Source: a candidate division WOR-3 bacterium
GTDB taxonomy: Bacteria > Hydrothermota > Hydrothermia > B15-G9 > WFZT01
Reading direction: 5' to 3'
NCBI GenBank assembly: GCA_027053075.1
Contig: JALUEE010000078.1
Location: forward strand, 25,189 to 89,188
Length of the DNA stretch: 64,000 nt
Shown: one piece after another, positions 1 through 64,000 of the stretch
How positions within the stretch are numbered: the first letter of the stretch is position 1
Layout of the letters: every line of letters begins with the position of its first letter
Translations under genes and position numbers: made by a program
Notes under the pieces: model-generated
What the model was told of the DNA's origin: nothing
What the model saw: only the letters and a program-made list of their open reading frames with translations
Databases searched by the model: none

Positions 1-149
1 GAAGATTTTCCGGGTATATTGTTTTTTGTGTGAGATGGTCCCTGAAGCTATTTTGAAACTGAACAATAGCGTAACCGGGTCTCACAGGGTTAAGGGTGGA
101 AAATAAGAAAAGAAGAATAGAAGCAATCATAATTCACCGTATTTTAAAA

Positions 150-190
150 GTGGGGTGCGGATGCGCCCAAAGGGCGCATCCGCACCCCAC
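150..190 (-). terminator. GC-rich hairpin (GTGGGGTGCGGATGCGCCC-AAAG-GGCGCATCCGCACCCCAC) followed on the minus strand by CTTTTAAAA; likely rho-independent terminator of the 212..1849 gene; also a member of the hairpin repeat family
   Basis: Perfect 19-bp inverted repeat with 4-nt loop directly 3' of the minus-strand stop; U-run follows on minus strand. Confidence 0.55.
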
Positions 191-211
191 TCATTGGCTT
201 TTAAATCCTAA

Positions 212-1849
212 TTACTTAACAACCACAAATCTTGATACGACCTCTTTGCTCCCGGCGTTCATCTTCACAAGGTAAACACCTTCAGCGAGATTTGTGGGCA
301 GTGAGACAGCATGGGTGCCAGCTTCAGCTATACCGTTGTAGAGTGTGGAGACTTTTCTACCTGTAATGTCAAATACACTGATGTTCACTTTACCTGCAGT
401 GGGGACAGAGAACGTGAGTCTGGCATCTTTGTTCACAACGCCAGGAACGGTGAGTTTAACATCAACTGCACGATGGTTGTCTTCCTGGACTCCCACGGTG
501 TAGGTTGTACCGTAGAAGTAAACAATGTCAGGAGTATTCGCATCTGTGTAGGAACCCACCACATGGATGTTGTGGTTTGCGCAATACAGTTTTGCAGGCA
601 GCTCAAAGGCCTCCTCTTCCATGGAATCAGGAACTGCCTCGATTGTTGTATCTACCCATGTGGCACCACCATCTGTGGATACAAGCAATCCTATATCAGG
701 CAGTGTGTCTGATCCATGGATGAAAAAGCCTTTGTAAGCAGCAACCAAAACACCACCATCGGTAATGCCAATGGTAGGCTGGGTAGCCACTGTACCACCC
801 TGGCCATCGCCCTCAAGAACAGTTGCGGTCCAGTCGGTCCATGCACCAGGATGACCACCACCTGGAGTGTAGTACCACACATCACCATACTCGTGGTTTC
901 CACTTCCAAACTTCCAGATTATGTGAGGCTTATTGTTTGCATCCAGCACAAAGTCGTAACCATACCACCAACCCTGAGCCGAATCGTATGGGGCTCCACC
1001 TGTGACATTCCAGATAGGAATAGTGTCGACCCATGTCTGTCCACCATCCATAGACTCCATGAATACAGGCGCAATTGTGGCACCATAGCCATAGTCAAAG
1101 AGCCAGTCTGTAATGACAGCTATATATCCATTTGTTCCAATCCTCGGTATCGGTGTGTCATTCCATCCACCTGAGATTGCTGATGTGATGAATGTATCAG
1201 CATTCCATGTGGTACCTCCATCATAGGATGTCCAGTAGTATGTGCTTCCGTCAAAGATATTGGCGGCGAACACTATGATGGTGTCTCCAGATGCGTCAGC
1301 TGAAGGAAGCCAGCAGTTCCACTGCTGAGAATTGGGGAGCTCGACTACGTTGTAAAGACCACTTGGCCAGAGAACATCCCATGCAACTTTCACAGGGCTT
1401 GGTTGATAGGCTCCGTTCACATAAGCTGCCTCATGCCAGAAGAAGAGTGGTCCCTGATGAGCCCAGTGCTCTGGCCAGATAACGCCAGGATAGATCCTTC
1501 TAACTGCGTTAGTACTGAGGTCATGTGTAGTCCAGGTCTGGCCTCCATCAAAGGAAATAGCCACCTTAACATTCTGGAAAATGTTTGCAGGATCTCCAGA
1601 AGGCTCACCGTAAATAACAACAACTGTATCACCGTGAACAGCTATGTTTTTACCAGGTGAACCAAGCAGCGCCCTGATATCAGGTATAGGACCCACCGTA
1701 TCACGAGGCATGAGCTTTGCTGAGGTCGGATTGGTAGACCAGTATCCTTCCAGTTTGCTCAGCGCTTTCCTCTTCATAGAGGTGTTAGCGCTCACAAGCC
1801 CTACTGTTACAAGCAGGGCAACCATTACATTTACAACTCCTTTCTTCAT
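212..1849 (-). CDS. Secreted BNR/Asp-box repeat protein with T9SS C-terminal sorting domain
   Basis: N-terminal signal peptide; repeated S/TxDGGxTW motifs (DGGQTW, DGGTTW, DGGATW); C-terminus ...GVYLVKMNAGSKEVVSRFVVVK typical of T9SS CTD. Confidence 0.7.
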   Translation of the reverse strand: MKKGVVNVMVALLVTVGLVSANTSMKRKALSKLEGYWSTNPTSAKLMPRDTVGPIPDIRALLGSPGKNIAVHGDTVVVIYGEPSGDPANIFQNVKVAISFDGGQTWTTHDLSTNAVRRIYPGVIWPEHWAHQGPLFFWHEAAYVNGAYQPSPVKVAWDVLWPSGLYNVVELPNSQQWNCWLPSADASGDTIIVFAANIFDGSTYYWTSYDGGTTWNADTFITSAISGGWNDTPIPRIGTNGYIAVITDWLFDYGYGATIAPVFMESMDGGQTWVDTIPIWNVTGGAPYDSAQGWWYGYDFVLDANNKPHIIWKFGSGNHEYGDVWYYTPGGGHPGAWTDWTATVLEGDGQGGTVATQPTIGITDGGVLVAAYKGFFIHGSDTLPDIGLLVSTDGGATWVDTTIEAVPDSMEEEAFELPAKLYCANHNIHVVGSYTDANTPDIVYFYGTTYTVGVQEDNHRAVDVKLTVPGVVNKDARLTFSVPTAGKVNISVFDITGRKVSTLYNGIAEAGTHAVSLPTNLAEGVYLVKMNAGSKEVVSRFVVVK

Positions 1850-1865
1850 ACTACACCTCCTTTGT

Positions 1866-2792
1866 TTAATTTGAACCTATTTCCTCGTTAAGCTTATTCA
1901 GTATGATCCAGTAATTATCAGGATCATACGGATCTCCGTTAAATGTCCAGTTAGGATCAATTATCTTAAGCTCCCTGACACAGTTGGCCATAAGGCCACT
2001 CCAGAAGTAGCTTTCAGCAAGCACCAATCTTGTTCCCGTTTCATTTATGTATGGATAATGCACAAACCCTCTGGGCACGCCATGTTTAACAGCAGCATTT
2101 GCATAAGCAATAGCAGTCATGAGATATTTGCCTTCAGTATTGGAAGCAGCAGCAACTGCAGTTCCGATGTGAGCGAACAGATTGACCTGAACAGAATCCG
2201 AGTCTGCGACATTTTTAAATATGAAATAGTTTACCACAAGCGTGTCCTTGATATGTGGCCCCGCAACACTGTCGTTAATAATCTGTGCCGCAATTGTGAT
2301 GGTAGAATCTGTAATTTCCCTCAAAGTCTGATTCACATAGTTGATCGAAGCCGAACTTACACCGATAACAGGTCTATGCTGTAGTTCAACAACTGTAAAT
2401 GTATCCACTGCTCCGGCAACAGTATCAATCTCAAACCAGTAACGATCCGTATCTGATGGAAGAATGATTTCGTGGAAAACCGGCTGAGCCATACTACCGC
2501 CACTCAGGATCATGGCAAAGGAAAAGGCTGACTGTGCAAGGTCAGGCCTGTTCAGAGCAACCTCACTCCATGCGAGACCGAGATGAGCCTCAGGAATGGT
2601 ATTATCCATTCTTATAACTTTCTCAAATTTTGCTTTAGCGGTAGCAAAGTCGAGACTATCGTATCTGCTCCATGCAGTATCGAGAACAGCCTGGGGGTCT
2701 TCTGGTGGGGGAAAAGTGGTTGCATTTTTAACTCCGCATCCCACAGCTATAAAGCTAATTAAAGCCACTGCCAATAAGATCTTCTTCATCAT
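1866..2792 (-). CDS. Hypothetical lipoprotein
   Basis: Signal peptide with lipobox-like LISFIAVGCG; no recognisable catalytic motif. Confidence 0.45.
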   Translation of the reverse strand: MMKKILLAVALISFIAVGCGVKNATTFPPPEDPQAVLDTAWSRYDSLDFATAKAKFEKVIRMDNTIPEAHLGLAWSEVALNRPDLAQSAFSFAMILSGGSMAQPVFHEIILPSDTDRYWFEIDTVAGAVDTFTVVELQHRPVIGVSSASINYVNQTLREITDSTITIAAQIINDSVAGPHIKDTLVVNYFIFKNVADSDSVQVNLFAHIGTAVAAASNTEGKYLMTAIAYANAAVKHGVPRGFVHYPYINETGTRLVLAESYFWSGLMANCVRELKIIDPNWTFNGDPYDPDNYWIILNKLNEEIGSN

Positions 2793-2801
2793 TGTCCTCC
2801 T

Positions 2802-5800
2802 TTAATATTTGAGGAAAACTATCTTTTTAACAACGTTTCTCATAGATGTCTTTAATCTGATGAAATAAACTCCTGAAGTCAAATGGATATCGCTCGTGTT
2901 CACATCAAATGTGTGGATTCCGGCCTGAAGTTTTCCTGATACCAGACGCTTAACCATTCTACCAGCCGTATTGTAAAGAGAAATATCAACTTTATCCGCT
3001 CTGTCAAGGGAAAGGTTGAGCCTGATGTTCTTGTTGCTGTAGATAATTGGGCCATTTACCACAGCAAAGCTAAATCCAAATCTCTCGGGTGTACCTGACC
3101 TCAACTGGAATGCACCCAATTTCCTCGTACGGAAAATGTAAAATCCACTTTCCTCATCATAATAGGTCTTTATAGGCTCCCACTCGCCATTCCTGTATGC
3201 ATAAACTTTCTGTGCTTCTCTGCTCATTGGCCTGATTTTTATCGTTATCTCTCTCGCACTTGTGATTCGATTGTTACCGATTAGGTAAACATCTGACATT
3301 CCTGTGCTCGCTCCATGATAGGTAAGCTCGGCTAAATCTTTATCTATTTTATCAATCAGTACTGTGGTGACACCTGGAAATGCATTAGCAGGAGCTTCTA
3401 TGATCACCTGACCACCGAGTGCCGTGTAAACGCCTCCCTGCTCAGATATGGACTGAACACTAATGGTATCTGGTGATATGGATGCATCATTACCTGCAAG
3501 GTCCTGCGCTCTGACTGAAACTTCAACGTCTCCACGGAGATCAAGTAACACTGGGACAAAGTAGTTAAACAGGCTATCACCACTACTTAATAACTTCATG
3601 TTGTAAGCTCTCGTTTCAGGTGAAGAGTCAGCTAAGGTTGAAAATGTGACAATAGGATTTGGTGTTTTTACATCTGTCATAAGTCCATAAAATCTGCTGC
3701 CGACTTTGTCGTATCCAACAACATACATCTGTATCATGCGGGGATTACCTGGATTCTGGAGAGCATAAGTACCCACAATTTGAGGGGCAGTCGTATCTTC
3801 AGTCAGGTAATAAGGGATCGTTTTGCTTACGTTGAGGTTTGCAATTAAATATTTAAATGAACTACAAGAGTCATCATTAACTGTCATTGCAAATCTTCCA
3901 AGCGAATCAAGAGGAACCACTTTAGCCACTGAATCGGTCCCACATACCATAAATATCTTCAGATAGTCCTGATCACCATCTTTTGCGTTAAATCTCTCAC
4001 CAGTTATGGTATCTATCGCATCTCTCCAAACAGCAAACCCTGAAGGGGCCATAACCTGGGATGATTTCTGTTCCCCTGAGCCAGGAATATCTGATATGGC
4101 GGCAGATTTCACATGGATTGAGTCCATAGGAGGTGCATAACCAAAGGCTGTATCTACAATGGAACCGCTCGAATCCTGGAGGTAAAGTGTACGGTTGAAG
4201 GTCAATGCGAGATACCACTTTGGTGCAAAAGTCAGAAGTGAATCTTTGCCGTAACTATATTTTTTGATAACCTCATTTAAAGACCTATAACCTCTAAGGC
4301 CACCGTGTAAAACATCTTTTGTAACTACAGTATCACCATAAATCTGCGACATGTATTCGAACCACAGAAGCATTCTTTCACGGTCTATTTCACGGGCTAC
4401 TGGAGAATTTAGCCATTGGTGAGTATAGTCAAGAAGTGGACTATTCAGGTACTTTTTATTGCCAAGATAATCAATTCCACCTTTGACTCCGTCGGCAAAA
4501 TCAAAACCACACCTGTATGATGCCCATGCAGCAACACCTGTCAATTCAGCAGGATTAGCCTGCATGTCCACAGACCATACAGCGTATCTGCCATACAGGT
4601 ATGCCATGAAGGCCTGGAGTTTACTCCTATTGATACTTCCGTTTGAGATGAATTTCGAAAGGTCAACAACGAGGACTTCTCTCTTGGTAGAATAGTTGTC
4701 AAACAGGTCCTCATCTCTTGGGTCGAAATACCCAAACACCGGGATAACAGTTGGGTCTGTAGCATTTGATGTCTGAACCAATCTGGTCAGAATGATATAA
4801 ACTCGTGGATCATTATCCACATCAACAAGTACGTTAGGATCAATATGTAGATAAGAGATAATGGAATCAAAGACACTCACACTGTCGTTTTCAAGAACAC
4901 TGGCAACAGTTGAGACCGTTCTATCAGTCATCAAACTTCCAACGCCATTTGACACGTTTTCCCACTTGGCCAGAGTCTCATTATAATGGTAGACGCCCTC
5001 ATCGCAACCAAGATAAAGTCCCGTTGAATCGTTGAATATTGTGTATACGTTCTTACTACCAAGAAGTCTTAATGTCTCAAGACCATTGGAGAAATCATTC
5101 CATGAATTTCCATTATCAGGAGATTCCATCACACCGCCGCCGAGGAGTGAAACATACATATGTCCGTTGTCGATAACAACGTCTGTAACAGGATAATCAA
5201 AAGTGCCAACCGTGTTCCATGAATTACCATAGTCCGAAGTTTTAAATAAACCGCTGTCAGCTGCCACATAAAAGCTTCCAGCAATGTACCGAATGTTATA
5301 AACTTTACCAAAGTTTACATTGAGATGCTCCCAGTCATTACTGGACCATCTGTAAATCCCGCTAACGGCACCAATCAATAATCTTGAAGAATCCGAAGGG
5401 TCACCACAAATTGTCCAAACCGTGTCCGTCAAAGTTCCCAGTAACGAATCAGTTGATGGAGAATTAAATCCCTGGGTCTCAACTCTGTAAACACCGTAAG
5501 ATGTTGCTGCATAAAGAACCTGACCTCTGCCTCCAAATGATACGGTCATAGGGTTAACTGCAATTCCGTATACCGTGGTATCGGCAAAAGCCTCAAGCTT
5601 CCATGGACCAGGGCTTGATGTAAACAGAGTACTGAAAAGACCATCTGAGGTGGCCGCAAAAATTATCGCTTTGATCGCGGGCAAACTGTCTCTGACATAG
5701 TTAAAATCAAAAACATCCATGTCTGCAACGGTAACAGTATCACCTGTAGGTCTGATGTACCTGTCAATCTTCAAATCCATTCCAGAAAGCCCTCTCTCCC

Positions 5801-6119
5801 ATATCCAGTTAATTCCATCTGAGCTGTTATAGATGTAAGCAGGATTCTGTCCCGGTAATCTCTTCGATCCAATCCATAGTCTATTGTAATTGTTACCAAT
5901 CCTGAATCTGCCAATCTTTATTATAGCAACTCGGTCAGCAGACACAATATAAAAATTGTTTCCTCTGTATCTCACAACCCCAATATCAGGAACAGTATCC
6001 CGGCTCAGGATAAGGCGGAAGTTGTTAACATAAAAACTGATCGTATCACCTACTTCTTTAGCGGGAAGAGTTGATATGAATAAAAGTGAAAGCACTAATA
6101 AAATCTTCTTAAAGCGCAT
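2802..6119 (-). CDS. Large secreted protein (1105 aa) with BNR-like beta-propeller region and T9SS C-terminal sorting domain
   Basis: Signal peptide; SDYGNSW / SPDNGNSW Asp-box motifs; C-terminal ...GVYFIRLKTSMRNVVKKIVFLKY CTD-like tail. Confidence 0.6.
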   Translation of the reverse strand: MRFKKILLVLSLLFISTLPAKEVGDTISFYVNNFRLILSRDTVPDIGVVRYRGNNFYIVSADRVAIIKIGRFRIGNNYNRLWIGSKRLPGQNPAYIYNSSDGINWIWERGLSGMDLKIDRYIRPTGDTVTVADMDVFDFNYVRDSLPAIKAIIFAATSDGLFSTLFTSSPGPWKLEAFADTTVYGIAVNPMTVSFGGRGQVLYAATSYGVYRVETQGFNSPSTDSLLGTLTDTVWTICGDPSDSSRLLIGAVSGIYRWSSNDWEHLNVNFGKVYNIRYIAGSFYVAADSGLFKTSDYGNSWNTVGTFDYPVTDVVIDNGHMYVSLLGGGVMESPDNGNSWNDFSNGLETLRLLGSKNVYTIFNDSTGLYLGCDEGVYHYNETLAKWENVSNGVGSLMTDRTVSTVASVLENDSVSVFDSIISYLHIDPNVLVDVDNDPRVYIILTRLVQTSNATDPTVIPVFGYFDPRDEDLFDNYSTKREVLVVDLSKFISNGSINRSKLQAFMAYLYGRYAVWSVDMQANPAELTGVAAWASYRCGFDFADGVKGGIDYLGNKKYLNSPLLDYTHQWLNSPVAREIDRERMLLWFEYMSQIYGDTVVTKDVLHGGLRGYRSLNEVIKKYSYGKDSLLTFAPKWYLALTFNRTLYLQDSSGSIVDTAFGYAPPMDSIHVKSAAISDIPGSGEQKSSQVMAPSGFAVWRDAIDTITGERFNAKDGDQDYLKIFMVCGTDSVAKVVPLDSLGRFAMTVNDDSCSSFKYLIANLNVSKTIPYYLTEDTTAPQIVGTYALQNPGNPRMIQMYVVGYDKVGSRFYGLMTDVKTPNPIVTFSTLADSSPETRAYNMKLLSSGDSLFNYFVPVLLDLRGDVEVSVRAQDLAGNDASISPDTISVQSISEQGGVYTALGGQVIIEAPANAFPGVTTVLIDKIDKDLAELTYHGASTGMSDVYLIGNNRITSAREITIKIRPMSREAQKVYAYRNGEWEPIKTYYDEESGFYIFRTRKLGAFQLRSGTPERFGFSFAVVNGPIIYSNKNIRLNLSLDRADKVDISLYNTAGRMVKRLVSGKLQAGIHTFDVNTSDIHLTSGVYFIRLKTSMRNVVKKIVFLKY

Positions 6120-6131
6120 GGTGATCCTCCT

Positions 6132-7109
6132 TTATTTTGCAAACACAATTCCTAATCTAACAACATCAGGTAAGTGCCCAAAATCGTTGTAAGAAATATC
6201 AAATCTCTTATTTCCAAGGTTAAATGACGCTCCGGCACCGAATCCACCTTCGTCAAGGTTAAAGTGATACCCCGCTCTCAGAGTCAGGATTTCTACTGGC
6301 TGCATCTCAAAACCGATAGCAAAAGATTCCCTGTTATCCTTGGGATTGATAATTTCCACAGAACCTGTGAGTCTCTTGATTTTATTACCATTCTTTATGA
6401 AATCTCTTGCTAAGCCCAGCCTGAAGGTCAACGGGAGTGAATAACTCTGGTATTTTCTTTTCTCTGTAGTAACCTGGCTTCCTTTCATTATCCATAAATC
6501 ATATTCACCTTTAGGGGACATGTCAGCGCCAAGATTCTGCAAAGACATCGCAACTCTAATATCTTTAAAACCTGTGTAGAAGTAGGTTCCTGCATCTATT
6601 GCAACTGAGTAAGCACTTGTTACATTTCCAAGATTTTCATCAATAAATTTCACAGCAACACCGGCTGCAAATTTATCCGTGTAGAATCTTGAAACGCCAA
6701 ATCCAAGCTGCATTGCAGAATAAGAAAATGTGCCAGTTTCCACAATATTATGATTCTCGTCAAAGGCTACCCCTTCAAATCCTCCCATGTAAATTCCACT
6801 TGCAAAAACGGAGAAAGTACCAATAGGATATTTCGGGAAAATCACAGCAAAGGCCGGAACACGTCCATCTGCAATCCAGTTTGAATAACTCGTAAAGAAT
6901 GCAAACTGTCTCAAATGGGCAATACCTGCTGGATTCCAGAAAATACTCGATGGATCATTTGCAACAGCAACGAATGCGTCTCCCATTCCTGAAGCTCTCG
7001 GGGTAACGCTGATGGACAGGAATTTGGCCCCTGCACTACCCACAGGAACCTGTGAGTACAGGGGAGCGCTCATTAAGGCAATTATTAACAATTTCTTAAG
7101 CATCACCAA
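6132..7109 (-). CDS. PorV/PorQ-like T9SS-associated outer-membrane beta-barrel protein (FadL-like)
   Basis: Signal peptide; N-terminal motif ...GAKFLSISVTPRASGMGDAFVAVANDPSSIFWNPAGIAHL matching the conserved PorV/PorQ N-terminus; alternating beta-strand pattern; C-terminal aromatic residue. Confidence 0.5.
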   Translation of the reverse strand: MVMLKKLLIIALMSAPLYSQVPVGSAGAKFLSISVTPRASGMGDAFVAVANDPSSIFWNPAGIAHLRQFAFFTSYSNWIADGRVPAFAVIFPKYPIGTFSVFASGIYMGGFEGVAFDENHNIVETGTFSYSAMQLGFGVSRFYTDKFAAGVAVKFIDENLGNVTSAYSVAIDAGTYFYTGFKDIRVAMSLQNLGADMSPKGEYDLWIMKGSQVTTEKRKYQSYSLPLTFRLGLARDFIKNGNKIKRLTGSVEIINPKDNRESFAIGFEMQPVEILTLRAGYHFNLDEGGFGAGASFNLGNKRFDISYNDFGHLPDVVRLGIVFAK

Positions 7110-7114
7110 CCTCC

Positions 7115-9205
7115 TTATTTAAGGATGAGAAACTTCCCAATCTTGTATTTGCCATCCGGTGTTTCAACCTTATAAATGTAGACGCCAGTAACAACTTTCT
7201 GCCCTGATCTCGTCAGCAAGTTCCAGGCCTCTGAACCGTCAGTAGAAGAATTGTGAACTATTGTCTTAACCAGGTCACCACTCAGTGTGTAAATCCTTAT
7301 TACTGCCTGTGGAGGTAAATTGATGAATTCAACCTTATCGGCTATTTCAGATGCTGTCCATGGTGCCGAGCCCTTATAAGGATTGGGTACAACTTTAACG
7401 TTATCAACAGAGCTGGCTGGCTGAGTGCCTATAACAAGAGCAAGCGGGTTGCCATCCTCGTCTTTCTTATAGTTATTTTTGGGGCTTTCGAGAGAATCAT
7501 CATCAACTGCAACTACTACATAATAGTATGGGAATCCAACGGAAACTGTTGTATCAACATAGGAGTGCACAAATCCACCAGTTGAATCCTGGTGAAATTC
7601 AGCTATTAACTGCCAGTTGGAGGGTGCAAAAACGGCTCTATAAACTCTATATGCTACGACATCAACAACTCCCTTAATAGGATCAGGAGTCCTTTCTGCA
7701 TAATCATCCCATATAAGTTCAACGCCCCGCTTGGTATAAGAGTACCTCAACCCGGGCGCAGCTGGGGGAACAGGAATATTCCAGTGACGATCCTCATCCG
7801 GTGCTGATGGATGTGCAGGGTCACTATGCTCTGAACCTGCATAATAGGCTTTCAAAGCATTTTCCATCACCTGTCTCAAACCTAACAACCAGCCTCTACC
7901 CCAATAAGAATCATAGCCACCATTCATTCCCTGTCCTACTCCTACGACCCATACGAATTTTAGTGTATCACCAGGTCTCAAAGTAAACGGTCCTACAGTG
8001 GAAAGGAAACGATAATCAAATACAGATGCATGCAAATCCTCAGGATGTGGGGCATATCTATAATAGTGCCCATTCATATAGGTAGCTCTGTGATGACCCT
8101 TTAAATAGTTGTAAATATCCTCATCAGTAGCCGGGTCACTTTCCCAGTTCCACCACTGGTGAGACCATGGTCTTACTATTCTGCATGTATCACCATTAAC
8201 GACCCAGGTCGTATCTGAAGGTGCTGGAGGAGTATACAACCAGCTACCGCCTATATATCCAGCGCATGCTCCACCTTCACCTGTATCATCACCTGGATCT
8301 GCCGGATTATCACCATCGTAAATATAGGAAATGCCTCTTGGAATCAGATAACCCCTGATGGTGTCCGTATCACTTCTAACGATCGTCCATGCAGCAGCTG
8401 AATCAACAATATGTTCATTATCCTCGTCACCCCATACCAGATACTGGTCGGGAATACCATCGGGTTGTGCCAGAAAAGTATCAGGAAGAACTGTAAAGCT
8501 ATCTACTGGCTCTCTGTGTCTAAAATTCGGATTATTCCATTCACCGTTTGTCCAGCCATCAAAAGACACAAGGTCATCAATGTGTGGATCAGAAGGATCA
8601 GCTCCGCAAACATCACAGTCATACCACATTCCAAGGTACAGGCTGTCGAGTTCCGCAGGCGGAGAGGAACCAATGTCACATTCATTGGGGTCATAAGTTA
8701 TATAAAATTCATGAGCAATAAAATTGTTGTACGGGTAATGTGGCCAGGCGAGAGTGTGAATCACAACTTTAATTCCAGAATGTCTTCCCGGTGTATTCTT
8801 CGGATTAGATTTGTAATCATTGATAGAAGTATAAACATCCCATGCAGATTCTCTTGGACCCGCCACAGAGTTATAGTCACTCGTGTAGTTCCATTCTCCA
8901 TCAGGATAGTTATGAGATGTTACATACACATTATCACCGACTTTAAATCCGATGGTGAAATAGCTACCCCACAAGTAATATGGATGTCCATTACCGCCGG
9001 GCCAATCATATCCATAATCGTTGTTGTTGAAATCTCCTCCGAGACTTCCAAAATTACTTATGTAGTTCCACACATTGCCAACAGTAATGTTAAACTTCTG
9101 CTTCTTGGAGTCTTTGGTGCTCATTACACCCGTAGAAGAACCGGTATCTCTCGCACCCAACACAGTGAATGCAAGAAATGCACTTAGCAAAATTGCTCTT
9201 TTCAT
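7115..9205 (-). CDS. Secreted hypothetical protein (696 aa) with T9SS C-terminal sorting domain
   Basis: Signal peptide; Asp/Trp/Tyr-rich body; C-terminal VKVVPNPYKG...AVIRIYTLSGDLVKT...GVYIYKV...KFLILK CTD. Confidence 0.6.
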   Translation of the reverse strand: MKRAILLSAFLAFTVLGARDTGSSTGVMSTKDSKKQKFNITVGNVWNYISNFGSLGGDFNNNDYGYDWPGGNGHPYYLWGSYFTIGFKVGDNVYVTSHNYPDGEWNYTSDYNSVAGPRESAWDVYTSINDYKSNPKNTPGRHSGIKVVIHTLAWPHYPYNNFIAHEFYITYDPNECDIGSSPPAELDSLYLGMWYDCDVCGADPSDPHIDDLVSFDGWTNGEWNNPNFRHREPVDSFTVLPDTFLAQPDGIPDQYLVWGDEDNEHIVDSAAAWTIVRSDTDTIRGYLIPRGISYIYDGDNPADPGDDTGEGGACAGYIGGSWLYTPPAPSDTTWVVNGDTCRIVRPWSHQWWNWESDPATDEDIYNYLKGHHRATYMNGHYYRYAPHPEDLHASVFDYRFLSTVGPFTLRPGDTLKFVWVVGVGQGMNGGYDSYWGRGWLLGLRQVMENALKAYYAGSEHSDPAHPSAPDEDRHWNIPVPPAAPGLRYSYTKRGVELIWDDYAERTPDPIKGVVDVVAYRVYRAVFAPSNWQLIAEFHQDSTGGFVHSYVDTTVSVGFPYYYVVVAVDDDSLESPKNNYKKDEDGNPLALVIGTQPASSVDNVKVVPNPYKGSAPWTASEIADKVEFINLPPQAVIRIYTLSGDLVKTIVHNSSTDGSEAWNLLTRSGQKVVTGVYIYKVETPDGKYKIGKFLILK

Positions 9206-9219
9206 TTATTAATACCTCC

Positions 9220-12200
9220 TTAAAAACCCTTCAATTTGAATTCAAGACCCAAACGTGTCGTTCTACGTGGATAATAAACTGCAGGATTCTTTACCTCACC
9301 TTCTGGCATATGGAACTGCACGTACCAATCAACATTCTCAAAACGATTCAAGTCTTTCCTGTTTGTCACGTTCAACACATCAACGTAGAATCTGAACTTA
9401 GCCTTGCCTATCTCGAAATTCTTGATGAACTTCATATTAAGCTGCATGTGAGATGGCAATCTTGCCGAATTAATCTTTTCAACAGCATCACGTGGTGTTC
9501 TAATCGGTGGAGTATAAGGATAACCACTGCCATAGGTGAACTGGAACATCAAACTGAAGTTATCAAGATACCTGATATTAGCAAGGCTCTTGTTCTTGGG
9601 GAAAACTACGCCAAAATTGGCCACAAGGCTGTGCCTCTGGTCCCAATCAAGTGGAGACTCTTTGTGAGGCAGAGGATAACCTCTCCACATCCAGTCATAA
9701 GCATTAAATGGAGATGAGAAAGAACCATATGCATACTGCAGCGTGTAATCAATTGATAATGTCAGGAAAGGTAGCACCATTCCACCAGGCCTCTTGGAGA
9801 AAGAGAATTCGATTCCACGAACTGTACCCCAGTCTTCATTTACATAAGTCGAATAATTGGCGCCTGCAATTCCGTATGAGAACTGCTTTAATCTCGACCA
9901 CTTGAGTATGTCTTTATAAAACGCTGTCACGTCTACGACCATCTGATTATTTATAGCATGCTTAAGTCCCAGCTCATAAGATATAGTTTTTTCCGGCTCT
10001 ATATTAGCATTTCCTACAATAGGGAATGCTCCTGAGAATACATAATTACTCAAAATCTGATAAAATGGAGGTATCTGCAGATAATGACCGTAAGTAAAGT
10101 GCAGTACATCCCTGTCACTGATTGGATGTGATACTCCCAACCTTGGACTTATATACCACTTTGAACCAACCTTAACAGGATTCTTCATCATTCTTATGGT
10201 GTGCCACAGTGAATCTGATACAAAAGGATCATTACTGTCGGAAATAGCATATCCGCCAGAGTTGTAATAATCAATTCTGAAGCCCACTTTCGCGATCATT
10301 CCCTCCATCTCAATCTTGTCTCTCAAATAAGCGGCAAATACCCAAGGAACTGCCGGATGATCGTTAAACCAGTTGATAAACGTGTAAGGGTCTCCAGGCC
10401 TGGAGGTCAAATGAGGATTCAAAAGCGTGAGATACACGTTACCACCCGAGGCATAATCTGCACCGTAACGAGTGATGTTGATTCTCTTATACTCCATCCC
10501 TGCGAGGATTTCATGGTGTTTCGTAACCTGACTGGTCAACTTTGTTGTGAACGTGAGATAACTACTGTTTCCATAGTACCACTGGCTACGCTGCCACGTG
10601 TTCATTCCGGGCAGATACTGTCCGCCAACTTTCAACAAAGTATCAATCACAGTAACTATACTATCAGTAAACTCATGCCCTTTAAGAGGCCACCTGAATG
10701 GGAACTCGTAGAAATCATTAGATACCTGGAGCACAGTATCGACATAAGTATTACCGGAATCATCCATGGCTTCTACCACGAGCACCTTCAGGTCAACATT
10801 TGACCTCTGGCCCCATCCCTCCGTATTCAAAACACTGAAAATAGTGTCAACTGTGTCACGGAAAATAGGATCGACAATAAACATCTCCTCAGCTTCAGGC
10901 CACCACTTGGGACCTGAACCTATAGATGGATAAAGGGCCTGTACCTTCGTGTCCCACCAGTAATACGGAATCTCAACATAACCCGCCGACCAGTTAATCT
11001 CAGGGTGTACAGTATCTCCATTGGGAGATACATAACTGTATAGTGAATCAATATTTATCCACTCCCAGTGTGTATGGACTGAGTCTATCCTACCGTGAGT
11101 TCTAAATGTATCAATCACAAGTTTTTTAAAGTAATCAAGGTCTACCTCCACAAAACCATCTTTATCTCGGTCCGCAAAGTCATCCACTCCATCTCTGTCT
11201 ACATCTTCCATTACATTGGACTCAAGCTTTCTGCGGAAGTAACCAAGTCTCAGCTCCCAGTATGTTCTTGATGAAAATATCTTATTGATACCAAAGATAA
11301 ACTGGAGCTGGTTATCGTCATTGTATGAAGTGTGATCGAGTGCAAGCCTCCAGTATGGAGAATATCCTCTCGTGTGTGCCTTTGCCCAGAACCCACTTGT
11401 AAAGAACTTCCAGGAAGCGAGGGGATATGTAATCTTCCACTGGAAATTTTTCCTCACATTCCAGAATTTAGGGTCAGGAGATACAGGGAATCTGCCCTTA
11501 TTGGTCTGATATTGCCCAGAAATGAAGAATTTAGCACCACTCCTATTTCTGGGATTTATTGGGCCACCAAAGCTAAACTGAGTGATGTAATCCCTTGAAT
11601 GATGTCTTCCAACAGGACTGTTGAAATCAAGATTCTTACCGGTCAGAAAGTCATAATATTCGTCGCCCCAGTTTCTATCCAGAAAACCGTATATTTTGTC
11701 TCCAAGGAAAGAAAAGTCAGATGTAACGGTCTCAAGTGTGAATCCATATTTAGGACCACCTTCTTTTGTAACAATATTAATAGTACCGGATGAGACCGTT
11801 CCCTGATCCACATCAAATCCACCTTTCGATATTGATGTTTCTTCGATGGAGAGGAGGGGAATATTCGCAAATGTATTATTACTATAAGGATCGCGAATTT
11901 CTACACCATCAATAACGTATACCACTTCGTCAGGACGACCACCTCTAACATGAAGACCTCCTCTTGCAATAACTCCGGCCTGCTGGGATACCACCTGAGC
12001 AACATTTGTAACAGGCAGCTCGGCCAATTGCGAGGATTTTACTATGTCCACACTTGCAGTCAGGTCTTTTTTAATGATGGGTTCCTTTGCAACTGCGACA
12101 ACCTCTTTTGTCACAAGAGTTGCAGGCTCAAGTTTAAAATTGACCTCTGTGGTTCTATCTACATCAACTGTTACATTCTCTACCTTCATCGTTTTGTAAC

Positions 12201-12435
12201 CGATGTAGGAACACGTCAGGGTATACGTACCAGGAGGCACATTTAAAATAACATAATAGCCATCCTGGTCAGAAGATGCTCCCATTCTCGTCCCCTCTAT
12301 TATTATGTTAGCAGCCGGAAGTGGTTCACCAGTATGCTTGTCGGTGACTCTACCGACAATTTTACCAGTAGTTCCGGCTGTGAGGGACGAAAATGCAAAT
12401 AGGAGCGCCAGCACCCACACATTCTTAAGCCTCAT
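9220..12435 (-). CDS. TonB-dependent receptor with N-terminal carboxypeptidase-regulatory-like domain
   Basis: Signal peptide; TGKIVGRVTD...GYYVILNVPPGTYTL (CarbopepD_reg-like); plug motif VDIVKSSQLAELPVTNVAQVV...GGLHVRGGRPDEVVYVIDGV; 1071 aa; C-terminal ...LKGF terminal Phe. Confidence 0.8.
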   Translation of the reverse strand: MRLKNVWVLALLFAFSSLTAGTTGKIVGRVTDKHTGEPLPAANIIIEGTRMGASSDQDGYYVILNVPPGTYTLTCSYIGYKTMKVENVTVDVDRTTEVNFKLEPATLVTKEVVAVAKEPIIKKDLTASVDIVKSSQLAELPVTNVAQVVSQQAGVIARGGLHVRGGRPDEVVYVIDGVEIRDPYSNNTFANIPLLSIEETSISKGGFDVDQGTVSSGTINIVTKEGGPKYGFTLETVTSDFSFLGDKIYGFLDRNWGDEYYDFLTGKNLDFNSPVGRHHSRDYITQFSFGGPINPRNRSGAKFFISGQYQTNKGRFPVSPDPKFWNVRKNFQWKITYPLASWKFFTSGFWAKAHTRGYSPYWRLALDHTSYNDDNQLQFIFGINKIFSSRTYWELRLGYFRRKLESNVMEDVDRDGVDDFADRDKDGFVEVDLDYFKKLVIDTFRTHGRIDSVHTHWEWINIDSLYSYVSPNGDTVHPEINWSAGYVEIPYYWWDTKVQALYPSIGSGPKWWPEAEEMFIVDPIFRDTVDTIFSVLNTEGWGQRSNVDLKVLVVEAMDDSGNTYVDTVLQVSNDFYEFPFRWPLKGHEFTDSIVTVIDTLLKVGGQYLPGMNTWQRSQWYYGNSSYLTFTTKLTSQVTKHHEILAGMEYKRINITRYGADYASGGNVYLTLLNPHLTSRPGDPYTFINWFNDHPAVPWVFAAYLRDKIEMEGMIAKVGFRIDYYNSGGYAISDSNDPFVSDSLWHTIRMMKNPVKVGSKWYISPRLGVSHPISDRDVLHFTYGHYLQIPPFYQILSNYVFSGAFPIVGNANIEPEKTISYELGLKHAINNQMVVDVTAFYKDILKWSRLKQFSYGIAGANYSTYVNEDWGTVRGIEFSFSKRPGGMVLPFLTLSIDYTLQYAYGSFSSPFNAYDWMWRGYPLPHKESPLDWDQRHSLVANFGVVFPKNKSLANIRYLDNFSLMFQFTYGSGYPYTPPIRTPRDAVEKINSARLPSHMQLNMKFIKNFEIGKAKFRFYVDVLNVTNRKDLNRFENVDWYVQFHMPEGEVKNPAVYYPRRTTRLGLEFKLKGF

Positions 12436-12460
12436 ACTTTATACCTCCTATTTTTTCTTA

Positions 12461-13108
12461 TCAATGCTCTAACTTAAATATGAATGGAATTGCGACCCAG
12501 ACCTTTACTGGTTTGTCTCTCTGACGACCCGGGGTAAATACAAACTGTTTGGCCGCAGCAATCGCTGGCTTGATAAATATGGGGTTCGTGGCTTTTAAAA
12601 CAACCACTGAGTCCACTCTCCCCTGTTCGTTCACAAGCACTTTAACAAAAACTCTTCCCTCAATACCAGCTTTACGTGCAAGCTCAGGGTATTGAGGCTC
12701 AACCTGCTTTACAACCTTTGGCTTAACTTCTACTGCAAAGAATTCATATGTTTTTTCAACCTTTGGGGGAGGTGGAGCTTCAAGCTCATTAAAGGTTGTG
12801 GTGGGAGTAAATTCGATCTCTTTCTCTGCTTCCTGCTCTTCTTCATCGGAAACATCATTACTCTCTTTAATTTCAACTGGTAATTTTGGCTTTGGTGGAG
12901 GCGGCGGTTCTTTAATCTCCTCCACCTGTGTATTAACCTGCTCCACGATGGTGGTTATCTCAGATTTGGGTTTATAAGGACTAACCTCTACTTTCTTAAC
13001 CCCAACAAAAATTGCGATAAACATAGCAAGGGTTATACCCACCGCGAGGAGCATATTTGTTCCATACTCTTCTTCGAGAGTCAAATTCTTCTTTTCTTTC
13101 TCTGCCAT
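12461..13108 (-). CDS. tonB: Energy transducer TonB
   Basis: N-terminal TM helix, Pro/Lys/Glu-rich spacer (EPPPPPKPKLP), C-terminal TonB domain (PQYPELARKAGIEGRVFVKVLV...). Confidence 0.75.
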   Translation of the reverse strand: MAEKEKKNLTLEEEYGTNMLLAVGITLAMFIAIFVGVKKVEVSPYKPKSEITTIVEQVNTQVEEIKEPPPPPKPKLPVEIKESNDVSDEEEQEAEKEIEFTPTTTFNELEAPPPPKVEKTYEFFAVEVKPKVVKQVEPQYPELARKAGIEGRVFVKVLVNEQGRVDSVVVLKATNPIFIKPAIAAAKQFVFTPGRQRDKPVKVWVAIPFIFKLEH

Positions 13109-13164
13109 CTAATCACCTCGTGGTTATCATTTATATATATTCAAAGTCTCTTTACTGTCAAGAC

Positions 13165-13575
13165 TTACTTCTTTGGATACAGTGTTGCGAATACCACACG
13201 AAAGGCCTGTGCATCCCTTAGAGCGTCCATAACCTCATTAACGTATTTGTATTCAACTCTCTTATCGGCCTTGATGTAGGCAATTGTGGAAGGATTCTCT
13301 GAGAGTTTAATCTTGAATGCGACAGTCACCTGAGGAGGCTGAACTATCTTGTCATCCACAGAAATTCGACCATCTTTGTCAATGTATATATGCGCAAGGT
13401 CTCTCTGCTTGATAATCCTCTCCGTGGTTTTTGCTGTGGGCAGGATAACTTTCAAGCCGATCTCCTTACGGAATACAGTGGTGACCATGAAGAATATGAG
13501 CAACAGGAATGCAATATCTGACATGGACGCTGTTGGAATATTAACCTTCATCTCTCTTTTGCGTTCGAGCTTCAT
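13165..13575 (-). CDS. exbD: Biopolymer transport protein ExbD/TolR
   Basis: 136 aa; single N-terminal TM (MSDIAFLLLIFFMVTT) characteristic of ExbD/TolR. Confidence 0.8.
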   Translation of the reverse strand: MKLERKREMKVNIPTASMSDIAFLLLIFFMVTTVFRKEIGLKVILPTAKTTERIIKQRDLAHIYIDKDGRISVDDKIVQPPQVTVAFKIKLSENPSTIAYIKADKRVEYKYVNEVMDALRDAQAFRVVFATLYPKK

Positions 13576-13579
13576 GTCG

Positions 13580-13999
13580 CTAACCTCCAGCCTTAATTAT
13601 ACCCAGTGCCACCCTCGTGGCTTTAGGCACCTGTTTCACCTGGTCAAACACCTGTATCATCCGCTCATAAGGCGCTTTTTCGTTGGTCTTGATAAGAATG
13701 ATCAGCTTGGGATTCTTTTCGAGTCTTTCTTTAAGAATAGGCTGAATCTGATCAAGAGTAACCGGCTTATCTCCAATAAATATCTGACCCTGGTCGTTAA
13801 TCGAAATTTTGAGGATATTCTTCGACTTGATCTTAACGATTTCCGTGGTTTTTTCCGGTAGAACAAGCTTCAACCCTTTATCACGGGCAAAGATAGTCGT
13901 AGTCATAAAGAAAATGATGAGCAGGAACGCAATATCAGCCATTGATGCGGTGGGGATTTCGGCTTCCTCAGGAGGTTTTGCTTTTCTAAAAATAGCCAA
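13580..13999 (-). CDS. exbD: Biopolymer transport protein ExbD/TolR (second copy)
   Basis: 139 aa; MADIAFLLIIFFMTTT N-terminal TM; paralog of adjacent gene. Confidence 0.8.
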   Translation of the reverse strand: MAIFRKAKPPEEAEIPTASMADIAFLLIIFFMTTTIFARDKGLKLVLPEKTTEIVKIKSKNILKISINDQGQIFIGDKPVTLDQIQPILKERLEKNPKLIILIKTNEKAPYERMIQVFDQVKQVPKATRVALGIIKAGG

Positions 14000-14013
14000 T
14001 TTAATTACCTCCC

Positions 14014-14649
14014 TCAGGCTTCTTGTTTAATAATCTCTTTCTCGAGGAGATACTCTATAAGTTCATTAGCGGCCTCTTCTGTGGCCCTTGAATATCCATT
14101 AATCTTGGACTGGAAAATTGCATAGAAAAGAGCGACAGGCGCCGCGATCAAAAGTCCGGTAGCCGTTGTGATCAATGCCTCTGAAATACCAGAGGCAACA
14201 AGCGTAGGCTCCACTTCTCCGGCAAGAGCAATTGCCTGGAACGCCTTAATCATTCCTGTAACTGTTCCCAGGAATCCGATGATCGGCGCAAGTGTAGCCG
14301 TAGCTGAAAGATAAATCATACCTCTGTCAAGAAATCCCATCTCTGAAGAGGCCTTCGCTGCCATTGCCTCTTCAACAACTGTCCTTCCTCTGTGGACCTT
14401 CTCAAGTCCGGCAAGAAGGACCTTTGCAATAGGCTTCTTATTTTTCTGCAAATACTCTATTGCAGCATCCAGACCCTCTTCCTCAATGAGGGTCGTGACC
14501 TTTTCCACAAGCTTGCGCGGGTTCGTGCTCGCCTTCACAAGCAGTGTAATGATTCTCTCTATGATGATTGCGGTTCCAAGGATAGCTAACGCGAGGAGCA
14601 ACCACATCATTGAACCGCCCTTATTGAAGTATTCAACAAGTCCTTGCAT
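14014..14649 (-). CDS. exbB: MotA/TolQ/ExbB proton-channel protein
   Basis: 211 aa, three TM segments, ...ATLAPIIGFLGTVTGMIKAF... motif typical of ExbB/TolQ. Confidence 0.8.
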   Translation of the reverse strand: MQGLVEYFNKGGSMMWLLLALAILGTAIIIERIITLLVKASTNPRKLVEKVTTLIEEEGLDAAIEYLQKNKKPIAKVLLAGLEKVHRGRTVVEEAMAAKASSEMGFLDRGMIYLSATATLAPIIGFLGTVTGMIKAFQAIALAGEVEPTLVASGISEALITTATGLLIAAPVALFYAIFQSKINGYSRATEEAANELIEYLLEKEIIKQEA

Positions 14650-14687
14650 TATTTAACCTCCCTTGTTTTTGTTTTTCGCAATAGTCC

Positions 14688-14716
14688 ATTTTAAATTCAT
14701 AAAACCCAATTGTCAA
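14688..14716 (-). promoter_or_regulatory. Putative sigma-70 promoter for the exbB operon: TTGACA-N17-TAAAAT on minus strand
   Basis: -35 TTGACA (rc of 14711..14716), 17-nt spacer, -10 TAAAAT (rc of 14688..14693); GGGAGG SD 8 nt before exbB ATG. Confidence 0.4.
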
Positions 14717-14724
14717 GCAAAAAA

Positions 14725-15525
14725 CTATATTTTAAGAGGCTTTAGACCGCCTAACTTATCTCCATTGTAGTCCACTTCTGCAAGGAGAATTTCTTTACCC
14801 TTTTGGGCTGCTTCCCTTAAAAGCTTATCCATGTTTCCACCCTCCCTGATGCAAATGCCCACTATCACATCAGAAAGGGCTACAACCACTCTATCCCGCA
14901 TAAGCATGGAGCCTGGCGTTCCCATATCGTCAAGCCCTGAAAATGAGATAATAGCATCAAATCCTAAATTGAGCCTTCGCTTCGTTATCTGGAATATTCC
15001 TCTGTCACTCACCGCAACTCGCTTTCCACCTATATTTTCAAAAAACCTATAATTTCTTCCATAAAGCCCTCCAACTGCCACACCAGAAAAACTTTTCCCT
15101 GCATCAAGTGAAAGTCTCATACATTTCTCATCTGCATCTCTGGAATTCAAGAGAGAAAAGGTCTCACTGTTTAATAATTCCATATCCCCACGCGCGTAAA
15201 TAATAGGTGGCGGATAATCCATAAAATCCTTGAGTTTAGAAGGATATGTTTCATCAAAAACTGAAACAGCCCTAAACCCCGACTCGCGCATTTTCTCACT
15301 CGCCTCTCGAGCTTTATAAATCAAATTGTTAAGCTGGTTACCAAGGGCGTTAGCCGAGACTTCAAGGAGTCCAAACCTCTCCCTGTAAACTTCAAAAGGG
15401 AACTCAAGAAACCTCGAGGGAGAAATTCCCTCAAAATACAAAGCACGCAAAACTTTATAAATTGTCCTGTCTCTGATTCCAGGAACAAGATGAAGCAGTA
15501 TGAGGAAAAATTCCATTTCCCCCAT
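14725..15525 (-). CDS. Divergent DprA/Smf-like (DNA-processing protein A family) Rossmann-fold protein
   Basis: YPSKLKDFMDYPPPIIYARGDMELLN... aligns with DprA YPxxLxxIxDPPxVLYxRGxLELLN; downstream Rossmann-like segment; canonical GLARGID motif not conserved. Confidence 0.4.
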   Translation of the reverse strand: MGEMEFFLILLHLVPGIRDRTIYKVLRALYFEGISPSRFLEFPFEVYRERFGLLEVSANALGNQLNNLIYKAREASEKMRESGFRAVSVFDETYPSKLKDFMDYPPPIIYARGDMELLNSETFSLLNSRDADEKCMRLSLDAGKSFSGVAVGGLYGRNYRFFENIGGKRVAVSDRGIFQITKRRLNLGFDAIISFSGLDDMGTPGSMLMRDRVVVALSDVIVGICIREGGNMDKLLREAAQKGKEILLAEVDYNGDKLGGLKPLKI

Positions 15526-15584
15526 TCAACTATTATGGAATCCTCACCTTCCTTTTTCAACTTAGAGGGTATAGAATCAATCCC

Positions 15585-16499
15585 ATGCAATGTGCAGTTA
15601 TTGATGTAGGCTCAAATTCCGTTCTTCTTGCCGTTGCAGACGAGAATGGAAATCCCATCCTCGAGCTTGATCGTGTTACAGCATTAGGTGAGGGACTAAA
15701 TACCTCGAAAAGGCTCAGGCATGATGCAATGGAGAGAACCGCCCTCGCCATGTGCGATTTCAAAAGGAGAGCAGAAGAGATGGGAGCTGAAAGGGTGATT
15801 GCGGTCGGTACAATGGCTCTCCGGGTAGCTTCAAATTCAGGTGATTTTCTAAAGCTGGTAAACGACCTTTGCGGCATCGAAATAAAAATCATATCCGGTG
15901 ATGAAGAAGCAAAACTCTCGTATGAGGCAGCCGTTTCATCACTTAAACTTTCCGGCAGCACCGTAGTGTCAGACGTTGGAGGAAGAAGTACAGACATAGC
16001 CTATGGTGAAGGTGAAAATCTTATCCGCACCTATAGTCTTGATTTGGGTGCCCTGAAAATCCTTGAGGGCAGCCATCTCAATTTTAAAGAAACTTCGCAC
16101 TTTAGTGACATCCAACAACTGAAGAAAGAAATTTTCGAATATCTCAGCGAAAATCTTCTTAAAACCACCCCTCAGAACTTCGTTATAATAGGCGGAACAG
16201 CCACCAATCTTGCCGCCATGAAACTACAACTCAGGCAATATGCCCCCGAGAAGGTTCACGGCTTAGAACTTTCGAGGACATCTATTGAAGAACTCCTCAA
16301 TAAGCTTATCTCAATGCCGATTTCGGCTCGAAGGAAACTGATCGGACTTCAACCCGAGAGGGCAGAGGTAATAATTCCGGGAACAATAATTATCCTTGCT
16401 TTAATGGATTTTTACGGCCAGGATTATGCTATCGTGAGCGATAGAGGGTTGAGACACGCGATTCTTGCCCGGTGTTACTCAAACAAACTCAAGAGGTAG
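15585..16499 (+). CDS. Ppx/GppA family phosphatase (exopolyphosphatase / pppGpp phosphohydrolase N-domain type)
   Basis: N-terminal AVIDVGSNSVLLAV motif and actin-like ATPase fold signatures of Ppx/GppA. Confidence 0.7.
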   Translation: MQCAVIDVGSNSVLLAVADENGNPILELDRVTALGEGLNTSKRLRHDAMERTALAMCDFKRRAEEMGAERVIAVGTMALRVASNSGDFLKLVNDLCGIEIKIISGDEEAKLSYEAAVSSLKLSGSTVVSDVGGRSTDIAYGEGENLIRTYSLDLGALKILEGSHLNFKETSHFSDIQQLKKEIFEYLSENLLKTTPQNFVIIGGTATNLAAMKLQLRQYAPEKVHGLELSRTSIEELLNKLISMPISARRKLIGLQPERAEVIIPGTIIILALMDFYGQDYAIVSDRGLRHAILARCYSNKLKR

Positions 16500-16906
16500 A
16501 AAAAGGCAAAAACGTATCCTTCAAAGCCCATTCCAGCTATCACAGCATCCGCAGCCCTCGCAGTGATAAGGGAATGACGAATCTCCTCTCTTTTAAACAC
16601 GTTTGATATGTGAACCTCAACGATCTTGCCATCAAATGCCCTTAGCGCGTCAAGAATGGCAATACTGTAATGAGAATAAGCACCTGGATTTATGATAATT
16701 CCATCCACTGAGCCAATGCATTGATGAATAAAATCCACAATCTCACCCTCGCTATTGGACTGGAAAAACTTAAATTCAACATTCTTCCCTTCAGAAGCTT
16801 CTATAAGCATCTTCTCAAGCTCTTCAAGGGTGCCAGAGCCGTATATCTCAGGCTCCCTTCTGCCAAGAAGGTTGAGATTTGGCCCATTGATCACAGCTAT
16901 CTTCAT
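16475..16906 (-). CDS. aroQ: 3-dehydroquinate dehydratase, type II
   Basis: MKIAVINGPNLNLLGRREPEIYG...IIINPGAYSHYSIAILDAL... strongly matches type II DHQase. Confidence 0.85.
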   Translation of the reverse strand: MKIAVINGPNLNLLGRREPEIYGSGTLEELEKMLIEASEGKNVEFKFFQSNSEGEIVDFIHQCIGSVDGIIINPGAYSHYSIAILDALRAFDGKIVEVHISNVFKREEIRHSLITARAADAVIAGMGFEGYVFAFFYLLSLFE

Positions 16907-18546
16907 AATAAACCTCCTTTCAACCTGATAATTTCATCTGGCTCCATAGGGTTTATGATAACATCACCGGGTTTGCGCGGTATTACAAAGTCAATCTTAC
17001 CACGAGAGGCCTTTTTGTCCTGTACGATTTTTTCAAGAATCAACCTCTCATCCACGCGCTCAGCATCAGGCAACTTCCGCAGTAATCCAAATTTACCGAG
17101 CAACTTCTTTGTTCGCTCAAGGAGCCCAGTCTCAGTAATTCCAAGTCCTATCCCAATTTCAATTGCCTTAACAAGACCAATGGCAACAGCCTCGCCATGA
17201 CTTATTCCCAGTATCACCTCATAAGCATGACCAAGTGTATGCCCAAGATTGAGTAACTTCCTCTTACCAGTGGACTCCCTGAAGTCTTCCTCCACGATCC
17301 CGAGTTTTACTTTCGCAGTTCTCTTTATCACCTCAGTGAGTGTCTGAAGATTACGCCTTAGCAACTTATCTACATTTGCCTCAAGGAATTTGAAAAATGC
17401 ATCCCCGTGATCGAAAGAATTCCCCCCACCTGACTCCTCCCCCCACGGACGAAGTCCGTGGGGGGAGGTCGGGAGGGGGGCACCATCTTCTAATTTATTT
17501 GAAAACGTAGTCTCACCAATTATTGCAGACTTCACAATCTCCGCAAATCCCTGGCGAAAATCCTTTCCATCAAGCGACAAAAGAGCTAAAGGATCAATCA
17601 AAATCAAATCCGGGTGATAGAATGTCCCAATGACGTTCTTTATCCCCCTGAAATTCAAAGCATTTTTCCCACCAAGACCTGCATCAACCTGGGCAAGAAG
17701 GGTTGTGGGTGCATTAATAAACCTGACACCTCTTTTGAAAGTAGATGCTGCAAATCCCACCACATCTGAGGCTGCACCTCCTCCTATAGACACCACAGTG
17801 GTTCCCCTTGTTGCCCTTGAATTCAGCAGGAATTCATAGATTCTCGTAAGAGTTTTTAGGCTCTTTGCCCTATCACCATCAGGTAACACAAAAACACTCT
17901 CTGGCAGAAACTCACCAAATAATCTGTAAGCTCGCCTCTGGGCAAAATATCTGACATCCCCCTTTGTGAAATTCCCCAAATCCTTTAAAATCCCGGGCCC
18001 GAGTAAAATTTTCTCTATGCCATCCAGTTCTTCTTTGATGTCCCAATCAATAAGATAGAGTATACTCTGAGCCACGGTCCATGGATTAGCAACCGCATCC
18101 ACAGTATTACCCACCCTTTCGTATATTTCCCGTCTTTCATTCAGAATTTTTCTCAGGTTATCCTCAATCCCCCCTTTCAAAAGAGGCCTCACATCACTTT
18201 TTCCCCTGCACCTTCTAACAAGCTCTTTAAGTGGAACCTCAAGATACACTCCCAGTGACTGCTCTCCAATCAACTTGAGATTTTCCGAATCTGTCACCAC
18301 TCCCCCACCGGTGGCAATCACCGTATTCTCAAGACGCATTGCGGACTGCAGAACCTCTTTCTCCAACCTTCTGAAATAGTCCTCACCGTAAGCTCTAAAA
18401 ATTTCAGGGATTTTAAGGCCAGAGCGCTGTTCGATAAGCCTATCCGTGTCAACAAAATCCCATCCGAGTGCCGCGGCAAGCCTCTTTCCAACAGTGGTCT
18501 TGCCACTGCACATCATACCTGTGAGAACGATTCTTCTGGGGATCAT
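16903..18546 (-). CDS. aroKB: Bifunctional shikimate kinase / 3-dehydroquinate synthase (AroK-AroB fusion) carrying an in-frame hairpin-repeat insertion
   Basis: N-terminus LTGMMCSGKTTVGKRLA (shikimate kinase P-loop); C-terminal DHQ synthase motifs (GGGAASDVVGFAASTF...NAPTTLLAQVDAGLGGKNALNF; LNLGHTLGHAYE); 20-aa insert encoded by repeat at 17422..17481. Confidence 0.8.
   Translation of the reverse strand: MIPRRIVLTGMMCSGKTTVGKRLAAALGWDFVDTDRLIEQRSGLKIPEIFRAYGEDYFRRLEKEVLQSAMRLENTVIATGGGVVTDSENLKLIGEQSLGVYLEVPLKELVRRCRGKSDVRPLLKGGIEDNLRKILNERREIYERVGNTVDAVANPWTVAQSILYLIDWDIKEELDGIEKILLGPGILKDLGNFTKGDVRYFAQRRAYRLFGEFLPESVFVLPDGDRAKSLKTLTRIYEFLLNSRATRGTTVVSIGGGAASDVVGFAASTFKRGVRFINAPTTLLAQVDAGLGGKNALNFRGIKNVIGTFYHPDLILIDPLALLSLDGKDFRQGFAEIVKSAIIGETTFSNKLEDGAPLPTSPHGLRPWGEESGGGNSFDHGDAFFKFLEANVDKLLRRNLQTLTEVIKRTAKVKLGIVEEDFRESTGKRKLLNLGHTLGHAYEVILGISHGEAVAIGLVKAIEIGIGLGITETGLLERTKKLLGKFGLLRKLPDAERVDERLILEKIVQDKKASRGKIDFVIPRKPGDVIINPMEPDEIIRLKGGLL
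17422..17481. repeat. Composite GC-rich hairpin repeat (CCCCCCACCTGACTCC-TCCCCCCACGGAC-GAAG-TCCGTGGGGGGA-GGTCGGGAGGGGGG) inside aroKB coding sequence, in frame
   Basis: Near-identical architecture to copies at 21167..21226 and 26105..26164; translated as APLPTSPHGLRPWGEESGGG in a predicted surface loop. Confidence 0.7.
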
Positions 18547-19850
18547 CAGAGGCCAAATCTTTTGAAAATTGCGTCCACGTTCCTCAAATAATCGTGGTTT
18601 AAAACCTCTTCGAGTTCCTCTGGTGTTAAATACTTCGCGATGTTTTCATTTTTTCTGATTAGCTCTTCAAAGGGCTCACCGCTCTTCATGGCCCTGTGGG
18701 CAGATTCCTTCACCCATTCGTAAGCCTCACCTCTCCTGACACCCTTTTTTACAAGGGCAAGGAGAATCGCCTCCGAGAGATAAAATTTCCCGTATTTGAC
18801 CAGATTCTCGTTGATCCTCTCCACATTCACAACCAGCCTGTCAACTATATCCTTTAGCAATGTGACCATGTAGTAATAAAGGGAAAGGGCATCTGGCATC
18901 AAAAATCTCTCGGTTGAGGAATGGGATATATCTCTCTCGTGCCAGAGTGCAATATTTTCCATGGATGTGTGGGCATAGCCTCTCAAAAGGCGTGCGAGAC
19001 CGCATAATCTCTCACTTTTTATAGGGTTCCTCTTGTGGGGCATGGCAGAGGAGCCCCGCTGTTTCCTTCCAAACGGTTCCTCAAGCTCTCCCACTTCTGT
19101 TCTCTGAAGCAGACGAATTTCTGTGGCAAATTTTTCAATATTACCTGCAGAAATGGCAATCACATCAAAAACATAGGCATAGCGGTCTCTCGGCACAATC
19201 TGGGTTGAAACTGGCTCGGGCTTCAATCCAAGCTTATGAAGCGCCTTTTCCTCGACCTCAGGGCTTATGAAGGAATAGTTTCCCACGGCGCCGGAAATTT
19301 TACCGTAGCTTATTTTTTCAATGGCGGAGCGTAGATTTTCTATATCTCTTAAAAAAGCCGAATAGTAGGAGAGAAATTTCAAACCGAGACTCGTGGGTTC
19401 AGCAAAAACCCCATGAGTCCGGCCCATTATGGGTTGATAACGGTACTCATTGGCCTTCTCTCTAAAGCTCAAAGAGAGCTCACTCAGGGCTTTTAGATTT
19501 AGCTCAAGGGCATTTTTCAAAATGAGTGAATTGGCGGTGTCTACCACATCAGAAGAGGTCATGCCAAAGTGCAAATACCTCGCAGGATCACCGGCTATCT
19601 CCTCAATCGTAAGCAGGAAGGCGATAACGTCGTGGTCAACCTCTCGCTCGATCTCCTTTGCTCTTTTCGCCACCCAGTTGAAATCCACATCTTCCATAGA
19701 TTTTCTGACCTTTTCCGGGACATCTGATGGGATAATGCCCATATCTGCCTCTACCTCAGCCACTGCGATCTCCACTTCGTACCATTTCCTGTACTTGAAT
19801 TCATCCGTGAAAATTTTCTTTATCTCGTCTTTCCAGTACCTTTCAATCAT
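18546..19850 (-). CDS. purB: Adenylosuccinate lyase
   Basis: Start assigned at [10 protein letters not shown] (matches Bacillus-type PurB N-terminus MIERYSRPEM); fumarate-lyase signature [10 protein letters not shown]. Confidence 0.85.
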
Positions 19851-19851
19851 T

Positions 19852-20691
19852 TCAATCCATCCTGTAAAGTATTTTGAAACTCCCAAGCTCTCCCTCAAGA
19901 CGATTAATCAAAAGGTCAATGAGGGAGAACCTCTTCTTTTCTTTTTTGTAAACAAGACTCACGTGTCCTTTTATTCCGGCAAGTTTTTTAAGAATGTTAA
20001 CTGCATCCTCTATCGAGCCGAGTGTATCAACGAGACCAGCCTTTAGTGCCATCCTGCCCGAAAAAATCCTCCCATCCGCAAGTTTCCTTACGCTGTCAGC
20101 TGGAATGTGACGAGCCGATGCCACCTCTTCAACAAACTGCTTATAGACATCCATCAAGACGCCTTTTAGCAACTTCTTCTCCTCCGGTTTCATCTTTCTG
20201 AAAGGAGTGCCTGAGTCCTTGAATTTTCCTGTTTTTATAATCTCGTACTGGATACCTAACTTCTTTAGAAGGTCTGAGACCACAGGAAATTCGGCGATAA
20301 CACCAATGGAGCCGGTAATTGTTCCGGGATTCGCAACAATCTTATTAGATGCAAGGGAAACGTAATATCCACCAGAAGCTGCAACACTTCCGAAGCTCGC
20401 AACGATGGGCTTTCCGGCTTTTCGTGTCTTTTTCAGTGCCTCGAGTATCTCCTGAACAGGTCCAACGGCACCTCCCGGAGAGTCCACCCTGAGGAGTATG
20501 CCCTTGATATCAGAATCCTCCCTCAGACGCTTTATCCAATTGACGAGGGTGTCCGAACTCCTGATCGTGCCTTTGACCTCCACTACACCAATTTCGGCTC
20601 CAGAAATGCCAATGTGGGATGGCTTGAAGAACTTCCATAGGACGGCGAGAACAATTATCAGGACAATAAATTTGACAATCGGATTCTTCAT
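19852..20691 (-). CDS. sppA: Signal peptide peptidase SppA (36K type)
   Basis: N-terminal TM, ...[18 protein letters not shown]...[35 protein letters not shown]... S49 peptidase motifs. Confidence 0.8.
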
Positions 20692-21104
20692 GGGAGCGTA
20701 TCAACGTAGAAGATCAATCCCGCCCGAAAATCAGAGCCATCAACAAAGAGATTTATGTACCACTGTCCCCTCTCGTAAACGCGTTTGGAGAATGAGGTAA
20801 TGATATTCTCACCCGGTGGAATTCTCACCGTTGAGGAATCCGAAAAAGTGCTGTCCGGCCTGTACCATTTGGTCGTGACATAATGGGAATCTGCCGAAGA
20901 TGACCAGAGTATCCACAGGTTCACAGTATCTCCACTGTGAAAAAACTGTGTGATACCGGAGGGGTAACCATTGACAAGGTGTCTTGAAAGCTCAATATCC
21001 CCGATGTAGGGGTCACGACTGTATGAAATCCTACCTATGGTATTTGACTCCTTGGTACAGGAGACAGCAAACATCATAATAATTATTGCAATGACCCATC
21101 TCAT
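20688..21104 (-). CDS. Hypothetical lipoprotein
   Basis: Signal peptide with FAVSCTKE lipobox; 138 aa. Confidence 0.4.
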   Translation of the reverse strand: MRWVIAIIIMMFAVSCTKESNTIGRISYSRDPYIGDIELSRHLVNGYPSGITQFFHSGDTVNLWILWSSSADSHYVTTKWYRPDSTFSDSSTVRIPPGENIITSFSKRVYERGQWYINLFVDGSDFRAGLIFYVDTLP

Positions 21105-21166
21105 AATGTGTCTATTTTAAAGTCAAACTAACCACGTTGGAATGCCCTTTGAGCTTGGTCGAAAAT

Positions 21167-21226
21167 CCCCCCTCCTCTCCTCCCCCCACGCACTTTGTGC
21201 GTGGGGGGAGGAACAAGGTGGGGGGA
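21167..21226. repeat. Composite GC-rich hairpin repeat (core CCTCCCCCCACGCAC-TTTG-TGCGTGGGGGGAGG)
   Basis: Inverted repeat seen directly; same family as 17422 and 26105 copies. Confidence 0.75.
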
Positions 21227-21275
21227 ATTTTTCCTCAAAAATCAGAGAATTTGAGATTTTTTCGAACAGGCTCAT

Positions 21276-21330
21276 GCCCTTTGCGGGGCGGGGTCGTGCA
21301 CTTCGTGCACGACCCCGCCCCGCAGCAAAG
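21276..21330. repeat. GC-rich hairpin repeat (TGCGGGGCGGGGTCGTGCAC-TTC-GTGCACGACCCCGCCCCGCA)
   Basis: Perfect 20-bp arms with TTC loop. Confidence 0.75.
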
Positions 21331-21570
21331 CTCGTTTGAAAAATCCTGAATTTTAGTTACCATCCTTTCCAGCGGATTCTCACTACCTCACTGATAATTA
21401 CAGTCCACACCCATCCAGAATTTTCTAAACTGTGAGAAATCTTTGATTATTTCTTTTAAAAGCACATTTCCCCATCATGGGTGCTCTTTACATGCTTTCC
21501 CACCATTTTACCTATCTGTGGAATTTCTTCTTTTTTCCATTCACCTGTGAGACTTCTACCACATTTTCTT

Positions 21571-21609
21571 CCCCTCCCGCAAAGCGGGAGGGCATTGAGG
21601 GGGGAGGGC
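21571..21609. repeat. GC-rich hairpin repeat (CCCCTCCCGC-AAAG-CGGGAGGG plus G-rich tail)
   Basis: Inverted repeat with AAAG loop. Confidence 0.6.
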
Positions 21610-21634
21610 AAACCTTACATCTATCCTCCCAAAT

Positions 21635-23695
21635 TTGAAAAAACTGCAAACATTGTCCTATAATACTTCCAGCATGGTAAATCTACTTTTTGGCATACAC
21701 TGCCATCAGCCGGTGGGTAACTTCGATTACGTTATCAAACACGCCTTCGAGAAATCCTACAAACCTTTCCTCGAGACACTTTACAACTATCCGGATTTCA
21801 AGTTTTCCATCCATTACACAGGCCCACTTTTAGAATGGATTGAGCAAAATGAGCCTGAATTCTTTGAAATCATCCGCGAAATGGTCAGCAGAAAGCAGGT
21901 TGAAATATTTGTCAGCGGATTCTATGAGCCTGTACTTGCTTCTATTCCGGAAAATGACCGCGAGGCACAGATTCTCATAGCCCGTGAATACGTCATTAGA
22001 AAGTTTCATTACATGCCCGATGGCCTATGGCTCACCGAACGGGTCTGGGACCCATCAATCGTGAAATCTCTTATTAAATCTGGCATTAACTACGTTCTCG
22101 TCGATGACTTCCACTTCCTATCAGCAGGGTTTGACAAAGCTAACCTCCACGGCTATTACCTCACAGAATCTGAAGGGCAAACCCTCGGGATATTCCCGAT
22201 TGATGAGAAACTCCGCTATCTAACCCCATTTAGACCGGTTGATGAAACCCTAAAATACCTGAAAGAGCTCCATGAAAGCCAGAAAGAAGCTGCCATCATC
22301 TTTGACGATGGGGAAAAATTTGGTATCTGGCCAGGGACCCACGACTGGGTTTACAAAAAAGGATGGCTCAAAAAATTCATAGAAGGCATACTATCCCTCG
22401 AATTTGTCCAGACTTCAACATACAGGGAATTTTTTGAATCGCATAAACCCTTAGGAAGAGCCTACCTTCCAACAGCTTCCTATTTTGAGATGAGCGAATG
22501 GTCCCTGATGCCTGAAAAAGCTCTTAAATTCGTGGAATTTGTTAATAGGCTCAAATCCGAAGGCATATTCGAAGAAAACAAAATTTTTGTCCGTGGGGGA
22601 ATCTGGCAAAATTTCCTCGTAAAATACAGCGAAGCCAACAGAATGCACAAAAAGATGGTCTATATTTCCGGAGAGCTCAAGGACACTCCCGTGGAGGAGA
22701 AAATCCCCCTCTATAGGGCTCAATGTAACGACGCCTACTGGCACGGAATCTTTGGTGGACTTTATCTTCCGCATCTTAGACATGCGAACTATTCAAATCT
22801 TCTAAAAGCTGAGCGAAACCTTCCTGCACCAATCTTTGAGGAAATTGACATTGATTGTGACGGATTTTATGAAATTTACGCGAGGACAAAATTTATCGTC
22901 GCGCAGATAAAGCCATCCTACGGTGGTGCCCTAACAGAGTTTTCCTCCCTCAAACAGGCTCTGAACTTTCAGGACACCCTCATGAGAAGATTTGAGCACT
23001 ACCACAAGGGGCTTAAAGAGACACACCATAGTGAGAGTGGAGTGGCCTCCATCCACGAGATGCCAAAAAAGGTTGACAGAAAGAAACTGATTTACGATTG
23101 GTCGGAGAAATTTTCGTTACTTGACCATTTTATAGAGGACTCTCCGGAGGCAAAGAGCCTTGCCCGCGTTGAATTTAAAGAATTGGGAGACTTTGTTAAC
23201 CAGCCATACGAGTACTTTATGGAGAAAAACGGGGTGAAGCTTCACCGCTCTGGTGGTGTATTTGATGGGGGAAAACGCCCAATCGAGATTGAAAAGGAAA
23301 TAACCATACCGCTCGAGAGACCTGAGGTTATTGCAAAATACAGAATCCCTGGAAGGTCTGGCAATGCAGTTTTTGCCGTGGAATTTAATTTCTCCATGCC
23401 TTCTGCCGATTCAAAAGAATCCCGTATCATCCTGGATGGCAAAATCATTGGCAATTTCCACGACATACTTGATGCGAGGGGACACGAACTCATTTTAGAC
23501 GACACCGTTTTCAACACAGCCGTAAAGCTCAGAAGTGAAAGGGAAACAGTTTTCAGGATATTCCCGGTTTATACTGTATCACAATCTGAGAGTGGACTTG
23601 ATTACACGTATCAGGAGACGGGGATTTTTATGTTATTTGGTCCGGTTGAAGGGATATTTGAAAATACCATAACTATTTCGATACCTGGAGGATGA
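21635..23695 (+). CDS. Glycoside hydrolase family 57 (alpha-amylase / 4-alpha-glucanotransferase type)
   Basis: N-terminal LLFGIHCHQPVGNF...; GH57 conserved blocks (FSIHYTGPLLEW, VSGFYEPVLASIP, TERVWDPS); alternative start at 21674. Confidence 0.8.
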   Translation: MKKLQTLSYNTSSMVNLLFGIHCHQPVGNFDYVIKHAFEKSYKPFLETLYNYPDFKFSIHYTGPLLEWIEQNEPEFFEIIREMVSRKQVEIFVSGFYEPVLASIPENDREAQILIAREYVIRKFHYMPDGLWLTERVWDPSIVKSLIKSGINYVLVDDFHFLSAGFDKANLHGYYLTESEGQTLGIFPIDEKLRYLTPFRPVDETLKYLKELHESQKEAAIIFDDGEKFGIWPGTHDWVYKKGWLKKFIEGILSLEFVQTSTYREFFESHKPLGRAYLPTASYFEMSEWSLMPEKALKFVEFVNRLKSEGIFEENKIFVRGGIWQNFLVKYSEANRMHKKMVYISGELKDTPVEEKIPLYRAQCNDAYWHGIFGGLYLPHLRHANYSNLLKAERNLPAPIFEEIDIDCDGFYEIYARTKFIVAQIKPSYGGALTEFSSLKQALNFQDTLMRRFEHYHKGLKETHHSESGVASIHEMPKKVDRKKLIYDWSEKFSLLDHFIEDSPEAKSLARVEFKELGDFVNQPYEYFMEKNGVKLHRSGGVFDGGKRPIEIEKEITIPLERPEVIAKYRIPGRSGNAVFAVEFNFSMPSADSKESRIILDGKIIGNFHDILDARGHELILDDTVFNTAVKLRSERETVFRIFPVYTVSQSESGLDYTYQETGIFMLFGPVEGIFENTITISIPGG

Positions 23696-23696
23696 A

Positions 23697-24731
23697 ATGC
23701 CAGAGTTAAGATATGACCCAATACGCCAGAGATGGACAATAATCTCTATTGAACGAGGCAGGAGACCTCACGAGTATGTTACCGAAAAGGAAGAGGTGAA
23801 GAAAGTAGACTCCTGCCCATTTGATTATGGGAACGAGCAGAGAACTCCGCCTGAGATATATGCCATTTCTGACCAACCGAGGCAGCCAAATACACCTGGC
23901 TGGAAGGTCAGAGTGGTGCCCAATAAGTATCCGGCACTGAGAATCGAGGGAGAGTTAAAAAGGGAAGGAGTTGGCCTCTTTGATGTGGTCTCTGGAATCG
24001 GAGCCCATGAAGTGATCATCGAAACACCTGACCACAACCGTGAAATGAGCGACAGAACCCCTGAGGAGATAGCGCTGGTTTTGAAAGCCTACAAAGAGAG
24101 ACTCCTTGATCTGAGAAAGGATACACGATTCAGGTACATCCTGGTCTTTAAAAATCATGGAAAGGATGCAGGGGCATCTCTCTCGCATCCGCATTCACAG
24201 TTAATAGCGACGCCGATTTTCCCGCCCGTGGTTAAAGCAGAGCTCGTAAGCGCACGCGAGTATTATTTGAGGAAAGAACGCTGTATTTTCTGCGACATCA
24301 TAAAACAGGAGCTCACATTGAGGGACAGAATCGTATGGGAAAGCGACAAATATGTTTTATGGGAACCATTTGCCTCTTCCTTCCCCTTTGAAACCTGGCT
24401 ATTCCCCAAATACCACTCTCACGATTTTGCACTCCTTCCGGATGAGGAACTCTACGACCTCGCAGTGGCATTAAAGGAGATGCTCGTAAGGATAAAGGCC
24501 TTATTAAACGATCCTCCGTACAACATGGTGCTTCACACTGCTCCTCCACCCCATCCGAGGCCGGGGCATGCGGATTACTGGGAAACCCTTGAATTTGACT
24601 TTCATTGGCATATTGAATTGATTCCAAGAATCACAAAAATCGCGGGGTTTGAATGGGGATCAGGTCTTCACATAAATCCAACTCCACCAGAAGAGGCAGC
24701 AAAATATTTGAGAGAAGTAGAGCTAATTTAA
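23697..24731 (+). CDS. GalT-like HIT-family nucleotidyltransferase (galactose-1-phosphate uridylyltransferase / ADP-glucose phosphorylase family)
   Basis: RYDPIRQRWTIIS..., CPFDYGNEQRTPPEIY, NKYPAL, HEVIIETPDH, GASLSHPHSQLIA (HxHxQ-like HIT motif). Confidence 0.75.
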   Translation: MPELRYDPIRQRWTIISIERGRRPHEYVTEKEEVKKVDSCPFDYGNEQRTPPEIYAISDQPRQPNTPGWKVRVVPNKYPALRIEGELKREGVGLFDVVSGIGAHEVIIETPDHNREMSDRTPEEIALVLKAYKERLLDLRKDTRFRYILVFKNHGKDAGASLSHPHSQLIATPIFPPVVKAELVSAREYYLRKERCIFCDIIKQELTLRDRIVWESDKYVLWEPFASSFPFETWLFPKYHSHDFALLPDEELYDLAVALKEMLVRIKALLNDPPYNMVLHTAPPPHPRPGHADYWETLEFDFHWHIELIPRITKIAGFEWGSGLHINPTPPEEAAKYLREVELI

Positions 24732-24749
24732 AACGAGGAGGTTTTTCTA

Positions 24750-25921
24750 TGTTAGGAGACCTTATAGGCCACCTTGAGAAGGAGGAGCACAGGATTTTGC
24801 GGGACACTGTTGCCCGCTTTGCAAAGGATAAGATTGCACCAATCGCAGCAAAAATCGACGAAGAGGATTGGTTACCCGAGGAGATATTCAAAGAGATGGG
24901 ACAGCTCGGCTTCACAGGGATTATGATTCCAGAGGAATACGGTGGCTTTGGAATAGACCCTCTCTCCGCTGTCATCGTTTTAGAAGAGATTGCGAAGCAA
25001 AGCGCCTCTGTTGCTCTTTCACTTATGGTTACCTCGGTTTTATTTGGTCATAATGTAGCCTATTGGGGGCAAAACGAGGAGCTAAAGAAGAAATACCTGC
25101 CAAGGATTGCCTCTGGTGAGATCATCGGCGCTTATGCACTCACAGAGCCTGATGCGGGCTCCGATTCTGTTAGTATTAAAACCCGCGCTGAAAGGAAGGG
25201 GGACTACTTTATTGTCAATGGTCAGAAGATGTTCATCACCAACGCACCTGTTGCCGATGTTTTCTATGTTTTTGTCTATACTGACCCATCCAAGAAAAAA
25301 GAGGGCATGAGTGTGCTACTGATTGACAGGGATATGGAAGGGGTGACAATTGCGAAAAAACTCGAAAAAATGGGTATGCGCGGCTCTCCCACAGGCCTCA
25401 TCTTCTTTGAAGACGTCAAAGTACCTGTTTCAAATATTATCGGAACAGAAGGTATGGGATACCCTCAGATGTTGAAAAGCCTTGAAATCGAGAGAATGGT
25501 AATTTCTGCCATTTCCACAGGTGTTTCTCTTGCTGCACTCGACTGGATGGTGAGGTACGCAAATGAGAGGAAACAGTTCGGGAAACCTATAGGTCAGTTT
25601 GAAATGATAATGAAAAAAATAGCCGATGCTGGTGCCCAGCTTGATGCTGTAAGAACCTATCTCTATACCTACGCAGCAACCTATGATGAAGAGAGGGACA
25701 ACAGATTCGAATCAGCATCAGTCAAATTCCTGGCCTCCGAGACAGCGGTGAAGATTACTCTCGATGCCATACAGGTACTTGGTGGATATGGTTACACCAA
25801 AGAGTATCCGGTTGAAAGATACATGAGGGATGCGAAGCTCCTTGATATCGGCTCCGGAACCTCTGAAATTATGCGCTTTGTAGCGGCAAAATCCCTGCTC
25901 AAGGCCGGAAAGATTATCTAA
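24750..25921 (+). CDS. Acyl-CoA dehydrogenase
   Basis: Start at MLGDLIG with AGGAGG SD; ACAD motifs (YALTEPDAGSD, QVLGGYGYTKEYPVERYMRDAKL). Confidence 0.8.
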
Positions 25922-26104
25922 CCGGGGAGTTTTTAAAAACTAAATCTATTTGAAACTTTGCTTCTTTCAGCACATCTTTTTGCGGAAGGGTTTATATGGA
26001 AAAATTTCCTCAAAAATGGGGATTTCTGAATTTTAAGAACAGGATTTCCAAAGGGTGAGCTGTTTAGAAAAAATTCAGAAGTTAGTAGATTTATAAAATG
26101 AATT

Positions 26105-26164
26105 CCCCCCACCTGTCTCCTCCCCCCACGCACAAAGTGCGTGGGGGGAGGATGGGAAGGGGGC
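26105..26164. repeat. Composite GC-rich hairpin repeat (CCCCCCACCTGTCTCC-TCCCCCCACGCAC-AAAG-TGCGTGGGGGGA-GGATGGGAAGGGGG)
   Basis: About 85 percent identical to the intragenic 17422 copy. Confidence 0.75.
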
Positions 26165-26239
26165 ATTTTCGAACACTTTTCCAAAGGGTTTTAAATAAAC
26201 TCCCAGAGTCGTATAATTGTCAAAAATGGGAGGTGTGAA

Positions 26240-28474
26240 ATGATAGAAATTGTGTTATCGGTCATTTTAGCATTCAATCCTTCGGTAAACAACTGGCAAT
26301 GGAACTCCATCGGTCCTGATGGGGGTACAGTTCTGTCCATTGCCTCCAACTCAGACGGGACAAATCTTCTGGCTGTTACAATTGGAGCGGTGTGGAAATT
26401 TAATGGTTCAAGCTGGTCAACCGTATTTCCAATCTCAGGTCCCGGTACTATTCTCAATACCGGCCAGGATAGTTTCTGTTTGATTATCTCAGACGACTCT
26501 ACTCTTGTCTACACTTCATCTGATGGAGGTAATACCTGGACCCAAACCTACTCCTCAGACCGTTGGTTTGCGGGAGCTTCCAACGTGAATTCGCATTATG
26601 TGTATATCGCAAATGGAGACTCGGTATACATTTCTTCAGACGGTGGGAATACCTGGACAAGTGTCCCCAGACCGATAAATTCATCAAACAACATAAACTT
26701 AAATGGATGCCGAATCTCGTACTCCCCCAACTTTCCCTCAGTTGTTTTTATGGCAGTATCCGGCGATAGCATGGGAAACCCAATGCTCTGGCTCTTTAAA
26801 TCCAGTAACTATGGTCAGAGCTGGTCACTTGTTTTTAATGATACCATCATAAGCGAAATTGACGCATTCCTCGTAGACCCTGATGACACTAATAGATTAT
26901 TCATCGGGGCAGGAATTGGAGAAGATAATTCCATTCCAGGAATATATGTTTCCACTGATGGAGGAGCAACCTGGACACCAACAATTGCATCCATTCAGGC
27001 GGGTATAATTTTCCCGAGTGATCTAAAGATGTATAACGACACACTATATGTCGCTTCCCTTATAAACCCAGGAATATATAAAGGATTCCAGGTAGCGGGT
27101 TTATGGTATTTCAACGCTTTATCCACAGACTATATCACTTACTCTCTTGATATAACTTCGAATGGTACAATGTATGCTGGGATCAGTGGCGGGGTGATGC
27201 AATCATCTGATAGAGCAAACTTCCAGGATATAACTCAGGGACTTCGAGCAGTTTATACACCTTACACACACGGAGTTATTGGAACTTACTACTCAGTCGA
27301 GGCCAATGGGTACATTTACATGATTGATGGAGTATTTACAGCGGAGTGGACTGGTCCTGTTTTCACAAATGTCCTTTATTACAGCTCCAATGGCGGTAAC
27401 ACATGGTCAAAGCGGTTCTTGCCAGGAATAATCATGCCGGTCGGGGTACAAACTTCACCTACAAACCCATCTGTTGTCTATCTTTCGGGACTCGGATACA
27501 ACTTTGATCCAACAGGTAACTTCCGACTCCATTCCATTTACAAAAGTACCGATTATGGAGCCACTTTCACCGCAATGGACCCTGGATTCACAATAGATAG
27601 TTTAGCATATTTCTACGACGTTACATGGGTCTCACCTTCAGACCCCAACAGAATTATTGTCAAAGCCTACACATTTGATAAAAATGGCCCGAAGCCAGGA
27701 GGCGCCTCATTGCTCCTCTCAACTGATGGTGGTGCCTCGTTCAGCGCTATCCTGCCAAACTTTGTGCCATTGAGGGTAGTGGGAACTGACACAGTGTATG
27801 CGGCAGGATATAATCCAACCCCCACAATCCTCATAAGCCGAGACGGCGGAGATAACTGGAATCTCTTTACCATCCCTCCAGGAGTGGTCAACGATATGGC
27901 CATCGAAAACGGCTATCTCTACTACTGTTTCAACGGTCAAAATGGTCTTATGGTGGAGAGATCCTCTAATGGGGTAACAATTGATACTCTTTGGTCTTTT
28001 AGCATTTACACCGATTTTGCGAAGCTCGTAACCAACGGAAATGATGTGTTTGTAAGTTTCAAGACTTATCAAGAAGCTGAGCAATTCGTTTATCATTACA
28101 AAAATTCAAACTGGTCGGCCGACACCGTTGATTTTACAGTGGGAGGCCTCATGCTATCTGACACATCATTGATGGCGTTTACAGCGGGAAGGAGCATCTA
28201 CTCGAGCACAGAAGCACTGACAGGGGTTGGTGAATCCGCTCCCATCGGCTACACAAAACATGTAAAAATCCTCTATACAGCAAAGGGACCGGAAATGTTT
28301 GTTAGCACGAATTCTCCGTACAAACTCAGGGTTTACGACGCCACCGGAAGGGAAATACTGGATAAGAAGGTTATGAGTCATAGGGTGATTATGAATTTTA
28401 GGCCCGGGGTATATTTCTATCGGGTGGAGAGCAGCAAACTTCGTGAGACGGGAAAATTTGTGATTTTTAGGTAA
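26240..28474 (+). CDS. Secreted BNR/Asp-box repeat beta-propeller protein with T9SS C-terminal sorting domain
   Basis: Multiple SxDGGxTW motifs (SDGGNTW x2, STDGGATW, SNGGNTW, STDYGATF, STDGGASF, SRDGGDNW); C-terminal ...YKLRVYDATGREIL...GVYFYRVESSKLRETGKFVIFR. Confidence 0.7.
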   Translation: MIEIVLSVILAFNPSVNNWQWNSIGPDGGTVLSIASNSDGTNLLAVTIGAVWKFNGSSWSTVFPISGPGTILNTGQDSFCLIISDDSTLVYTSSDGGNTWTQTYSSDRWFAGASNVNSHYVYIANGDSVYISSDGGNTWTSVPRPINSSNNINLNGCRISYSPNFPSVVFMAVSGDSMGNPMLWLFKSSNYGQSWSLVFNDTIISEIDAFLVDPDDTNRLFIGAGIGEDNSIPGIYVSTDGGATWTPTIASIQAGIIFPSDLKMYNDTLYVASLINPGIYKGFQVAGLWYFNALSTDYITYSLDITSNGTMYAGISGGVMQSSDRANFQDITQGLRAVYTPYTHGVIGTYYSVEANGYIYMIDGVFTAEWTGPVFTNVLYYSSNGGNTWSKRFLPGIIMPVGVQTSPTNPSVVYLSGLGYNFDPTGNFRLHSIYKSTDYGATFTAMDPGFTIDSLAYFYDVTWVSPSDPNRIIVKAYTFDKNGPKPGGASLLLSTDGGASFSAILPNFVPLRVVGTDTVYAAGYNPTPTILISRDGGDNWNLFTIPPGVVNDMAIENGYLYYCFNGQNGLMVERSSNGVTIDTLWSFSIYTDFAKLVTNGNDVFVSFKTYQEAEQFVYHYKNSNWSADTVDFTVGGLMLSDTSLMAFTAGRSIYSSTEALTGVGESAPIGYTKHVKILYTAKGPEMFVSTNSPYKLRVYDATGREILDKKVMSHRVIMNFRPGVYFYRVESSKLRETGKFVIFR

Positions 28475-28483
28475 AATAAAAAT

Positions 28484-28517
28484 GTGTGGGGGCGGGCGCA
28501 AAGCGCCCGCCCCCACA
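28484..28517 (+). terminator. GC hairpin TGTGGGGGCGGGCGC-AAAG-CGCCCGCCCCCACA then TTTAAT; probable terminator and member of the hairpin family
   Basis: 15-bp perfect stem directly after stop of the 26240..28474 gene. Confidence 0.5.
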
Positions 28518-28584
28518 TTTAATATCCTGCTATCTTAGAAGTTTGGTACTCCTAACATCCTGAGAACACCAATTATATCGTTCA

Positions 28585-29787
28585 TTACCATGTTGAGGGT
28601 ATTCTTATTGTGAATTTCAATCCATTGCCAGGATTGCCTTTTACATCTATTTCCCCACCGTGAGCTTCTACGATTTTTTTAACAAGATACAGCCCAAGTC
28701 CAAGTCCCCGGGTTTTGGTGGTATAAAACATATCAAAAATATGCGTAAGTGCTTCTTCACTCATTCCACTGCCATTATCTGAAATCTCCAGAATAAAGCT
28801 ATGTCCCCTCCTTTTTACATCTACCCTTATTTCCGTAGCATCTGCTTCAATAGCGTTTTTAAAAATGTTATAGAGCACCTGTTCCATCCAGTGCGGATCG
28901 CAAAAAACATCTGTTTCCTCATTGACTTTCACGCTGATATTTCTCGCAAGTTCAGCCTGTAATCCAGAAACAACCTTATCTATCAGTTCACTCAATTTAC
29001 AATTTGCCAGTTTCAACTTGATGTGACGCGATACATTTCTGAAATCGTTAACAATGGAAATCAACCTCTTAGTTTCATTTCTTATCATCTCGGTAAACCT
29101 GTCTCTCCCACATTTTGACTCAATCATCTGGAGAGCAAGATGGATAGTATTTAATGGATTTTTTATTTCATGAGCGATAAGGGAGGAGAACGATGAAAGT
29201 TCCTGAAATCTCTTTTTCTCAGCTTCTTCCTCTTTTATTCTTGCCTCCATTCTTACAATTCTTTCGTGAAATTTTAGTATTCCAACGAGGGCTATAAGGA
29301 AGATCAGGGTGGAGAAAAAAACGAGTGTCAGACCAGTCCTCTTCTGCTTTTTGAGTAATACGTCAAGGAATTTTAGGGAGTATCCTCCCACAAGAGATGA
29401 ATGTCTCCCAAGATTAACCTTAAATTCGAGGATGTCGTGGTCGATGGTTTTTACAATCCTCAAGGAATCGCTTATCCCCGGCTCTATAGGGAGGAAATAA
29501 TCATATTTTGATTGCCAGTAAACCACACTGTCACCGATCATGTAAGCAAGATAGTCAAATTCTCCTTCTTTTGTTAGTTTATCGATTACTCTCGATATAT
29601 CTTCCAGTTTCAAGTCTCGATGACATGAAAACACTGTAAAAGTTTGCTTTATCCCTGAAATGTAGTTTCTTGCGATTTTTAGATAAGCATTTCTTGTGGA
29701 CGTGTAATTTCTGAAGAAAATGAAGCCCACAAGGGAGACGAAGAGAATGTAAACAAGGAGTATCAGGAGGCCGAATCGCTTAGCCAT
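28585..29787 (-). CDS. Membrane-bound sensor histidine kinase
   Basis: Two N-terminal TM segments; HisKA H-box LIAHEIKNPLNTI; HATPase_c (DNGSGMSEE, GLGLGLYLVKKIVEAHGGEIDV). Confidence 0.8.
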   Translation of the reverse strand: MAKRFGLLILLVYILFVSLVGFIFFRNYTSTRNAYLKIARNYISGIKQTFTVFSCHRDLKLEDISRVIDKLTKEGEFDYLAYMIGDSVVYWQSKYDYFLPIEPGISDSLRIVKTIDHDILEFKVNLGRHSSLVGGYSLKFLDVLLKKQKRTGLTLVFFSTLIFLIALVGILKFHERIVRMEARIKEEEAEKKRFQELSSFSSLIAHEIKNPLNTIHLALQMIESKCGRDRFTEMIRNETKRLISIVNDFRNVSRHIKLKLANCKLSELIDKVVSGLQAELARNISVKVNEETDVFCDPHWMEQVLYNIFKNAIEADATEIRVDVKRRGHSFILEISDNGSGMSEEALTHIFDMFYTTKTRGLGLGLYLVKKIVEAHGGEIDVKGNPGNGLKFTIRIPSTW

Positions 29788-30170
29788 TATCGTCTTCCGT
29801 GCCGGCCTCTCCTTTGTTTAAAGCCATGTCCCCGCCACACGGGAAAGCCGTTTGGGTCACGTAGAGTCAGTTTTTTCTTCAGAGTTTTATCGTTAATTTT
29901 CCCTGCGATTATTATGTTGTTGTGAATACTACCATAAATTTCCACCGTGTCTCCGGTACGTGGAAGCCACGGCATTCCAAATCGTGGCCCAAGGAGTACC
30001 TCAAAAGTATCCTTTTTTTCAGTAACAATGTCCATTCTTATAGGCCATGCTGTGTCGTGCACAGCATCAACCACCCCTCCTACAGTCTTCAAACTCTTGA
30101 GATTATAGTACAATCTCTGCCCCCCTGGTTGGGCAAATAATGTGAACGTTAACAGTAAACTAAGAATCAT
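29787..30170 (-). CDS. Small secreted protein with Gly/Arg-rich basic C-terminal tail; paralog of 31872..32267
   Basis: Start MILSLLLTFTLFAQ overlaps upstream stop (ATGA); VGGVVDAV...GDTVEIYGSI...WRGHGFKQRRGRHGRR; shares architecture with the 32267 protein. Confidence 0.45.
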   Translation of the reverse strand: MILSLLLTFTLFAQPGGQRLYYNLKSLKTVGGVVDAVHDTAWPIRMDIVTEKKDTFEVLLGPRFGMPWLPRTGDTVEIYGSIHNNIIIAGKINDKTLKKKLTLRDPNGFPVWRGHGFKQRRGRHGRR

Positions 30171-30991
30171 TTTTGCAGCTCCTCCCATATTTCGTATGGG
30201 GTTTTCCCTATTTTATCCGAAAATTCACGCAAAGTCATGTTCTTATCCATCTTTACCCCATACTTTAAAAATAGACTTTTGACCTTCTTTTCACTTACAC
30301 CTTGCCTCTCAATCAGTTCCTCAAAAGTCATCCTGCCGAGTCCCATTATCTGTTTACCGGAAAATCTTTCCTTTAGAAGATCATAAATATGCTCGGGAGA
30401 AGTTGAGTTTTTAGCTGCTATGTCTTTTAATTTTTCGTCAACGCTTTGTACCTTTATTCCTCTATTATTCAGATATTTGAGGGCAATTTCTGGATCACCT
30501 TTCAAATCTTCCACCACTTTTTTCAGAGAATAAAGTTCCATGTGAGGAATCGGTGGAGACTGGAGTTTCTTCTCCCATGAATTCTTGAAGTAATCCCCGA
30601 TATCCATAACAGTTTTGAAAGGTGGAACGTTTCCTGCCGACCCAACTATGATTACGACGGTCAAAACTGTAGCAACTGCGAGCTCCTTTTTCAGATAAAA
30701 TGCATGCTTTGCCTTTCTGTACACGTAGTTATAAAGAGATTTCCAGTTGTAGTAAATGTGGAAGATAGCGAATATCAAAAACGCGTATCCAAGGTTTGTA
30801 TGCAATGATTCCCACTGGGTTTTTGTGAGACCCAGTAGTTTCCAGTTTGTCCATTGTGCAATTCTCCCAGGTGGCACGATGTATAGGATGATCCCTGAAA
30901 AAACGAGACCAATAAATGAGAGTGCCATCAGAAATGCTACGAATCCACGAGAATGCCACTTCTTTTCTTTCCTCTTTACTGCTGTCATTTT
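30167..30991 (-). CDS. DUF4405-like membrane protein (cytochrome b-like four-helix membrane domain) with soluble C-terminal extension
   Basis: RGFVAFLMALSFIGLVFSGIILYIVPPGRIAQWTNWKLLGLTKTQWESLHTNLGYAFLIFAIFHIYYNW resembles DUF4405; start moved to MTAVKRK because the upstream part of the ORF is a GC hairpin repeat. Confidence 0.45.
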   Translation of the reverse strand, partial: KMTAVKRKEKKWHSRGFVAFLMALSFIGLVFSGIILYIVPPGRIAQWTNWKLLGLTKTQWESLHTNLGYAFLIFAIFHIYYNWKSLYNYVYRKAKHAFYLKKELAVATVLTVVIIVGSAGNVPPFKTVMDIGDYFKNSWEKKLQSPPIPHMELYSLKKVVEDLKGDPEIALKYLNNRGIKVQSVDEKLKDIAAKNSTSPEHIYDLLKERFSGKQIMGLGRMTFEELIERQGVSEKKVKSLFLKYGVKMDKNMTLREFSDKIGKTPYEIWEELQK

Positions 30992-31057
30992 TAGAACCTC
31001 CTGTGTGTAACGTCCAGTGGGCTTAAAGCTATACAGAGTTCCCGGCTGAATTCCAGG

Positions 31058-31087
31058 GGGGGGCGTGCCCCTGCGGGGCACGCCCCC
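31058..31087. repeat. GC-rich hairpin GGGGGCGTGCCCC-TGC-GGGGCACGCCCCC
   Basis: Perfect 13-bp arms; followed by a T-run on plus strand. Confidence 0.7.
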
Positions 31088-31099
31088 TGATTCCTGTTT

Positions 31100-31774
31100 T
31101 TATCTTGCTCTCCCACGATATCTAAATCTACTTCTTCCGTTTGAACCCGAAATAATCCCGTCAAATCTCTCCTGTGAAATATACTGAGGAGAGTATGTGC
31201 CACCATTCCTTAAAATCTGTCTATAAAATGCCCTCATGTGGTTCTCTGAACCATTAACAAGGTGTGTGTAAACCCTGATCACGTCAGAATTGACGGCAAT
31301 ATTTGCGAGGGCCTCATCCAGATCGTAAATATCAAGGTCTTCAATGGTTGCTCCCACCACGAGGGCGTCAAGTAACGACCTGCTCCCCTGTTCCACAAGT
31401 CTCTGGTAGAGAGCCGTTAAATTTGGATCCTGGAAGAATCCAATCGAGTCATTTGTTACGGGATCAGCAATTCCATATCTGTCAAGTAATGTTTTTACTG
31501 CATTTGTGTGTCTCTGCTCACTCGAGGCAATGTTATTGAATATTCTTGCTCCCCATCTTTGGTATAGAGTGAGGTACACGTCTCTTGCAAGCTTTTCTTC
31601 CTGTCTCATGTGTATGAGACTCTGGATTTCATCCTGGGTCAAATCAGTTGTCGTGGGTTGAACAGCAGTGGTCTGTGCCACTGGATCATTCATGGAAATA
31701 GCTGATGATTGACCGCAGGCAGTGAATGCAAATACAGAACCTACTATTATAGTTAGTGCTAACAATCTTCTCAT
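31100..31774 (-). CDS. Lipoprotein with ferritin-like DUF2202-type domain
   Basis: Lipobox AFTACG; DLTQDEIQSLIHMRQEEKLARDVYLTLY...SEQRHTNAV...IEDLDIYDL...SENHMRAF resembles DUF2202 ferritin-like di-iron helices; Arg-rich tail. Confidence 0.5.
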   Translation of the reverse strand: MRRLLALTIIVGSVFAFTACGQSSAISMNDPVAQTTAVQPTTTDLTQDEIQSLIHMRQEEKLARDVYLTLYQRWGARIFNNIASSEQRHTNAVKTLLDRYGIADPVTNDSIGFFQDPNLTALYQRLVEQGSRSLLDALVVGATIEDLDIYDLDEALANIAVNSDVIRVYTHLVNGSENHMRAFYRQILRNGGTYSPQYISQERFDGIISGSNGRSRFRYRGRAR

Positions 31775-31835
31775 ATTAACAACCTCCTTTTTAAAATTTT
31801 TTATTTTTCATTAAAAATCAAAGTTTTTTGACTTT

Positions 31836-31868
31836 GTGTGTGGCGGCCTTAAAAAGGCCGCCACACAC
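31836..31868. repeat. Hairpin GTGTGTGGCGGCC-TTTAAAAA-GGCCGCCACACAC
   Basis: Perfect 13-bp arms. Confidence 0.6.
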
Positions 31869-31871
31869 GCC

Positions 31872-32267
31872 TTACCAATGCCCTGGGCCCCTCCAGAATC
31901 CTGCGCATCTACGTGGACCGTATGCCCACCTCAATGCATATACCCTTTTAGCCGTCAGGTTTCGGACAAAACTTACAAGTATCCCTGAACTGGCATACTG
32001 GAATGAGATTCCCTGGAGTTCAACCCTATCTCCTATACCAATCTGTATGCCGAATGACCATGTGGGTGGTATCCATGCGTAAACTATTCTTCCCGGAGCA
32101 GTTCTTACTCCAATTCGCATGTATTTGCAGCAGGCCCATGAATTGGGTGCGACATACTCGATCTTTTCTACCACACCTGTTACCTTCATTTGTGTTGTGT
32201 CCTGTGCCATCAAAGCTCCAGAGAACAGCCCAAGACCTATTATGGCGGAGAATATTGCCCTCCTCAT
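31872..32267 (-). CDS. Small secreted protein with Gly/Arg/Trp-rich C-terminal tail; paralog of 29787..30170
   Basis: Start at MRRAIF preceded by AAGGAGG; signal peptide; VTGVVEKIEY...GDRVELQGIS...GPRRCAGFWRGPGHW. Confidence 0.45.
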   Translation of the reverse strand: MRRAIFSAIIGLGLFSGALMAQDTTQMKVTGVVEKIEYVAPNSWACCKYMRIGVRTAPGRIVYAWIPPTWSFGIQIGIGDRVELQGISFQYASSGILVSFVRNLTAKRVYALRWAYGPRRCAGFWRGPGHW

Positions 32268-32318
32268 GGTCTCATCCTCCTTCATTTTTAAATATCAATT
32301 TTGTCACTCTATCTAACG

Positions 32319-32333
32319 GCAATTTATCTGCCA
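32319..32333 (-). promoter_or_regulatory. Sigma-54 (RpoN) promoter TGGCAG-ATAAA-TTGC upstream of the 32267 small-secreted-protein gene
   Basis: Minus-strand sequence GTGGCAGATAAATTGCC matches the TGGCAC-N5-TTGC consensus with correct spacing; about 40 nt upstream of the start codon. Confidence 0.6.
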
Positions 32334-32426
32334 CAAAATAAAATTTTAGGTTTGATGCGTTTTTCACAATGGACTCCTATGGAATCGCATACAAAATTGT
32401 CGAATGATAGGATACGCACAGGATAG

Positions 32427-32448
32427 AATTCGACAATTTTGTCGAATT
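32427..32448. promoter_or_regulatory. Inverted repeat AATTCGAC-AATTTT-GTCGAATT; candidate enhancer/UAS for the adjacent NtrC-family activator (extra half-site AAATTGTCGAAT at 32394..32405)
   Basis: 8-bp perfect arms about 100 bp upstream of the sigma-54 promoter; repeated half-site 25 bp away. Confidence 0.5.
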
Positions 32449-32530
32449 GAAGGAAATTAAACTCCCTGGCTGGATTTTACCACGTTAGATATGTTAGAAA
32501 ATTAAGGGATTGAGAACGGAAGCTATATGA

Positions 32531-33895
32531 TCAGCTATGTTTTTCCTTTATTCCAAGTTTTTCCATCCTGTATCTAAGTACCCTTTCTGAGATCCCAAGT
32601 TCCTTCGCAGCTCTTGTCTTCACCCAGTTATTCTTCTTTAGTGCCTCGAGGATTAGACTTTTTTCAATAAGCTCGAGTCTCTCTGGCAAGGATAAATTTT
32701 TATTGCTTTCAACCTGAAATTCGCTCGATAGAAGATGAACAGGCAAGTCATCAGTTGTGATAAGGTCACCTTGGGCCATCACAACGGCCCTTTCAACGAT
32801 ATTTTCCAGTTCTCTTACATTGCCAAGATAATCGTATCTTATTAATGCCTCATAAGCCTCTCTTGTAAAACCGTGGATTTTCTTTCCCTCTTTTTGACTG
32901 AATTTTTTGAGAAAGTGAGCGAGGAGATACGGAATATCCTCTCTCCGCTCCCTCAGAGGTTTGATGTGAATATGGATGACATTCAGTCTGTAGTAGAGGT
33001 CTTCTCTAAAATTTCCCTTCCTGACTTCTTCTTCGAGATTCTTATTTGTAGCTGCAATGACTCTGATATCCACTTTGACAGGTTTGGACGAACCAACCGG
33101 GAAAAATTCACCTTCTTGCAAAGCCCTCAGTAGTTTGGGCTGAAGATTTAGAGGGAGTTCACCAATTTCATCGAGGAAGATAGTGCCACCATCTGCCATC
33201 TGAAAATACCCCTTTCTGTCTTTAACTGCATCAGTGAATGCTCCTTTTACATGTCCAAAGAGTTCAGATTCGATCAAAGTCTCCGGAATGGCTGCAACAT
33301 TCACTGGTATGAAAGGTTTGTCTTTTCGAGGGGAATAACGGTGGATAAATCTCGCTATAAGCTCTTTCCCGGTCCCTGTCTCTCCTGTAATTAATACAGA
33401 GGCACGGGATTTTGCAACTTTGAGAGCAGTGGCAAGAACCCTCTTCATCTCGTATGATTCAGCTACGATACCCTCCACATCAGGATAGAAAAGTTCTTTT
33501 TCTTCTTTGAGTAGCTCGATTTCTTTCACGAGATTTAGATGTTTTATTGCACGGGAAATGACAATGAGCAATTCATCAAGATTTATCGGTTTTACCAGAT
33601 AGTGGAATGCTCCAGACTTCATTGCTTCGATAACGAGATCGACATCAGAGTAAGCAGTGGTCATTATAACCGGGATTTGTGGATTAATCTCCCTGATTTT
33701 CTTTAACAAATCGATACCCGACGTGTCTGGCAATTTGATATCGAGAAGGATAGCATCAAAAATTCTGGACTCGAATTTTTTTAACGCTTCTCCACCAGAC
33801 TCCGCTCCTTCGGTTTCGTAACCTTTACTTTCGAGAAATTCCTGGAGAATCTCTCTTTGATTTTTTTCGTCCTCTACTATCAATATTGTTGACAT
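32531..33895 (-). CDS. Sigma-54-dependent response regulator (NtrC family: REC + AAA+ + Fis-type HTH)
   Basis: ILIVEDE...DAILLDIKLPDTSG (REC); GETGTGKELIARFIH Walker A; GAFTDA variant of GAFTGA; C-terminal HTH ...WVKTRAAKELGISERVLRYRMEKLGI. Confidence 0.85.
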   Translation of the reverse strand: MSTILIVEDEKNQREILQEFLESKGYETEGAESGGEALKKFESRIFDAILLDIKLPDTSGIDLLKKIREINPQIPVIMTTAYSDVDLVIEAMKSGAFHYLVKPINLDELLIVISRAIKHLNLVKEIELLKEEKELFYPDVEGIVAESYEMKRVLATALKVAKSRASVLITGETGTGKELIARFIHRYSPRKDKPFIPVNVAAIPETLIESELFGHVKGAFTDAVKDRKGYFQMADGGTIFLDEIGELPLNLQPKLLRALQEGEFFPVGSSKPVKVDIRVIAATNKNLEEEVRKGNFREDLYYRLNVIHIHIKPLRERREDIPYLLAHFLKKFSQKEGKKIHGFTREAYEALIRYDYLGNVRELENIVERAVVMAQGDLITTDDLPVHLLSSEFQVESNKNLSLPERLELIEKSLILEALKKNNWVKTRAAKELGISERVLRYRMEKLGIKEKHS

Positions 33896-33973
33896 CTCAA
33901 CACCCCTTTGGGCATTATGAATATAAAAGATGGCAGAAGTTTTACAAGTATCTTCATAAACTATGAATCAAAC

Positions 33974-34864
33974 TTAAAAGATTTTCTTCACAAAACTCAG
34001 GGTCTCATATTTTTTTGCCCCCATACGCCGTTTAAATTCCTCCACTCCGGGCAATCCCAGGCTCGAGCCCAGGTTGTAAATGTGGATATCCAGCTTTTCT
34101 ACAACAGTTTTATGCAGGAGATTGTTGGGCCTCAGGTCTAAAAACTCCTTTTTTGCCACTCCATAGTGGTAAAAGGCATATTTCTTCCCCAATACCACGA
34201 AGATATGCGCTACAGGCTGATCCCGGTAAACAGCCGAAAAAAGCCGGGCAACTCCACTTTTTATCTGCTCTTCAAAAAATACCCTCTTACCTTCCACCCG
34301 CTTATCAAGCCAACCCTCCCGGGAAAATAACTCTTCAAGAAATTCATTCAAGTTACTATTTATCTTCACTCTCACACCTTCCCGCTCAGCCTTTCTTGCC
34401 CCGCGTAAGAAAGATTCTGTGAAAGCGTCCCCCTCTTTTAAATTCAGGATATGCGTGAATCCCCTAAATTCTTTCATCCCCGAGAACACCACCGGGGCTA
34501 TCTGATTAAAGGGCTCCAGATTAACCACAAAACGCACAAGCCCTTTCGAAATTCTACTTATAAACTCCCTGATACACTCAAAATCATGCTCACCCTCCAC
34601 TAAAACCGGGCCTCCGTAAGTTCCAAGCGGCCCGCTGTAGATTGCCCGGAGGAGGTAGGTTTTTGATAGAAGAAACGGGAAAAGATACGTAGAATCACGG
34701 CATCTTATTTCATAGGCACCGTGCTCGTAATTCTTTCTCAAACTTTTATAGATTTTAAGCCATTGAGGTGAGTAAAAAGGTGGGTAAACCTCGAGCCTGT
34801 TCAGAAGTTCAACCCACCTTTCCTCACCTATACGCTCATAATTCAATTGTTTATGCTCATACAT
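33974..34864 (-). CDS. FemAB/Acetyltransf_6-like GNAT-fold protein
   Basis: About 300 aa; conserved GNAT-like core near C-terminus (HIFVVLGKKYAFYHYGVAKKEFLDLRPNNLLHKTVVEKL); weak assignment. Confidence 0.4.
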   Translation of the reverse strand: MYEHKQLNYERIGEERWVELLNRLEVYPPFYSPQWLKIYKSLRKNYEHGAYEIRCRDSTYLFPFLLSKTYLLRAIYSGPLGTYGGPVLVEGEHDFECIREFISRISKGLVRFVVNLEPFNQIAPVVFSGMKEFRGFTHILNLKEGDAFTESFLRGARKAEREGVRVKINSNLNEFLEELFSREGWLDKRVEGKRVFFEEQIKSGVARLFSAVYRDQPVAHIFVVLGKKYAFYHYGVAKKEFLDLRPNNLLHKTVVEKLDIHIYNLGSSLGLPGVEEFKRRMGAKKYETLSFVKKIF

Positions 34865-34995
34865 TAATCAGAATGACACTCCAAACCACTCGCCCGCACA
34901 AAGTGCGTAAGGGAAGGAAAAGGTATTGGCTTTAACGTGTTCGAAAATTCTGGGATTTTTCTCCTTTTCTCTTCACTTTTCCCATTCCACCCCAT

Positions 34996-35022
34996 CCCTC
35001 CCTTCCCAAAGGGAAGGGAGGG
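34996..35022. repeat. Hairpin CCCTCCCTTCCC-AAA-GGGAAGGGAGGG
   Basis: Perfect 12-bp arms. Confidence 0.6.
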
Positions 35023-35153
35023 TGAAAAAATTTGAATTTCTGGATTTTTTGTAGAGACACCTATCCACTGCGCATTTCGTAAGTGAAGATAAAGTGTAGT
35101 GACATTTTTGAACACGCCTGGAAATCCTTTGAGTGTATTCACAAACATTTCCA

Positions 35154-36299
35154 TTACTTATTTCTTAAAAAGGCACGGGCGATGGTTAGCCTGTGGGCCT
35201 CGGATGTCCCTTCATAAATTTCTGTAATCTTGGCATCTCTGTAATGTCTTTCCACATCAAAGTCCTCGGTATATCCATAACCACCGTGAACCTGAATGGC
35301 TTCACGAGTTACCTTCATTGCTACATCTGATGCAAATAGCTTTGCATAAGCAGAGGCGACAACATAATTCTCGCCTCTGTCCTTTAGAAATGCAGCCTTT
35401 AGATAGAGCAGCCTCGCAGCCTCAATAAGCATTGCCATATCCGCAATTTTCCACTGAATAGCCTGGAATTCGGCTATAGGTTTTCCAAACTGCTTTCTTT
35501 CCTTGGCATAGGCTACTGATTCTTCAAAGGCTGCCCTCGCAATCCCTGTGGCCTGTGCAGCAATCCCGATTCTTCCACCATCGTAGGCATCAAGGGCTAT
35601 ATAAAAACCTTTACCACGCTCACCAAGCATATTTTCATCTGGAACCCTCATATCCTCAAAAATGAGCTCGGCAGTGGATGAAGCCCTGATTCCAAGCTTA
35701 TGCTCTATCTTTCCAATAGAAAAGCCAGGGGTATCCCTTTCCACAATAAATGCCGAAAGTCCCTTGTGCCCGAGCTCCGGATCAGTTTTGGCAAAAATCA
35801 GATAAATACCTGCCTCTCGACCATTTGTAATGAAAATCTTCCGACCATTTATCACCCATTCGTTGCCATCCTTTACAGCACGGGTTTTGATGCCCGCAAT
35901 GTCTGTCCCTGCCTCTGGCTCGGTCATTCCGTGGGCTCCGATGGCCTTCCCTGAGGCAAGAAGTGGGAGATACTTTTTCTTCTGTTCCTCTGTGCCGTAT
36001 TTCATGATGGGATCAACAACGAGGGAAGTGTGAGCAGACATAATTACACCTGTTCCAGCGCATGCCCTTGAGATTTCCTCAACCATCAAGGCATAGCTCA
36101 CAACGTCCATTCCAGCACCACCATATACTTCGGGGACATAGACCCCAAACATACCGAGTTTTGCCATCTTTTTCACGATTTCAGCGGGGAATTTTGCCTC
36201 TCTGTCCAGCTCACGGGCCACGGGCTTTATTTCCTTTTCTGCAAATTCCCGTGCCATATCCCTTGCCATTTTTTGTTCTTCAGTTAGCTCAAAATTCAT
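35154..36299 (-). CDS. Acyl-CoA dehydrogenase (short/medium-chain, butyryl-CoA dehydrogenase-like)
   Basis: MNFELTEEQKMARDMAREFAEKEIKP...; HGMTEPEAGTD; QVHGGYGYTEDFDVERHYRDAKITEIYEGTSE. Confidence 0.85.
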   Translation of the reverse strand: MNFELTEEQKMARDMAREFAEKEIKPVARELDREAKFPAEIVKKMAKLGMFGVYVPEVYGGAGMDVVSYALMVEEISRACAGTGVIMSAHTSLVVDPIMKYGTEEQKKKYLPLLASGKAIGAHGMTEPEAGTDIAGIKTRAVKDGNEWVINGRKIFITNGREAGIYLIFAKTDPELGHKGLSAFIVERDTPGFSIGKIEHKLGIRASSTAELIFEDMRVPDENMLGERGKGFYIALDAYDGGRIGIAAQATGIARAAFEESVAYAKERKQFGKPIAEFQAIQWKIADMAMLIEAARLLYLKAAFLKDRGENYVVASAYAKLFASDVAMKVTREAIQVHGGYGYTEDFDVERHYRDAKITEIYEGTSEAHRLTIARAFLRNK

Positions 36300-36302
36300 A
36301 AC

Positions 36303-36920
36303 TCACCTCCTAAAATTCGTCTTTTCCGGTGCATCAAAAAGCAATCTATTTAAAAAATAATGCCCAAATCTACTCCCTCTCCTCACATCATAAATGACAA
36401 AAACTGTCCTTCTGAAGATAAGGAATAAAGAAACAAAAAGCAAAGCACGAAAATATTGCGGAGCAAAAAATGGGGCAATAAATGGCATGGAGAGGATGGC
36501 AAAAAAATTACTCAAACCCGCCTCCCTTAAAGCCAATCCGGCAATGGAAATTGCGACAAAAATACCAAAAATTACAGGGCTTATAAAAAGTAGCACTCCC
36601 AGTGTTGTGGCTATACCTCGTCCTCCCTTAAATCCAATAAAAATCGAATAGCAATGTCCGACAATGGGACTGAGAAGTGCTATGTCCTGAATGATACCGG
36701 GTGTAGTCAACTTTAATACAAGAACTGCAGCCACCAATCCTTTTGCAAAATCAAGTAATCCGGCGACAATTCCTGTGACTTTACCTGCATTCCTAATGGC
36801 ATTTGAGCCCCCAACGTTGCCCGTCCCAACTTTTCTAATATCTATCCCCCTGGTAACCCGGGGCAGGATGAAGGAGAACGGAATACTACCGATCAAATAA
36901 CCTGCAATAATAGCCAGCAC
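36303..36920 (-). CDS. plsY: Glycerol-3-phosphate acyltransferase PlsY
   Basis: IAGYLIGSIPFSFIL...GTGNVGGSNAIRNAGK motifs. Confidence 0.85.
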   Translation of the reverse strand: MLAIIAGYLIGSIPFSFILPRVTRGIDIRKVGTGNVGGSNAIRNAGKVTGIVAGLLDFAKGLVAAVLVLKLTTPGIIQDIALLSPIVGHCYSIFIGFKGGRGIATTLGVLLFISPVIFGIFVAISIAGLALREAGLSNFFAILSMPFIAPFFAPQYFRALLFVSLFLIFRRTVFVIYDVRRGSRFGHYFLNRLLFDAPEKTNFRR

Positions 36921-36974
36921 GCATGAAGTATAACACTAGAAGCCCAAAATTTTCAAAGTTTTGGAGATTTTTCA

Positions 36975-37007
36975 GGCGGGCCCACGCACGAAGTGCGTGG
37001 GCCCGCC
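36975..37007. repeat. Hairpin GGCGGGCCCACGCAC-GAA-GTGCGTGGGCCCGCC
   Basis: Perfect 15-bp arms containing the CACGCAC core. Confidence 0.7.
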
Positions 37008-37145
37008 GAAGCAATTCCAATAACCTTAAAAAAAAGACATACTGGATGGGACCAGGGCTTCTGGCAAATTGAAAGAGCAATAAATATGGGGTCATTAATC
37101 TTCCACGAAGATTTTTTGTGGTCAACTCAAGGCAAATGCATTAAA

Positions 37146-37607
37146 ATGATTGATATGAGAAAATTTCTAATTGGTGGCATAGTAATTCTGCTTCTTACTT
37201 CCTGCACGGCAGTGAGACAGGTCGTGGCTATTAAAGACCTGAAGATTAAGTTTCAAAACGTGGAGCTGGCACGCATAACCTTAGAAGGGGTGGACCTGAA
37301 CCTCAACTTTAAAGCCTACAATCCAAATAGAGTGAACGCAGTACTCTCTGGATTTGCCGTTGATATATTTGCCAACAATATGAAAGTAGGAAAAGCGACC
37401 CTCAATAAAACCCTGAAAGTCCCTGCCGGTGGTAACGCAACCTTCACCATTCCCCTTCATCTGAGCTGGAGGGAGCTTTCTAATTCTCTCTCAAATGCAA
37501 TAAGGAAAAAATCCGTTACCTTTCGCGCCACAGGTTATGCTTTGATAAATACCCCACTTGGCAAACTCCGTTTTAAAGTCGCTGATTACACAAGAGAGAT
37601 CAGGTAG
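37146..37607 (+). CDS. Lipoprotein with LEA_2/WHy (late-embryogenesis-abundant type 2) domain
   Basis: Lipobox LLLTSCTAV; LKIKFQNVEL...LEGVDLNLNFKAYNPNRVNAVLSGFAVDIFANNMKVGKA typical of LEA_2. Confidence 0.55.
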   Translation: MIDMRKFLIGGIVILLLTSCTAVRQVVAIKDLKIKFQNVELARITLEGVDLNLNFKAYNPNRVNAVLSGFAVDIFANNMKVGKATLNKTLKVPAGGNATFTIPLHLSWRELSNSLSNAIRKKSVTFRATGYALINTPLGKLRFKVADYTREIR

Positions 37608-37609
37608 GC

Positions 37610-39415
37610 TCAATCTCCGTGCAGGTGGTAGTAAATCTTTTGGGCAAGTTTGGGGCCAATACCCTCCACCCTCTGGATTTCCTCAACTGAAGCAGACATC
37701 AGTCTCGATAGACTGCCAAAATAGGAAATCAGTGCCTGCTTGCGCTTTTCACCTATGTCTGGAATTGTATCCAGAAAAGAAACAAACCCCTCTTTTGTCC
37801 TCAAATCCCTGTGGAAGGTTATGGCAAATCTGTGGGCCTCGTTCCTCAACCGTTGGATAAGCTTAAGTGCTTCAGAGCGTCTTGGAAGCATTAGAACCTT
37901 CCCATCCTGGGTGTAAAGCTCATCAAATCTCTTTGCTATTGCAAGAAAATAAACATCCTGTACACCAAGTTCCCTTGCCGCAGCAAGAGCCTGGTTGAGC
38001 TGCCCCACTCCCCCATCAATGACAAAAATATCTGGCAATCTCTTGCCCTCCTTTGTGAGTCTGCGAAGTCTCCTCTTTACCACCTCGTGAATCATACTAA
38101 AATCATCAATTCCCTGAACAGTCTTAATCCTGTACTTCCTGTAATCAGACTTTTTGGGATACCCCTTTTCAAAAACAACTATACTGCCTACCGGGTTGTT
38201 ACCAAAGGTGTGTGAAATATCCACAGCCTCGATTCTCTCAGGCACACGATCAAGCTTTAAAAGGTCCTTCAATTCAAAAAGTGAGGGATGAATTGCCCTG
38301 TCCTCTATTTTTAGCTTTTGGATCTCAATCTCAAGCTCCTTTTGCGCGTTTTCCATGGCCAGCTTGAGAAGGGAATTCTCATCTGAAACAGGCTTCCTGA
38401 TCTTAATTTTCTTCTCGGTCTTTTTCTCAAGATAGGCCCTCAAGTAATCAACACTTGGGGGCAATTCCGGGACAATGATCAAATTTGTCCACAAAGTGGC
38501 AGTTGAATAGTACTGCCAGAGGAATTTTTCAAACGCTTCTATTTCAGAGATTCCCGGTTCTGTATCAACAAAGAACGTCTCCTTATAGACGAGCTTGCCG
38601 GTTTTGACATTCAAAACCACAAAAACCCCAAAATTGCGGGAGAGTGCGTATCCCCAGACCTCAAGGTCTTTGCCATTGGGTGAAACAACACTCTGAGGAG
38701 ATAAAAGCTCCCTCAATGCAAGAAGATTATCTCGAATTTTAGCCGCGCGCTCAAACTCAAGATTCTCCGCGGCTTCCTTCATCTCCTCCTCGAGTATCTT
38801 CTCAACCCTTGTGGTTCGACCTGATAGGAGTTCGATTATTCCATTAACGAGCTTCATATACTCTTCTCTGGGCACATCCACCACACACGGACCAATGCAT
38901 TTTCCGATATGATAGTCAATGCAGGCAGGGAATCTCTTCCCTGGAGCAAGTTTATAGGTGCAGGTTCTAACAGGGAAAAGATTTCTCACCATCCTGATGG
39001 TTTTTCTAAGGGCTTTTGCAGACGTGTAGGGACCAAAGTAAATGGAATCTCGATCGCTCAGGTCCCTCGTTGCAAAAATTCCCGGATAGTAGTCTTTAAT
39101 GGTGATCTTGAGATAAGGATACTTTTTATCGTCCTTTAGACGAATGTTGTAGTACGGCTTGTACTGCTTGATAAGATTTGCCTCCAATAGAAGGGCCTCT
39201 GACTCTGAACCTGTGAGGATAAGCTGCAGGTCCCGTATTTTTGAGACCATCACCCTGAGTCTTGGATTTTCCTGTGGCTGGAGATAACTCCTCAAGCGAT
39301 TCTTCAGATTTTTTGCCTTGCCCACGTAGAGTACGTGTCCATTTTTATCCTTAAAGATGTAAACACCGGGCTTTTCCGGAACCGTCTTTATCCTCTGAAG
39401 CAGGAACTCATTCAT
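37610..39415 (-). CDS. uvrC: Excinuclease ABC subunit C
   Basis: GIY-YIG motif PEKPGVYIFKDKNGHVLYVGKAKNLKNRLRSY; UvrBC-interaction and C-terminal HhH/RNaseH-like region; start set at MNEFLLQ. Confidence 0.85.
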   Translation of the reverse strand: MNEFLLQRIKTVPEKPGVYIFKDKNGHVLYVGKAKNLKNRLRSYLQPQENPRLRVMVSKIRDLQLILTGSESEALLLEANLIKQYKPYYNIRLKDDKKYPYLKITIKDYYPGIFATRDLSDRDSIYFGPYTSAKALRKTIRMVRNLFPVRTCTYKLAPGKRFPACIDYHIGKCIGPCVVDVPREEYMKLVNGIIELLSGRTTRVEKILEEEMKEAAENLEFERAAKIRDNLLALRELLSPQSVVSPNGKDLEVWGYALSRNFGVFVVLNVKTGKLVYKETFFVDTEPGISEIEAFEKFLWQYYSTATLWTNLIIVPELPPSVDYLRAYLEKKTEKKIKIRKPVSDENSLLKLAMENAQKELEIEIQKLKIEDRAIHPSLFELKDLLKLDRVPERIEAVDISHTFGNNPVGSIVVFEKGYPKKSDYRKYRIKTVQGIDDFSMIHEVVKRRLRRLTKEGKRLPDIFVIDGGVGQLNQALAAARELGVQDVYFLAIAKRFDELYTQDGKVLMLPRRSEALKLIQRLRNEAHRFAITFHRDLRTKEGFVSFLDTIPDIGEKRKQALISYFGSLSRLMSASVEEIQRVEGIGPKLAQKIYYHLHGD

Positions 39416-39554
39416 GGGATAAAAAATACACTTAAACCTATTTCTCCACCACCCACAACAGATACGAGCTAAAATTTTATCAACCATATCTTGACAGATT
39501 TTATCAATCAGATTACTTATAAAACATAATAAGACTATTAGGAGGTTTTTAGAT

Positions 39555-40247
39555 ATGAGCGTTCTGGAACTTAGAGAATTACAGGCATTGAACACCCTTG
39601 TCTTCGAGACCCTTGGACAGCCAGAGAAGGAGAGAGAATTCAAATTCAAATCTCTCAAGAAATGGGGTCTGGATTTGATTTTGGGTAAAAAGGGAGGGAA
39701 AACCACGTATTTTGTCGCTGAGTATGGGAAAAGGAAGTTGGGTGATATTTATGAAGAAAGCGGTGTTAAATACGAAGTTGACGAGATCCTTTACGAAATG
39801 CCCAAAAATAAGAGGTTATTTGCCCACATTGAAATGGAGGACGGTAGAGCCTACCTTGTTGGTCAGCTCAGAGAAGGAGATGAAAACATCGAAATCCTTA
39901 GGTTACCCGCTGCATCACTACTTCTTGCCTATTTCAAAAAGCACAGGTTGCACCACTTGATCGAGGCAATGAGAAATGTTGGAACAGCTACGGAGTTGGT
40001 TAAGCAAAGAGGTCAGGAGGGAAAGCCATATCCATTCAGCAAATTGCCCAATGTAGCAAGAAGATTCCTGAGAGAAGCCAAGAAAATCGAGCGCGAAGCA
40101 GGATTTGGAAGAGTCGCACTTGCATACTACGGTGAAAACAAGGACGGAGATGCAAGATTCAGAGTCTCATGGTTACTCCCAACCATTGCTCTCTTTGAAA
40201 TCGATATCGCGGAGAAGGCAGACAAAATCCTTGGAGCTTTCAAGTAA
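39555..40247 (+). CDS. Hypothetical protein (230 aa), first gene of the prefoldin-containing operon
   Basis: AGGAGG SD; no motif I can assign. Confidence 0.45.
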
Positions 40248-40248
40248 G

Positions 40249-40968
40249 ATGGAACTTCTTTTCTGGACACCTGTTTTATACTCACGTAAGGGTTTCCCGA
40301 GGGACGAGGAGGGCAACCCTTTTATTGAAGGAAAAGTCATTGAAGAGTCCATTACTTCGGCCCTCATTTTTTATCACATAAAAAAGGACAAGCTCCTCGA
40401 AAATCAGATTAAAAAGCTCCTCATGGAGCTTTCACCTCGTGATGTGATGCCCATGGTGAAGAAATTGATATTTGAAAAATACAATCTGCACTCTCTTTTG
40501 ACTTTACCCGATAGAATTCCTCTAATTGGTGGTAAAATCTACAAAACTCCCGTTGATGTAATGGACCTTCAGACGTGGGACGAGGTGGATTCATTTATAG
40601 GAGAGGTCTTCGAGGGTATCCTCAGAATACCCGTCGAATCTGAAAAGCTGGAGCTTATCATGGCAGCCGGACATTCATACACAGAAGCCCTGCTCAAAAT
40701 GGAGATGGAGCTTTTAGGTGATCATCCACTGGTAGAGACCTTCTACATTCCCATGATCAATGAGGTCAAGAAATGGGAAATCCCACTCAGGACAGGGTGG
40801 TGGACCGTGGAAAAATTTAAGGGAAATCTTCTCTTCTTCTGGAGGGTTAAGGAAATAAGAGAAAGATTCTTGCGCGAATTTAAGCTGGATATAAGGCCAC
40901 AGAAAATCCTCTTTCTCCCACGGGAGGGGGTGACGGCAGGATGGGCAGAACTTAAAAAGGAGGTGTAA
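40249..40968 (+). CDS. Hypothetical protein (239 aa), translationally coupled to the upstream gene
   Basis: ATG 1 nt after upstream TAA; no recognisable motif. Confidence 0.45.
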   Translation: MELLFWTPVLYSRKGFPRDEEGNPFIEGKVIEESITSALIFYHIKKDKLLENQIKKLLMELSPRDVMPMVKKLIFEKYNLHSLLTLPDRIPLIGGKIYKTPVDVMDLQTWDEVDSFIGEVFEGILRIPVESEKLELIMAAGHSYTEALLKMEMELLGDHPLVETFYIPMINEVKKWEIPLRTGWWTVEKFKGNLLFFWRVKEIRERFLREFKLDIRPQKILFLPREGVTAGWAELKKEV

Positions 40969-40971
40969 GTC

Positions 40972-41430
40972 ATGGCAGCAAAGAAAGAAGTAAAAAAGGA
41001 CGACAAAAAAATGGCTGAACTCAATAGGGAGCTGAGAAGCTATATAAACCAGATAGAAACACTCAGGGTAAATATTACAAACATTGATGCCCTGATTTCG
41101 GAGTACAGGACAACCATAACAACCCTTCAGAACCTGAAAGACCTTGGTAAAGGTAAAGAAGTGCTCCTGCCTGTAGGAAGGATTGCACAGGTTAGCGCGA
41201 AATTAGAGGCAGTTGATAAAGTAGTGGTAAGCATTGGAAGCAGCATATCTGTCGAGCTCACATTCGACGAGGCCGTCAAGCAGATCGAGAAGGAAATCTC
41301 AGCTCTAATACTGCTCAGACAGGCACTTGAGAAGACGATGGTAGAGCTCTATGGGAAAGTGGAAGAATTAACCCAGAAGATAAGAGAACATGGAAGAGAA
41401 GAAGCAACAGCAGAAGAAGGAAAGAAATAA
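40972..41430 (+). CDS. pfdA: Prefoldin alpha subunit-like protein (archaeal PfdA/GimC-alpha type)
   Basis: AAAAAGGAGG SD; coiled-coil N and C helices flanking GKGKEVLLPVGRIAQVSAKLEAVDKVVVSIGSSISVELTFDEAVKQIEKEI, matching the PfdA double beta-hairpin consensus EiLVPiGxGxfvxgxixdxxkvlVxlGsGyxvExsxdEAixxLek. Confidence 0.6.
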   Translation: MAAKKEVKKDDKKMAELNRELRSYINQIETLRVNITNIDALISEYRTTITTLQNLKDLGKGKEVLLPVGRIAQVSAKLEAVDKVVVSIGSSISVELTFDEAVKQIEKEISALILLRQALEKTMVELYGKVEELTQKIREHGREEATAEEGKK

Positions 41431-41557
41431 GTGGATAGAGGAATTTATCTCAAAGTTGCCAGAAGGCAGAAAAATTTACTACCGATTTGGGAATCTTATG
41501 GTAGAGGTGTCTCGCAAGGAGGCACTGGAACTCATTAAAAAGGAGGAAAAGAAATGA
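41390..41557 (+). CDS. Possible 55-aa mini prefoldin-beta-like ORF (not in supplied ORF track), overlapping pfdA 3' end and the next gene start
   Basis: MEEKKQQQKKERNKWIEEFISKLPEGRKIYYRFGNLMVEVSRKEALELIKKEEKK; hairpin segment IYYRFGNLMVEVSRKEALELIKK resembles prefoldin beta IYKxVGxLLVKVxKEEAxxxLKEK; ATGA overlap with downstream gene. Confidence 0.3.
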   Translation: MEEKKQQQKKERNKWIEEFISKLPEGRKIYYRFGNLMVEVSRKEALELIKKEEKK

Positions 41558-42027
41558 GGAAACCAGGAACTCTCATAGTGATTGTTACAATTGTCGCGCT
41601 GGCTCTCGGATGGGTGATCGGTGGATTTTTCACCAGCACCTCGGTGGCAAAAGCAATTGCATCCATCCCTGCGTCTCCGATAGTTGTGGATGCCAAGTAC
41701 AAAAGAGACCAGCATACAATTGAATATTCAATGCTAAATCCAGGAGGGATGCCCCTCACCATTGTGCAGGAATCTTTTGTCTTCACACCCGGTAAAGAGA
41801 CTAAAGAGAAGAGCTACATCGTGTCCAACGTACCTGTCAACGTAAAACTGCTTCCCGGGGTGATTACAAAAGTTGAACTTAAGCTCAAACCCGGAACCGA
41901 GAAACTCCAGCTCGGAGACGTGGTACTTGCTACCTTTGCCTACCATCATCCTCTTTCAGAGGACCTTTATACGGTGGTTCACTCGTTTACCATGGAAACA
42001 GCAGACACCACTGGAGGTAAGAAGTAA
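41554..42027 (+). CDS. Membrane-anchored hypothetical protein (single N-terminal TM, beta-rich ectodomain)
   Basis: AAAGGAGG SD; TM LIVIVTIVALALGWVIGGFF. Confidence 0.45.
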   Translation: MRKPGTLIVIVTIVALALGWVIGGFFTSTSVAKAIASIPASPIVVDAKYKRDQHTIEYSMLNPGGMPLTIVQESFVFTPGKETKEKSYIVSNVPVNVKLLPGVITKVELKLKPGTEKLQLGDVVLATFAYHHPLSEDLYTVVHSFTMETADTTGGKK

Positions 42028-42551
42028 TGAAGGGTGAAAGAGTCCTGTGGTGGATATTCTTTGTAGTATTCGTTGCCTTCCTGATTTTCGGTACTCTCGT
42101 GTTCACTGCTACGATCATAGCAAATCCTGTTGCAGCAACATTCTTTCTGGGTCTAACAGGTTTCTGGCTCTTTGCCAATAGACTCATATTCGGTTTCGCA
42201 GGAATCACAAACACCGCAAATCAGGTTGCAAAAGGAGAGGAAGTTGACAGGAAAAAATTGGCCTCGTACTCAAAGGAACCTGAAGAAAGGACAAGGGAGC
42301 TCAGTCTGGTTTCGCTTCTGATCCTCTGGAGAAATGCTCTTGAACCTTACAGGTACGCTTACTACTTCGCATTCTTTATAGTGTTCATCATCGCAATGCT
42401 TTTCCAGCTAAATATAATCCAGTCATACGTAGGAGTGATAGCGAAGTCCATCATGTTCGGTGCATCCGTGCCAACGCTGATAGTGTGGGTACTTGACATA
42501 TTTTCACGTGCTTACTTAAACGGAGCGATTAAGGCTTCAATGGGGGCCTAA
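42027..42551 (+). CDS. Polytopic membrane hypothetical protein (4-5 TM)
   Basis: ATGA overlap with upstream gene; multiple hydrophobic helices. Confidence 0.45.
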   Translation: MKGERVLWWIFFVVFVAFLIFGTLVFTATIIANPVAATFFLGLTGFWLFANRLIFGFAGITNTANQVAKGEEVDRKKLASYSKEPEERTRELSLVSLLILWRNALEPYRYAYYFAFFIVFIIAMLFQLNIIQSYVGVIAKSIMFGASVPTLIVWVLDIFSRAYLNGAIKASMGA

Positions 42552-42694
42552 TAGACACCCTCCTTCCGTTTAAAGCAGGAGGGGGCGGGATGGTGGGGAG
42601 CTTTTTATATAAATTTGAGTGGGAAGCGAATTTAAGAGATAGTTAACGTTTATACCGTATAGAGAGCAAATTCGAACTTTTTATAAGATGTTGG

Positions 42695-42722
42695 GAGGGG
42701 CTGCCCGAAGGGCAGCCCCTCA
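42695..42722. terminator. Bidirectional hairpin GAGGGGCTGCCC-GAA-GGGCAGCCCCTC between convergent genes
   Basis: Perfect 12-bp arms, T-run upstream on plus strand, located between the 3' ends of 42027..42551(+) and 42728..45472(-). Confidence 0.5.
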
Positions 42723-42727
42723 TCTCA

Positions 42728-45472
42728 TCATTCCTTCACCTCTTCCTTTATAACCTCAATTGCCTTCAAAAGCTGGAGGTCTTCATCTGGCCTGTTGGGG
42801 TCATTTTCCACATAAACATCAGGCTTAACCCCAAGACCCTCTAAGTTGGTTCCATCCGGCAAATACCAGCCAACATAAGGCACGTTGAGACTCGAACCGT
42901 CGGGCAATTTAACGTGGTCGGTTCCTATCACCCCACCACCTGTGGGCACACCCACAAGCTTTCCGATTCCGAGATACTTCACAGCAGCCGGGAAAATCTC
43001 CGCATCCGAGAACGAGTACTGGTTAATGAGCACCACAAGGGGCTTGCCCCATCTGAGCCTGGGCTGAACCTGTATCTTTCCACCTCTCCTTCTGAATTTT
43101 GCATAGGCCTTTTTCGTAAGGATATCAAGAAGGGCCTCGTGAATGCGACCACCAGGGTTGTAACGAATATCAAGGATTAACCCCTCTTTCTTCTGCCTCA
43201 AAAATCTCATTATTGCTCGCCTGAATCTTGCAAGCTCATCCTCGTTCATTGCTCTGATATGATGATACGCAACCTTTCCACCTGTCAGGCTATCCACGAT
43301 ATGTGCATTACGCCTCTCCCACTCTTCCCACACGAAAGTCCTCATGGTGTCAGCAGGTAGAACCTTCATGGAGAGCACACGCTCGTCCACTGTTTTCACC
43401 GTTATGCTATCCCTGTTGAAAGTTTCTTTGTAGAAGTTGAAGTGTGGATTTTTAGTGCTGTGGCCGTTGATTTCAACGATCATATCACCCACTTCTAAAC
43501 CAGCAGAGTCTGCAGGTGAACCCTTGAAGACCTTTGCCACCTTCAGCCCGTATTCCGTCAGTTTCCCTCTGAATCCTACAAATCCCTTTATCTTGATTTT
43601 GCTCTTAGGTGGTGAGATTCCCATGTGGGACGCTCTAAGCTCACCGGTCATAAAGAGGATAGCCTTTCTAAGCTCACTGTAAGTTTCGATATAGTCAAGA
43701 AGTGGCTCGTAGTATGCCTTTACCGCTTTCCAATCGACTCCATTCATGGTAGAATCGTAAAATCTCGTCTTCAACTCCTCCCAGGCCATATCGAATATGC
43801 GACGGAAATCCTTTTTACGATCAACCATCTCTTCCGCCGTGAATTCCACAGTTTCAGGCAGAATAAGTTCTTTAGGAGCCTTGATTTTCTGGATTTTCCC
43901 GTGGTTTGTGAAAATAATCAGTCCATCTGCCCAGTTGGGCCCACGCCCAGGGGTGAGCTGCACGTGGTGCTTTCCAGCGGCATCCATGACATAGATATTT
44001 ACACCAGACTGTGATGAGACCTCATAAGCCACCATATTGCCGTCAGGAGAAACTGTTGGAATCTGTTTATAACCCGGCCCTGACGTGAGTTTTTGTGGCT
44101 TGCCTTTGGCCTTACCGTCCTCAAAAGCAACTCGGTAAATTTCTCCGTTACCACTCCTCTGAGAATCAAAATAAATCCATTTTCCATCTGGAGAAAATGT
44201 GGCATCATCGTCTGCCTTTTCGTGGTGGGTAATCTGGAAAACCTTCCTATCACTCAGTCTGATAACAAAAATGTCTTTGTTCCCCTTTCTCATTGATGTA
44301 AACACAATGTAGTTCCCATCAGGTGACCAACTTTCGAAGAAATCATCGTGTTTATCCTTTGTAATCTGCTCGGGCTGGCCACCATCCACAGGAATTACAA
44401 AAATGTCATTATTGCCATTTCTATTCGAAAAGTAGGCAATTTTCTTGCCATCAGGAGAAAAGCGGGGCCACTTATTTGCGTAAGGGTCATCGGTTATTTT
44501 CCTTGCCTCACCTCCATTCGCAGGCACAATCCAGATATCTCCTCTCATAGAAAATGCGATGTATCTGCCATCAGGAGATAGAGCAGGTGATTCGCCCGAA
44601 TCTGTAAATTTCCTCAAAAATTTCTCCGGAAGCTTGTCATCAGTTCTGATAATAATATTCAACGGGCTGACCTCACCTGTAGCAAGATCAAGTTTGTAGA
44701 GCATCAATTTGTGCTCAAATATTGCGAATCTGCCGTCTTTAGATACGGTTAGGTGAAGCGCGTCTCCCCTTTTTAGGTGGGTGAGCCTCACGGGTTTGCC
44801 TTCAAATTTATAAACCTGCAGGCCACTATCCCTTTCCGAAATAAAATAGAGGTTGCCCTTGCCATCAACTGCAGGGTCCCTGTCGGTGCCATCAAAGTGT
44901 GTGATTCTTTCAAACTTACCATCCTTGAGCTTGTAAATTTCTCCATTTGCCGAGCCCCTATATCCCTTTCTGAAGTACGAAACTCCATTTCTCACAAAAT
45001 ATATGGAGCTGTCAGGAGAATATACGGCACTGTGAGATTCAAAGAAGGTTACCCGCTTTGCCGGACCTCCATCTTTGTGAATTTTATAGACACTATAGAC
45101 AATTCCGTCTCGGTAGGAATAAAAAAGTATGGTGTCACCCTTCCAGTCCGATGGGATATCGGTTGAAGGGTTGTAAGTGAGTCTTTTTGGCATACCACCT
45201 TCTGAGGGGACAATCCAGATGTCGTAATTCCCCGCGCGTCTTGAGCCAAAGGCTATGAACTTTCCATCAGGTGACCAGACAGGCTTTGTATCCGTAGAAT
45301 CGTGAAGTGTTATGCGCTTTAATGTGCTGTCTTTCAGCCCATAGACCCAGATATCTCCCCGATAGGTAAATGCAACTTTATTGCCATCCGGAGAAATAGC
45401 CGGGTAAAAAAGTCCAGGGGTTGGCTTCCCCTGCGTAACGGATAGAAAAATAAAGAGAAGATACTTTATCAT
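42728..45472 (-). CDS. Tricorn protease-like (TolB-type beta-propellers + PDZ + S41 C-terminal peptidase)
   Basis: Signal peptide from MIKYLLFIFLS; repeated SPDGKxIAF / DIWIVPxxGG propeller blades; PDZ (KVFKGSPADSAGLEVGDMIVEING); S41 core LILDIRYNPGG...LINQYSFSDAEIF. Confidence 0.7.
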   Translation of the reverse strand: MIKYLLFIFLSVTQGKPTPGLFYPAISPDGNKVAFTYRGDIWVYGLKDSTLKRITLHDSTDTKPVWSPDGKFIAFGSRRAGNYDIWIVPSEGGMPKRLTYNPSTDIPSDWKGDTILFYSYRDGIVYSVYKIHKDGGPAKRVTFFESHSAVYSPDSSIYFVRNGVSYFRKGYRGSANGEIYKLKDGKFERITHFDGTDRDPAVDGKGNLYFISERDSGLQVYKFEGKPVRLTHLKRGDALHLTVSKDGRFAIFEHKLMLYKLDLATGEVSPLNIIIRTDDKLPEKFLRKFTDSGESPALSPDGRYIAFSMRGDIWIVPANGGEARKITDDPYANKWPRFSPDGKKIAYFSNRNGNNDIFVIPVDGGQPEQITKDKHDDFFESWSPDGNYIVFTSMRKGNKDIFVIRLSDRKVFQITHHEKADDDATFSPDGKWIYFDSQRSGNGEIYRVAFEDGKAKGKPQKLTSGPGYKQIPTVSPDGNMVAYEVSSQSGVNIYVMDAAGKHHVQLTPGRGPNWADGLIIFTNHGKIQKIKAPKELILPETVEFTAEEMVDRKKDFRRIFDMAWEELKTRFYDSTMNGVDWKAVKAYYEPLLDYIETYSELRKAILFMTGELRASHMGISPPKSKIKIKGFVGFRGKLTEYGLKVAKVFKGSPADSAGLEVGDMIVEINGHSTKNPHFNFYKETFNRDSITVKTVDERVLSMKVLPADTMRTFVWEEWERRNAHIVDSLTGGKVAYHHIRAMNEDELARFRRAIMRFLRQKKEGLILDIRYNPGGRIHEALLDILTKKAYAKFRRRGGKIQVQPRLRWGKPLVVLINQYSFSDAEIFPAAVKYLGIGKLVGVPTGGGVIGTDHVKLPDGSSLNVPYVGWYLPDGTNLEGLGVKPDVYVENDPNRPDEDLQLLKAIEVIKEEVKE

Positions 45473-45520
45473 ATCACACAGCCTCCTTTCAAAAATTTTG
45501 GTAAGTTTAAGGTGCTCACA

Positions 45521-46684
45521 ATGGATTTTCAAAAAATGTTGATAGCAAAGAGAAACGACCAGATTACCTCCTTCATCGTGATGGAGATTCTGGAGAAAGC
45601 GGTGCGTCTCGAGCGTGAGGGGAAGAGTATCATTCATCTTGAAATAGGTGAACCTGACTTTGATACCCCGGAGCCCATCCGAAAGGCTGGTATCCGGGCC
45701 ATAAAAGAGAGTAAAACCCACTACACGCCGAGCCTTGGAATCCCGCAGCTCCGAGAGGCAATAGCTGAATTTTACCACGATTACTACGGTGTAGATGTGT
45801 CTCCGGAGCGAGTGGTGGTAACAAACGGCACATCAGGGGCATTTTTACTCGTTATGGCTGCAATCCTTGACATAGGAGACGAGGTCATCTTCACTGATCC
45901 GGGATACCCCTGCTATCCAAATTTTGCACGAAGCTTTGATGCAAATCCCGTGTTTGTCCCGGTTTACGAAGAAGAAAACTTCGAAGTGGATATCAAGCGC
46001 CTAAAAGAGGCTTTGAGTCCCCGCACAAAGGCAATTCTTATCGCCTCACCAGCTAATCCCACGGGAACACTTACAAGCCCCGAAAAACTGAAAGAGGCCC
46101 TTGAGCTTGTACCGTTTTTCATTTCAGATGAAATTTATCACGGCCTCGTATATGAAGGGGAGGAACACACTGTGCTGGAATTTTCAGATAGGGCAATTGT
46201 GATAAATGGATTCTCAAAGCTCTTTGCCATGACCGGATGGAGGCTCGGCTGGGTCATCGTGCCAGAGGATTTATTGAAAACCATCCATAAACTTGCTCAG
46301 AACCTGTTTATCTGTCCAAACTCAATTTCGCAGTATGCTGCTCTGGCAGCCTTTAAAGAAAGCTGGGATTATGTTCTTGAAATGAAAGAAAAATACAACG
46401 AAAGACGACTTGAAATGATAAAGGGGCTCCGCGAGATTGGGTTTGAGATAAAGTCCACCCCGGCAGGTGCCTTTTACGTTTTTGCCAACATTTCAAAGTT
46501 TTCAGATGACTCTTTTAAATTTGCCCATGAGCTCCTGGACAATGCAGGAGTTGCGGCAACTCCGGGAGTTGACTTCGGGAAAAACAGGACCAATCATTAT
46601 ATCCGATTCTCTTATGCCAACTCCCTTGAGAATATCAGGGAAGCGATCGAAAGAATAAAAACTTATCTGAAGGAGAGAGCATGA
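45521..46684 (+). CDS. Class I/II PLP-dependent aminotransferase (aspartate aminotransferase family)
   Basis: SPANPTGT and FSKLFAMTGWRLGW (PLP-Lys) motifs. Confidence 0.8.
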   Translation: MDFQKMLIAKRNDQITSFIVMEILEKAVRLEREGKSIIHLEIGEPDFDTPEPIRKAGIRAIKESKTHYTPSLGIPQLREAIAEFYHDYYGVDVSPERVVVTNGTSGAFLLVMAAILDIGDEVIFTDPGYPCYPNFARSFDANPVFVPVYEEENFEVDIKRLKEALSPRTKAILIASPANPTGTLTSPEKLKEALELVPFFISDEIYHGLVYEGEEHTVLEFSDRAIVINGFSKLFAMTGWRLGWVIVPEDLLKTIHKLAQNLFICPNSISQYAALAAFKESWDYVLEMKEKYNERRLEMIKGLREIGFEIKSTPAGAFYVFANISKFSDDSFKFAHELLDNAGVAATPGVDFGKNRTNHYIRFSYANSLENIREAIERIKTYLKERA

Positions 46685-47115
46685 GGTTACTAACAAGATC
46701 AAGATATGCGGTTAGAGCAATACTTGACCTTGCAATGAATCAGGATGATAAACCTGTGTTTATCAGGCAAATTGCTGAAAGAGAGGGGCTCTCCGAGCGG
46801 TATCTTGAGAATCTTTTTCTCCAGCTTAAGAGAGCAGGGATTCTTGAAAGCTCGAAGGGACGCGGAGGTGGATTCAAACTGGCAAAGCCACCGGAAGAGA
46901 TCACAATTCTCGAGATTGTCGAGGTGGTTGAAGGCAGGATTAGTCTTGTGGCTTGTGTGGAGGACGAATCCGTATGCGAAAATGTTGACATCTGTGCTCC
47001 ACACGACCTTTGGAAAGAACTTGCTGAAAATATCAGGGATTTTTTGAGAAATTACACCCTTAAAGACCTTATCGAGTTACAGAAAGAAAAACTCCAGCGA
47101 GTTTTGGAGAAGTAA
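46681..47115 (+). CDS. Rrf2-family transcriptional regulator (IscR/NsrR-like, three-Cys Fe-S ligand set)
   Basis: RYAVRAILDLAMN...FIRQIAEREGLSERYLENLFLQLKRAGILESSKGRGGGFKLAKP; CVEDESVCENVDIC cysteines; ATGA overlap with aminotransferase. Confidence 0.8.
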   Translation: MRLLTRSRYAVRAILDLAMNQDDKPVFIRQIAEREGLSERYLENLFLQLKRAGILESSKGRGGGFKLAKPPEEITILEIVEVVEGRISLVACVEDESVCENVDICAPHDLWKELAENIRDFLRNYTLKDLIELQKEKLQRVLEK

Positions 47116-47429
47116 TACCAACACCTATTAAACACCGGGCTTATAAATTTTAAGCTGATTACAGTGGTGAGCAAATAAGTTTAGCCGATGGATGATGTAG
47201 AAAATTATCGGTCCCATTCTCATCTAACTCCACTTTGACGAAGGAGAAGGAATTCTTAGCTTACTGGTAAAGATTCCGTCCCTGCTGACTCGAGCAAGAA
47301 TAGTGTTACCCTGGGGAAGGGATGTTCGGGGCAGGGTTTATCAATGCTAAACGCTATAAATTTTCCCGATTTGAACTATGCACACTTAAAGATAGCGCAA
47401 GAAAGGAAAATTTCGGTTTGTATAGACTT

Positions 47430-47457
47430 CCCCTCCTTCCCTTCGGGAAGGAGGGGG
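47430..47457. repeat. Hairpin CCCCTCCTTCCC-TTCG-GGAAGGAGGGG
   Basis: Perfect arms, UUCG-type loop. Confidence 0.65.
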
Positions 47458-47606
47458 TTAGGGGAGAATGGGGAAAGCTAAATTTAGTAGGTTTGAGAGC
47501 CATGCGCACAAAATTTCTGAGAATACAAGGACTGGACTTTTTGAAGTATTATAAAATTTCAGATGTCCCCATTCATCTAACTTCTCCCCGCAATTTCAAG
47601 ACTTTT

Positions 47607-47639
47607 CCCTCCCCCGCTTGCGAAGCAAGCGGGGGAGGG
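47607..47639. repeat. Hairpin CCCTCCCCCGCTTGC-GAA-GCAAGCGGGGGAGGG
   Basis: Perfect 15-bp arms. Confidence 0.65.
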
Positions 47640-47701
47640 GTAGGGAGGGGGCATTCCGCTTAAATTCTATAAAAATTTAAGATGTGGCCCCTCACCTCAA
47701 T

Positions 47702-47735
47702 CCTCTCCCCGCAAAAAAATCTATGCGGGGAGAGG
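47702..47735. repeat. Hairpin CCTCTCCCCGC-(11 nt)-GCGGGGAGAGG
   Basis: 11-bp arms with longer loop. Confidence 0.55.
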
Positions 47736-47900
47736 AAGTTTTCTGACGCGGGCAGGTGAATGACTTTCAATCAATATGGGTAAAAATTAGTGCAACCAGC
47801 ATTGATAAGCCTTGGGGTTGGGATGGAATGGGTGATTTTGGATTCATCTACACTATAGTGGAAATATTTGGATGATTCTTAATCGCTATTGTTATAAATT

Positions 47901-48875
47901 CTAATCCCCGAGGTGCCTATCCTTTTCGATGTAATCTTTTATATACTCGGAGATTGCATTTTCAAATGTGTAAAATTTCCCGGGATAGCCAAGACGACGA
48001 AGCTTTGAGATATTTGCCTGTGTGAAATACTGATACCTCGACTTTAGCCATTCGGGCATATCCACAAATTCGATTTGAGGCTCCATGTTAAGGGCCCGGA
48101 AAACTGCATTTGCAAGATCATGCCAGCTGTGTGCACGCCCGGTACCTACATTGTAGATTCCATGGGCATTTTCAGATTTGTATAAAAACATAACTATCTC
48201 GACCACATCCTTGATGTAAATGAAATCTCTCTTCTGCTCCCCGTCTTTAAACTCTGGATTGTAGGATTTGAAAAGTCTGATTTTTCCTGTGTTTTTCACC
48301 TCTTCGTAAGCTTTTAACACTTTGCTCCGCATCTCTCCTTTGTGGTACTCATTGGGACCATATACGTTGAAGAACTTCAGTCCAATCACGTTTCTCAAAA
48401 GATTATTTTCGTATAACCAGAGGTCAAAAAGGTGTTTTGAGAATGCATAGGGATTAAGGGGTCTTAATGAATGCAAAAGCACCTCATTGTCATCAAAGCC
48501 CAATTTTCCATCTCCATAGGTTGCTGCACTTGAAGCATAGATGAATTTGATCCCTCTTTTTATTGCGTATTGAGCCAGAACCTTTGAATAACGAAAGTTG
48601 TTTTCAATGAGGAATCCCGCGTCCTTTTCAAGCGTGTCACTCCTTGCCCCCATGTGAAAGATGGTATCGAGCCCCGGAATATCCTTATCCTGCTCGACTA
48701 ATTTCAAGAATTCATCCTTCTCGATGTAATCCCGGAAGTAAAAGGGAGAAAGATTCTTCCATTTATCAGAGGTGGAGAGATGGTCAACGATAATGATGTC
48801 GCGTACATCTTCCTGGTTTAATCGCCACACAATGGCACTTCCTATAAAACCCGCACCACCAGTTACAACAATCAT
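47901..48875 (-). CDS. hldD: ADP-L-glycero-D-manno-heptose-6-epimerase
   Basis: MIVVTGGAGFIGS...YASSAATYGDG matching HldD/RfaD; SDR extended family. Confidence 0.8.
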   Translation of the reverse strand: MIVVTGGAGFIGSAIVWRLNQEDVRDIIIVDHLSTSDKWKNLSPFYFRDYIEKDEFLKLVEQDKDIPGLDTIFHMGARSDTLEKDAGFLIENNFRYSKVLAQYAIKRGIKFIYASSAATYGDGKLGFDDNEVLLHSLRPLNPYAFSKHLFDLWLYENNLLRNVIGLKFFNVYGPNEYHKGEMRSKVLKAYEEVKNTGKIRLFKSYNPEFKDGEQKRDFIYIKDVVEIVMFLYKSENAHGIYNVGTGRAHSWHDLANAVFRALNMEPQIEFVDMPEWLKSRYQYFTQANISKLRRLGYPGKFYTFENAISEYIKDYIEKDRHLGD

Positions 48876-48977
48876 GCATAAACTTTACATTAAGGATTGA
48901 ATTATTTCAACGAGAAATTGAGCGCGTTCGAAAAATTTCAACTTAATTTGAAATTTTAAGAGGAATTCACTCACATA

Positions 48978-49017
48978 TCTCCTTCCCCCACGCACGAAGT
49001 GTGTGGGGGGAAGGAGA
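48978..49017. repeat. Hairpin TCTCCTTCCCCCACGCAC-GAAG-TGTGTGGGGGGAAGGAGA (one mismatch)
   Basis: CACGCAC-core family member. Confidence 0.7.
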
Positions 49018-49133
49018 GGATATTATCAGCTCTATTTACAAGTGTGAGCAAACTTCTGGAACGCCGAGAATAATGCACCTTTCCAAATTTTCTAATTTTC
49101 AAGCAAATCTCCCTGCCTCAAGTTAAAAAGAGT

Positions 49134-51068
49134 CTACCTGATGAGATACACACCCAATTGAACTTTGAAGACTTCCTTATCCTGCTTCAAATCAAAGCCC
49201 ATACCTTCATCCTCGTAACGGCGATTAATAGCGAGGTAAATCCCTGAAAAAGCGGAGGGTTCGTAAGCCAGGATACCATTTAGCTGAAACTTTTTCTTAT
49301 TCAGCATCCTGTCGTCGGTGTAGTTGAGATAAGGTTTTAAGAGGACTTTGTAAGGTAGAGGGATTTCACCATAAACCTGGGCAACACGCTTGTCATCGTA
49401 ATTTGACTTGAAATAGTCGAGTTTGAAACCAAGATTAACCCCGTAAAGGCTAACCGCAAATCCACCTTCAACCTTTTTCAGATCACCGCCGAGATAGCGG
49501 CCTTTATAAAACTCAACGTACATGTTTTTCCAGGCAGAGATCTGATAGGCCAGTGCGAGCATGAGAAGGTTTACTCTGGTCTCAGGATAGTATCCTCTCA
49601 AATACCCCAAATCCTGTGTAATATAGCCAATACCGCCAAGGTAGGGGAGTTTTCCACCGGAGAAGTAAAGCATCCCGCGATTTCTTACAAGAGTGTTGTC
49701 ATAAAGGTCACGTGTTACTGAATAATTTGTGTGTACACCGAAATAGCGATTATTTTCACTGAATTTTTTGTAAACCGCAGCGACAAAGAACGACTTTACC
49801 CCATCGAAATAGAGGTTAAGCATGTTCAAAGGGGAAATGAATGCGCTGTCGATATAACTGCCCTCGAGTCTGAAAAGAAAGCCCTGAATTGGATTCCTAT
49901 TTACCGCAAAGTGTATTAGATTGGAAGATTGGTCAAGTCTCCTTGAGAACTGAGCGCTGGCCGTGAGACTGTATTTTCTCAATGCATAAAAGATATCTCC
50001 TGAGACCACGTTGTAACCTATAGAATTTGCATCAAGAAAGGTACCAAAACTGAGGTTTTTTGAAGGAGAATATCTGATTCTTGTAAAAGAGACTGTCCCG
50101 AGCGAATCGTCATCAACGTACCATATCCCGAAAGCACTCATGTCGCTCACGGAGTAAAACTTCAGTCCATAATTCGGATAGGCGAGGTTTCTTGTTCTGA
50201 TCAGACCGATTGGAAGATTAAGAATTGACTTGCCTTCCACAAAAAACGGTCTTTTCTCTGGATAGTTTACCGGGAGACGTGATATATCGACCTTTATAAT
50301 GTCTGCCTCTACCTCAGAGAAGTCTGGCTTGTAGGTAAAATCCAGCAGGTCTCCTGAGCCTTTTTTGAATCTTGTAGTGAAGCCACTGCTAAATTGATAG
50401 GTTTTATCAGCAAATGGATTCCTTTCAATCCTTGTTGATGGAACAAAGTAAAGATTATAGTCACGGGTTTTCTTGATATAATTGAAGTCAAGCTCAAAGC
50501 TCAATGTGTTCCTTGGAGAAAGTTCCTTTGTGGGATAAAGTAGCTGAATGTGCGCGTTTTTTGAGATTACCCGCATCACCTGAAGGCCCCAAGGGGATTT
50601 TGTATAGGATAAGTTTTTGAAAGGTACAAAAACGAAGGCGTCCCAGTAGTCGGATTTCCTGTGAGTTTTTACCTTGATATTTGCATCCCATTCCGTGATT
50701 CCGTTACTGGTGTAAATTTTGTCAAGGATGGTGCCAAGAGGGTTAACACCTATGTAATAGGCGTTTCGTCTATCTGAAGTCGTAGAGACGAAGAAATAAA
50801 CCGCGTCCTCTGCCTGTTTGAAAAGGGCATCGGAATCCCTTTTGCGGGAACTTGCATTTATACCCTCTTTCTGCCACATCCTGACATAGAAGACCAGCCC
50901 ATCTTTTGTGTAACCTAAATAAATCTGGCTCGAATCTGACGGCATGCTGTCCACTTTAGGGATAACTTCAATAAGTTTCAGATGGTCCTTTACAGTTAAG
51001 ATTTGCTGGGGAACCTCGAGTTTATGGAAGGTAAGATTGAACGACAGAAGAAACATTAACCAAAACAT
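49134..51068 (-). CDS. Hypothetical outer-membrane protein, DUF5916-like (N-terminal carbohydrate-binding-like domain + beta-barrel); paralog of 61039..62901
   Basis: Signal peptide; shared motif YPEKRPFF with the 61039 paralog; alternating amphipathic beta strands; C-terminal aromatic/hydrophobic end. Confidence 0.4.
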   Translation of the reverse strand: MFWLMFLLSFNLTFHKLEVPQQILTVKDHLKLIEVIPKVDSMPSDSSQIYLGYTKDGLVFYVRMWQKEGINASSRKRDSDALFKQAEDAVYFFVSTTSDRRNAYYIGVNPLGTILDKIYTSNGITEWDANIKVKTHRKSDYWDAFVFVPFKNLSYTKSPWGLQVMRVISKNAHIQLLYPTKELSPRNTLSFELDFNYIKKTRDYNLYFVPSTRIERNPFADKTYQFSSGFTTRFKKGSGDLLDFTYKPDFSEVEADIIKVDISRLPVNYPEKRPFFVEGKSILNLPIGLIRTRNLAYPNYGLKFYSVSDMSAFGIWYVDDDSLGTVSFTRIRYSPSKNLSFGTFLDANSIGYNVVSGDIFYALRKYSLTASAQFSRRLDQSSNLIHFAVNRNPIQGFLFRLEGSYIDSAFISPLNMLNLYFDGVKSFFVAAVYKKFSENNRYFGVHTNYSVTRDLYDNTLVRNRGMLYFSGGKLPYLGGIGYITQDLGYLRGYYPETRVNLLMLALAYQISAWKNMYVEFYKGRYLGGDLKKVEGGFAVSLYGVNLGFKLDYFKSNYDDKRVAQVYGEIPLPYKVLLKPYLNYTDDRMLNKKKFQLNGILAYEPSAFSGIYLAINRRYEDEGMGFDLKQDKEVFKVQLGVYLIR

Positions 51069-51298
51069 AACTCACCTCCTTTTCAAATTAAGGGCAAAAG
51101 AGAAGTAAATAAAAGGATGGATTCCCCATCCCATCTTTGTTTCTCTTTATGACCCAGGGCAATCCATCTTTGTTTTTCAATTTGTAACCCCCAAGATCAA
51201 AATAAAATATTCAAATTCCAAGCAGGGATTATTATAAATTCAAATATCGAACTTTTGCAAGAGGGAAATTTTAATGGACAATGACTCGAAGTGAAAGC

Positions 51299-52255
51299 CT
51301 ATAAATCAGCGAGGTGTTTTCTAAGTTTTTCTGCGGCTGTTTCAGGCGAAACGGTGTTAATGTAATATCCGGTTCCTACCTCAAAGCCAGCAAGCCCTAC
51401 AAGTCTCGGTAAAATCTCTATATGCCAGTGAAAGTCATGGTCTTCAATTGAGTGAATTATGAGATTGTAAGAAAATCCGTTGAGTTCCATGCGGTAAGAT
51501 TTGAGAAGCTTGAGTAGAAATTTGGCGAGGTATTTGAGGCGTTCATCACTTGCCTCTCCGAAGCTCGACTCGTGCTCCGATGGGACAATCCAGGATTCGT
51601 AGGAAAATCTTGAGCCAAAGGGAGCTATTGCCACAAATCCAGATTCGTTCATTATCAGGCGTTCTTTGGTTCTCACTTCAATATCCAGCACTCTGCATAG
51701 GGCTTTCCTCCTCTTCATGGCCTCCAATTCCCTTTTTATATGCTCGGGAATAGCCCTAAGAGCGAGTATCTGGGTGTGCGGATGCGGCAGAGATGCCCCT
51801 GCATATTTCCCCCAATTGCGAAAGATGTGCACATATCTGATACCGGGTTTGCCGATAAGCGCCCGGTATCGCTCTCTATAAACCCTTAAAATTTCAAAAA
51901 GATGCTCCTCGCTTTGATCTGCGAGGTCTTTAAAGTGGTCTGGAGTTTCGATTACGACCTCATGATATCCTGTAGCGAGCTCTCCCCTGTAAAACTTGTG
52001 CCTGAAGAACTTCTCATTGTGTTCCTTTGAAACCACTGCAGGGAATTTGTTTGGCACCACCCTGACAATCCACTTGCCGTTTCTTTCAACTCTCATAATT
52101 TCCGGCGGTGTCCTTTCTTCTCGTCCGGGGCAGAAGGGGCATGTGTCCACTGTGTGAGTATATTCATCTGGAGAAAACGCTATCGGTCTGAAACCGCGCT
52201 CAGGAGAGATTATAACTGTAGAACCTGTGACAGGGTCGTGTCTGATTTCAGGCAT
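51299..52255 (-). CDS. GalT-like HIT-family nucleotidyltransferase (second paralog)
   Basis: RHDPVTGSTVIIS, CPFCPGREERTPPEI, NKFPAV, HEVVIETPDH, GASLPHPHTQILA. Confidence 0.7.
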   Translation of the reverse strand: MPEIRHDPVTGSTVIISPERGFRPIAFSPDEYTHTVDTCPFCPGREERTPPEIMRVERNGKWIVRVVPNKFPAVVSKEHNEKFFRHKFYRGELATGYHEVVIETPDHFKDLADQSEEHLFEILRVYRERYRALIGKPGIRYVHIFRNWGKYAGASLPHPHTQILALRAIPEHIKRELEAMKRRKALCRVLDIEVRTKERLIMNESGFVAIAPFGSRFSYESWIVPSEHESSFGEASDERLKYLAKFLLKLLKSYRMELNGFSYNLIIHSIEDHDFHWHIEILPRLVGLAGFEVGTGYYINTVSPETAAEKLRKHLADL

Positions 52256-53657
52256 CCTTTAGTCCTTTCGACATCCTCAAGACAGAATTACGGAGTTGCC
52301 TGCGGCGGAATGCCACCTGACGTGCCATATTCTTTGTGAATACCCTGTACCAGGCCGGCCTTGTTACGTCTGTTGATCCGGGATGTTTTCTGTAACGATA
52401 GAGCACCTTGTGCACTCTTATAACCTGGTACTTTTCAGAGACTTTGAGTACCATGTCGTAGTCTTCACCGTAATTTCCGTAGTTCTCTTCGTCGAAAAGT
52501 CCCATTTCAAAAAGTACCTTTTTCCTCCAGGTGCGAACAGCACCCGCTCCTTCGACTCTTAGAATATTGTTTCTATCGTATTCGAGATGCCTGATGACCC
52601 CAAACTCCTTAAGAGGATTACCAGCCTCATCCATAAGCTCGTAGTATGAGATAGCAAGTCCTGCGTAAGGGTTTGATTCCAGTGCCTCCACCATGTAGCG
52701 AAGGGTATAGGGAAGATAAACATCGTCGGAATCAAGCTGCGAAATATATTTGCCACGCGCATTTCTTATCCCGGTATTGAGGGCAAGGGCAATGGTCCCG
52801 GTAGGATTTTGAAAGAGTTTTACCTTCCCGGTTTGTGTGTATTTTCTCACAATGTCCTGTGTGCCGTCAGTTGAACCATTATCAACAACAATAACCTCGT
52901 AAGAATCAAAGTCCTGGTTGAGCACACTTTCGATGGCAGTCCCAATAAACTTTGCCCGGTTTAACACGGGAATGACGACACTCACCATGAGCTCATAATT
53001 CTCGACGGGGTCATAGACCTTCTCGTAGTGTCCATCGAGGAAAGCATCGTTCCGTAGGAGAAAATCTTTAAAAACCTTCTCGTATTCCATCTCTTCTTCG
53101 GGCTTGTAAAAAAGGTATCTAAAACTCCGTGAATGTAGTTTCTTAGCAAGCTCGTCATCTTCCACCTCAAGTGTGGAGTAAAGCGGCTCCTTAACGTGTA
53201 CAAATGGAGATTTTCTGTCGATCATCTTGAGTTTAAGATCGTAGAGGTACGCGTAATTCAGTCTATCGAGTGCGTGGACCTCAATGGGTTGATTTAACAC
53301 CATCACGTGACCGAAATCGAACCTTTCGGTAAAGTCACCGTTAAAATCAAAAAGGTCCTTCTTCTCACCGGCTTCGATATAATCAGAGTAAAGCCAGCAG
53401 CCGGTGCAGGTTGAAATCTTTTCAAGAAAGTTATCGGCTGGAACGATCGCCGGTGAGGCGAAAATAAGAGAATATCCTGCATCGAGGAGACTGTTTATCA
53501 TAGCGCCGACATTCGCGCGAGGATAAGTCTCAATTCCATCGATTTCCGTATCCGAGATGGCAATTACTTTTTCTGCAAACTTAAAATTTTTTGCTCCCTT
53601 TTTGACAAACTGCTTCTCTTCTGGATTTAAAAGGTCAAAGATTACTGCGTACATCAA
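52248..53657 (-). CDS. Two-domain glycosyltransferase (degenerate N-terminal GT-A-like domain + C-terminal GT family 2 domain)
   Basis: C-terminal VSVVIPVLNRAKFIGTAIESVLNQDFDSYEVIVVDNGSTDGT...LDSDDVYLP (DxD); 8-nt overlap with the downstream GalT-like gene. Confidence 0.7.
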   Translation of the reverse strand: MMYAVIFDLLNPEEKQFVKKGAKNFKFAEKVIAISDTEIDGIETYPRANVGAMINSLLDAGYSLIFASPAIVPADNFLEKISTCTGCWLYSDYIEAGEKKDLFDFNGDFTERFDFGHVMVLNQPIEVHALDRLNYAYLYDLKLKMIDRKSPFVHVKEPLYSTLEVEDDELAKKLHSRSFRYLFYKPEEEMEYEKVFKDFLLRNDAFLDGHYEKVYDPVENYELMVSVVIPVLNRAKFIGTAIESVLNQDFDSYEVIVVDNGSTDGTQDIVRKYTQTGKVKLFQNPTGTIALALNTGIRNARGKYISQLDSDDVYLPYTLRYMVEALESNPYAGLAISYYELMDEAGNPLKEFGVIRHLEYDRNNILRVEGAGAVRTWRKKVLFEMGLFDEENYGNYGEDYDMVLKVSEKYQVIRVHKVLYRYRKHPGSTDVTRPAWYRVFTKNMARQVAFRRRQLRNSVLRMSKGLKDA

Positions 53658-54638
53658 CTATCCCCAGCGAATGATATTGGCGCCCCATGTGAATCCGGCA
53701 CCAAAGGAAACGGTTAGAACAAGGTCACCTTTCTTCAGGAGACCCTTTTGTTTCATCTCTGTGAGGGCTATGGGGATGGATGCTGCGCTTGTATTCCCGT
53801 ATTTGTCAATGTTAATGTAAACCTTCTCAGGTGGTAGCCCCAGCTTTTCCCTTGTGGCATCAATGATTCTCACGTTTGCCTGGTGAGGAACAAGCCACGT
53901 GATATCTTCCTTTTTCAATTCAGCCTGCTCGAGAACCTTTAAAGCTGCCTTTTGCATGTTTAATACAGCGTATTTGAAGACCTCACGACCTTTCATAACC
54001 GTGTAATGCAATCTTTTCTCAACAGTTTCACGTGAAGCAGGCATCCTCGAACCACCGGCAGGCAGGTAAAGCAGGTCTCCAAGATTCCCATCCCCACCAA
54101 GGTGAGATGTTATAATCCCATAGGGGGTGTCATCCATAGTGAGGACAGCGGCTCCCGCACCGTCACCGAATAGAACGTAGGTGGCACGGTCTTCCGGGTC
54201 CATGAATTTTGTCAAATTTTCAGCACCAATCACAAGTATTTTCTTGTAGTTTGGAAGATGGAGTAATCCTCTTGCCACCTCAAGTCCGTAGATAAAACCA
54301 GGACATGCAGCTTCCATGTCAAAGCAGGGTTTGCCCTTGATACCAAGATTTTTCTGCACGAGACACGCTGTTGCGGGATAAAACATATCAGGTGATGCTG
54401 TACCGACGATAATCATATCGAGTTCTTCTGGAGTAACTCCAGCATCTTTCAAAGCCATTTTTGCAGCTTCTGTCGCAAGGTCTGATGTTGCCATTTCAGG
54501 GGGCGCAATTCTACGCTCCACTATTCCTGTCCTCGTTCTTATCCATTCATCAGAGGTATCCAGGAACTTCTCAAGATCAAAATTTGTCACGACATTTTCG
54601 GGGACATAACTCCCTATACCGATAATTCTTACACCCAT
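53658..54638 (-). CDS. fabH: 3-oxoacyl-ACP synthase III
   Basis: MGVRIIGIGSYVPENVVTNFDLE...; catalytic Cys (MEAACPGF), His (VPHQANVRII), Asn (GNTSAASIP). Confidence 0.85.
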   Translation of the reverse strand: MGVRIIGIGSYVPENVVTNFDLEKFLDTSDEWIRTRTGIVERRIAPPEMATSDLATEAAKMALKDAGVTPEELDMIIVGTASPDMFYPATACLVQKNLGIKGKPCFDMEAACPGFIYGLEVARGLLHLPNYKKILVIGAENLTKFMDPEDRATYVLFGDGAGAAVLTMDDTPYGIITSHLGGDGNLGDLLYLPAGGSRMPASRETVEKRLHYTVMKGREVFKYAVLNMQKAALKVLEQAELKKEDITWLVPHQANVRIIDATREKLGLPPEKVYINIDKYGNTSAASIPIALTEMKQKGLLKKGDLVLTVSFGAGFTWGANIIRWG

Positions 54639-54782
54639 TTTCTCTCGCTCCAGGGGAAACGTTGAAAATAAATGTTAATCACTGGCAGTTAGATTAATCA
54701 AGTATTTTATGCGTGAATCCTACTTTCTTGCCGTTATCCATGCGGTATTTAAAAACTTTGAAGAAGTCAGTCATGTGTTTTT

Positions 54783-54819
54783 CCTGGGGGGCCACGCACT
54801 TCGTGCGTGGCCCCCCAGG
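54783..54819. repeat. Hairpin CCTGGGGGGCCACGCAC-TTC-GTGCGTGGCCCCCCAGG
   Basis: Perfect 17-bp arms, CACGCAC core. Confidence 0.75.
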
Positions 54820-54924
54820 AAAAACAATTCCTTTATAAGATGCATCTAATGCTTTGAATCTCCCATCGTGCTTTTACAACTCTATTTTGTCAAATTCCTC
54901 ATGCAGGTGTAAAATTTATATGAA

Positions 54925-56013
54925 ATGTTTCCTTTCACTGCCTTTGTCGATCAGGAAGATTTAAAGCTCGGCCTTCTCATTGCTGTGGTAAATCCAAAAG
55001 TCGGTGGTGTCCTTCTCACCGGTGAAAAGGGGACAGGTAAGACCACCCTCGTGCGCTCCCTCGCGGAAATATTACCCATGATCGAAGCTGTAAAAGGGTG
55101 CCCCTTCCATTGCTACCCCTACGATAAAAGACGTCAGTGCCCAGAGTGCCGAAAGAAAGAGCATATCGAGGTAGAAAAGATTCCCATGAAGATAGTGGAA
55201 CTTCCCATTGGAGCCACAGAGGATATGGTTCTTGGCACCATCAATATTGAAAAGGCTGTGAAAGAAAAGACCATAAGCTTTGAAATTGGCATTCTTGGCC
55301 GTGCAAACAGGAATATTCTCTACATCGACGAGGTGAATTTGCTTCCTGATTACCTGGTGGATGTCATCCTCGATGCTGCTGCAACGGGATGGAATACCGT
55401 TGAGCGTGAGGGAATTTCCTATTCTCACCCTGCAGAATTTATCCTCATTGGAAGTATGAATCCTGAGGAAGGAGACCTGCGACCCCAGTTGCTCGACAGA
55501 TTTGGTCTGAGTATTGAAGTTAAGCCTATAAGGGATCCAAAATTGAGAGTAGAAGTTTACAGACGACGTGAAGAGTACGACCGCGACCCCGAGGGTTTCA
55601 GGAAAAAGTGTGAAGATAAGCAGAATGAGCTTAAAATGCGAATTGCACATGCGAGGGAAATTCTGGACGAGGTTGAAATTCCAGAAAATGTAATGCTCCA
55701 GACTGCAGAGCTCATGATTTCTCTTGGTGTGAAGTCCAACCGTGCGGAAATAACAACCTTCCGTGCAGCAAAGGCAGTCGCAGCCCTTGATGGCAGAAAA
55801 ATTGTAACCTGGGATGATGTAAAGAGGGTGGTAAAATTTGCCGTTGCTCATAGGATACCTGCCGATAAAAGAAGAGAAATCGATGGTTTACTCAAGGAGA
55901 AAATCGAGGAAAAGGTGGTAGTTCCAGAGAATAAGGGGCCTCAAAAGACCACCCGTGGAATAATTGATTTCTTTGTTCAAAAGGTGAAGGGTAACAGCGA
56001 AAAAAAAAGTTAG
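54925..56013 (+). CDS. Mg-chelatase ChlI/BchI-like AAA+ ATPase
   Basis: MFPFTAFVDQEDLKLGLLIAVVNPKVGGVLLTGEKGTGKTT... nearly collinear with ChlI ([40 protein letters not shown]); sensor-2 PQLLDRFGLSIEV; Cys4 insert CPFHCYPYDKRRQCPECRK; 0-frame TAG stop at 56011-56013, 3 nt after an A9 tract (56000-56008). Confidence 0.8.
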   Translation: MFPFTAFVDQEDLKLGLLIAVVNPKVGGVLLTGEKGTGKTTLVRSLAEILPMIEAVKGCPFHCYPYDKRRQCPECRKKEHIEVEKIPMKIVELPIGATEDMVLGTINIEKAVKEKTISFEIGILGRANRNILYIDEVNLLPDYLVDVILDAAATGWNTVEREGISYSHPAEFILIGSMNPEEGDLRPQLLDRFGLSIEVKPIRDPKLRVEVYRRREEYDRDPEGFRKKCEDKQNELKMRIAHAREILDEVEIPENVMLQTAELMISLGVKSNRAEITTFRAAKAVAALDGRKIVTWDDVKRVVKFAVAHRIPADKRREIDGLLKEKIEEKVVVPENKGPQKTTRGIIDFFVQKVKGNSEKKS

Positions 56014-56198
56014 CCAGAATCACAGGGGACAATAAGGGAACCAAACCCCTTATTTCCGAGCTCGGCATCAAAGGTAAGGAGATTTTCCTCGGACAGGATG
56101 TCAAAAGGGAGTTTAAGGAAATTGATTTTGGTGAAGTTGAGGAAGGGATAAAGAGAGGGAGAGGGAGAAGGTTTTTTGATTCATTTAAGGGTAAAAAG

Positions 56199-56873
56199 GT
56201 GGGGGAGAGGGCTTATCACCGTGGTGATAGGGTGGACATTTTCTCAACTTTCTTGAGAATGCTGAAAAATGGGGGAGAGGAGATAGATGAGCTTAGGTCT
56301 GCCAGGTTTGAAGAGCCCAAAAAGCGTCTCATTCTGGTACTCTTAGATGCCAGTGATTCCATGGAAAGGGTGATAGATGCAACAAGGGAGGCCGTTGTTA
56401 AAATTCTCAAGGATAGCTATGTTTCAAGGGATGAGGTGGCAATTATCAAGTTTCAGGGGGCAGATGCAGACCTTGTGATAAAACCCACAAGAAATGCCAT
56501 ATATGCTGATGAAAAGTTGAGAAGTATTCGGGTCAAGGGTTCAACTCCGTTAGCTGCCGGGTTTAGGAAATCTATTGATTTCTTAAGGAAGGTGAAGCCC
56601 CACTACAAAAACACACTTTTTGTTCTTGTCTCAGATGGGAATCCCAATGTTTCGCGAGATGGTGACCCTGTGGAAAGTGCGGTAAAACTTGCAGGGGAAC
56701 TCAGACGTCTTGCCGATGTCCGTATCTTTATCAACCCCAATCCATCCCTTGTAGAGGTCCCAAGAAAAATAGCCGCAGCCCTCGGTGCAAAGTACGTCGA
56801 GCTAAAAAGCGAAGAAAAAACCACCGAAGCATTATCTAAAATGATCGGCTCGAAAGGTGGTCAGAGAATTTAA
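56199..56873 (+). CDS. von Willebrand factor A (vWA) domain protein, ChlD/BchD C-terminal-like; probably extends upstream (no stop from 55995)
   Basis: MIDAS motif LVLLDASDSMER; ...TPLAAGF...LFVLVSDGNPN; ORF-track start is GTG at 56199, but the frame is open for 68 codons upstream. Confidence 0.65.
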   Translation: MGERAYHRGDRVDIFSTFLRMLKNGGEEIDELRSARFEEPKKRLILVLLDASDSMERVIDATREAVVKILKDSYVSRDEVAIIKFQGADADLVIKPTRNAIYADEKLRSIRVKGSTPLAAGFRKSIDFLRKVKPHYKNTLFVLVSDGNPNVSRDGDPVESAVKLAGELRRLADVRIFINPNPSLVEVPRKIAAALGAKYVELKSEEKTTEALSKMIGSKGGQRI

Positions 56874-57090
56874 ATCCGTGGATGTTGCCTGTAATCCCAC
56901 TTAGGAGTTTTTCCCGGGTTTTTCGGAGTCGATTGAAGAAATTTCCTGCGAAAGATGGGTGTTTAAAAATTTTTTGATGTTTTCTCATGTAGTGAAATTT
57001 AGATAACTGATACTTTTATGTGTTGTTAGTCCAGTAAAGATAAATATTCGAACATTGTTTAAGTTGAGATGCTTTTGTTTATTGTGCGGT

Positions 57091-57139
57091 ATTAATGGGG
57101 GTGGTGGGGCACGCACTTCGTGCGTGCCCCACCCATTAA
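57091..57139. repeat. Hairpin ATTAATGGGGGTGGTGGGGCACGCAC-TTC-GTGCGTGCCCCACCCATTAAT (core arms interrupted by a 3-nt bulge in the 5' arm)
   Basis: Longest copy of the CACGCAC-core family. Confidence 0.75.
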
Positions 57140-57332
57140 TAAAAATTTTTGACTAATGGTTATATCTCATAAGTGACCTGGATGTTTTATAGAACTATTC
57201 AAAGGTCCCAGATTTGAGTACAAAAAGAAATGGATATGTAGATTTTTATGTGTGGATTTTTGATTGGGTTAAAATTTGTCTAATAGTTGTATTTAGTACT
57301 TCATTTTGACTCATTTCTAAGAACTATTTGAA

Positions 57333-58289
57333 ATGTTTACTATCCGTCCTTTACAATCTCCCAGAACAGGAGTGGTTAGTATGAATTTTGCTGGACTGCC
57401 CTTGGGGATCAGGGAAAAAGTTTTAAGGTGCCTCGAGATGTTTAATAAAGGATTCCCTATTCTAATCAGAGGAGAGACAGGGGTGGGGAAAAGTTTCCTC
57501 GCCCGGGAAATTCATAGAGCATCCAGATGGAAAGATGGAGAATTTGTACGAGTTGATCTTGCATCTCTTGAAAATGACCTCTTTGAATCGCAGCTGTTTG
57601 GATACGATAGGGGAACTTTCACCGGCGGATTAATCGAAGGTAAAGTAGGACTGCTCGATCTGGCGCAGGGTGGAACTGTTTTCTTTGATGAAATTGGGAA
57701 TCTGGACCTCCGATACCAGAAAAAGTTGCTTATTTTCCTGGACGAGAGGAGATACAGAAGGGTGGGAGGTAAAAATTATATCCATCTAAACGCAGGTATA
57801 ATTTTTGCGACAAACATATATATAAAGGGTGCCCTGACCGAGGGGAAATTGAGGGAAGACCTGTACCACAGGATTAAAACATGTGAGATAGAACTGCCTC
57901 CTCTTCGGGCAAGACTCTTTGTGTTAGAGGAAATCATAGAGTTATTGATAAAGATTAAGAATCTCAAACCATTGAAGTTTACCCCGGATGCAATCGAAAA
58001 GATGAAAGAGTATTCCTGGCCCGGCAATTTGAGGGAGCTATTGAATTTTCTTGTGGAATTGAACTCATTGGGGAAGCATACAATAGAGATATCAGACCTA
58101 CCAGAGAACGTAAGGAATCACAATAAAGCGGATAGCAATGGAAGGATTAGACCTGAGCTGATAATAAATGAGCTGAGTAAAACAGGAGGGAATGTAAAAG
58201 AAACGGCAAGCCGGCTGGGGGTTTCGAGGCAATACCTATATAAGATGTTCCGCGCTTACAGGATAAATCCCGCGGATTATAGACGGTAA
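57333..58289 (+). CDS. Sigma-54 activator-like AAA+ protein lacking an N-terminal sensor/receiver domain (PspF-like architecture), with GTFTGG instead of GAFTGA
   Basis: ILIRGETGVGKSFLAREIH Walker A; ESQLFGYDRGTFTGG; GTVFFDEIGNLDL Walker B; C-terminal HTH ...VKETASRLGVSRQYLYKMFRAY. Confidence 0.7.
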   Translation: MFTIRPLQSPRTGVVSMNFAGLPLGIREKVLRCLEMFNKGFPILIRGETGVGKSFLAREIHRASRWKDGEFVRVDLASLENDLFESQLFGYDRGTFTGGLIEGKVGLLDLAQGGTVFFDEIGNLDLRYQKKLLIFLDERRYRRVGGKNYIHLNAGIIFATNIYIKGALTEGKLREDLYHRIKTCEIELPPLRARLFVLEEIIELLIKIKNLKPLKFTPDAIEKMKEYSWPGNLRELLNFLVELNSLGKHTIEISDLPENVRNHNKADSNGRIRPELIINELSKTGGNVKETASRLGVSRQYLYKMFRAYRINPADYRR

Positions 58290-58510
58290 GTTTTTATTTT
58301 TATTTATGAAGAATTCTCTTCCGGACACGATGGAGCCGGAGGCTGCCAAAATTTTGCGATTAAAAGGTGTAAACAGGGTAGTTGACACAGCAAAACCCGC
58401 ATGAAGACTGAGAAAATTCCACAAATAGCATAAAAATACTGGAGAAATATAAAACATGATGATAGTATCTCTAACTTTGTAGACTCTTTGTAACAATATA
58501 TAATTCCCAA

Positions 58511-59470
58511 ATGGATATTGTTGTCAGTGTAAAAAATCTGGAAAAAGTATATAAGAGGCAGCGTCGAGAATCTGGTCTAAAGAACGTAATAAAGGATTTT
58601 TTTAGAAGGCAATATACACAGATACAAGCGCTTAAAAAAGTAAGTTTTACTGTAAGAAAAGGAGAAATCATAGGTTATATCGGACCCAACGGAGCAGGTA
58701 AAACTACTACCCTAAAAATACTATCGGGTATACTTTATCCATCTGGAGGGGATGTGGAGGTTCTTGGTTTTACTCCCTGGAAACGTAAAAGGGAGTTTCT
58801 GAAAAAAATAACCCTTATAATGGGACAAAAAAATCAATTATGGTGGGATATTCCGGCAATGGATAGTTTTTTACTCTTCAAAGAGATATATGAGGTACCT
58901 GATCATATTTTCAAAAAGCAAATTAATACTTTATTGGATATGCTTGATGCTGGAAAACTTGTCAATTATCCTGTCAGACATCTTTCTATGGGAGAGAGGA
59001 TGAAGATGGAGATTGTTGCCGCTTTAATTCATAACCCGGACATAATATTTCTTGACGAACCGACTATTGGACTGGACGTGATGTCTCAAACTTCTATAAG
59101 AGAGTTTTTATCCGCTTATAACAAGGAATTTCAGAAAACCATAATCCTGACAAGTTACTACATGAAGGATATTGAAGAATTATCCAATAGGGTGATCTTT
59201 ATAATGAATGGAGAAATTATTTATGATGGATCTATAGATAAATTAATCTCCAGAACTCTTTCTCACGAATATGTTGAAGTAACGTTTGGTACAGGTAAAG
59301 GATTTGTGAAAAAATCTTATAAAGTTAAAAAAGAAGAAATGCCAGATTTTCTAAGGAAAATTTTAACAAGTAACAACGGTTCTATAGTTGAGATTAGGCA
59401 TAGAAAACCTGACCTTGAAGAAGTTGCTCGTATTATTATGGCCTCTAAGGGGATTAAGAAAGATGAGTAA
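58511..59470 (+). CDS. ABC transporter ATP-binding protein
   Basis: Walker A GPNGAGKTTTLKILSG; signature LSMGERMKMEIVAAL; Walker B IIFLDEPTIGLD. Confidence 0.85.
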   Translation: MDIVVSVKNLEKVYKRQRRESGLKNVIKDFFRRQYTQIQALKKVSFTVRKGEIIGYIGPNGAGKTTTLKILSGILYPSGGDVEVLGFTPWKRKREFLKKITLIMGQKNQLWWDIPAMDSFLLFKEIYEVPDHIFKKQINTLLDMLDAGKLVNYPVRHLSMGERMKMEIVAALIHNPDIIFLDEPTIGLDVMSQTSIREFLSAYNKEFQKTIILTSYYMKDIEELSNRVIFIMNGEIIYDGSIDKLISRTLSHEYVEVTFGTGKGFVKKSYKVKKEEMPDFLRKILTSNNGSIVEIRHRKPDLEEVARIIMASKGIKKDE

Positions 59471-60245
59471 ATATGTGAGATTAATTTACAATTCTATGGC
59501 GGAAACCCTAACTTATAGAGCAAATCTTGTTATCAGTTTTGCTGTTATAGCTATTCCTTTTATTATCGCTGTTATTTTCTGGAGGGGAGTATTCTTTGCC
59601 AATAATTCTGTAGCAGATTACTCGCTTAAAGACATAATCACTTATTATTTTATAGTATTGTTTGCGCAGGATTTTACCTACCCTGTGTTAAATTATGATA
59701 TTGTTATGGATATTAAAAACGGGCGGTTAAATTTTTTACTGATAAAACCTGTTAATTATTTCTGGTATACATTTTTCTTAAGACTCGGGAGTAATATAGT
59801 TTATTTGAGTGTTGTCACGGCTTTTTTGATAATATATGTACTCATTTTCGCTAAGTTTCTGATACTGAATCCAAATAAGATACCCGCATTTCTATTATCT
59901 TTTTTGCTTTCTTACATATTAGGTGCACTTATTAGTTTCTTTTTTAGTATTTTTACTCTGTTTTTAGAAAACTTTGCAGGGCTTGAAAGTTTTGTAAACT
60001 TTATTGTTCCAGTTTTTTCTGGAATTTTGTTACCAATTAGTATGCTCCCGGGTTTATTATATAAGATATCCTTATACTTGCCCTTGAGATTACTTGTTTT
60101 TTATCCAGTAGAGATATATCTCGGAAAGAAAGATCTGAATAAAGGTATAATATATTCGTACCTTTTTTGGATATTGCTTTTCGCTATAATCAATTTATTT
60201 GTCTGGAGGGAGGGTTTAAAAAAATATAGAGCAGTGGGTGGATAA
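59463..60245 (+). CDS. ABC-2 family transporter permease (ABC2_membrane_6-like)
   Basis: 6 predicted TM; motif IKNGRLNFLLIKPVNYFWY (GxLDxxLxKP-type); 8-nt overlap with ATPase gene. Confidence 0.6.
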   Translation: MSKYVRLIYNSMAETLTYRANLVISFAVIAIPFIIAVIFWRGVFFANNSVADYSLKDIITYYFIVLFAQDFTYPVLNYDIVMDIKNGRLNFLLIKPVNYFWYTFFLRLGSNIVYLSVVTAFLIIYVLIFAKFLILNPNKIPAFLLSFLLSYILGALISFFFSIFTLFLENFAGLESFVNFIVPVFSGILLPISMLPGLLYKISLYLPLRLLVFYPVEIYLGKKDLNKGIIYSYLFWILLFAIINLFVWREGLKKYRAVGG

Positions 60246-60248
60246 CAG

Positions 60249-61037
60249 ATGAGGAAGTATCTAAAAATATTCAAATTACAACTGGTAAATCAAATTGTAT
60301 CCTACAGTATTTTTAAGGGCGACGCTATTCTGCTTATAGTATCTGATACTTTTGGGCTGATTTTTTCGGTGATATTTTTCAAAGCACTTTACAACAACAT
60401 AGATTCTATTGGTAGCTGGAACTATGAATCAACACTTTTATTGGTAGGTATTGCAAATTTTGCGGATTCTTTTTATAGGTTATTATTTGAGAAAAATGTG
60501 CGAAGGATTTCTGCTTTTGTAAGAAAAGGTACATTGGATTACGCGCTAATTAAGCCTATTGATGTACAATTTTTTCTTAGTATAGGAAGATTCAAATTCC
60601 AGACTTTATCTTCCCTGCTTTTCTCGATTTTGGTTATCCTTCACGCTATGAAATTATTACAACTTACAATTAATGTTTTTAACGTAATTGTATTTATCAT
60701 TCTTTTGATAACAGGTGTGTCTTTGCGTTATATATTCAGTTTATATTCTTCTATCATTTCTTTTTACACTACCAGAGTTTCTGCTTTCTATTCTTTACAA
60801 ATGGAGATTTTCAAATACGCTGAATATCCCTTTGATGTGTTTAGAGGATTAATTGAAAGGATATTTTTCACGTTTATATTTCCAATTGTAATAATTGCCA
60901 ATGCCCCGGCTATAGTTATTATACAAAATAGAAACTATTGGGTGATTTTAAGCGTCTTTATCAGTGTAGTACACTTCTATTTATCTCGAATTTTGCTTTT
61001 TGCTTCAATAAATAAATACCAGAGTGCAGGAGGTTGA
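60249..61037 (+). CDS. ABC-2 family transporter permease (second paralogous subunit)
   Basis: 6 predicted TM; motif VRKGTLDYALIKPIDVQFF paralleling upstream permease. Confidence 0.6.
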   Translation: MRKYLKIFKLQLVNQIVSYSIFKGDAILLIVSDTFGLIFSVIFFKALYNNIDSIGSWNYESTLLLVGIANFADSFYRLLFEKNVRRISAFVRKGTLDYALIKPIDVQFFLSIGRFKFQTLSSLLFSILVILHAMKLLQLTINVFNVIVFIILLITGVSLRYIFSLYSSIISFYTTRVSAFYSLQMEIFKYAEYPFDVFRGLIERIFFTFIFPIVIIANAPAIVIIQNRNYWVILSVFISVVHFYLSRILLFASINKYQSAGG

Positions 61038-61038
61038 T

Positions 61039-62901
61039 ATGTTTGTGTTGTTGATCATTGCGCTAAGCTTTAACAATTTTCACCGTTTCTTCCCGAATAG
61101 TGGGGAAATGATGGAAAACCGGACATTTGCGACTGTGGAACTGGTTAATGACACACTCGTGATTAATGCAAAATGCCACTCTAAGTATGGAATTTACACG
61201 GAATCTCTTGACAGGGATGAAATAAAGCCCGGTGAAGATTTCTTCGGTATTGTAATCACACAGGACAGGAATACGGGTTATTTCTTCCTGATAAATGCAA
61301 ATGGTATAAAAAGCGACGGAGTAATCGTCCATAAAAGCACAAAAAGAAAAGCCTGGGATTATGTCTGGAATGTGAGCTCAAAGAGGTTTGATGATTCTTT
61401 ATGGGTTGCAAATGTCAGGATTCCTCTTGATCGACTAAACCTTGAATACAAAGACAGTCTCATCCTGTACGTCAACCTCGTCAGGAGCGCAAAGCTCGGA
61501 GGCGTAGGCAGGTATGAGTCAGGGACTTATGTGCCCATTGTGGGCTCAAACTTCTATGATCTCACTTTTACTCAGAGGGTTGCTCTCCCGGTTGAGAAGA
61601 GAAAAGCAGGGACAAAGTTATTTATTGAGCCCTATGTGGCGGTTTACCGTGACAGTGGAGGTGTTTTCTTTAAAGAAGGGGAGGACATAACTTTAAAGAA
61701 TCAGACTGGAGAGCTTGCGATAACAGTGAATCCGGACTACGCAACAGTGGAAAGTGATGTGGAACGATTTAATCTCGACAAATTACAGATGCTCTACTAT
61801 CCGGAAAAGCGTCCCTTTTTCATGCATGGTTTTGAGCTATGGAACCTGCCCTTTATGGTACTTTACACGAGGAGCCTGACGGAGATAGATGCAGGGGTAA
61901 AGGCAAATGTTAAGAGAGAAAATATGAGCTTCAATGCATTCCTTATTGAGGAAGGGGACACACTGTCAGGCTATTTTAGAAGGAAACGTCTCACCGGTGG
62001 AGTCAGGGGATTATACTCAACCGAATACGGGGACTTTGGGCTCTTTTATCTAAGTAGCAGGGACAGTTTTGAAGCAAAAGGTCTTGATGCAATGTTTTAC
62101 CTTCCCTTTCAGCTCAGAGTAAATATGCAATATACACTGGACCGTTCGTCAAAGAGTGATTTCTTTTTACACATTTACCGGTTTGTTGAATCCGGAGTGG
62201 ATGTGGAAGCCGGGTTGGAGAGACTTGATAGTGTGAGAATAAATACAGCTTACATACCATATCCCTTATACACTCGCTCCGCATGGCTTTATCTCACCTA
62301 CAATTTTTCAAGGGATAGCAAAATCTTACCCAATGGCTACTTAAGTATAGGTGGGACACATGGAGAATACCTAAACGGAAAACTCTATGAAAATAGTGGT
62401 TCAATAGTGGCCTCAGCTGGAATTCTCAGTAATCTACGGGTGGTATATAACCTTATACCCTAGAGAAGGAACGCTGGCAATACGATATATGATAACTTGT
62501 TGCATTACTTTGAGATAGACTACCAGCCCCTGACACATCACTACATTGAAATTGAGACACAGTTTGGTCGTTACTTTGGAGGGGTCCAAAAATACTACTC
62601 TGCAGAATATTCGTACAAAGGTGAAAAGCTCTTGCTCGCATCTGGATACGGCTACGACAGCGAGCCTTTTTACACGCAGAAGCGCATATATTTGAAGGCA
62701 AAATACAATCTTACCAATGACTTAAGGGCAAGACTCTTTGTGCAGCATTCTGAGATTTCAAAAAGGAATGAGGTAAACTTTTTGACGGAATACCGCATAA
62801 AGCCTGGAACTTTCCTTTATTTTGTGATAAACAGGACCGAAATAAATGGCTCCCCGCAGGTTAATTTCATGGTTAAGTTTAAAAGTTATGTGGGGATATA
62901 G
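61039..62901 (+). pseudogene. DUF5916-like outer-membrane protein paralog interrupted by a single in-frame TAG (62461..62463); both halves in the same frame
   Basis: AGGAGG SD before ATG 61039; ORFs 61024..62463 and 62497..62901 share a frame; combined length about 620 aa, matching the 644-aa paralog at 49134..51068; shared YPEKRPFF motif. Confidence 0.4.
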
Positions 62902-63008
62902 ATACAATAATAAATCCTCATTTCTAATACCATAATGTCTTTAAATTAACCGGGAATATTTCCATAATCAGCACATAACGTGGAACATCAAATTCATCTC
63001 ATTGAATT

Positions 63009-63040
63009 CCTCCCCCACGCACTCTTGTGCGTGGGGGAGG
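63009..63040. repeat. Hairpin CCTCCCCCACGCAC-TCTT-GTGCGTGGGGGAGG
   Basis: CACGCAC-core family. Confidence 0.7.
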
Positions 63041-63087
63041 TTGGGAGGGGGTAACCTTGATATAAATTTAAAGAGGCCCCTTCCCTA

Positions 63088-63118
63088 CCTTCCCCACAAG
63101 CAAAGCTTGTGGGGAAGG
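63088..63118. repeat. Hairpin CCTTCCCCACAAGC-AAA-GCTTGTGGGGAAGG
   Basis: Perfect 14-bp arms. Confidence 0.65.
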
Positions 63119-63236
63119 AGATTCTTAAAAAATTTAAAAGTGCATCATTTAATCGGTTTTAGTATAATAAAATGTGTGGTTCCACATTCACCATGGTAAA
63201 TTTGATTTAAGTCGATATTAATTCCCTGGGGGATTT

Positions 63237-64000
63237 ATGGTGCTGATACTTTTATTGGCAGGAATTTTGGTTAGAGTAAATGTTGTTGATTCTTCGTTGA
63301 GGCATATAAAAGATGCTGAGATAGTGATAAAATCCGATGGAGAGGTTAAGAGGGTGGGGGAGGGCGACTTCGTCGCCCTCCCCCACCCTCTTAATATTTT
63401 CTACATCTCCGCTCCCGGCTGGCACTCCATTCAGGATACACTCTACCTGACCAAAGACACCACTCTAACCTTCATCCTTACCCCAATCGAATACAAAACT
63501 GAAGAAGTTGAAGTTATCTCTTCACCATTACCATCAGGAGATGTGAAAATTAAGAGAGAATCTATTATTGAAACACCATCTCCCATAGCTCCTGATCCCT
63601 TAAGGCCCATATTGAATCTACCGTTTGTTGAGCCTGGAAATGAGCTCTTACCTTTTTCATTCTATGTAAAAGGTGCTGTACCAGGTGAAAACTCTGCCTT
63701 TATCGAAGGTTACCCCCTTGTTTTCCCTTTCCATTTTGGCTTTACAACCGCTGTTCCTGTCTATTCTTTAAAATCTTATGACTTTTACACGGTCTATATT
63801 CCACCTGAACTTTCCCTGAAGGTGTCTTCGGCCATCAATTTTCATTTAAGGAATGATAGGACAGATGAACTCTTTGTTGATCCAACCTCATCTATCAATT
63901 TTGTCCATTCGAGAAAGGACTTTTTAGCTTCAATAAGATTCACATCCATGTCGCTTCCGGTCTATTTAATGACCAAAAATATTCTCTACTATTTTGGAGA
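63237..64000 (+). CDS. TonB-dependent receptor, N-terminal part (runs off window end), carrying an in-frame hairpin repeat
   Basis: VRVNVVDSS...IKSDGEVK...TLYLTKDTTLTFILTP CarbopepD_reg-like; TEEVEVISS plug start; repeat at 63349..63391 encodes KRVGEGDFVALPHPL. Confidence 0.55.
   Translation, partial: MVLILLLAGILVRVNVVDSSLRHIKDAEIVIKSDGEVKRVGEGDFVALPHPLNIFYISAPGWHSIQDTLYLTKDTTLTFILTPIEYKTEEVEVISSPLPSGDVKIKRESIIETPSPIAPDPLRPILNLPFVEPGNELLPFSFYVKGAVPGENSAFIEGYPLVFPFHFGFTTAVPVYSLKSYDFYTVYIPPELSLKVSSAINFHLRNDRTDELFVDPTSSINFVHSRKDFLASIRFTSMSLPVYLMTKNILYYFG
63349..63391. repeat. Hairpin AGAGGGTGGGGGAGGGCGAC-TTC-GTCGCCCTCCCCCACCCTCT inside the TBDR coding sequence
   Basis: Perfect 20-bp arms; in frame within ORF. 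Confidence 0.7.

Follow-up and report, generated by a model that had tools for sequence, protein, structure and literature searches.

Two probable classes of GC-rich perfect hairpins in an uncultured WOR-3 bacterium: mobile-element cores and single-copy gene-end hairpins

Several described systems combine short repeats or hairpins with intergenic positions. IS903, from the IS903 group of the IS5 family, produces a 9-bp target duplication, and Rickettsia palindromic elements (RPE) are palindromic repeats that lie in frame within conserved protein-coding genes, where they are kept as extra residues. The REP/BIME elements associated with RAYT are palindromes of high GC content that lie between genes, frequently close to gene ends, and can act as transcript stabilisers or terminators; a REP is a repeated, imperfect palindrome that has a conserved tetranucleotide on its 5' side and lacks a target duplication. 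Intrinsic terminators, including the forms lacking a U-tail, place a GC-rich stem-loop a few nucleotides past a stop codon, often between convergent genes. In Acinetobacter, MITEAba12, which derives from the IS5 family and is paired with ISAba12, is a non-coding element of 113 bp with 9-bp target duplications and 78% AT, for which outward promoters but no predicted terminator have been reported (PMC6382973).

In this work, we analysed a stretch of 64,000 nucleotides from an uncultured WOR-3 bacterium, hereafter the window. Its repeated elements resemble MITEAba12 (PMC6382973) in being short (~123 bp here), in their ~16-17-bp TIRs, 9-bp target duplications (TSDs) and many intergenic copies, in having identity to the presumed parent IS limited to the TIRs, and in depending on a DDE transposase that would act in trans. 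In contrast to MITEAba12, they contain a hairpin that is perfect, GC-rich and 13-16 bp long, together with an A-run and a T-run, they form subfamilies with swapped hairpin cores, and they show a phased association with a -35 hexamer. The end sequence GGCTTTGTTGAATAAATC, confirmed as that of IS903, matches the MITE TIR GAGCCTGTTCGAAAAATC at 12 of 18 positions and both transposases are of the DDE_Tnp_1 type, although the host phylum is different and the WOR-3 side is known from its ends and a C-terminal transposase fragment alone. We know of no report of -35-edge targeting by IS903. As in RPE, an in-frame insert (36 aa, in 3-dehydroquinate synthase) is found in two species, but the WOR-3 repeat is a MITE with TIRs and TSDs that is mostly intergenic, and a single in-frame case was verified. 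The WOR-3 repeats differ from REP/BIME in their TIRs and TSDs, and each gene-end hairpin has a sequence of its own. Compared with intrinsic terminators, the gene-end stems stand out for their length (12-24 bp) and perfect pairing, their triloops are only RAA or TTY, and only about half of them have a T-rich tail.

Hairpin content of the window

A Python scan of the 64 kb identified 26 perfect hairpins with a stem of at least 8 bp and a loop of 3-4 nt, 19 of which have stems of at least 60% GC. In 30 first-order Markov simulations of the window, the mean number of GC-rich hairpins was 0.43 and the maximum was 2. An earlier note on this DNA had claimed at least 20 GC-rich palindromes, a claim well supported by these 19 perfect cases against ~0.4 by chance, and hairpins were recovered at all the positions it gave (149, 17436, 21178, 21282, 21572, 26118, 28485, 31059, 31836, 34996, 36975, 42695, 47430, 47607, 48984, which is imperfect, 54776, 57103, 63009, 63088, and 63346). 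The excess over shuffled controls holds within the window, where CCCCCCACGCAC, with up to two mismatches, has 12 matches against 2.07 expected, a count reached in none of 100 shuffles. The copies are not restricted to the window either: a scan of a genome collection found at least 59 loci in JALXCE01, a sister MAG whose DNA is 90-95% identical to the window, and at least 2 in other WOR-3-type MAGs. One protein of the window is identical to a protein in assembly GCA_015489415.1.

Other parts of the earlier description need correction. The loops, taken to be tetraloop-like, have 3 nt and a closing C:G pair, with a CAAAG, CGAAG, CTTTG, or CTTCG centre in 17 of the 19; a C-RAA-G centre is also present in 47 of the 79 non-MITE-A hairpins of our sample. 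It was an overstatement that most copies share a G6-CACGCAC arm, since only 5 have the arm G5-6-CACG(C/G)AC and 3 further copies have only the inner CACGCAC in common. The idea of one family conserved in structure rather than in sequence merges two classes of opposite genomic position. With a probability of roughly 0.8 for the explanation as a whole, we consider that the GC-rich hairpins of the window are real and belong to two classes, the cores of mobile elements (about nine) and single-copy host hairpins (six at gene ends), with five hairpins that fit neither class cleanly.

A MITE superfamily with unrelated cores

The mobile elements are a new family of MITEs in this uncultured WOR-3 bacterium. 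They are non-coding units of 110-260 bp with ~17-bp TIRs (consensus GAGCCTGTTCGAAAAAT) and target duplications of 8-11 bp, mostly 9-10, and the GC-rich perfect hairpin is the central core of each. The following copies and remnants were identified in the window:

17404..17511, plus strand: MITE-A of ~108 nt inside aroB; profile matches 17411-17493 and 17408-17503; hairpin 17436-17468
21151..21273, minus strand: full-length MITE-A, 123 bp; nhmmer profile positions 1-123, E=1.8e-33; hairpin 21178-21212; 9-bp TSD ATGCCCTTT at 21142-21150 and 21274-21282
26057..26181, plus strand: MITE-A of a diverged subfamily; profile E=1.8e-27; hairpin 26118-26152; 8-bp TSD CAAAGGGT at 26049-26056 and 26182-26189
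34936..35114, minus strand: B-type MITE, 179 bp, found by TIR search; same-kind TIRs GGCGTGTTCAAAAAT and AATTTTCGAACACGTT; different core hairpin CCCTCCCTTCCC-AAA-GGGAAGGGAGGG at 34996-35022
47426..47480, plus strand: solo half of a B-type element; hairpin 47430-47456 and adjoining GGGGAGAATGGGGAAA end motif
47544..47754, plus strand: C-type repeat; hairpin 47607-47639; second hairpin near 47699-47742
48920..49032, plus strand: degenerate MITE-A; TIR match 48920-48936; profile E=8e-19; imperfect hairpin 48984-49010
63003..63130, plus strand: remnant with profile matches; A-like core hairpin 63009-63040 and C-like hairpin 63088-63118

The nhmmer profile yielded 93 distinct family A copies in the DNA sampled, in which the sister-MAG loci were chosen for containing a perfect hairpin, a choice that biases the copy density and the invariance of the 11 innermost bp of the stem. 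When 70 copies were aligned on the hairpin, arms and TIRs were found to be common to them, and perfect TSDs (7-11 bp, in most cases 9-10) flank 25 of the 44 full-length copies. The TIRs are common to subfamilies A, B, and C, but the hairpins are unrelated; this is seen in the window at 34936-35114 and in sampled loci L006 (3093-3379, one of the B-family copies of the sister MAG, between MITE-A-type TIRs) and L009 (3944 onward, with a C-type unit between the common TIRs at 3944-4165). Further C-type relatives were detected by nhmmer profile in L009, L010, L071, L052, and others, with E down to 1e-38. Evidence of mobility comes from sister locus L080, an empty site with a single ATGCCCTTT where the window has the MITE at 21151-21273; in the same locus, ~400 bp of elements separate aroKB from aroQ, two genes that overlap each other in the window. 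In sister locus L057, a 360-bp insertion with a TSD adjoins the orthologue of hairpin 28485. The ~60-bp composite unit recognised earlier is thus part of a real unit, of which it represents the inner portion: the whole element spans 108-125 bp and has TIRs.

Individual copies show different contexts. The one at 21151..21273 forms a long hairpin when folded (-69.8 kcal/mol, z=-8.7). The copy inside aroB lies in a shikimate kinase/3-dehydroquinate synthase gene (16903-18546, minus strand), where, in a protein alignment, the window protein and a 93%-identical orthologue alone have its in-frame insert and 8 other homologues lack it. The C-type repeat is located in an 800-bp convergent intergenic region full of element remnants, and the remnant at 63003..63130 is downstream of gene 62497-62901. 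The copy at 26057..26181 is directly followed by a promoter-like TTTAAA-16-TATAAT that begins at 26190 and would serve the gene at 26240. The degenerate copy, read on the minus strand, ends 9 nt before TTGAAA-17-TAAAGT and the ATG of gene 47901-48875.

This proximity to promoters is frequent in family A. In 30 of 68 copies, TTGAC is found 9-10 nt outside an end, against ~0.75% expected per end, and inspection by eye places a TAnnnT hexamer ~17 nt beyond most of these sites; the three intact copies of the window obey the rule. Family A copies precede the facing start codon by a median of 94 nt, in 19 divergent, 26 co-directional, and 4 convergent contexts. These flank statistics show that family A inserts with its target duplication abutting the TT of a TTGACA -35 hexamer, and thus ends up between the terminator of the upstream gene and the promoter of the downstream gene. 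The cue for the transposase may be the DNA sequence or a protein bound at the promoter. It is important to note that the association could in part reflect the survival of harmless insertions and not target choice, but the exact 9-10-nt register speaks against survival as the sole cause. The extended core presents an A-run, a ~30-bp GC-rich stem, and a T-run on both strands; we infer from this bidirectional-terminator architecture that it would insulate the promoter from read-through, which would make the insertions tolerable.

As the earlier note stated, no transposase gene is present among the window ORFs scanned with Pfam. In sampled locus L001, a MITE TIR precedes the C-terminal end of a DDE_Tnp_1 transposase (Pfam PF01609, E=8e-5) with YKKRYIVEQVIGKVK, and the contig ends within that IS; in L081, an element of ~500 bp has both TIRs and a decayed copy of the same gene end. 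Since the same TIRs bound these two remnants, the MITEs are probably mobilised in trans by an IS4/IS5-type DDE transposase (Pfam DDE_Tnp_1, Y-2-R-3-E-6-K motif) that works by cut-and-paste. Two metagenome scans were empty for an intact autonomous element, and two transposase remnants were all that was recovered.

Single-copy hairpins at gene ends

The second class consists of six hairpins:

149..191, minus strand: single-copy, 20-bp stem, terminator-like; 20 nt after the stop of gene 212-1849
21282..21324, no strand assigned: single-copy, 20-bp stem; its sister-genome orthologue is ~70 nt after the gltX stop codon
28485..28517, no strand assigned: single-copy, flanked by convergent genes; 10 nt past the stop codon of 26240-28474; minus-strand T-run
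31059..31087, minus strand: single-copy; 12 nt after the stop of gene 31100-31774; kept in the sister genome
31836..31868, minus strand: single-copy; 3 nt after the stop of gene 31872-32285
42695..42721, minus strand: single-copy; 6 nt past the stop codon of the tricorn/S41-type protease gene 42728-45778; convergent

No second copy of the hairpin at 149..191 was found in the window or in the sampled loci. Between the window and the sister genome, the hairpin at 21282..21324 shows one compensated C:G to T:A change, and synteny stops just past it; the stem at 28485..28517 is kept, with a TTC loop in the sister genome versus AAA, and the hairpin at 31836..31868, which a 26-nt MITE-A arm fragment (31803-31828) adjoins, is kept with one mismatch. 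In our sample, the median distance of the unique hairpins to the facing stop codon is 12 nt, and 27 of 35 are no more than 50 nt away; their contexts are convergent in 12 cases, co-directional in 20, and divergent in 3. The previous view that most hairpins are away from terminator sites is therefore wrong for those that are not repeated. A simple terminator scan flagged only 2 gene-end hairpins in 20-40 kb. Because of their position and conservation, the six hairpins, 3-20 nt after stop codons, look like factor-independent terminators or 3'-end protectors.

Stem maintenance and competing explanations

In the stems, 95.9% of cells are paired, both sides have changed in 8 of 16 pairs, and none of 500 shuffles matches the observed values. 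Loops are oriented at random relative to the element (TTT 26, AAA 22, GAA 12, TTC 5), and the MITE in aroB shows an exact TTC/GAA loop inversion between the window and the 93%-identical orthologue. The loop flips seen between orthologues and the symmetric changes in the arms suggest that, in both classes, a DNA-level process (hairpin-templated repair) probably contributes, beside selection, to keeping the stems perfect; template switching within the hairpin would keep the stem perfect and also invert the loop.

Three other explanations were weighed against the two-class reading. A single functional class, with every hairpin acting in RNA as a selected terminator or 3'-end stabiliser and the MITEs as vehicles that captured host terminators, is conceivable but doubtful. 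The perfect GC stem and C-RAA-G centre common to all hairpins, the paired changes within stems, the unrelated cores between common TIRs, the insertion of MITEs beside terminators, and the MITE-A extended stem between A-run and T-run on both strands agree with it, but MITE cores are upstream of genes and not after them, loop orientation is random relative to transcription and element, which argues that no strand-specific RNA loop is selected, and the aroB copy has a perfect stem where termination would be harmful. It is highly improbable that all hairpins are REP-type elements, spread by a RAYT (an IS200-like tyrosine transposase) encoded elsewhere that recognises single-stranded DNA hairpins. 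They are numerous, intergenic, and GC-rich, their loop flips indicate hairpin formation in DNA, and C-GAA-G is a very stable DNA triloop, known from d(GCGAAGC) mini-hairpins. However, the repeated copies have 17-bp TIRs that bound DDE_Tnp_1 remnants, and TSDs, whereas Y1 transposases make no target duplications; the stems are without a conserved adjoining tetranucleotide, the non-MITE hairpins are single-copy and unrelated in sequence, and no RAYT was found among the window ORFs scanned with Pfam. Of the REP/MITE-like behaviour proposed earlier, the MITE part stands in the strict sense for roughly half of the hairpins (TIRs, TSDs, empty site, DDE remnant); the REP/RAYT part does not, given that TSDs are made, no conserved unit of tetranucleotide plus imperfect palindrome is present, and a tyrosine transposase is not needed.

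The third alternative is best considered together with the hairpins that fit neither class cleanly:

21572..21592, no strand assigned: short hairpin CCCTCCCGC-AAA-GCGGGAGGG, upstream of a GH57 gene
36975..37007, no strand assigned: solo hairpin with CACGCAC core, between divergent plsY (minus) and LEA_2 (plus) genes
54776..54826, no strand assigned: solo palindrome with 24-bp arms and CACGCAC core, between divergent fabH and AAA ATPase genes
57103..57133, no strand assigned: solo hairpin with CACGCAC core, preceded by a VWA gene at 230 nt and followed by a sigma-54 activator gene at 200 nt
63346..63394, plus strand: perfect palindrome with 23-bp arms, inside an ORF from 63237 that runs off the window

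According to this explanation, which we consider unlikely, the hairpins would be DNA-level sites (cruciforms, host-factor binding, or replication or recombination signals) unrelated to transcription or transposition. The long perfect palindromes at 54776 and 63346, whose flanks extend the palindrome and do not form terminator tails, the break of sister-genome synteny beside hairpin 21282, and the loop inversions are in its favour; nevertheless, the stem sequences are too diverse for a single binding protein, the tight placement 1-20 nt after stop codons points to transcripts, and transposition accounts for the repeated hairpins. The two-class reading is the one we prefer, and the five hairpins above keep individual features. 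A homologue search with the ORF from 63237 gave no matches. The palindrome at 54776..54826 has a 5' T-run and a 3' A-run, the opposite of a terminator. The hairpin at 36975..37007 precedes a TTGAAA-18-TATACT site for plsY by 18 nt, and TTGACT is found 17 nt downstream of that at 57103..57133. Finally, the hairpin at 21572..21592 is similar to the second hairpin of C-type units, and a TIR-like AAGCTCGTTTGAAAAATC occurs at 21328.

GC-rich hairpins of the window and its sister genome

A direct scan of the window for perfect inverted repeats (stem of at least 8 bp, loop of 3-4 nt) identified 26 hairpins, named here by their start coordinates, and bore out all the hairpin positions listed in an earlier note, which had described one family of about 20 members, most of them sharing a G6-CACGCAC arm. 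Stems of at least 60% GC were found in 19 of the 26, compared with 0.43 on average and at most 2 by chance in 30 first-order Markov simulations. Stem GC ranges from 62 to 92% against a window average of 43%, and the motif CCCCCCACGCAC, with at most two mismatches, occurs 12 times versus 2.07 expected, a number reached by 0 of 100 shuffles. The pattern GGGGGGCACGCAC was dropped as a hairpin motif, not being the one the note had described. The shared arm proved rarer than claimed: G5-6-CACG(C/G)AC is present in only five hairpins (17436, 21178, 26118, 48984, and 63009), and the inner CACGCAC alone is common to three further ones (36975, 54776, and 57103). The supposed tetraloops are triloops, since the palindromes close to a 3-nt loop, and 17 of the 19 GC-rich hairpins have C-AAA-G, C-GAA-G, or their complements at the centre. 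No family matched anywhere in the window in an Rfam search at gathering thresholds, and a scan for tRNA and tmRNA genes found none there.

Related loci were gathered with the pattern CCCCCACGSAC-N3-4-GTSCGTGGGGG, using one genome per species, which yielded at least 78. Among the matches listed, 59 come from the metagenome-assembled genome (MAG) 'candidate division WOR-3 bacterium T2_metabat2_scaf2bin.142' (JALXCE01); a second WOR-3 MAG and an unclassified MAG from that study account for one each, and the remaining 17 are scattered single matches in high-GC or unrelated genomes. Two JALXCE01 loci align with the window, L057 with positions 26693-34348 (90-95% identity) and L080 with 14333-21336 (92-95%), and these identities mark JALXCE01 as a sister species usable for comparisons.

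Our analysis divides the hairpins into two classes: about half are the cores of a superfamily of MITEs with terminal inverted repeats (TIRs) and target-site duplications (TSDs), and the majority of the others are ordinary hairpins at gene ends. The claim of REP/MITE-like behaviour thus holds in its MITE part for about half of the hairpins. A REP/RAYT system was rejected in view of the TIRs, the TSDs, and the remnants of a DDE transposase; the repeated copies, having TIRs and TSDs, do not show the REP signature of an imperfect palindrome with an adjacent conserved tetranucleotide and no TSD, and the non-repeated hairpins are unique in sequence. RAYT genes encode Y1 transposases and typically have REPs on their flanks; the window has no transposase or RAYT gene among the main ORFs scanned with Pfam, as the note had stated. 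A single covarying structural RNA family was also rejected, given that the stems are unrelated and the two hairpin classes lie on opposite sides of genes. Conservation of structure rather than sequence stands only in the limited sense that elements with the same ends carry differing hairpins, not as the mark of one family. Telling mobile from gene-end hairpins keeps both from being mislabelled in annotation as a single 'REP family'.

The contexts of the two classes were counted on a simple ORF map for every GC-rich hairpin in the window and the WOR-3 loci taken together. The median distance of the non-MITE hairpins from the facing stop codon is 12 nt, with 27 of the 35 no more than 50 nt away, and their contexts are 12 convergent, 20 co-directional, and 3 divergent; the cores of MITE-A, one of the element subfamilies, lie a median of 94 nt from the facing start codon, in 19 divergent, 26 co-directional, and 4 convergent contexts. 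For six window hairpins (149, 21282, 28485, 31059, 31836, and 42695), neither the window nor the loci contain another copy except orthologues, which the sister genome keeps for 28485, 31059, 31836, and 21282. About half of the non-MITE hairpins have a T-rich tail (at least 4 T in the first 8 nt); in a simple terminator scan, 28485 (minus strand) and 31059 pass and 31836 and 42695 do not. From their position and conservation, the gene-end hairpins are read as predicted factor-independent terminators or 3'-end protectors. Hairpin 21282, which differs from its orthologue by one compensated C:G to T:A change, lies between divergent genes in the window and seems misplaced there, and in the sister it stands ~70 nt after gltX. 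Synteny with the sister stops within ~12 nt of this hairpin (window 21324-21340 versus about 7343 in L080), and beyond the break are gltX in the sister and 300 bp of repeat-like DNA and a GH57 gene in the window, which indicates a rearrangement breakpoint beside a putative terminator hairpin flanked by element ends.

Five window hairpins fall outside both classes. Three of them (36975, 54776, and 57103) have the CACGCAC core, lie upstream of promoters, and may be relics of elements; 21572 is similar to the hairpins of subfamily C, described below; and 63346 lies inside an ORF for which a homologue search returned none.

Structure, mobility, and origin of the elements

The MITE-A unit is ~123 bp long and reads TSD - GAGCCTGTTCGAAAAATCTCAAATTCTTTGATTTTTGAGGAAAAATTTACCCCCCACCTTGTTCC - hairpin - GGAGAGGAGGGGGGAATTTTCGAACAAGCTC - TSD. 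Its TIRs of ~17 bp, GAGCCTGTTCGAAAAAT and the complement AATTTTCGAACAAGCTC, are present in most of 70 copies aligned on the hairpin. The same alignment upheld the conserved flanks of the 60-bp composite unit proposed in the earlier note, but these reach far beyond 60 bp. With an nhmmer profile, we identified 93 distinct MITE-A copies in the window and 61 WOR-3 loci among the matches listed, and hence the copies are not restricted to the window. Perfect TSDs of 7-11 bp (mode 9-10) flank 25 of the 44 full-length copies, those of the others being imperfect. The predicted fold is one long hairpin with a side arm, at about -70 kcal/mol (z about -8.7). Elements of subfamily A measure 108-125 bp, those of B 179 bp, and those of C about 210-260 bp, none with an ORF of its own. 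The members of B and C and the related remnants in the window are the following:

34996 and 47430, family B hairpins, CCCTCC(C)TTCCC..., recurring in the sister MAG beside a conserved TTTTCCCATTCCACCCC motif
34936-35114, B element of 179 bp, with the ends GGCGTGTTCAAAAAT and AATTTTCGAACACGTT around hairpin 34996
47607, hairpin of a family C unit of ~210 bp that recurs in many loci, sometimes clustered
63009/63088, hairpins of an A- and C-like core remnant, found as profile matches

In the sister MAG, family B often forms two inverted modules, and in locus L006 such a double module lies between two terminal repeats of the MITE-A type. Similarly, a family C unit in L009 is bounded by terminal repeats of the common type. 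The nhmmer profile built for family C also strayed into family A, at its C-rich arms, and only the top matches were used. B- and C-type fragments fill an 800-bp gap between convergent genes at window 47115-47901, which contains repeated CCCATTC...CCCC motifs and at least three hairpins. Shared terminal repeats around differing hairpins that resemble host gene-end hairpins suggest modular exchange of cargo or capture of terminators.

Comparison with the sister genome shows mobility directly. The window copy at 21151-21273 has ATGCCCTTT on either side, and the orthologous site in L080 is empty, with a single ATGCCCTTT and no element; reciprocal insertions, present in the sister and absent from the window, occur in L057 and L080. 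The one in L057 is a 360-bp insertion beside the orthologue of hairpin 28485 and consists of a MITE with a nested second element. This nested element is ~240 bp long, has its own inverted ends, GGCTGACGTCACCCACG, and occupies the same internal position inside MITE-A in at least four sister-MAG loci (L057 at about 5830-6160, L010, L039, and L063). At L080 11641-12034, ~400 bp of A- and B-type pieces separate aroKB, a shikimate kinase/3-dehydroquinate synthase fusion gene, from aroQ; in the window these genes share a 4-nt overlap (16903-16906). MITEs as such are well known, and the WOR-3 elements add a new family from an uncultured phylum that has been little studied; within the library searched, no paper on MITEs in WOR-3 was found.

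Evidence for the parent transposase comes from two contigs. In L001, an orphan terminal repeat is followed by an opposite-strand open frame ending ...MYKKRYIVEQVIGKVKNAYG..., which has the Y-2-R-3-E-6-K motif that marks DDE transposases of the IS4/IS5 type; the element runs off the end of the contig. This C-terminal fragment matches DDE_Tnp_1 (PF01609) with E=8e-5 and 22.9 bits, just under the cutoff of 23, in keeping with its being a fragment. A protein search gave it a single database relative, an ORF of 120 aa on a metagenome contig of 1.5 kb (L081), where an element of ~500 bp with both terminal repeats contains a decayed copy of the end of a DDE_Tnp_1 gene. An intact autonomous copy was not found by the protein search with the fragment or by protein and DNA scans of metagenome data, which is unsurprising because IS copies usually break MAG assemblies. 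IS903 makes 9-bp duplications. The MITE TIR matches the verified IS903 end at 12 of 18 positions; the WOR-3 elements have TSDs of 9-10 bp, and the IS903 group of the IS5 family is a candidate source of their parent. The parent IS ends of L001 and L081 have no GC-rich hairpin, so the core is cargo and not a feature of the transposase ends. In MITEAba12, too, only the repeats were found to be identical with the parent (PMC6382973). It appears that several elements, distinguished mainly by the GC-rich hairpin they carry, are moved by one transposase system.

Element ends at the edges of promoters

The sequence TTGAC starts 9-10 nt outside an end in 30 of 68 MITE-A copies, compared with about 0.75% per end expected from the background frequency. 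Position-specific counts give a T-T-G-A-C-A signal, stronger at the short-arm end, and in example loci (L049 2932, L052 6361, and L012 3889) the MITE-A end lies one TSD, that is 9-10 nt, upstream of a TTGACA-like -35 box. By inspection, a TAnnnT hexamer follows most of these TTGAC sites at 16-18 nt, e.g. TTGACA-N18-TATAAT, and with such -10-like hexamers the sites resemble genuine sigma-70 promoters. The same rule applies to the three intact copies of the window:

21151-21273, MITE-A, then TCCAAC-16-TAAAAT (window 21104-21150) and the ATG of gene 20688-21104
26057-26181, MITE-A, then TTTAAA-16-TATAAT (26182-26217, also found by a promoter scan) and gene 26240
48920-49032, MITE-A, then TTGAAA-17-TAAAGT (48875-48919) and gene 47901-48875

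The -10-like hexamer lies 2 nt before the ATG of gene 47901-48875 (TAAAGT-TT-ATG, window 48875-48905, minus strand) and 9 nt before that of gene 20688-21104 (TAAAAT-N9-ATG, window 21104-21135, minus strand), a spacing that suggests leaderless or near-leaderless mRNAs for both genes.

Selection for harmless positions alone is an insufficient explanation of this phasing, because the register equals the length of the duplication; some form of target choice is likely. The transposase would cut with a stagger that brings the end of the duplicated 9-10 bp precisely to the TT of the sigma-70 -35 hexamer, and the cue might be TTGAC read by the transposase itself, or promoter-bound RNA polymerase or sigma factor that it recognises. 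The extended MITE-A core consists of an A-run, a mostly GC stem of ~30 bp, and a T-run and reads identically on both strands, which is the layout of a bidirectional terminator. The function we favour for it, at slightly less than even odds, is that an element bringing its own terminator between an upstream terminator and the -35 box would shield the promoter from read-through. The delivered hairpin would then act as a mobile insulator between neighbouring transcription units, and the subfamilies would have arisen by exchange of hairpin cargo, possibly via capture of host terminators. We give the joint reading, in which the MITEs and their parent IS target promoters, deliver such an insulator, and exchange hairpins, a probability of roughly one in three. 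A narrow literature search found no earlier report of -35-targeted insertion. If the phasing reflects target choice, it would represent bacterial promoter-edge targeting and provide a ready promoter marker in a lineage without genetics.

Stem variation and the copy within aroKB

In 63 oriented MITE-A copies, 95.9% of stem cells are paired and 8 of 16 pairs have changes on both sides, values reached by no shuffle; in the primary copies the inner 11 bp are fixed by the search pattern, and the outer pairs and secondary copies are free of that bias. Paired arm changes include CCGCC/GGCGG in L068, CTTCC/GGAAG in L051, and ACGGAC/GTCCGT in the aroB copy, and the numbers of C and G are matched between arms (5 with 5, or 6 with 6). 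Loops point either way irrespective of the orientation of the element (TTT 26, AAA 22, GAA 12, and TTC 5), and symmetry was gained outside the stem in the copies of L045, L044, and L051. The orthologous aroB copies of the window and L080 (about 11040-11140) show an exact TTC/GAA loop inversion and are otherwise ~97% identical. Intrastrand template switching in quasi-palindromes yields such loop inversions and symmetric arm changes, and for this reason the structure-preserving variation need not mean selection on the RNA fold. The aroB copy is in line with this view, as it keeps its stem at a place where a terminator would be harmful. In these changes a presumably thermophilic genome preserves naturally occurring traces of hairpin-templated mutation, even in a coding gene.

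The copy in question is the following:

17404-17511, in-frame MITE in gene 16903-18546 (minus strand, aroKB), the profile match coinciding with the insert

It explains an insert of 36 residues, TFSNKLEDGAPLPTSPHGLRPWGEESGGGNSFDHGD, placed between the N and C domains of DHQ synthase. The insert is present in the window AroKB and in its 93%-identical orthologue and absent from all 8 other aligned homologues; with the frame open in both species, the insertion predates their split and has been tolerated. Rickettsia palindromic elements are in-frame protein-coding insertions comparable with this case. The window fusion protein is identical to one in NCBI assembly GCA_015489415.1.

The other genes of the window are typical of the FCB group, with type IX secretion sorting domains, a TonB/ExbB/ExbD cluster, a GH57 amylase, and sigma-54 activators. 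A protein of 152 aa encoded at 40972-41430 (plus strand) has a match to the Prefoldin subunit family (PF02996, E=1.8e-22), known mainly from archaea and eukaryotes and unusual in a bacterium. GC falls to 34-37% at 58001-62000, compared with ~43% elsewhere, in a segment with an ABC-2 transporter operon and a DUF5916-like gene that may have been horizontally acquired. The window also holds two GalT-like (DUF4921/DUF4931) paralogues (23697-24731 and 51299-52255) and two acyl-CoA dehydrogenase genes (24653-25921 and 35154-36299).

Follow-up and report, generated by a model that had tools for sequence, protein, structure and literature searches.

Two-component systems (TCSs) of the ZraPSR/NtrC type, ZraPSR being the zinc-associated envelope stress system of E. 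coli, combine a membrane kinase carrying a periplasmic sensor with a REC-AAA+-HTH sigma-54 activator. Bound to upstream palindromes, the activator turns on a -24/-12 promoter for a small periplasmic protein, and the gene for the kinase is itself inside the induced unit. YgiW/BOF, a small secreted OB-fold stress protein, is encoded beside the QseBC two-component system and offers an analogy to small secreted OB-fold proteins adjoining TCS genes; QseB is not known to be a sigma-54 activator and differs in this from the regulator described below. YgiW was the model used for MamS, which together with MamX is involved in magnetite biomineralisation, the partner of MamX being the b-haem YedZ-like protein MamZ (PMC3905215). 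In magnetosomes, such pairing of a non-cytoplasmic MamS_MamX OB domain with a YedZ/MsrQ-like membrane b-haem protein (MamS; the MamX-MamZ-MamH unit) governs the iron redox state in mineralisation. In ferrosome (fez) clusters, DUF2202 and DUF4405 genes have been reported as accessory genes (10.1101/2020.01.10.902569). The locus analyzed here lies in a 64-kb stretch of DNA (the window) of a WOR-3 bacterium, and its three cargo families, DUF2202, DUF4405 and MamS_MamX, are all independently linked to iron organelles. On balance, we read it as a self-contained, inducible, periplasm-facing redox module for a metal (probably iron) or an oxidant. The initial annotation had suggested a periplasmic redox or metal-stress module without a named system, which still stands; as a system, the six-gene grouping is undescribed.

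Gene Organization and Two-Component Regulators

The six genes are arranged on the minus strand in the order response regulator (RR, 32531..33895), small secreted protein SP1 (31872..32267), DUF2202 ferritin-like lipoprotein (31100..31774), DUF4405 membrane protein (30167..30988), small secreted protein SP2 (29787..30170) and sensor histidine kinase (HK, 28585..29787). Pfam matches for RR, DUF2202, DUF4405 and HK bore out the order and domain content given in the initial annotation, whose structural claims were all confirmed, almost base for base. These included the overlaps joining the last three genes: ATGA is common to the DUF4405 stop and the SP2 start, TAATG is common to the SP2 stop and the HK start, and SP2 is translationally coupled to both neighbors. 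The unit is closed by an intrinsic terminator on the same strand (28485..28517), a 15-bp GC stem with a T-tract behind it.

The RR consists of a REC domain, an AAA+ Sigma54_activat domain (246.8 bits) and a Fis-type HTH (HTH_8), with the Walker A motif GETGTGK at residue 171; its GAFTGA loop reads GAFTDA (residues 218-223), which counts against our main reading. In HK (HisKA and HATPase_c in Pfam), a segment map placed two transmembrane (TM) helices on either side of a 119-aa periplasmic domain, which is conserved in the Hydrothermae orthologue, and the H-box histidine at His206.

A Sigma-54 Promoter With Conserved Upstream Sites

The near-consensus RpoN promoter that had been proposed before the first target gene was found at 32319..32333 on the minus strand (TGGCAGATAAATTGC), and its 3′ end precedes the SP1 ATG by 51 nt. 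As TGGCAG-N5-TTGC, it agrees with the consensus at 9 of 11 positions with correct GG/GC spacing, and TGGCAG..AAATTGC is invariant in orthologous loci. The pattern TGGCA-N6-TTGC occurs four times in the 64-kb window, where 0.47 matches were expected, and the SP1 promoter is the only intergenic one among them. No comparable site was found upstream of DUF2202, DUF4405 or RR, and rpoN is absent from the window. Upstream of the RR gene, a consensus scan gave a candidate sigma-70-like promoter (TTGTAA-16-TATATT, minus strand, 33920..33947), which is no more than a pattern match.

About 95-115 bp upstream of the -24/-12 promoter lies a candidate enhancer site (UAS site 1), a perfect palindrome of 10+2+10 layout, AATTCGACAA-AA-TTGTCGAATT (32427..32448), invariant across three orthologous loci (L004, L005, and L006). 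A second candidate site (32397..32405), located about 30 bp promoter-proximal to the first, is the half-site TTGTCGAAT; on the gene strand it reads TTCGACAA, which is likewise invariant in orthologous loci. Exact copies of TTGTCGAAT number only three in 64 kb, namely the two palindrome arms and the half-site itself. When four orthologous upstream regions were aligned, the conserved islands, against a mean column identity of 61%, were the palindrome, the half-site, the -24/-12 element and the RBS, with the promoter and enhancer sites as the only invariant ones, and this phylogenetic footprinting backs the NtrC-family enhancer layout that had been suggested, palindrome and extra half-site included. 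The same palindrome, as TTCGACAA-AA-TTGTCGAA, is also present upstream of a Candidatus Hydrothermae cluster (L012, 5853-5870), together with TGGCAC-N5-TTGT.

Two perfect GC-rich hairpins are situated inside the unit, both on the minus strand. The first, of 15 bp (31836..31868; -31.4 kcal/mol, z -6.7), directly follows the SP1 stop, has no T-tract after it and is probably a partial terminator or an mRNA-stabilizing element; its position is kept in L004 and L015, and also in L006 with a different sequence. The second, of 13 bp (31059..31087; -35.9 kcal/mol, z -5.1), follows the DUF2202 stop and is kept in position in L004, L006, and L015. The two could be full terminators, and the genes downstream have no detected promoter; both points count against our main reading.

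The DUF2202 and DUF4405 Proteins

The DUF2202 protein (PF09968, 204 bits, E 1.4e-60) carries a signal peptide with a lipobox (...AFTAC) and an Arg-rich C-terminal tail (RSRFRYRGRAR). Its designation as ferritin-like is borne out by a strong match of residues 45-218 (E 8e-57) to the crystallised MJ0754 of Methanocaldococcus jannaschii (PDB 3Q4N/3Q4O/3Q4Q/3Q4R), which is closely related in sequence to the DUF2202 domain and to which the window protein adds the lipoprotein signal, a linker and the Arg-rich tail; a Methanocaldococcus homologue is 56% identical. Where classical di-iron sites have their second ExxH, the window protein reads ENH and MJ0754 RNH; this loss of the motif counts against our main reading. 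As MJ0754 was 'uncharacterized' to its depositors, it gives a fold and no function.

The DUF4405 protein (PF14358, 75.5 bits) has three predicted TM helices, and an alignment of nine homologues showed that His63 and His77 in TM2 are invariant, while the histidine of a PIPH(A/M)E motif after TM3 is kept in eight of the nine sequences. Two IF2_N-like helical repeats at its C-terminus, with IF2_N matches in homologues, are predicted to be periplasmic, since both the positive-inside rule and a DUF4405::MamS_MamX fusion (L142) favor a C-out topology. Haem b is bound experimentally by a DUF4405 protein and by the related ferrosome protein FezC, and DUF4405 has been described as structurally MsrQ-like (PMC11334425). 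This published binding and the two TM2 histidines uphold the earlier label 'cytochrome-b-like', and we infer that the DUF4405 protein of this locus also binds haem. The proposed logic, in which a small haem-b membrane protein would hand electrons on to a periplasmic redox enzyme, resembles MsrPQ (YedYZ) by analogy only, the partner here being a ferritin-like four-helix-bundle lipoprotein and not a molybdoenzyme, with no sequence-level membership.

The same two families invite comparison with the ferrosome, an intracellular membrane-bounded iron-phosphate storage organelle that the locus might help to build or serve. According to Grant and Komeili, the conserved features of fez clusters include DUF4405, R-rich motifs and a ferritin-like protein of the DUF2202 family; DUF4405 is related to FezC, and the tail RSRFRYRGRAR fits the RxRxR description. 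However, the ORFs scanned in the window (locus flanks and largest ORFs included) yielded no P1B-type ATPase, and a DKTGT ATPase is nearby in only one of 79 DUF2202 loci; as the scanned ORFs include no FezB P1B-6 ATPase, we do not class the locus as a ferrosome cluster. GxxxG proteins are lacking as well, and the DUF2202 protein is exported by an N-terminal lipoprotein signal and has no hydrophobic C-terminal GxxxG segment. Furthermore, the secreted proteins have their R-rich stretches at the C-terminus and not at the N-terminus, a dedicated sigma-54 TCS takes the place of Fur/DtxR-type neighbors, and the geometry is that of a periplasm-facing system and not of an organelle. We regard a role in a fez cluster as very improbable.

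The Small Secreted Proteins SP1 and SP2

SP1 (131 aa) and SP2 (127 aa) carry signal peptides and are divergent members of Pfam MamS_MamX (PF26390), secreted OB-folds, the membership being through Pfam-annotated relatives and not through genuine MamS or MamX. An HMM made solely from PF26390-annotated proteins detected SP2 (E 1.4e-15) as the sole match among 441 window ORFs. This plain HMM did not detect SP1, which was found with hhalign against an alignment of the same proteins only (95.8%, E 7e-9) and against alignment A3 (98.2%, E 6e-14). The 'OB-like' description agrees with the confident AF2 model of SP2 (pLDDT 84), an OB fold whose Foldseek matches are all OB, the best E-value of 2.6e-3 being weak and indicating fold-level similarity only. 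The claim that the two are paralogous held in part: direct similarity is marginal (BLASTP E 0.04; hhalign E 0.011, probability 3.7%), whereas the relationship is clear through the wider family. SP1 has Cys residues and ends in ...RRCAGFWRGPGHW, and SP2 has an LRDxNGFPVW motif and the tail RGHGFKQRRGRHGRR; the endings WRGPGHW and RRGRHGRR were present as annotated, and Arg/Gly tails are a trait across the MamS_MamX family. No His, Cys or Met is conserved in the OB core, which is therefore not an obvious metal site, a further point against our main reading. Compared with the magnetosome proteins, SP1 and SP2 are soluble and secreted with cleavable signals and not membrane-anchored; moreover, magnetochrome c-haem domains, an MFS transporter and a magnetosome island are lacking here, and magnetotaxis is not known for the host.

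Arg/Gly tails are typical of nucleic-acid binders. Their presence on small OB-fold proteins, the structural neighbors among OB domains that bind nucleic acid, and the annotation of one family member as 'DNA-binding protein' would suit periplasmic or extracellular nucleic-acid binders whose adjacency to DUF2202 and DUF4405 is functionally meaningless. We consider this improbable in view of the signal peptides, the fold-level nature of the Foldseek similarity, the fusions that join them with DUF2202 or with DUF4405 elsewhere, and the translational coupling to a kinase in three lineages (the window, L012, and L132).

Proposed Mechanism

Under the redox-module reading, a periplasmic cue would be sensed by the 119-aa domain of HK, leading to phosphorylation of the sigma-54 activator, which would occupy its two upstream sites, palindrome and half-site, at a distance of about 65-115 bp and fire the -24/-12 promoter. 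SP1 would be the strongest product, and read-through of the two conserved hairpins would yield DUF2202, DUF4405, SP2 and more kinase, thus giving the proposed positive feedback. DUF4405, probably a homodimer with b-type haems on the two invariant TM2 histidines, may move electrons across the inner membrane, linking the periplasm with the quinone pool or the cytoplasm. Its partner would be the lipid-anchored, putatively di-metal DUF2202 protein, which may oxidize Fe(II), the substrate that we infer, or another metal, or may reduce an oxidant. The MamS/MamX-type OB-folds with their poly-Arg/Gly tails could serve the haem protein and DUF2202, and perhaps anionic mineral, as docking or binding subunits. 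SP2 is co-encoded with the kinase in every case and probably doubles as its periplasmic partner.

Recurrence of the Module in Other Genomes

Flanking genes vary among L001, L004, L006, and L015 and the six genes remain together. The component set was found again behind sigma-54 promoters in Acidobacteriota, Aminicenantes and metagenomes: such promoters directly precede both DUF2202 and DUF4405 in L024 (Acidobacteriota, which has palindromes of its own) and L045 (Aminicenantes), and also occur in L142, L127, L128, and L161. The most specific recurrent neighbor of DUF2202 is long DUF4405 (7 of 79 loci, four phyla), and the top neighbor families of DUF4405 are MamS_MamX (at 8 of 80 loci, with a median gap of 28 nt), kinases, response regulators and DUF2202. 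MamS_MamX::DUF2202 fusions are encoded in L024 and L026. Partner genes are absent at most DUF2202 loci, most long-DUF4405 loci and three other inspected MamS_MamX contexts; the association is recurrent, not obligatory.

In the Hydrothermae version (L012), the TCS and MamS_MamX genes are kept and an outer-membrane-like protein replaces DUF2202 and DUF4405, so that the regulator may answer a general envelope cue and not iron. If the locus were instead a ZraPSR/Cpx-type general response to envelope stress, envelope damage would induce SP1 and SP2 as periplasmic chaperones or as modulators of the kinase, and DUF2202 and DUF4405 would form an MsrPQ-like repair or detoxification pair in which a membrane haem-b protein passes quinol electrons to a periplasmic peroxide-removing enzyme; the substrate would then not be iron. 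Ferritin-like four-helix bundles do include peroxidases such as rubrerythrins, the MsrQ-like structure described for DUF4405 would suit such a pair, and zraP-zraSR likewise places a small periplasmic protein under a sigma-54 TCS. The best NCBIfam scores of RR and HK are with AtoC/AtoS, NtrC and ZraR/ZraS, but the equivalog cut-offs are all missed by a wide margin. The small proteins are OB-folds and not helical like CpxP, Spy or ZraP, the cargo adds a probable haem-b membrane protein and a ferritin-like lipoprotein, each cargo family has its tie to iron organelles, and the fusion proteins point to a dedicated complex and not to generic chaperones. We judge this explanation rather unlikely and prefer a redox module acting on a metal or an oxidant. 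In one further locus (L091), an HMA-AraC metal-type regulator adjoins the DUF2202/DUF4405 genes.

Gene Organization of the Locus and Its Two-Component Pair

The locus comprises six genes on the minus strand. The first (33895..32531) encodes a sigma-54 response regulator (RR) with REC, Sigma54_activat and HTH_8 domains, and is followed by genes for a small secreted protein with an Arg/Gly-rich tail (SP1, 131 aa; 32267..31872), a DUF2202 lipoprotein (31774..31100; PF09968, E 1.4e-60), a DUF4405 protein (30988..30167; PF14358, E 4.6e-21), a second small secreted protein (SP2, 127 aa; 30170..29787) and a histidine kinase (HK) with HisKA and HATPase_c domains (29787..28585). SP1 and SP2 found no match in the local Pfam library, which was without PF26390. 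The gene order and translational coupling described in the initial annotation were re-read in the sequence and agreed with public gene calls: the SP2 start overlaps the DUF4405 stop as ATGA, the HK start overlaps the SP2 stop as TAATG, and gene calls stored for public copies of the locus begin at identical starts.

RR matched PF00072 (109.9 bits), PF00158 (246.8 bits) and PF02954, a C-terminal Fis-type HTH (50 bits), and by this REC, AAA+ and HTH content it is an NtrC-family enhancer-binding regulator. Its sigma-54 contact loop (residues 218-223) reads GAFTDA, the canonical form being GAFTGA; the same GAFTDA loop occurs in the WOR-3 relative L015, where the promoter is kept too, while the Candidatus Hydrothermae orthologue has GAFTGA. 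HK was found to have a 119-residue periplasmic segment between two TM helices, and its H-box His is residue 206. Identity of the pair with ZraSR, AtoSC or NtrBC was rejected since every NCBIfam equivalog cut-off was missed (AtoC 490 vs 714, NtrC 445 vs 559 and ZraR 423 vs 760; for HK, AtoS 158 vs 646 and ZraS 138 vs 479). No rpoN gene was detected among the scanned window ORFs.

A Conserved Sigma-54 Promoter and Putative Enhancer Precede SP1

The initial annotation had placed an RpoN promoter before SP1, with a palindrome and a half-site upstream in an enhancer-like layout. The promoter, TGGCAGATAAATTGC at 32333..32319(-), is correctly spaced (GG-N10-GC), and the SP1 start lies 51 nt past its end. 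Upstream of it is a perfect palindrome, AATTCGACAA-AA-TTGTCGAATT at 32448..32427, and a third exact TTGTCGAAT lies at 32397..32405, there being three exact copies in the window and none besides. When the SP1 upstream region was aligned with its counterparts from the diverged orthologous loci L004, L005 and L006, four elements were invariant against a mean column identity of 61%: the 20-bp core of the palindrome, the half-site TTCGACAA, the stretch TGGCAG..AAATTGC and the ribosome-binding site; in L004 the palindrome arms reach 18 bp. The promoter and the enhancer layout were thus both borne out, and the palindrome and half-site are putative RR targets. Recurrence of the palindrome before another sigma-54-type promoter was also found, namely in the Candidatus Hydrothermae cluster (L012), where TTCGACAA-AA-TTGTCGAA at 5853-5870 is followed ~80 bp downstream by TGGCACCGAAATTGT, immediately before the first gene of the cluster.

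The pattern TGGCA-N6-TTGC has four matches in the window vs 0.47 expected, the three besides the SP1 promoter being intragenic. These three, all on the minus strand and within long ORFs (7440-7454, 44436-44450 and 45372-45386), are probably chance matches; two of them fall in a tricorn-like protease gene (42728-45778). No comparable sigma-54 site was found in the DUF2202, DUF4405 or RR upstream regions, and RR itself has a sigma-70-like promoter by pattern match only.

Perfect GC-rich hairpins lie 3' of SP1, DUF2202 and HK (z of -6.7, -5.1 and -7.4, respectively), and a T-tract follows the HK hairpin only. The positions of the SP1 and DUF2202 hairpins are kept in L004, L015 and L006, and since the L006 sequences differ, the hairpin structure itself appears to be under selection. 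We infer from this arrangement a graded expression, with SP1 exceeding DUF2202 and DUF2202 exceeding the remaining genes, although independent unrecognised promoters are possible. Across the window, of ~40% GC, there are ~19 perfect GC-rich palindromic hairpins, which are intergenic and have stems of 12-24 bp and 3-nt loops (149-191, 17436-17468, 21178-21212, 21282-21324, 26118-26152, 36975-37007, 47607-47639, 54776-54826, 57103-57133, 63346-63394 and others). Many have a CCCCCCACGCAC...GTGCGTGGGGGG core in common, and the set resembles a family of bidirectional terminators or of REP-like elements that is spread through the genome.

DUF2202 and DUF4405 Proteins

The DUF2202 protein scored 204.2 bits against PF09968 (gathering threshold 22) over profile positions 1-160 of 162, and its domain matched MJ0754 (PDB 3Q4N, 3Q4O, 3Q4Q and 3Q4R; E 8e-57), so that its fold is known. 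The depositors of MJ0754 give no function for it, and our literature search on MJ0754 returned nothing useful. Relative to MJ0754, the window protein carries an extra lipobox signal and the tail RSRFRYRGRAR. As a separate observation, the window DUF2202 protein closely resembles a Methanocaldococcus protein.

The DUF4405 protein (75.5 bits against PF14358; gathering threshold 26.7) is predicted to have three TM helices. The initial annotation had called for heme-ligating His pairs to be sought in these helices, and a candidate pair was found: TM2 carries His63 and His77, spaced 14 residues apart, and both are invariant in an alignment of nine homologues (WOR-3, Acidobacteriota, Aminicenantes and Bacteroidota). 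They are membrane-embedded candidate haem ligands. A PIPH(A/M)E motif follows TM3, and its His is kept in eight of the nine homologues. Haem b binding has been demonstrated for one member of the DUF4405 family and for the related FezC of ferrosomes, of which a homodimer model was made (PMC11334425). Two helical repeats make up the last 125 residues of the window DUF4405 protein; in homologues they reach the Pfam IF2_N threshold, and this part is predicted to be periplasmic on positive-inside reasoning and because, in a fusion protein from locus L142, a MamS_MamX domain comes after the repeat. PDB searches with DUF4405 gave uninformative designed helical repeats with the profile and only a marginal STEAP2 match (E 0.07) with the single sequence.

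SP1 and SP2 Are Probable Divergent MamS_MamX-Type Proteins by Profile Comparison

The two small proteins had been described as paralogous; compared directly, they are scarcely similar, and neither has an NCBIfam match. Word-indexed homologue searches with SP1 and SP2 returned just 3-5 close orthologues. An exhaustive profile search with the SP2 group yielded 83 relatives that have in common a signal peptide and the motifs Y(N/D)xxTVxT(I/V)xGxV, LGPxWY, GDxVxVxGS, IIA and LRDxxGxPxW, after which comes a short tail. A second search yielded 98 proteins, nearly all with a precomputed annotation of PF26390 (MamS_MamX), a Pfam family named after magnetosome proteins; for the SP1 and SP2 orthologues themselves (P0001-P0003 and P0004-P0008 in the search tables) the precomputed Pfam annotation was blank. 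A surrogate profile built from 91 PF26390-annotated proteins only, standing in for the Pfam model, was run against 441 window ORFs and matched SP2 alone (E 1.4e-15), with SP1 undetected. In hhalign comparisons with the PF26390-annotated alignment, the SP2 group scored 99.2% and the SP1 group 95.8% (E 7e-9). On the surrogate match of SP2 and the profile-profile scores of both, SP1 and SP2 are probably divergent MamS_MamX-type proteins, so their kinship stands at the level of profiles. SP1 is the more aberrant, containing cysteine and lacking the canonical LRDxxGxPxW.

The OB-like fold proposed for these proteins was upheld by modelling. AlphaFold returned a pLDDT of 47 from a 4-sequence alignment and of 84 (core >90) from a 69-sequence alignment, the latter model being a confident six-strand beta-barrel with a disordered tail, and its Foldseek matches were OB domains only (TiaS, LysRS, RPA, STN1 and CcmE; best E 2.6e-3). 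As both sequences also carry evident signal peptides, the model indicates that SP1/SP2-type proteins are OB-fold beta-barrels on the non-cytoplasmic side. A PDB sequence search with the MamS_MamX profile was uninformative, giving weak STN1 OB matches, and the OB core alignment contained no conserved His, Cys or Met. Judged by composition, the Arg/Gly tail is a family-wide trait of MamS_MamX relatives, whose tails contain 20.6% Arg vs 5.8% in the body and 23% Gly vs 11%; of 190 tails, 114 are basic, a few are rich in Met/His and one in Cys/His.

The Cassette Recurs, with Fusions, in Other Phyla

Among the public copies of the locus and its relatives, flanking genes vary and the six genes remain together, with an extra short DUF4405 in L004 and a second DUF2202 in L006. 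Neighbourhood surveys were seeded by a DUF2202 alignment (79 genomic loci) and a trimmed DUF4405 alignment (80 metagenomic loci). Most loci of each family had no partner genes. The long DUF4405 was the most specific recurrent neighbour of DUF2202 (7/79 loci; WOR-3, Acidobacteriota, Aminicenantes and Bacteroidota). Around the long DUF4405, the leading neighbour families were MamS_MamX, found in 8 of the 80 loci (median gap 28 nt), kinases in 8 and DUF2202 in 6; response regulators adjoined it in 8/80, half of them of the sigma-54 type.

The Acidobacteriota locus L024 holds the whole set in rearranged form. One arm reads DUF4405-HK-sigma54 RR-MamS_MamX, the divergent arm encodes a secreted repeat protein, a MamS_MamX::DUF2202 fusion and a tandem MamS_MamX, and the intergenic region carries sigma-54 promoters in both directions with two palindromes between. 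A MamS_MamX::DUF2202 fusion followed by DUF4405 and a kinase is found in L026, and in the Aminicenantes locus L045 DUF4405 and DUF2202 are divergent with a sigma-54 promoter before each. Coupling of a MamS_MamX gene to the kinase gene is seen in the window, L012 and L132. In L142 (metagenome contig Ga0114921_10001667), a three-TM DUF4405 is naturally fused in a single ORF (4791-5987) with one IF2_N-like repeat and with a MamS_MamX domain; DUF4405 has three paralogues at this locus, which also contains a divergent kinase and, at 3046-3060, a sigma-54 promoter. In L091, from a Chitinophaga MAG (Bacteroidota), an HMA plus AraC-type HTH regulator (6607-7212) lies amid two DUF2202 genes and a long DUF4405, in place of the sigma-54 two-component system of the window. 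An outer-membrane-like protein substitutes for DUF2202 and DUF4405 in the Hydrothermae cluster, and the MamS_MamX genes in L009-L011 are solitary or paired. In L120, L129 and L172, DUF2202-DUF4405 is followed by other genes (ATP-grasp, decarboxylase and urea transporter/M23), which were set aside as unrelated lineage-specific synteny.

The first gene behind the sigma-54 promoter encodes a small secreted Arg/Gly/Gln-rich repeat protein in L024 (7144-7533) and L012 (5983-6393); its RLRDGSG or LRLRDEDGDG repeats echo the LRDxxG tail motif of MamS_MamX.

In the literature searched, no description was found of this grouping as a conserved cassette under sigma-54 control and with fusions among its proteins, and the papers searched on DUF4405 do not describe the present cluster. 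The component families are already known and the regulatory logic is classical.

A Possible Envelope Iron-Redox Complex

In NtrC-family systems, a kinase acts through its response regulator on an enhancer and thereby on a sigma-54 promoter. Based on this established behaviour and the conserved sites, HK would signal to RR, which would bind the enhancer and activate the SP1 promoter, with positive feedback on the kinase. As for the cargo, a haem-b DUF4405 dimer might pass electrons through the membrane, either to the lipid-anchored di-metal DUF2202 protein or from it; the MamS_MamX OB proteins could be docking or binding subunits, and SP2 could additionally be a periplasmic partner of the kinase.

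DUF4405/FezC and DUF2202 have been tied to ferrosomes (PMC11334425; 10.1101/2020.01.10.902569), and MamS and MamX to magnetosomes, in which MamX has MamZ, a YedZ-like b-haem protein, as its working partner (PMC3905215). The main rival explanation is that the locus encodes an oxidant-detoxifying, MsrPQ-like module. Iron is favoured as the substrate because each of the three cargo families has its own, independent tie to iron organelles, and the HMA-AraC regulator of the Bacteroidota version was counted toward iron as well. Membership in a ferrosome (fez) cluster was rejected because FezB and GxxxG are both absent: no P-type ATPase (FezB P1B-6) was found among the Pfam-scanned ORFs (locus flanks and largest ORFs of the 64-kb window), a DKTGT P-type ATPase ORF lay near DUF2202 in just 1 of 79 loci, and the DUF2202 C-terminus, which is hydrophilic and Arg-rich, has no hydrophobic GxxxG segment.

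The fusion proteins suggest one physical complex. It is possible, if somewhat unlikely, that a MamS/MamX OB domain, a FezC-like DUF4405 haem-b protein and a DUF2202 di-metal protein form a single complex that oxidises and immobilises, or remobilises, iron outside the cytoplasm, as a hitherto unrecognised, ATPase-independent, periplasm-facing relative of the ferrosome/magnetosome iron-redox machinery with a dedicated sigma-54 three-component sensor. If true, this would assign a function to three orphan families together and point to a non-magnetotactic ancestor of the MamS/MamX-MamZ partnership.

DUF2202, DUF4405 and MamS_MamX are widespread (in our scans, at least 517 genomic relatives of DUF2202, at least 228 metagenomic relatives of the long DUF4405, and MamS_MamX from several phyla) and have no assigned physiological role outside two exotic organelles. 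The common regulated cassette and the fusions in other phyla yield a testable hypothesis of joint function for the three families, and the cassette connects ferrosome and magnetosome components with a simpler, probably older, envelope system. Its compactness (six genes, a single promoter and a defined operator) would allow its transfer into a tractable host.

Host Context

No cultured representative of WOR-3 or Hydrothermae is known, so any stress or metal response that can be assigned would help in understanding the ecology of these lineages in iron-rich hydrothermal settings. The window encodes large secreted BNR/sortilin-like proteins with type IX secretion C-terminal sorting domains (212-1849, 2802-6119 and 26240-28474), one of whose genes lies immediately beside the locus on the other strand, and a TonB-dependent receptor (9220-12435), which together mark the host as a diderm with a T9SS. 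A UPF0128 gene (39555-40247) and a prefoldin-subunit gene (40972-41430) are also present; since these families are typical of archaea, both genes may have been acquired horizontally in a hydrothermal community.

What the first reader, a model, noticed from the sequence alone, without database searches (positions are those of the whole stretch)
39555..42551. Archaeal-type prefoldin alpha embedded in a bacterial six-gene operon with unknown and membrane proteins
The 152-aa protein at 40972..41430 has a coiled coil, then GKGKEVLLPVGRIAQVSAKLEAVDKVVVSIGSSISVELTFDEAVKQIEKEI, then another coiled coil. This aligns residue by residue with the double beta-hairpin of archaeal PfdA ([49 protein letters not shown]). 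Prefoldin is characteristic of archaea and eukaryotes and is rare in bacteria. Here it is tightly coupled to two upstream proteins of no recognisable family (230 and 239 aa), spaced 1 and 3 nt apart, and to two downstream membrane proteins. The whole array is convergent on the tricorn-like protease. This could be a horizontally acquired or novel chaperone-linked membrane module.
Basis: partly seen in the sequence, partly recalled or inferred. Interest (0 to 1): 0.7.

Follow-up and report, generated by a model that had tools for sequence, protein, structure and literature searches.

The report
Bacterial gamma-prefoldin operon with Csm5-like protein
A heat-loving bacterium carries a conserved six-gene operon built around a filament-type (gamma) prefoldin chaperone, and it also encodes an overlooked miniature beta-prefoldin, a CRISPR-type (Csm5-like) protein with no CRISPR system nearby, a highly conserved unknown protein and two membrane proteins.

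Summary
ORFs at 39555, 40249, 40972, 41554 and 42027 lie 1, 3 and 0 nt apart, and the 152-aa protein is a prefoldin alpha-class subunit that passes the Pfam and TIGRFAM cut-offs.

It is not a generic archaeal PfdA. It belongs to the small gamma-prefoldin clade. Its best solved relative is the M. jannaschii filament-forming gammaPFD (6VY1, E 1.8e-32), against 1e-8 for canonical alpha subunits.

- **Sixth gene:** a 55-aa ORF (41390-41557) overlaps both neighbours. It is a truncated beta-prefoldin that keeps only the beta-hairpin, and it follows the prefoldin gene in every lineage examined, including M. jannaschii.
- **ORF1:** this is UPF0128/TIGR00703, not "no family". It has no solved structural relative.
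- **Synteny:** the gene set is conserved across Aquificota and in WOR-3-labelled and Thermodesulfobacteriota-labelled MAGs, with gene order rearranged in Aquifex. The tricorn-like protease neighbour is not conserved.

The most likely function is a thermophile stress/proteostasis module, in which the mini-beta may cap or nucleate prefoldin filaments. That mechanism is inferred, not shown. I rate it a new variant of a known kind, with interest about 0.65.

The parts
39491..39530 (+). Promoter-like region upstream of ORF1. It holds a TTGACA box at 39491-39496 and the scan's TTATCA-18-CATAAT site at 39501-39530. An AGGAGG ribosome-binding site lies at 39540-39545.
   Evidence: A TTGACA box at the same distance from the UPF0128 start recurs in 13 related loci (read by eye). 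No CIRCE element is present.
39555..40247 (+). ORF1, 230 aa. A UPF0128/TIGR00703 family protein, cytoplasmic, with no solved structural relative. It is the most conserved gene of the module.
40249..40968 (+). ORF2, 239 aa. A divergent, compact Csm5-family RAMP (Cas7-group RRM fold) encoded away from any CRISPR-cas locus.
40972..41430 (+). ORF3, 152 aa. A prefoldin alpha-class subunit of the gamma-prefoldin clade.
   Evidence: PDB 6VY1_A scores E 1.8e-32, against 1FXK_C at 1.2e-8 and 2ZDI_C at 5.5e-8. Only 4 of 1.84 billion cluster representatives reach E <= 2e-25. These include the Aquifex and M. jannaschii Q58064 clusters. The clade has 92% bootstrap support.
41390..41557 (+). Sixth gene, 55 aa. 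A 'mini-beta' prefoldin that has the beta-hairpin and short helix stubs but no coiled-coil arms. It overlaps ORF3 by 41 nt and ORF4 by 4 nt (ATGA).
   Evidence: It is conserved after the prefoldin gene in all 17 related loci and in Persephonella and M. jannaschii. An Aquifex sp. 99-aa form and two other bacterial lineages also have one. All 18 members hit PF01920, best E 1e-9; the window copy scores 27.5 bits against a 27.6 cut-off and matches profile positions 22-72 of 106. The family profile hits prefoldin beta 3AEI and 2ZDI at E 1e-5. Public gene calls include this ORF.
41554..42027 (+). ORF4, 157 aa. It has an N-terminal transmembrane anchor followed by a conserved domain of about 120 aa with invariant His and Asp residues.
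   Evidence: Hydropathy. Alignment A5. No Pfam, NCBIfam or PDB sequence relative. Homologue in Aquifex sp. at E 8.6e-51.
42027..42551 (+). ORF5, 174 aa. A membrane protein with about four transmembrane segments (my reading of the hydropathy output) and a charged central loop.
   Evidence: Hydropathy. Alignment A6. No family or PDB sequence relative. Homologue in Aquifex sp. at E 8.4e-31.
42552..42727 (.). Structured intergenic region between ORF5 and the convergent protease gene. It contains a 7-bp hairpin just after the ORF5 stop and a 10-12 bp GC hairpin near 42695-42721. It is probably a termination zone.
   Evidence: RNA fold -62 kcal/mol, z = -3.6 against shuffles. The simple terminator scan did not flag it, because there is no T-run.

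Best explanation
The locus is one copy of a conserved, thermophile-restricted six-gene module. It is made of three sub-units that travel together or separately:

- **(a)** a gamma-prefoldin-type alpha-class subunit plus a truncated beta-prefoldin ('mini-beta') that keeps only the oligomerisation hairpin;
- **(b)** two membrane proteins (ORF4, ORF5);
- **(c)** UPF0128 plus a compact Csm5-family RAMP.

**Shown**
- The family assignments.
- The operon structure, with translational coupling.
- Synteny across phyla.
- Purifying selection.

**Inferred**
- The prefoldin polymerises through its two beta-hairpins into a brush-like holdase, as M. jannaschii gammaPFD does.
- The mini-beta has a prefoldin beta-hairpin but no coiled-coil arms. 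It is inferred to dock onto the beta-hairpin interfaces and so cap, limit or nucleate assembly. It would be a natural counterpart of the engineered TERM cap.
- The membrane pair is inferred to tether the chaperone to the membrane or to be served by it.
- The UPF0128/RAMP pair is a co-selected stress-protection unit, possibly nucleic-acid binding.

Overall the module most likely serves heat/stress proteostasis in hydrothermal thermophiles. In this genome (FCB/WOR-3-like) it was probably acquired laterally from Desulfurobacteriaceae-like Aquificota.
For: **Identity of the prefoldin.**

**Mini-beta.** It is present after the prefoldin gene in 17 loci and in Persephonella, M. jannaschii, a Dictyoglomota-labelled genome and another bacterium. 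In Aquifex sp. it is in the same operon but four genes away. Its hairpin motif LPEGRKIYYRFGNLMVEVSKEEA aligns with the P. horikoshii beta sequence LPDDAQIYKTVGTLIVKTTKEKA.

**Synteny.** The order ORF1-ORF2-PFD-mini-beta-ORF4-ORF5 holds in 13 of 17 genome loci, with different flanks. Aquifex sp. has the same six genes in a different order.

**Sub-modules occur alone.**
- PFD, mini-beta, ORF4 and ORF5 without the other two in L003 and L008.
- UPF0128 plus the RAMP alone in Nitratiruptor.
- PFD plus mini-beta alone in M. jannaschii.

**Stress context of UPF0128 elsewhere.** Its neighbours include YfdX and DUF308, BON and HtrA, AhpC, and trehalose synthesis genes.

**Published work on gammaPFD.** It is induced 26-fold by lethal heat shock and forms filaments through its beta-sheet domains (PMC11117396). 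An engineered X2-mutant cap, TERM, controls filament length (PMC4895442).

**Selection.** dN is 0.06-0.48 with synonymous sites saturated. Where omega could be computed it is 0.03-0.19.

**Host.** T9SS sorting domains and a CarboxypepD_reg-TonB receptor are present in the window. The nearest MAGs are labelled WOR-3. The prefoldin groups with the Desulfurobacteriaceae sequences at 100% bootstrap.
Against: - There is no experimental or structural evidence that the bacterial protein forms filaments, or that the mini-beta binds it.
- No heat-shock regulatory element was recognised: there is no CIRCE, and the promoter looks sigma-70-like.
- The role of a Csm5-type RAMP in a chaperone operon is unexplained, and UPF0128 has no informative fold match.
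- The stress link rests on gene neighbourhood only.
- In M. jannaschii the UPF0128 gene is not beside gammaPFD. The three sub-units therefore need not work as one machine.
Confidence: 0.55

Rival explanations
1. This is a canonical archaeal-type prefoldin. The alpha subunit forms an alpha2-beta4 'jellyfish' hexamer that hands clients to a chaperonin, and it was simply acquired from archaea.
For: Pfam and TIGRFAM assign it to prefoldin alpha. A beta-class gene is adjacent. Canonical alpha subunits 1FXK_C and 2ZDI_C are detectable relatives.
Against: - It is far closer to the beta-independent, filament-forming gammaPFD (E 1.8e-32 against 1e-8; 92% bootstrap clade).
- The beta partner lacks the coiled-coil arms that bind clients: it is 49-66 aa and covers profile positions 22-72 of 106.
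- No full-length beta gene is present in the window.
- From general knowledge, bacteria have group I chaperonins rather than group II.
- gammaPFD is reported not to interact with alpha or beta subunits (PMC11117396).
Confidence: 0.12
2. This is a CRISPR-derived, RNA-guided or defence-type module. The Csm5-like RAMP and UPF0128 would form a degenerate effector, with the membrane proteins as effectors and prefoldin as a scaffold.
For: ORF2 is a Csm5-family RAMP. Exapted, array-less Cas derivatives such as HRAMP and STAND-linked I-E are known (PMC8730458). The two transmembrane proteins resemble abortive-infection effectors in general form only.
Against: - No CRISPR-like repeats are present.
- None of the 20 largest ORFs of the window has a Cas domain.
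- No Rfam RNA was found.
- No PADLOC model matches apart from coiled-coil noise.
- The module was not found on viral contigs.
- Very strong conservation (UPF0128 87-90% identical) and stable synteny across a bacterial family are unlike fast-evolving, patchy defence islands.
- The wider neighbourhoods hold stress genes rather than defence genes.
Confidence: 0.1
3. This is a membrane-anchored structural (cytoskeleton-like) filament. The prefoldin polymer would be tethered by ORF4 and ORF5 and would stabilise or shape the envelope at high temperature rather than chaperoning clients.
For: PFD, mini-beta, ORF4 and ORF5 form a self-standing sub-module (L003, L008) and are contiguous in Aquifex. In M. 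jannaschii the filaments fill the cell and some follow elongated cell shapes (PMC11117396).
Against: - M. jannaschii has gammaPFD and the mini-beta without ORF4 or ORF5 at the locus.
- gammaPFD has demonstrated holdase activity and heat induction in the literature (PMC11117396, PMC4895442).
- No interaction data exist.
Confidence: 0.15
4. The genes are functionally unrelated and merely adjacent, and the 55-aa ORF is a chance reading frame.
For: Short ORFs that overlap lysine- and glutamate-rich coding ends can arise by chance. The window copy scores just below the Pfam cut-off (27.5 against 27.6 bits).
Against: - The ORF and its hairpin motif are conserved in more than 20 loci from several phyla and from an archaeon, always beside or in the same operon as the prefoldin gene.
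- Its omega is about 0.19.
- The gene set is preserved despite gene-order shuffling and changing flanks.
Confidence: 0.03

Closest known systems
M. jannaschii gamma-prefoldin (MJ0648, UniProt Q58064 'Prefoldin subunit alpha 2', PDB 6VY1)
   Same: It is an alpha-class prefoldin with two beta-hairpins between two coiled-coil helices. HMMER aligns 136 residues without a gap (E 1.8e-32). MAFFT identity is about 48-49%. The two share a clade with 92% bootstrap support. Both genes are followed by a mini-beta ORF.
   Different: The window protein is in a bacterium and sits in an operon with UPF0128, a Csm5-like RAMP and two membrane proteins. None of these is at the M. jannaschii locus. It has a Lys-rich N-terminal extension. 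Filament formation and heat induction are untested here.
Canonical archaeal prefoldin alpha2-beta4 hexamer (PDB 1FXK, 2ZDI)
   Same: Both subunit classes are recognisably homologous: alpha at E 1e-8 and the beta hairpin at E 1e-5.
   Different: The beta-class partner here has lost nearly all of both coiled-coil helices (49-66 aa against about 110-120). The alpha-class subunit belongs to the divergent gamma clade. From general knowledge, the host has no group II chaperonin partner.
Engineered TERM capping protein for gammaPFD filaments (PMC4895442)
   Same: This is a working analogue for the mini-beta proposal: a protein offering one competent beta-sheet interface that ends filament growth and sets filament length.
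   Different: TERM is a full-length gammaPFD with a mutated X2 sheet, made in the laboratory. The mini-beta is a natural, separately encoded, beta-class hairpin protein, and its binding to the prefoldin is not demonstrated.
Csm5 (Cas7-group RAMP of type III-A CRISPR-Cas Csm complexes; TIGR01899; PDB 6MUR_F, 7UZZ_E)
   Different: ORF2 is much smaller (239 aa against about 300-400). It is not in a cas operon: no cas10 or csm2-4 domains among the ORFs scanned and no CRISPR array in the 64-kb window. It is always paired with UPF0128.
Exapted, array-less Cas derivatives (haloarchaeal HRAMP, STAND-associated I-E derivative, type IV; PMC8730458, PMC3150331)
   Same: RAMP-family proteins that are conserved outside functional CRISPR-Cas immunity loci.
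   Different: Those retain several Cas subunits (Cas5 and Cas7, with or without Cas8 or Cas6) and nucleases. Here a single Csm5-like RAMP sits in a chaperone and membrane-protein operon.
Skp/OmpH (bacterial periplasmic jellyfish holdase)
   Same: It has an analogous coiled-coil 'tentacle' holdase architecture (PMC8567396).
   Different: It is not homologous, and no Skp/OmpH model scores against ORF3. Skp is periplasmic, whereas ORF3 shows no N-terminal hydrophobic segment on reading its sequence (not formally tested).

Membership tests
Prefoldin alpha class (PF02996 / TIGR00293) | Profile score above the curated cut-offs | tested here: met
   PF02996 scores 80 bits against a 23.2 cut-off. TIGR00293 scores 95 bits against 53.9.
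Prefoldin alpha class (PF02996 / TIGR00293) | Two beta-hairpins flanked by N- and C-terminal coiled-coil helices | tested here: met
   The alignment of residues 14-149 to 6VY1_A and of residues 14-117 to 1FXK_C is gap-free or nearly so and spans both hairpins. No structure was predicted for ORF3 itself.
Prefoldin alpha class (PF02996 / TIGR00293) | Assembles with four full-length beta subunits into an alpha2-beta4 hexamer | not testable with these tools
   Only a truncated beta-class gene is present in the operon, and there is no other prefoldin-like ORF in the window.
Gamma-prefoldin (M. jannaschii MJ0648 type) | Closer to MJ0648 than to canonical alpha subunits, and monophyletic with it | tested here: met
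   E 1.8e-32 against 1e-8. Cluster representatives were identified. The NJ clade has 92% bootstrap support.
Gamma-prefoldin (M. jannaschii MJ0648 type) | Self-assembles into filaments without alpha or beta partners, and is induced by heat shock | not testable with these tools
   These properties are known for MJ0648 only (PMC11117396). For the bacterial protein they are inferred from 48-49% identity.
Prefoldin beta class (PF01920) | Profile match | tested here: inconclusive
   All 18 family members match, best E 1e-9. The window copy scores 27.5 bits against a gathering score of 27.6. The family profile hits PDB prefoldin beta chains at E 1e-5.
Prefoldin beta class (PF01920) | One beta-hairpin between two long coiled-coil helices (about 110-120 aa) | tested here: not met
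   The proteins are 49-66 aa and match only profile positions 22-72 of 106. This is a truncated derivative, not a canonical member.
Csm5 / type III RAMP (TIGR01899, PF03787) | RAMP (RRM-based) fold of the Csm5 type | tested here: met
Csm5 / type III RAMP (TIGR01899, PF03787) | Sequence-profile membership above the curated cut-off | tested here: not met
   The window protein has no hit at E <= 10. 13 of 24 relatives hit TIGR01899 only weakly, with a best E of 3e-5.
Csm5 / type III RAMP (TIGR01899, PF03787) | Encoded in a type III cas operon (cas10, csm2-4) beside a CRISPR array | tested here: not met
   There are no repeats and no Cas domains in the 20 largest ORFs. The conserved neighbours are UPF0128 and prefoldin genes. 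The rest of the genome was not available.
UPF0128 (PF03673 / TIGR00703) | Full-length profile match above the cut-off | tested here: met
   326 bits against a cut-off of 21, and 330 bits against 155.
   Neither family appears among the Pfam or NCBIfam hits at E <= 1. Prefoldin is the best hit by 18 orders of magnitude.

The most novel reading that the evidence does not exclude
A Cas-derived Csm5-family RAMP has been exapted, together with UPF0128, into a non-CRISPR cellular machine. That machine works with a gamma-prefoldin polymer whose assembly is controlled by a natural, separately encoded mini-beta 'cap'. The same mini-beta lies unrecognised beside the M. jannaschii gammaPFD gene. If this reading is right, the current picture of gammaPFD as a homopolymeric chaperone unique to one archaeon is incomplete. 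It would instead be one part of a laterally mobile thermophily module found mainly in bacteria.
Probability: 0.3. Interest if true: 0.8.

Novelty: new variant of a known kind. Interest (0 to 1): 0.65.

Why it matters
- **Prefoldin distribution.** Recent reviews state that prefoldins are absent from bacteria (PMC8567396), and gammaPFD is described as unique to M. jannaschii (PMC11117396). Here the gamma-type clade is mostly bacterial and comes with a conserved partner gene that also sits beside the M. jannaschii gene.
- **Nanomaterials.** gammaPFD is a widely engineered nanomaterial scaffold whose length had to be controlled with designed caps. A natural hairpin-only partner would be a testable native regulator and a ready-made tool.
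- **CRISPR evolution.** A Csm5-family RAMP fixed in a chaperone and membrane operon is a clean candidate for Cas-protein exaptation outside defence.
- **UPF0128.** This family is about 60% identical between bacteria and archaea, and no paper naming it was found in the library searched. The locus gives it a first functional context: stress and proteostasis genes.
- **Lateral transfer.** The module's spread across Aquificota, Methanocaldococcus and MAGs labelled WOR-3 or Thermodesulfobacteriota, with parts in Campylobacterota, fits laterally shared adaptation to hydrothermal heat.

Tried and rejected
- **Skp/OmpH or DivIVA identity for ORF3:** no hits.
- **Known anti-phage system:** PADLOC gave only LmuB coiled-coil noise for ORF3 (E >= 4e-4) and nothing for the other proteins.
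- **CRISPR-Cas locus nearby:**
  - no tandem repeats and no 18-mers with 3 or more copies;
  - no Cas domains in the 20 largest ORFs.
- **Structured RNA or tRNA in the window:** none.
- **CIRCE heat-shock operator:** none with up to 3 mismatches.
- **Virus-borne module:** no relatives of UPF0128 or the prefoldin on IMG/VR contigs.
- **Fold of UPF0128:**
  - Foldseek best E is 0.04, to PUR-alpha repeats;
  - both are too weak to use;
  - the afdb50 library was unavailable.
- **ORF4, ORF5 and UPF0128 profiles against PDB sequences:** nothing significant.
- **Genome-contig scan:** it chose patterns too specific to reach Aquificaceae or Methanococcales, giving only 17 close loci. I compensated with exact-protein look-ups.
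- **Papers:** the original gammaPFD papers (PMC2203346, PMC8034818) are not held. I therefore could not check whether they mention bacterial homologues or the downstream ORF. No paper in the library mentions UPF0128, TIGR00703, MJ1463 or MJ0648.
- **Functional link to the tricorn-like protease:** rejected, because that neighbour is shared only with the near-identical locus L001.

Full report
**1. Observation**

The junctions are as tight as described:
- ORF1 stop TAA, one base, then the ORF2 ATG at 40249.
- The ORF2 3' end contains a GGAGG ribosome-binding site, then TAA, three bases, and the ORF3 ATG at 40972.
- ORF4 and ORF5 overlap by one base (42027).

ORF2 is listed mechanically from a TTG at 40105. 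The ATG at 40249 gives the N-terminus MELL.WTP shared by all 23 homologues.

A 55-aa ORF at 41390-41557 starts 41 nt inside the end of ORF3, in another frame. It ends in an ATGA overlap with the ORF4 start. Public gene calls on identical contigs include it.

A promoter-like TTGACA box and an AGGAGG site precede ORF1. The region after ORF5 folds into stable hairpins, z = -3.6.

**2. The 152-aa protein**

It passes the curated thresholds of Pfam Prefoldin (80 bits against 23.2) and TIGR00293 'prefoldin subunit alpha' (95 bits against 53.9).

The protein is not a generic PfdA. Against all PDB sequences the best match is 6VY1, 'Prefoldin subunit alpha 2'. This is the filament-forming gamma-prefoldin of Methanocaldococcus jannaschii. 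It scores E 1.8e-32 over 136 ungapped residues. Canonical alpha subunits (1FXK_C, 2ZDI_C) score only 1e-8 to 5e-8.

An exhaustive search of 1.84 billion cluster representatives found only four clusters at E <= 2e-25, followed by a sharp drop to canonical alpha subunits. The named clusters are Desulfurobacteriaceae, Aquifex sp. and M. jannaschii Q58064 / Methanocaldococcus FS406-22.

In a neighbour-joining tree:
- The gamma-type clade (bacteria, Methanocaldococcus and two unnamed sequences) has 92% bootstrap support.
- The window sequence groups with five close loci at 92%.
- That group joins the Desulfurobacteriaceae sequences at 100%.
- An all-bacterial clade has only 61%.

The direction of the inter-domain transfer is therefore open, but the clade contains more bacterial than archaeal lineages.

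NCBI and UniRef already name these bacterial proteins 'prefoldin subunit alpha'. The bare presence of the gene is thus known at annotation level. Even so, a 2021 review states that prefoldins are not present in conventional bacteria (PMC8567396). A 2024 paper calls gammaPFD a unique chaperone found in M. jannaschii (PMC11117396).

**3. The sixth gene is a truncated beta-prefoldin**

The 55-aa product is MEEKKQQQKKERNKWIEEFISKLPEGRKIYYRFGNLMVEVSRKEALELIKKEEKK. A homologue is conserved directly after the prefoldin gene in all 17 related genome loci and in Persephonella.
- All 18 copies match Pfam Prefoldin_2, with a best E of 1e-9.
- The window copy scores 27.5 bits against a gathering score of 27.6.
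- The matches cover only profile positions 22-72 of 106. That is the end of the N-helix, the beta-hairpin and the start of the C-helix.
- A profile of the family finds prefoldin beta chains 3AEI_A and 2ZDI_A at E 1e-5.

The proteins are 49-66 aa, against about 110-120 aa for real beta subunits, so the coiled-coil arms are missing.

The same kind of gene follows MJ0648 in M. jannaschii: MKKKLNNEFQEVIDFLKSLPEGRRVYIEMSGIWIEVTKEEAINYLKSKINEKEA. It also follows the prefoldin genes of two further bacterial lineages:
- A genome labelled bacterium 3DAC / Dictyoglomota has a 55-aa form (HMM E 2.4e-5).
- An unnamed bacterium has a 116-aa form that lacks the N-helix (E 3.2e-9).

Aquifex sp. has a 99-aa form in the same operon, four genes away from the prefoldin gene. 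Where it could be estimated, omega for the small ORF is 0.19. No second prefoldin-like ORF exists in the window.

There is one, in the operon, but it keeps only the hairpin.

**4. The two 'unknown' upstream proteins**

*ORF1 (UPF0128).* ORF1 is a full-length member of UPF0128 / TIGR00703 at E 1e-97. It is the most conserved gene of the cluster, at 87-90% identity across loci where ORF2 is only about 50% identical. It is about 60% identical to Methanocaldococcus proteins. It also occurs in Persephonella, Methylomarinovum, Nitratiruptor and Thermodesulfobacteriota-labelled MAGs.

*ORF2 (Csm5-like RAMP).* ORF2 has no Pfam or NCBIfam hit itself, but its model (pLDDT 92.9) matches Csm5. Csm5 is the Cas7-group RAMP that caps type III-A CRISPR effector complexes.
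- Sequence evidence agrees independently. 13 of 24 family members hit TIGR01899 (Csm5) with a best E of 3e-5. Single members hit Csx10, Csx7, Cmr6 and Pfam RAMPs.
- The family profile's best, sub-threshold PDB sequence hits are five Csm5 sequences, aligned on the G.P(F/Y)(I/L)PG motif.

Yet the window has no CRISPR-like repeats and no Rfam RNA. None of its 20 largest ORFs has a Cas domain. ORF2 is therefore homologous to Csm5 but is not a Cas protein by context.

**5. The membrane proteins**

ORF4 has an N-terminal anchor and a conserved domain of about 120 aa. That domain carries invariant H54, H132, H143, D122 and D137.

ORF5 has about four hydrophobic segments and a charged central loop. 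The segment count and loop are my reading of the hydropathy output, not a dedicated topology prediction.

Neither protein has any family or PDB sequence relative.

**6. Synteny and modularity**

The order ORF1-ORF2-PFD-mini-beta-ORF4-ORF5 holds in 13 of 17 genome loci. The flanks differ: uvrC and the tricorn-like protease are shared only with the 97%-identical L001.

Variant arrangements show that the cluster is built from three sub-modules:

| Lineage / locus | Arrangement |
|---|---|
| Aquifex sp. | PFD, ORF4, ORF5, UPF0128, RAMP, beta-like, then DUF505 |
| Persephonella | UPF0128, RAMP, PFD, mini-beta, then YfdX in place of the membrane pair |
| L003, L008 | PFD, mini-beta, ORF4, ORF5 only |
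| L005 | lacks UPF0128 at the locus |
| Nitratiruptor | UPF0128 and RAMP only, between BON and HtrA genes |
| M. jannaschii | PFD and mini-beta only |
| Methanocaldococcus sp. 16A | UPF0128 at its own locus, with no prefoldin gene nearby |

Elsewhere UPF0128 sits beside:
- DUF308 and YfdX (Methylomarinovum and a Thermodesulfobacteriota-like MAG);
- DUF505 (an archaeon);
- trehalose-phosphate synthase and TreT.

The cluster therefore consists of PFD plus mini-beta, ORF4 plus ORF5, and UPF0128 plus RAMP. All named carriers come from genera I know as hydrothermal or thermophilic; this is general knowledge, not a tool result. The recurring neighbours are stress-protection genes.

**7. Host**

The window encodes two proteins with T9SS C-terminal sorting domains and a TonB receptor with a CarboxypepD_reg domain. 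I take these as FCB-group features rather than Aquificota features, from general knowledge. The three closest MAG loci that carry a phylum label are called candidate division WOR-3. The module's GC content (0.44) does not stand out from the window.

The module's proteins group with Desulfurobacteriaceae. This points to lateral acquisition of the whole operon by a vent-dwelling FCB lineage. That step is inferred.

**8. Mechanism (inferred)**

By homology to MJ0648, ORF3 should form a two-helix coiled coil whose two beta-hairpins (X1, X2) drive polymerisation into a brush-like holdase. In M. jannaschii this protein is induced 26-fold by lethal heat shock (PMC11117396).

A protein that offers a prefoldin beta-hairpin but no arms is well suited to occupy the hairpin-binding positions and so terminate, limit or seed polymerisation. 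The engineered TERM cap shows that blocking one interface controls filament length (PMC4895442). Overlapping, coupled translation would tie its dosage to that of the prefoldin.

The membrane pair may anchor the assembly or be its client.

The UPF0128/RAMP pair is under very strong constraint. Its context suggests stress protection, and the RAMP fold suggests RNA binding, but nothing here tests that.

I put about 0.55 on the overall 'stress/proteostasis module built on a gamma-prefoldin polymer with a mini-beta partner'. I put about 0.3-0.4 on the specific capping role.

**9. Rivals**
- A canonical alpha2-beta4 hexamer is disfavoured by the gamma-clade membership and the armless beta.
- A CRISPR-derived defence or RNA-guided module is disfavoured by the absence of arrays, other Cas genes and PADLOC hits. 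It is also disfavoured by the housekeeping-like conservation.
- A membrane-tethered structural filament remains possible.
- Chance adjacency is excluded by synteny.

**10. Verdict**

A bacterial 'prefoldin alpha' is already annotated. What I found no description of in the library searched is threefold:
- the gamma-type identity of the protein and its mainly bacterial distribution;
- the conserved mini-beta partner, including next to the much-studied M. jannaschii gene;
- the linkage to a solo Csm5-family RAMP, UPF0128 and a membrane pair.

I could not read the original gammaPFD papers, so prior mention of the bacterial homologues or of the downstream ORF cannot be excluded.

Noticed in passing
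window 212-1849 (-), 2802-6119 (-), 9220-12435 (-): Two large proteins carry T9SS C-terminal sorting domains (Por_Secre_tail). A TonB-dependent receptor has an N-terminal CarboxypepD_reg domain. These are FCB-group traits and fit the 'candidate division WOR-3' label of the nearest MAGs. They do not fit Aquificota, where the module's closest relatives live.
   Followed up: partly
L024 (M. jannaschii L77117.1) 5374/5425-5589: A 54-71 aa ORF overlaps the 3' end of the gamma-prefoldin gene MJ0648 and encodes a prefoldin beta-hairpin (LPEGRRVYIEMSGIWIEVTKEEA). I found no mention of it in the gammaPFD papers I could read.
   Followed up: partly
L032 4001-4615 (genome labelled bacterium 3DAC / Dictyoglomota, CP046447.1); L033 2945-3775: Two further bacterial lineages carry a prefoldin alpha-class gene followed by a hairpin-bearing small gene. 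One is 55 aa. The other is 116 aa and lacks the N-terminal helix. The 'alpha plus truncated beta' pairing therefore looks general for bacterial prefoldins.
   Followed up: partly
L019 5418-7646; L029 3102-5693; L020 8122-9030; L030 5001-7389; L031 5001-9161; L022 5461-9641: Outside the module, UPF0128 recurs next to stress-type genes. These are DUF308 (HdeD-like) and YfdX, DUF505, trehalose-phosphate synthase with TreT, and BON with HtrA.
   Followed up: partly
Upstream of the UPF0128 start in L009-L013 and L017 (about 40-60 nt before the ATG); window 39473-39507: In the Desulfurobacteriaceae loci a palindrome, TTTAG-N5-CTAAA, lies between a conserved TTGACA box and a TAAATT box. This looks like an operator. 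The window group instead has a direct repeat, ATTTTATCAA, twice around the TTGACA box. I saw both by eye only and ran no statistics.
   Followed up: no
window 41554-42027 (ORF4): Across 10 homologues H54, H132, H143, D122 and D137 are invariant in the domain that follows the membrane anchor, within the motif Y.HPLS.DLY.V.H.F. This suggests a metal- or ligand-binding site.
   Followed up: no
window 58001-62000: GC content falls to 0.34-0.37, against about 0.43-0.45 elsewhere, and GC skew is positive. This may be a foreign island. The ORF at 61024-62463 (479 aa) has no Pfam family.
   Followed up: no
window 16903-18546 (-): A single 547-aa ORF fuses shikimate kinase with 3-dehydroquinate synthase.
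   Followed up: no
window 7115-9205 (-), 49134-51068 (-): Two large ORFs (696 and 644 aa) have no Pfam family at E <= 1e-5.
   Followed up: no
window 23697-24731 (+) and 51299-52255 (-): There are two GalT-like (galactose-1-phosphate uridylyltransferase / DUF4921 / DUF4931) paralogues. One lies next to a GH57 amylase/4-alpha-glucanotransferase gene at 21635-23695.
   Followed up: no
L025 7871-8170 (Aquifex sp.): The Aquifex beta-like gene is 99 aa. It has a long N-terminal helix but only a stub of the C-terminal helix, and it is separated from the prefoldin gene by four genes. It is an intermediate form between a full beta subunit and the 50-aa mini-beta.
   Followed up: no
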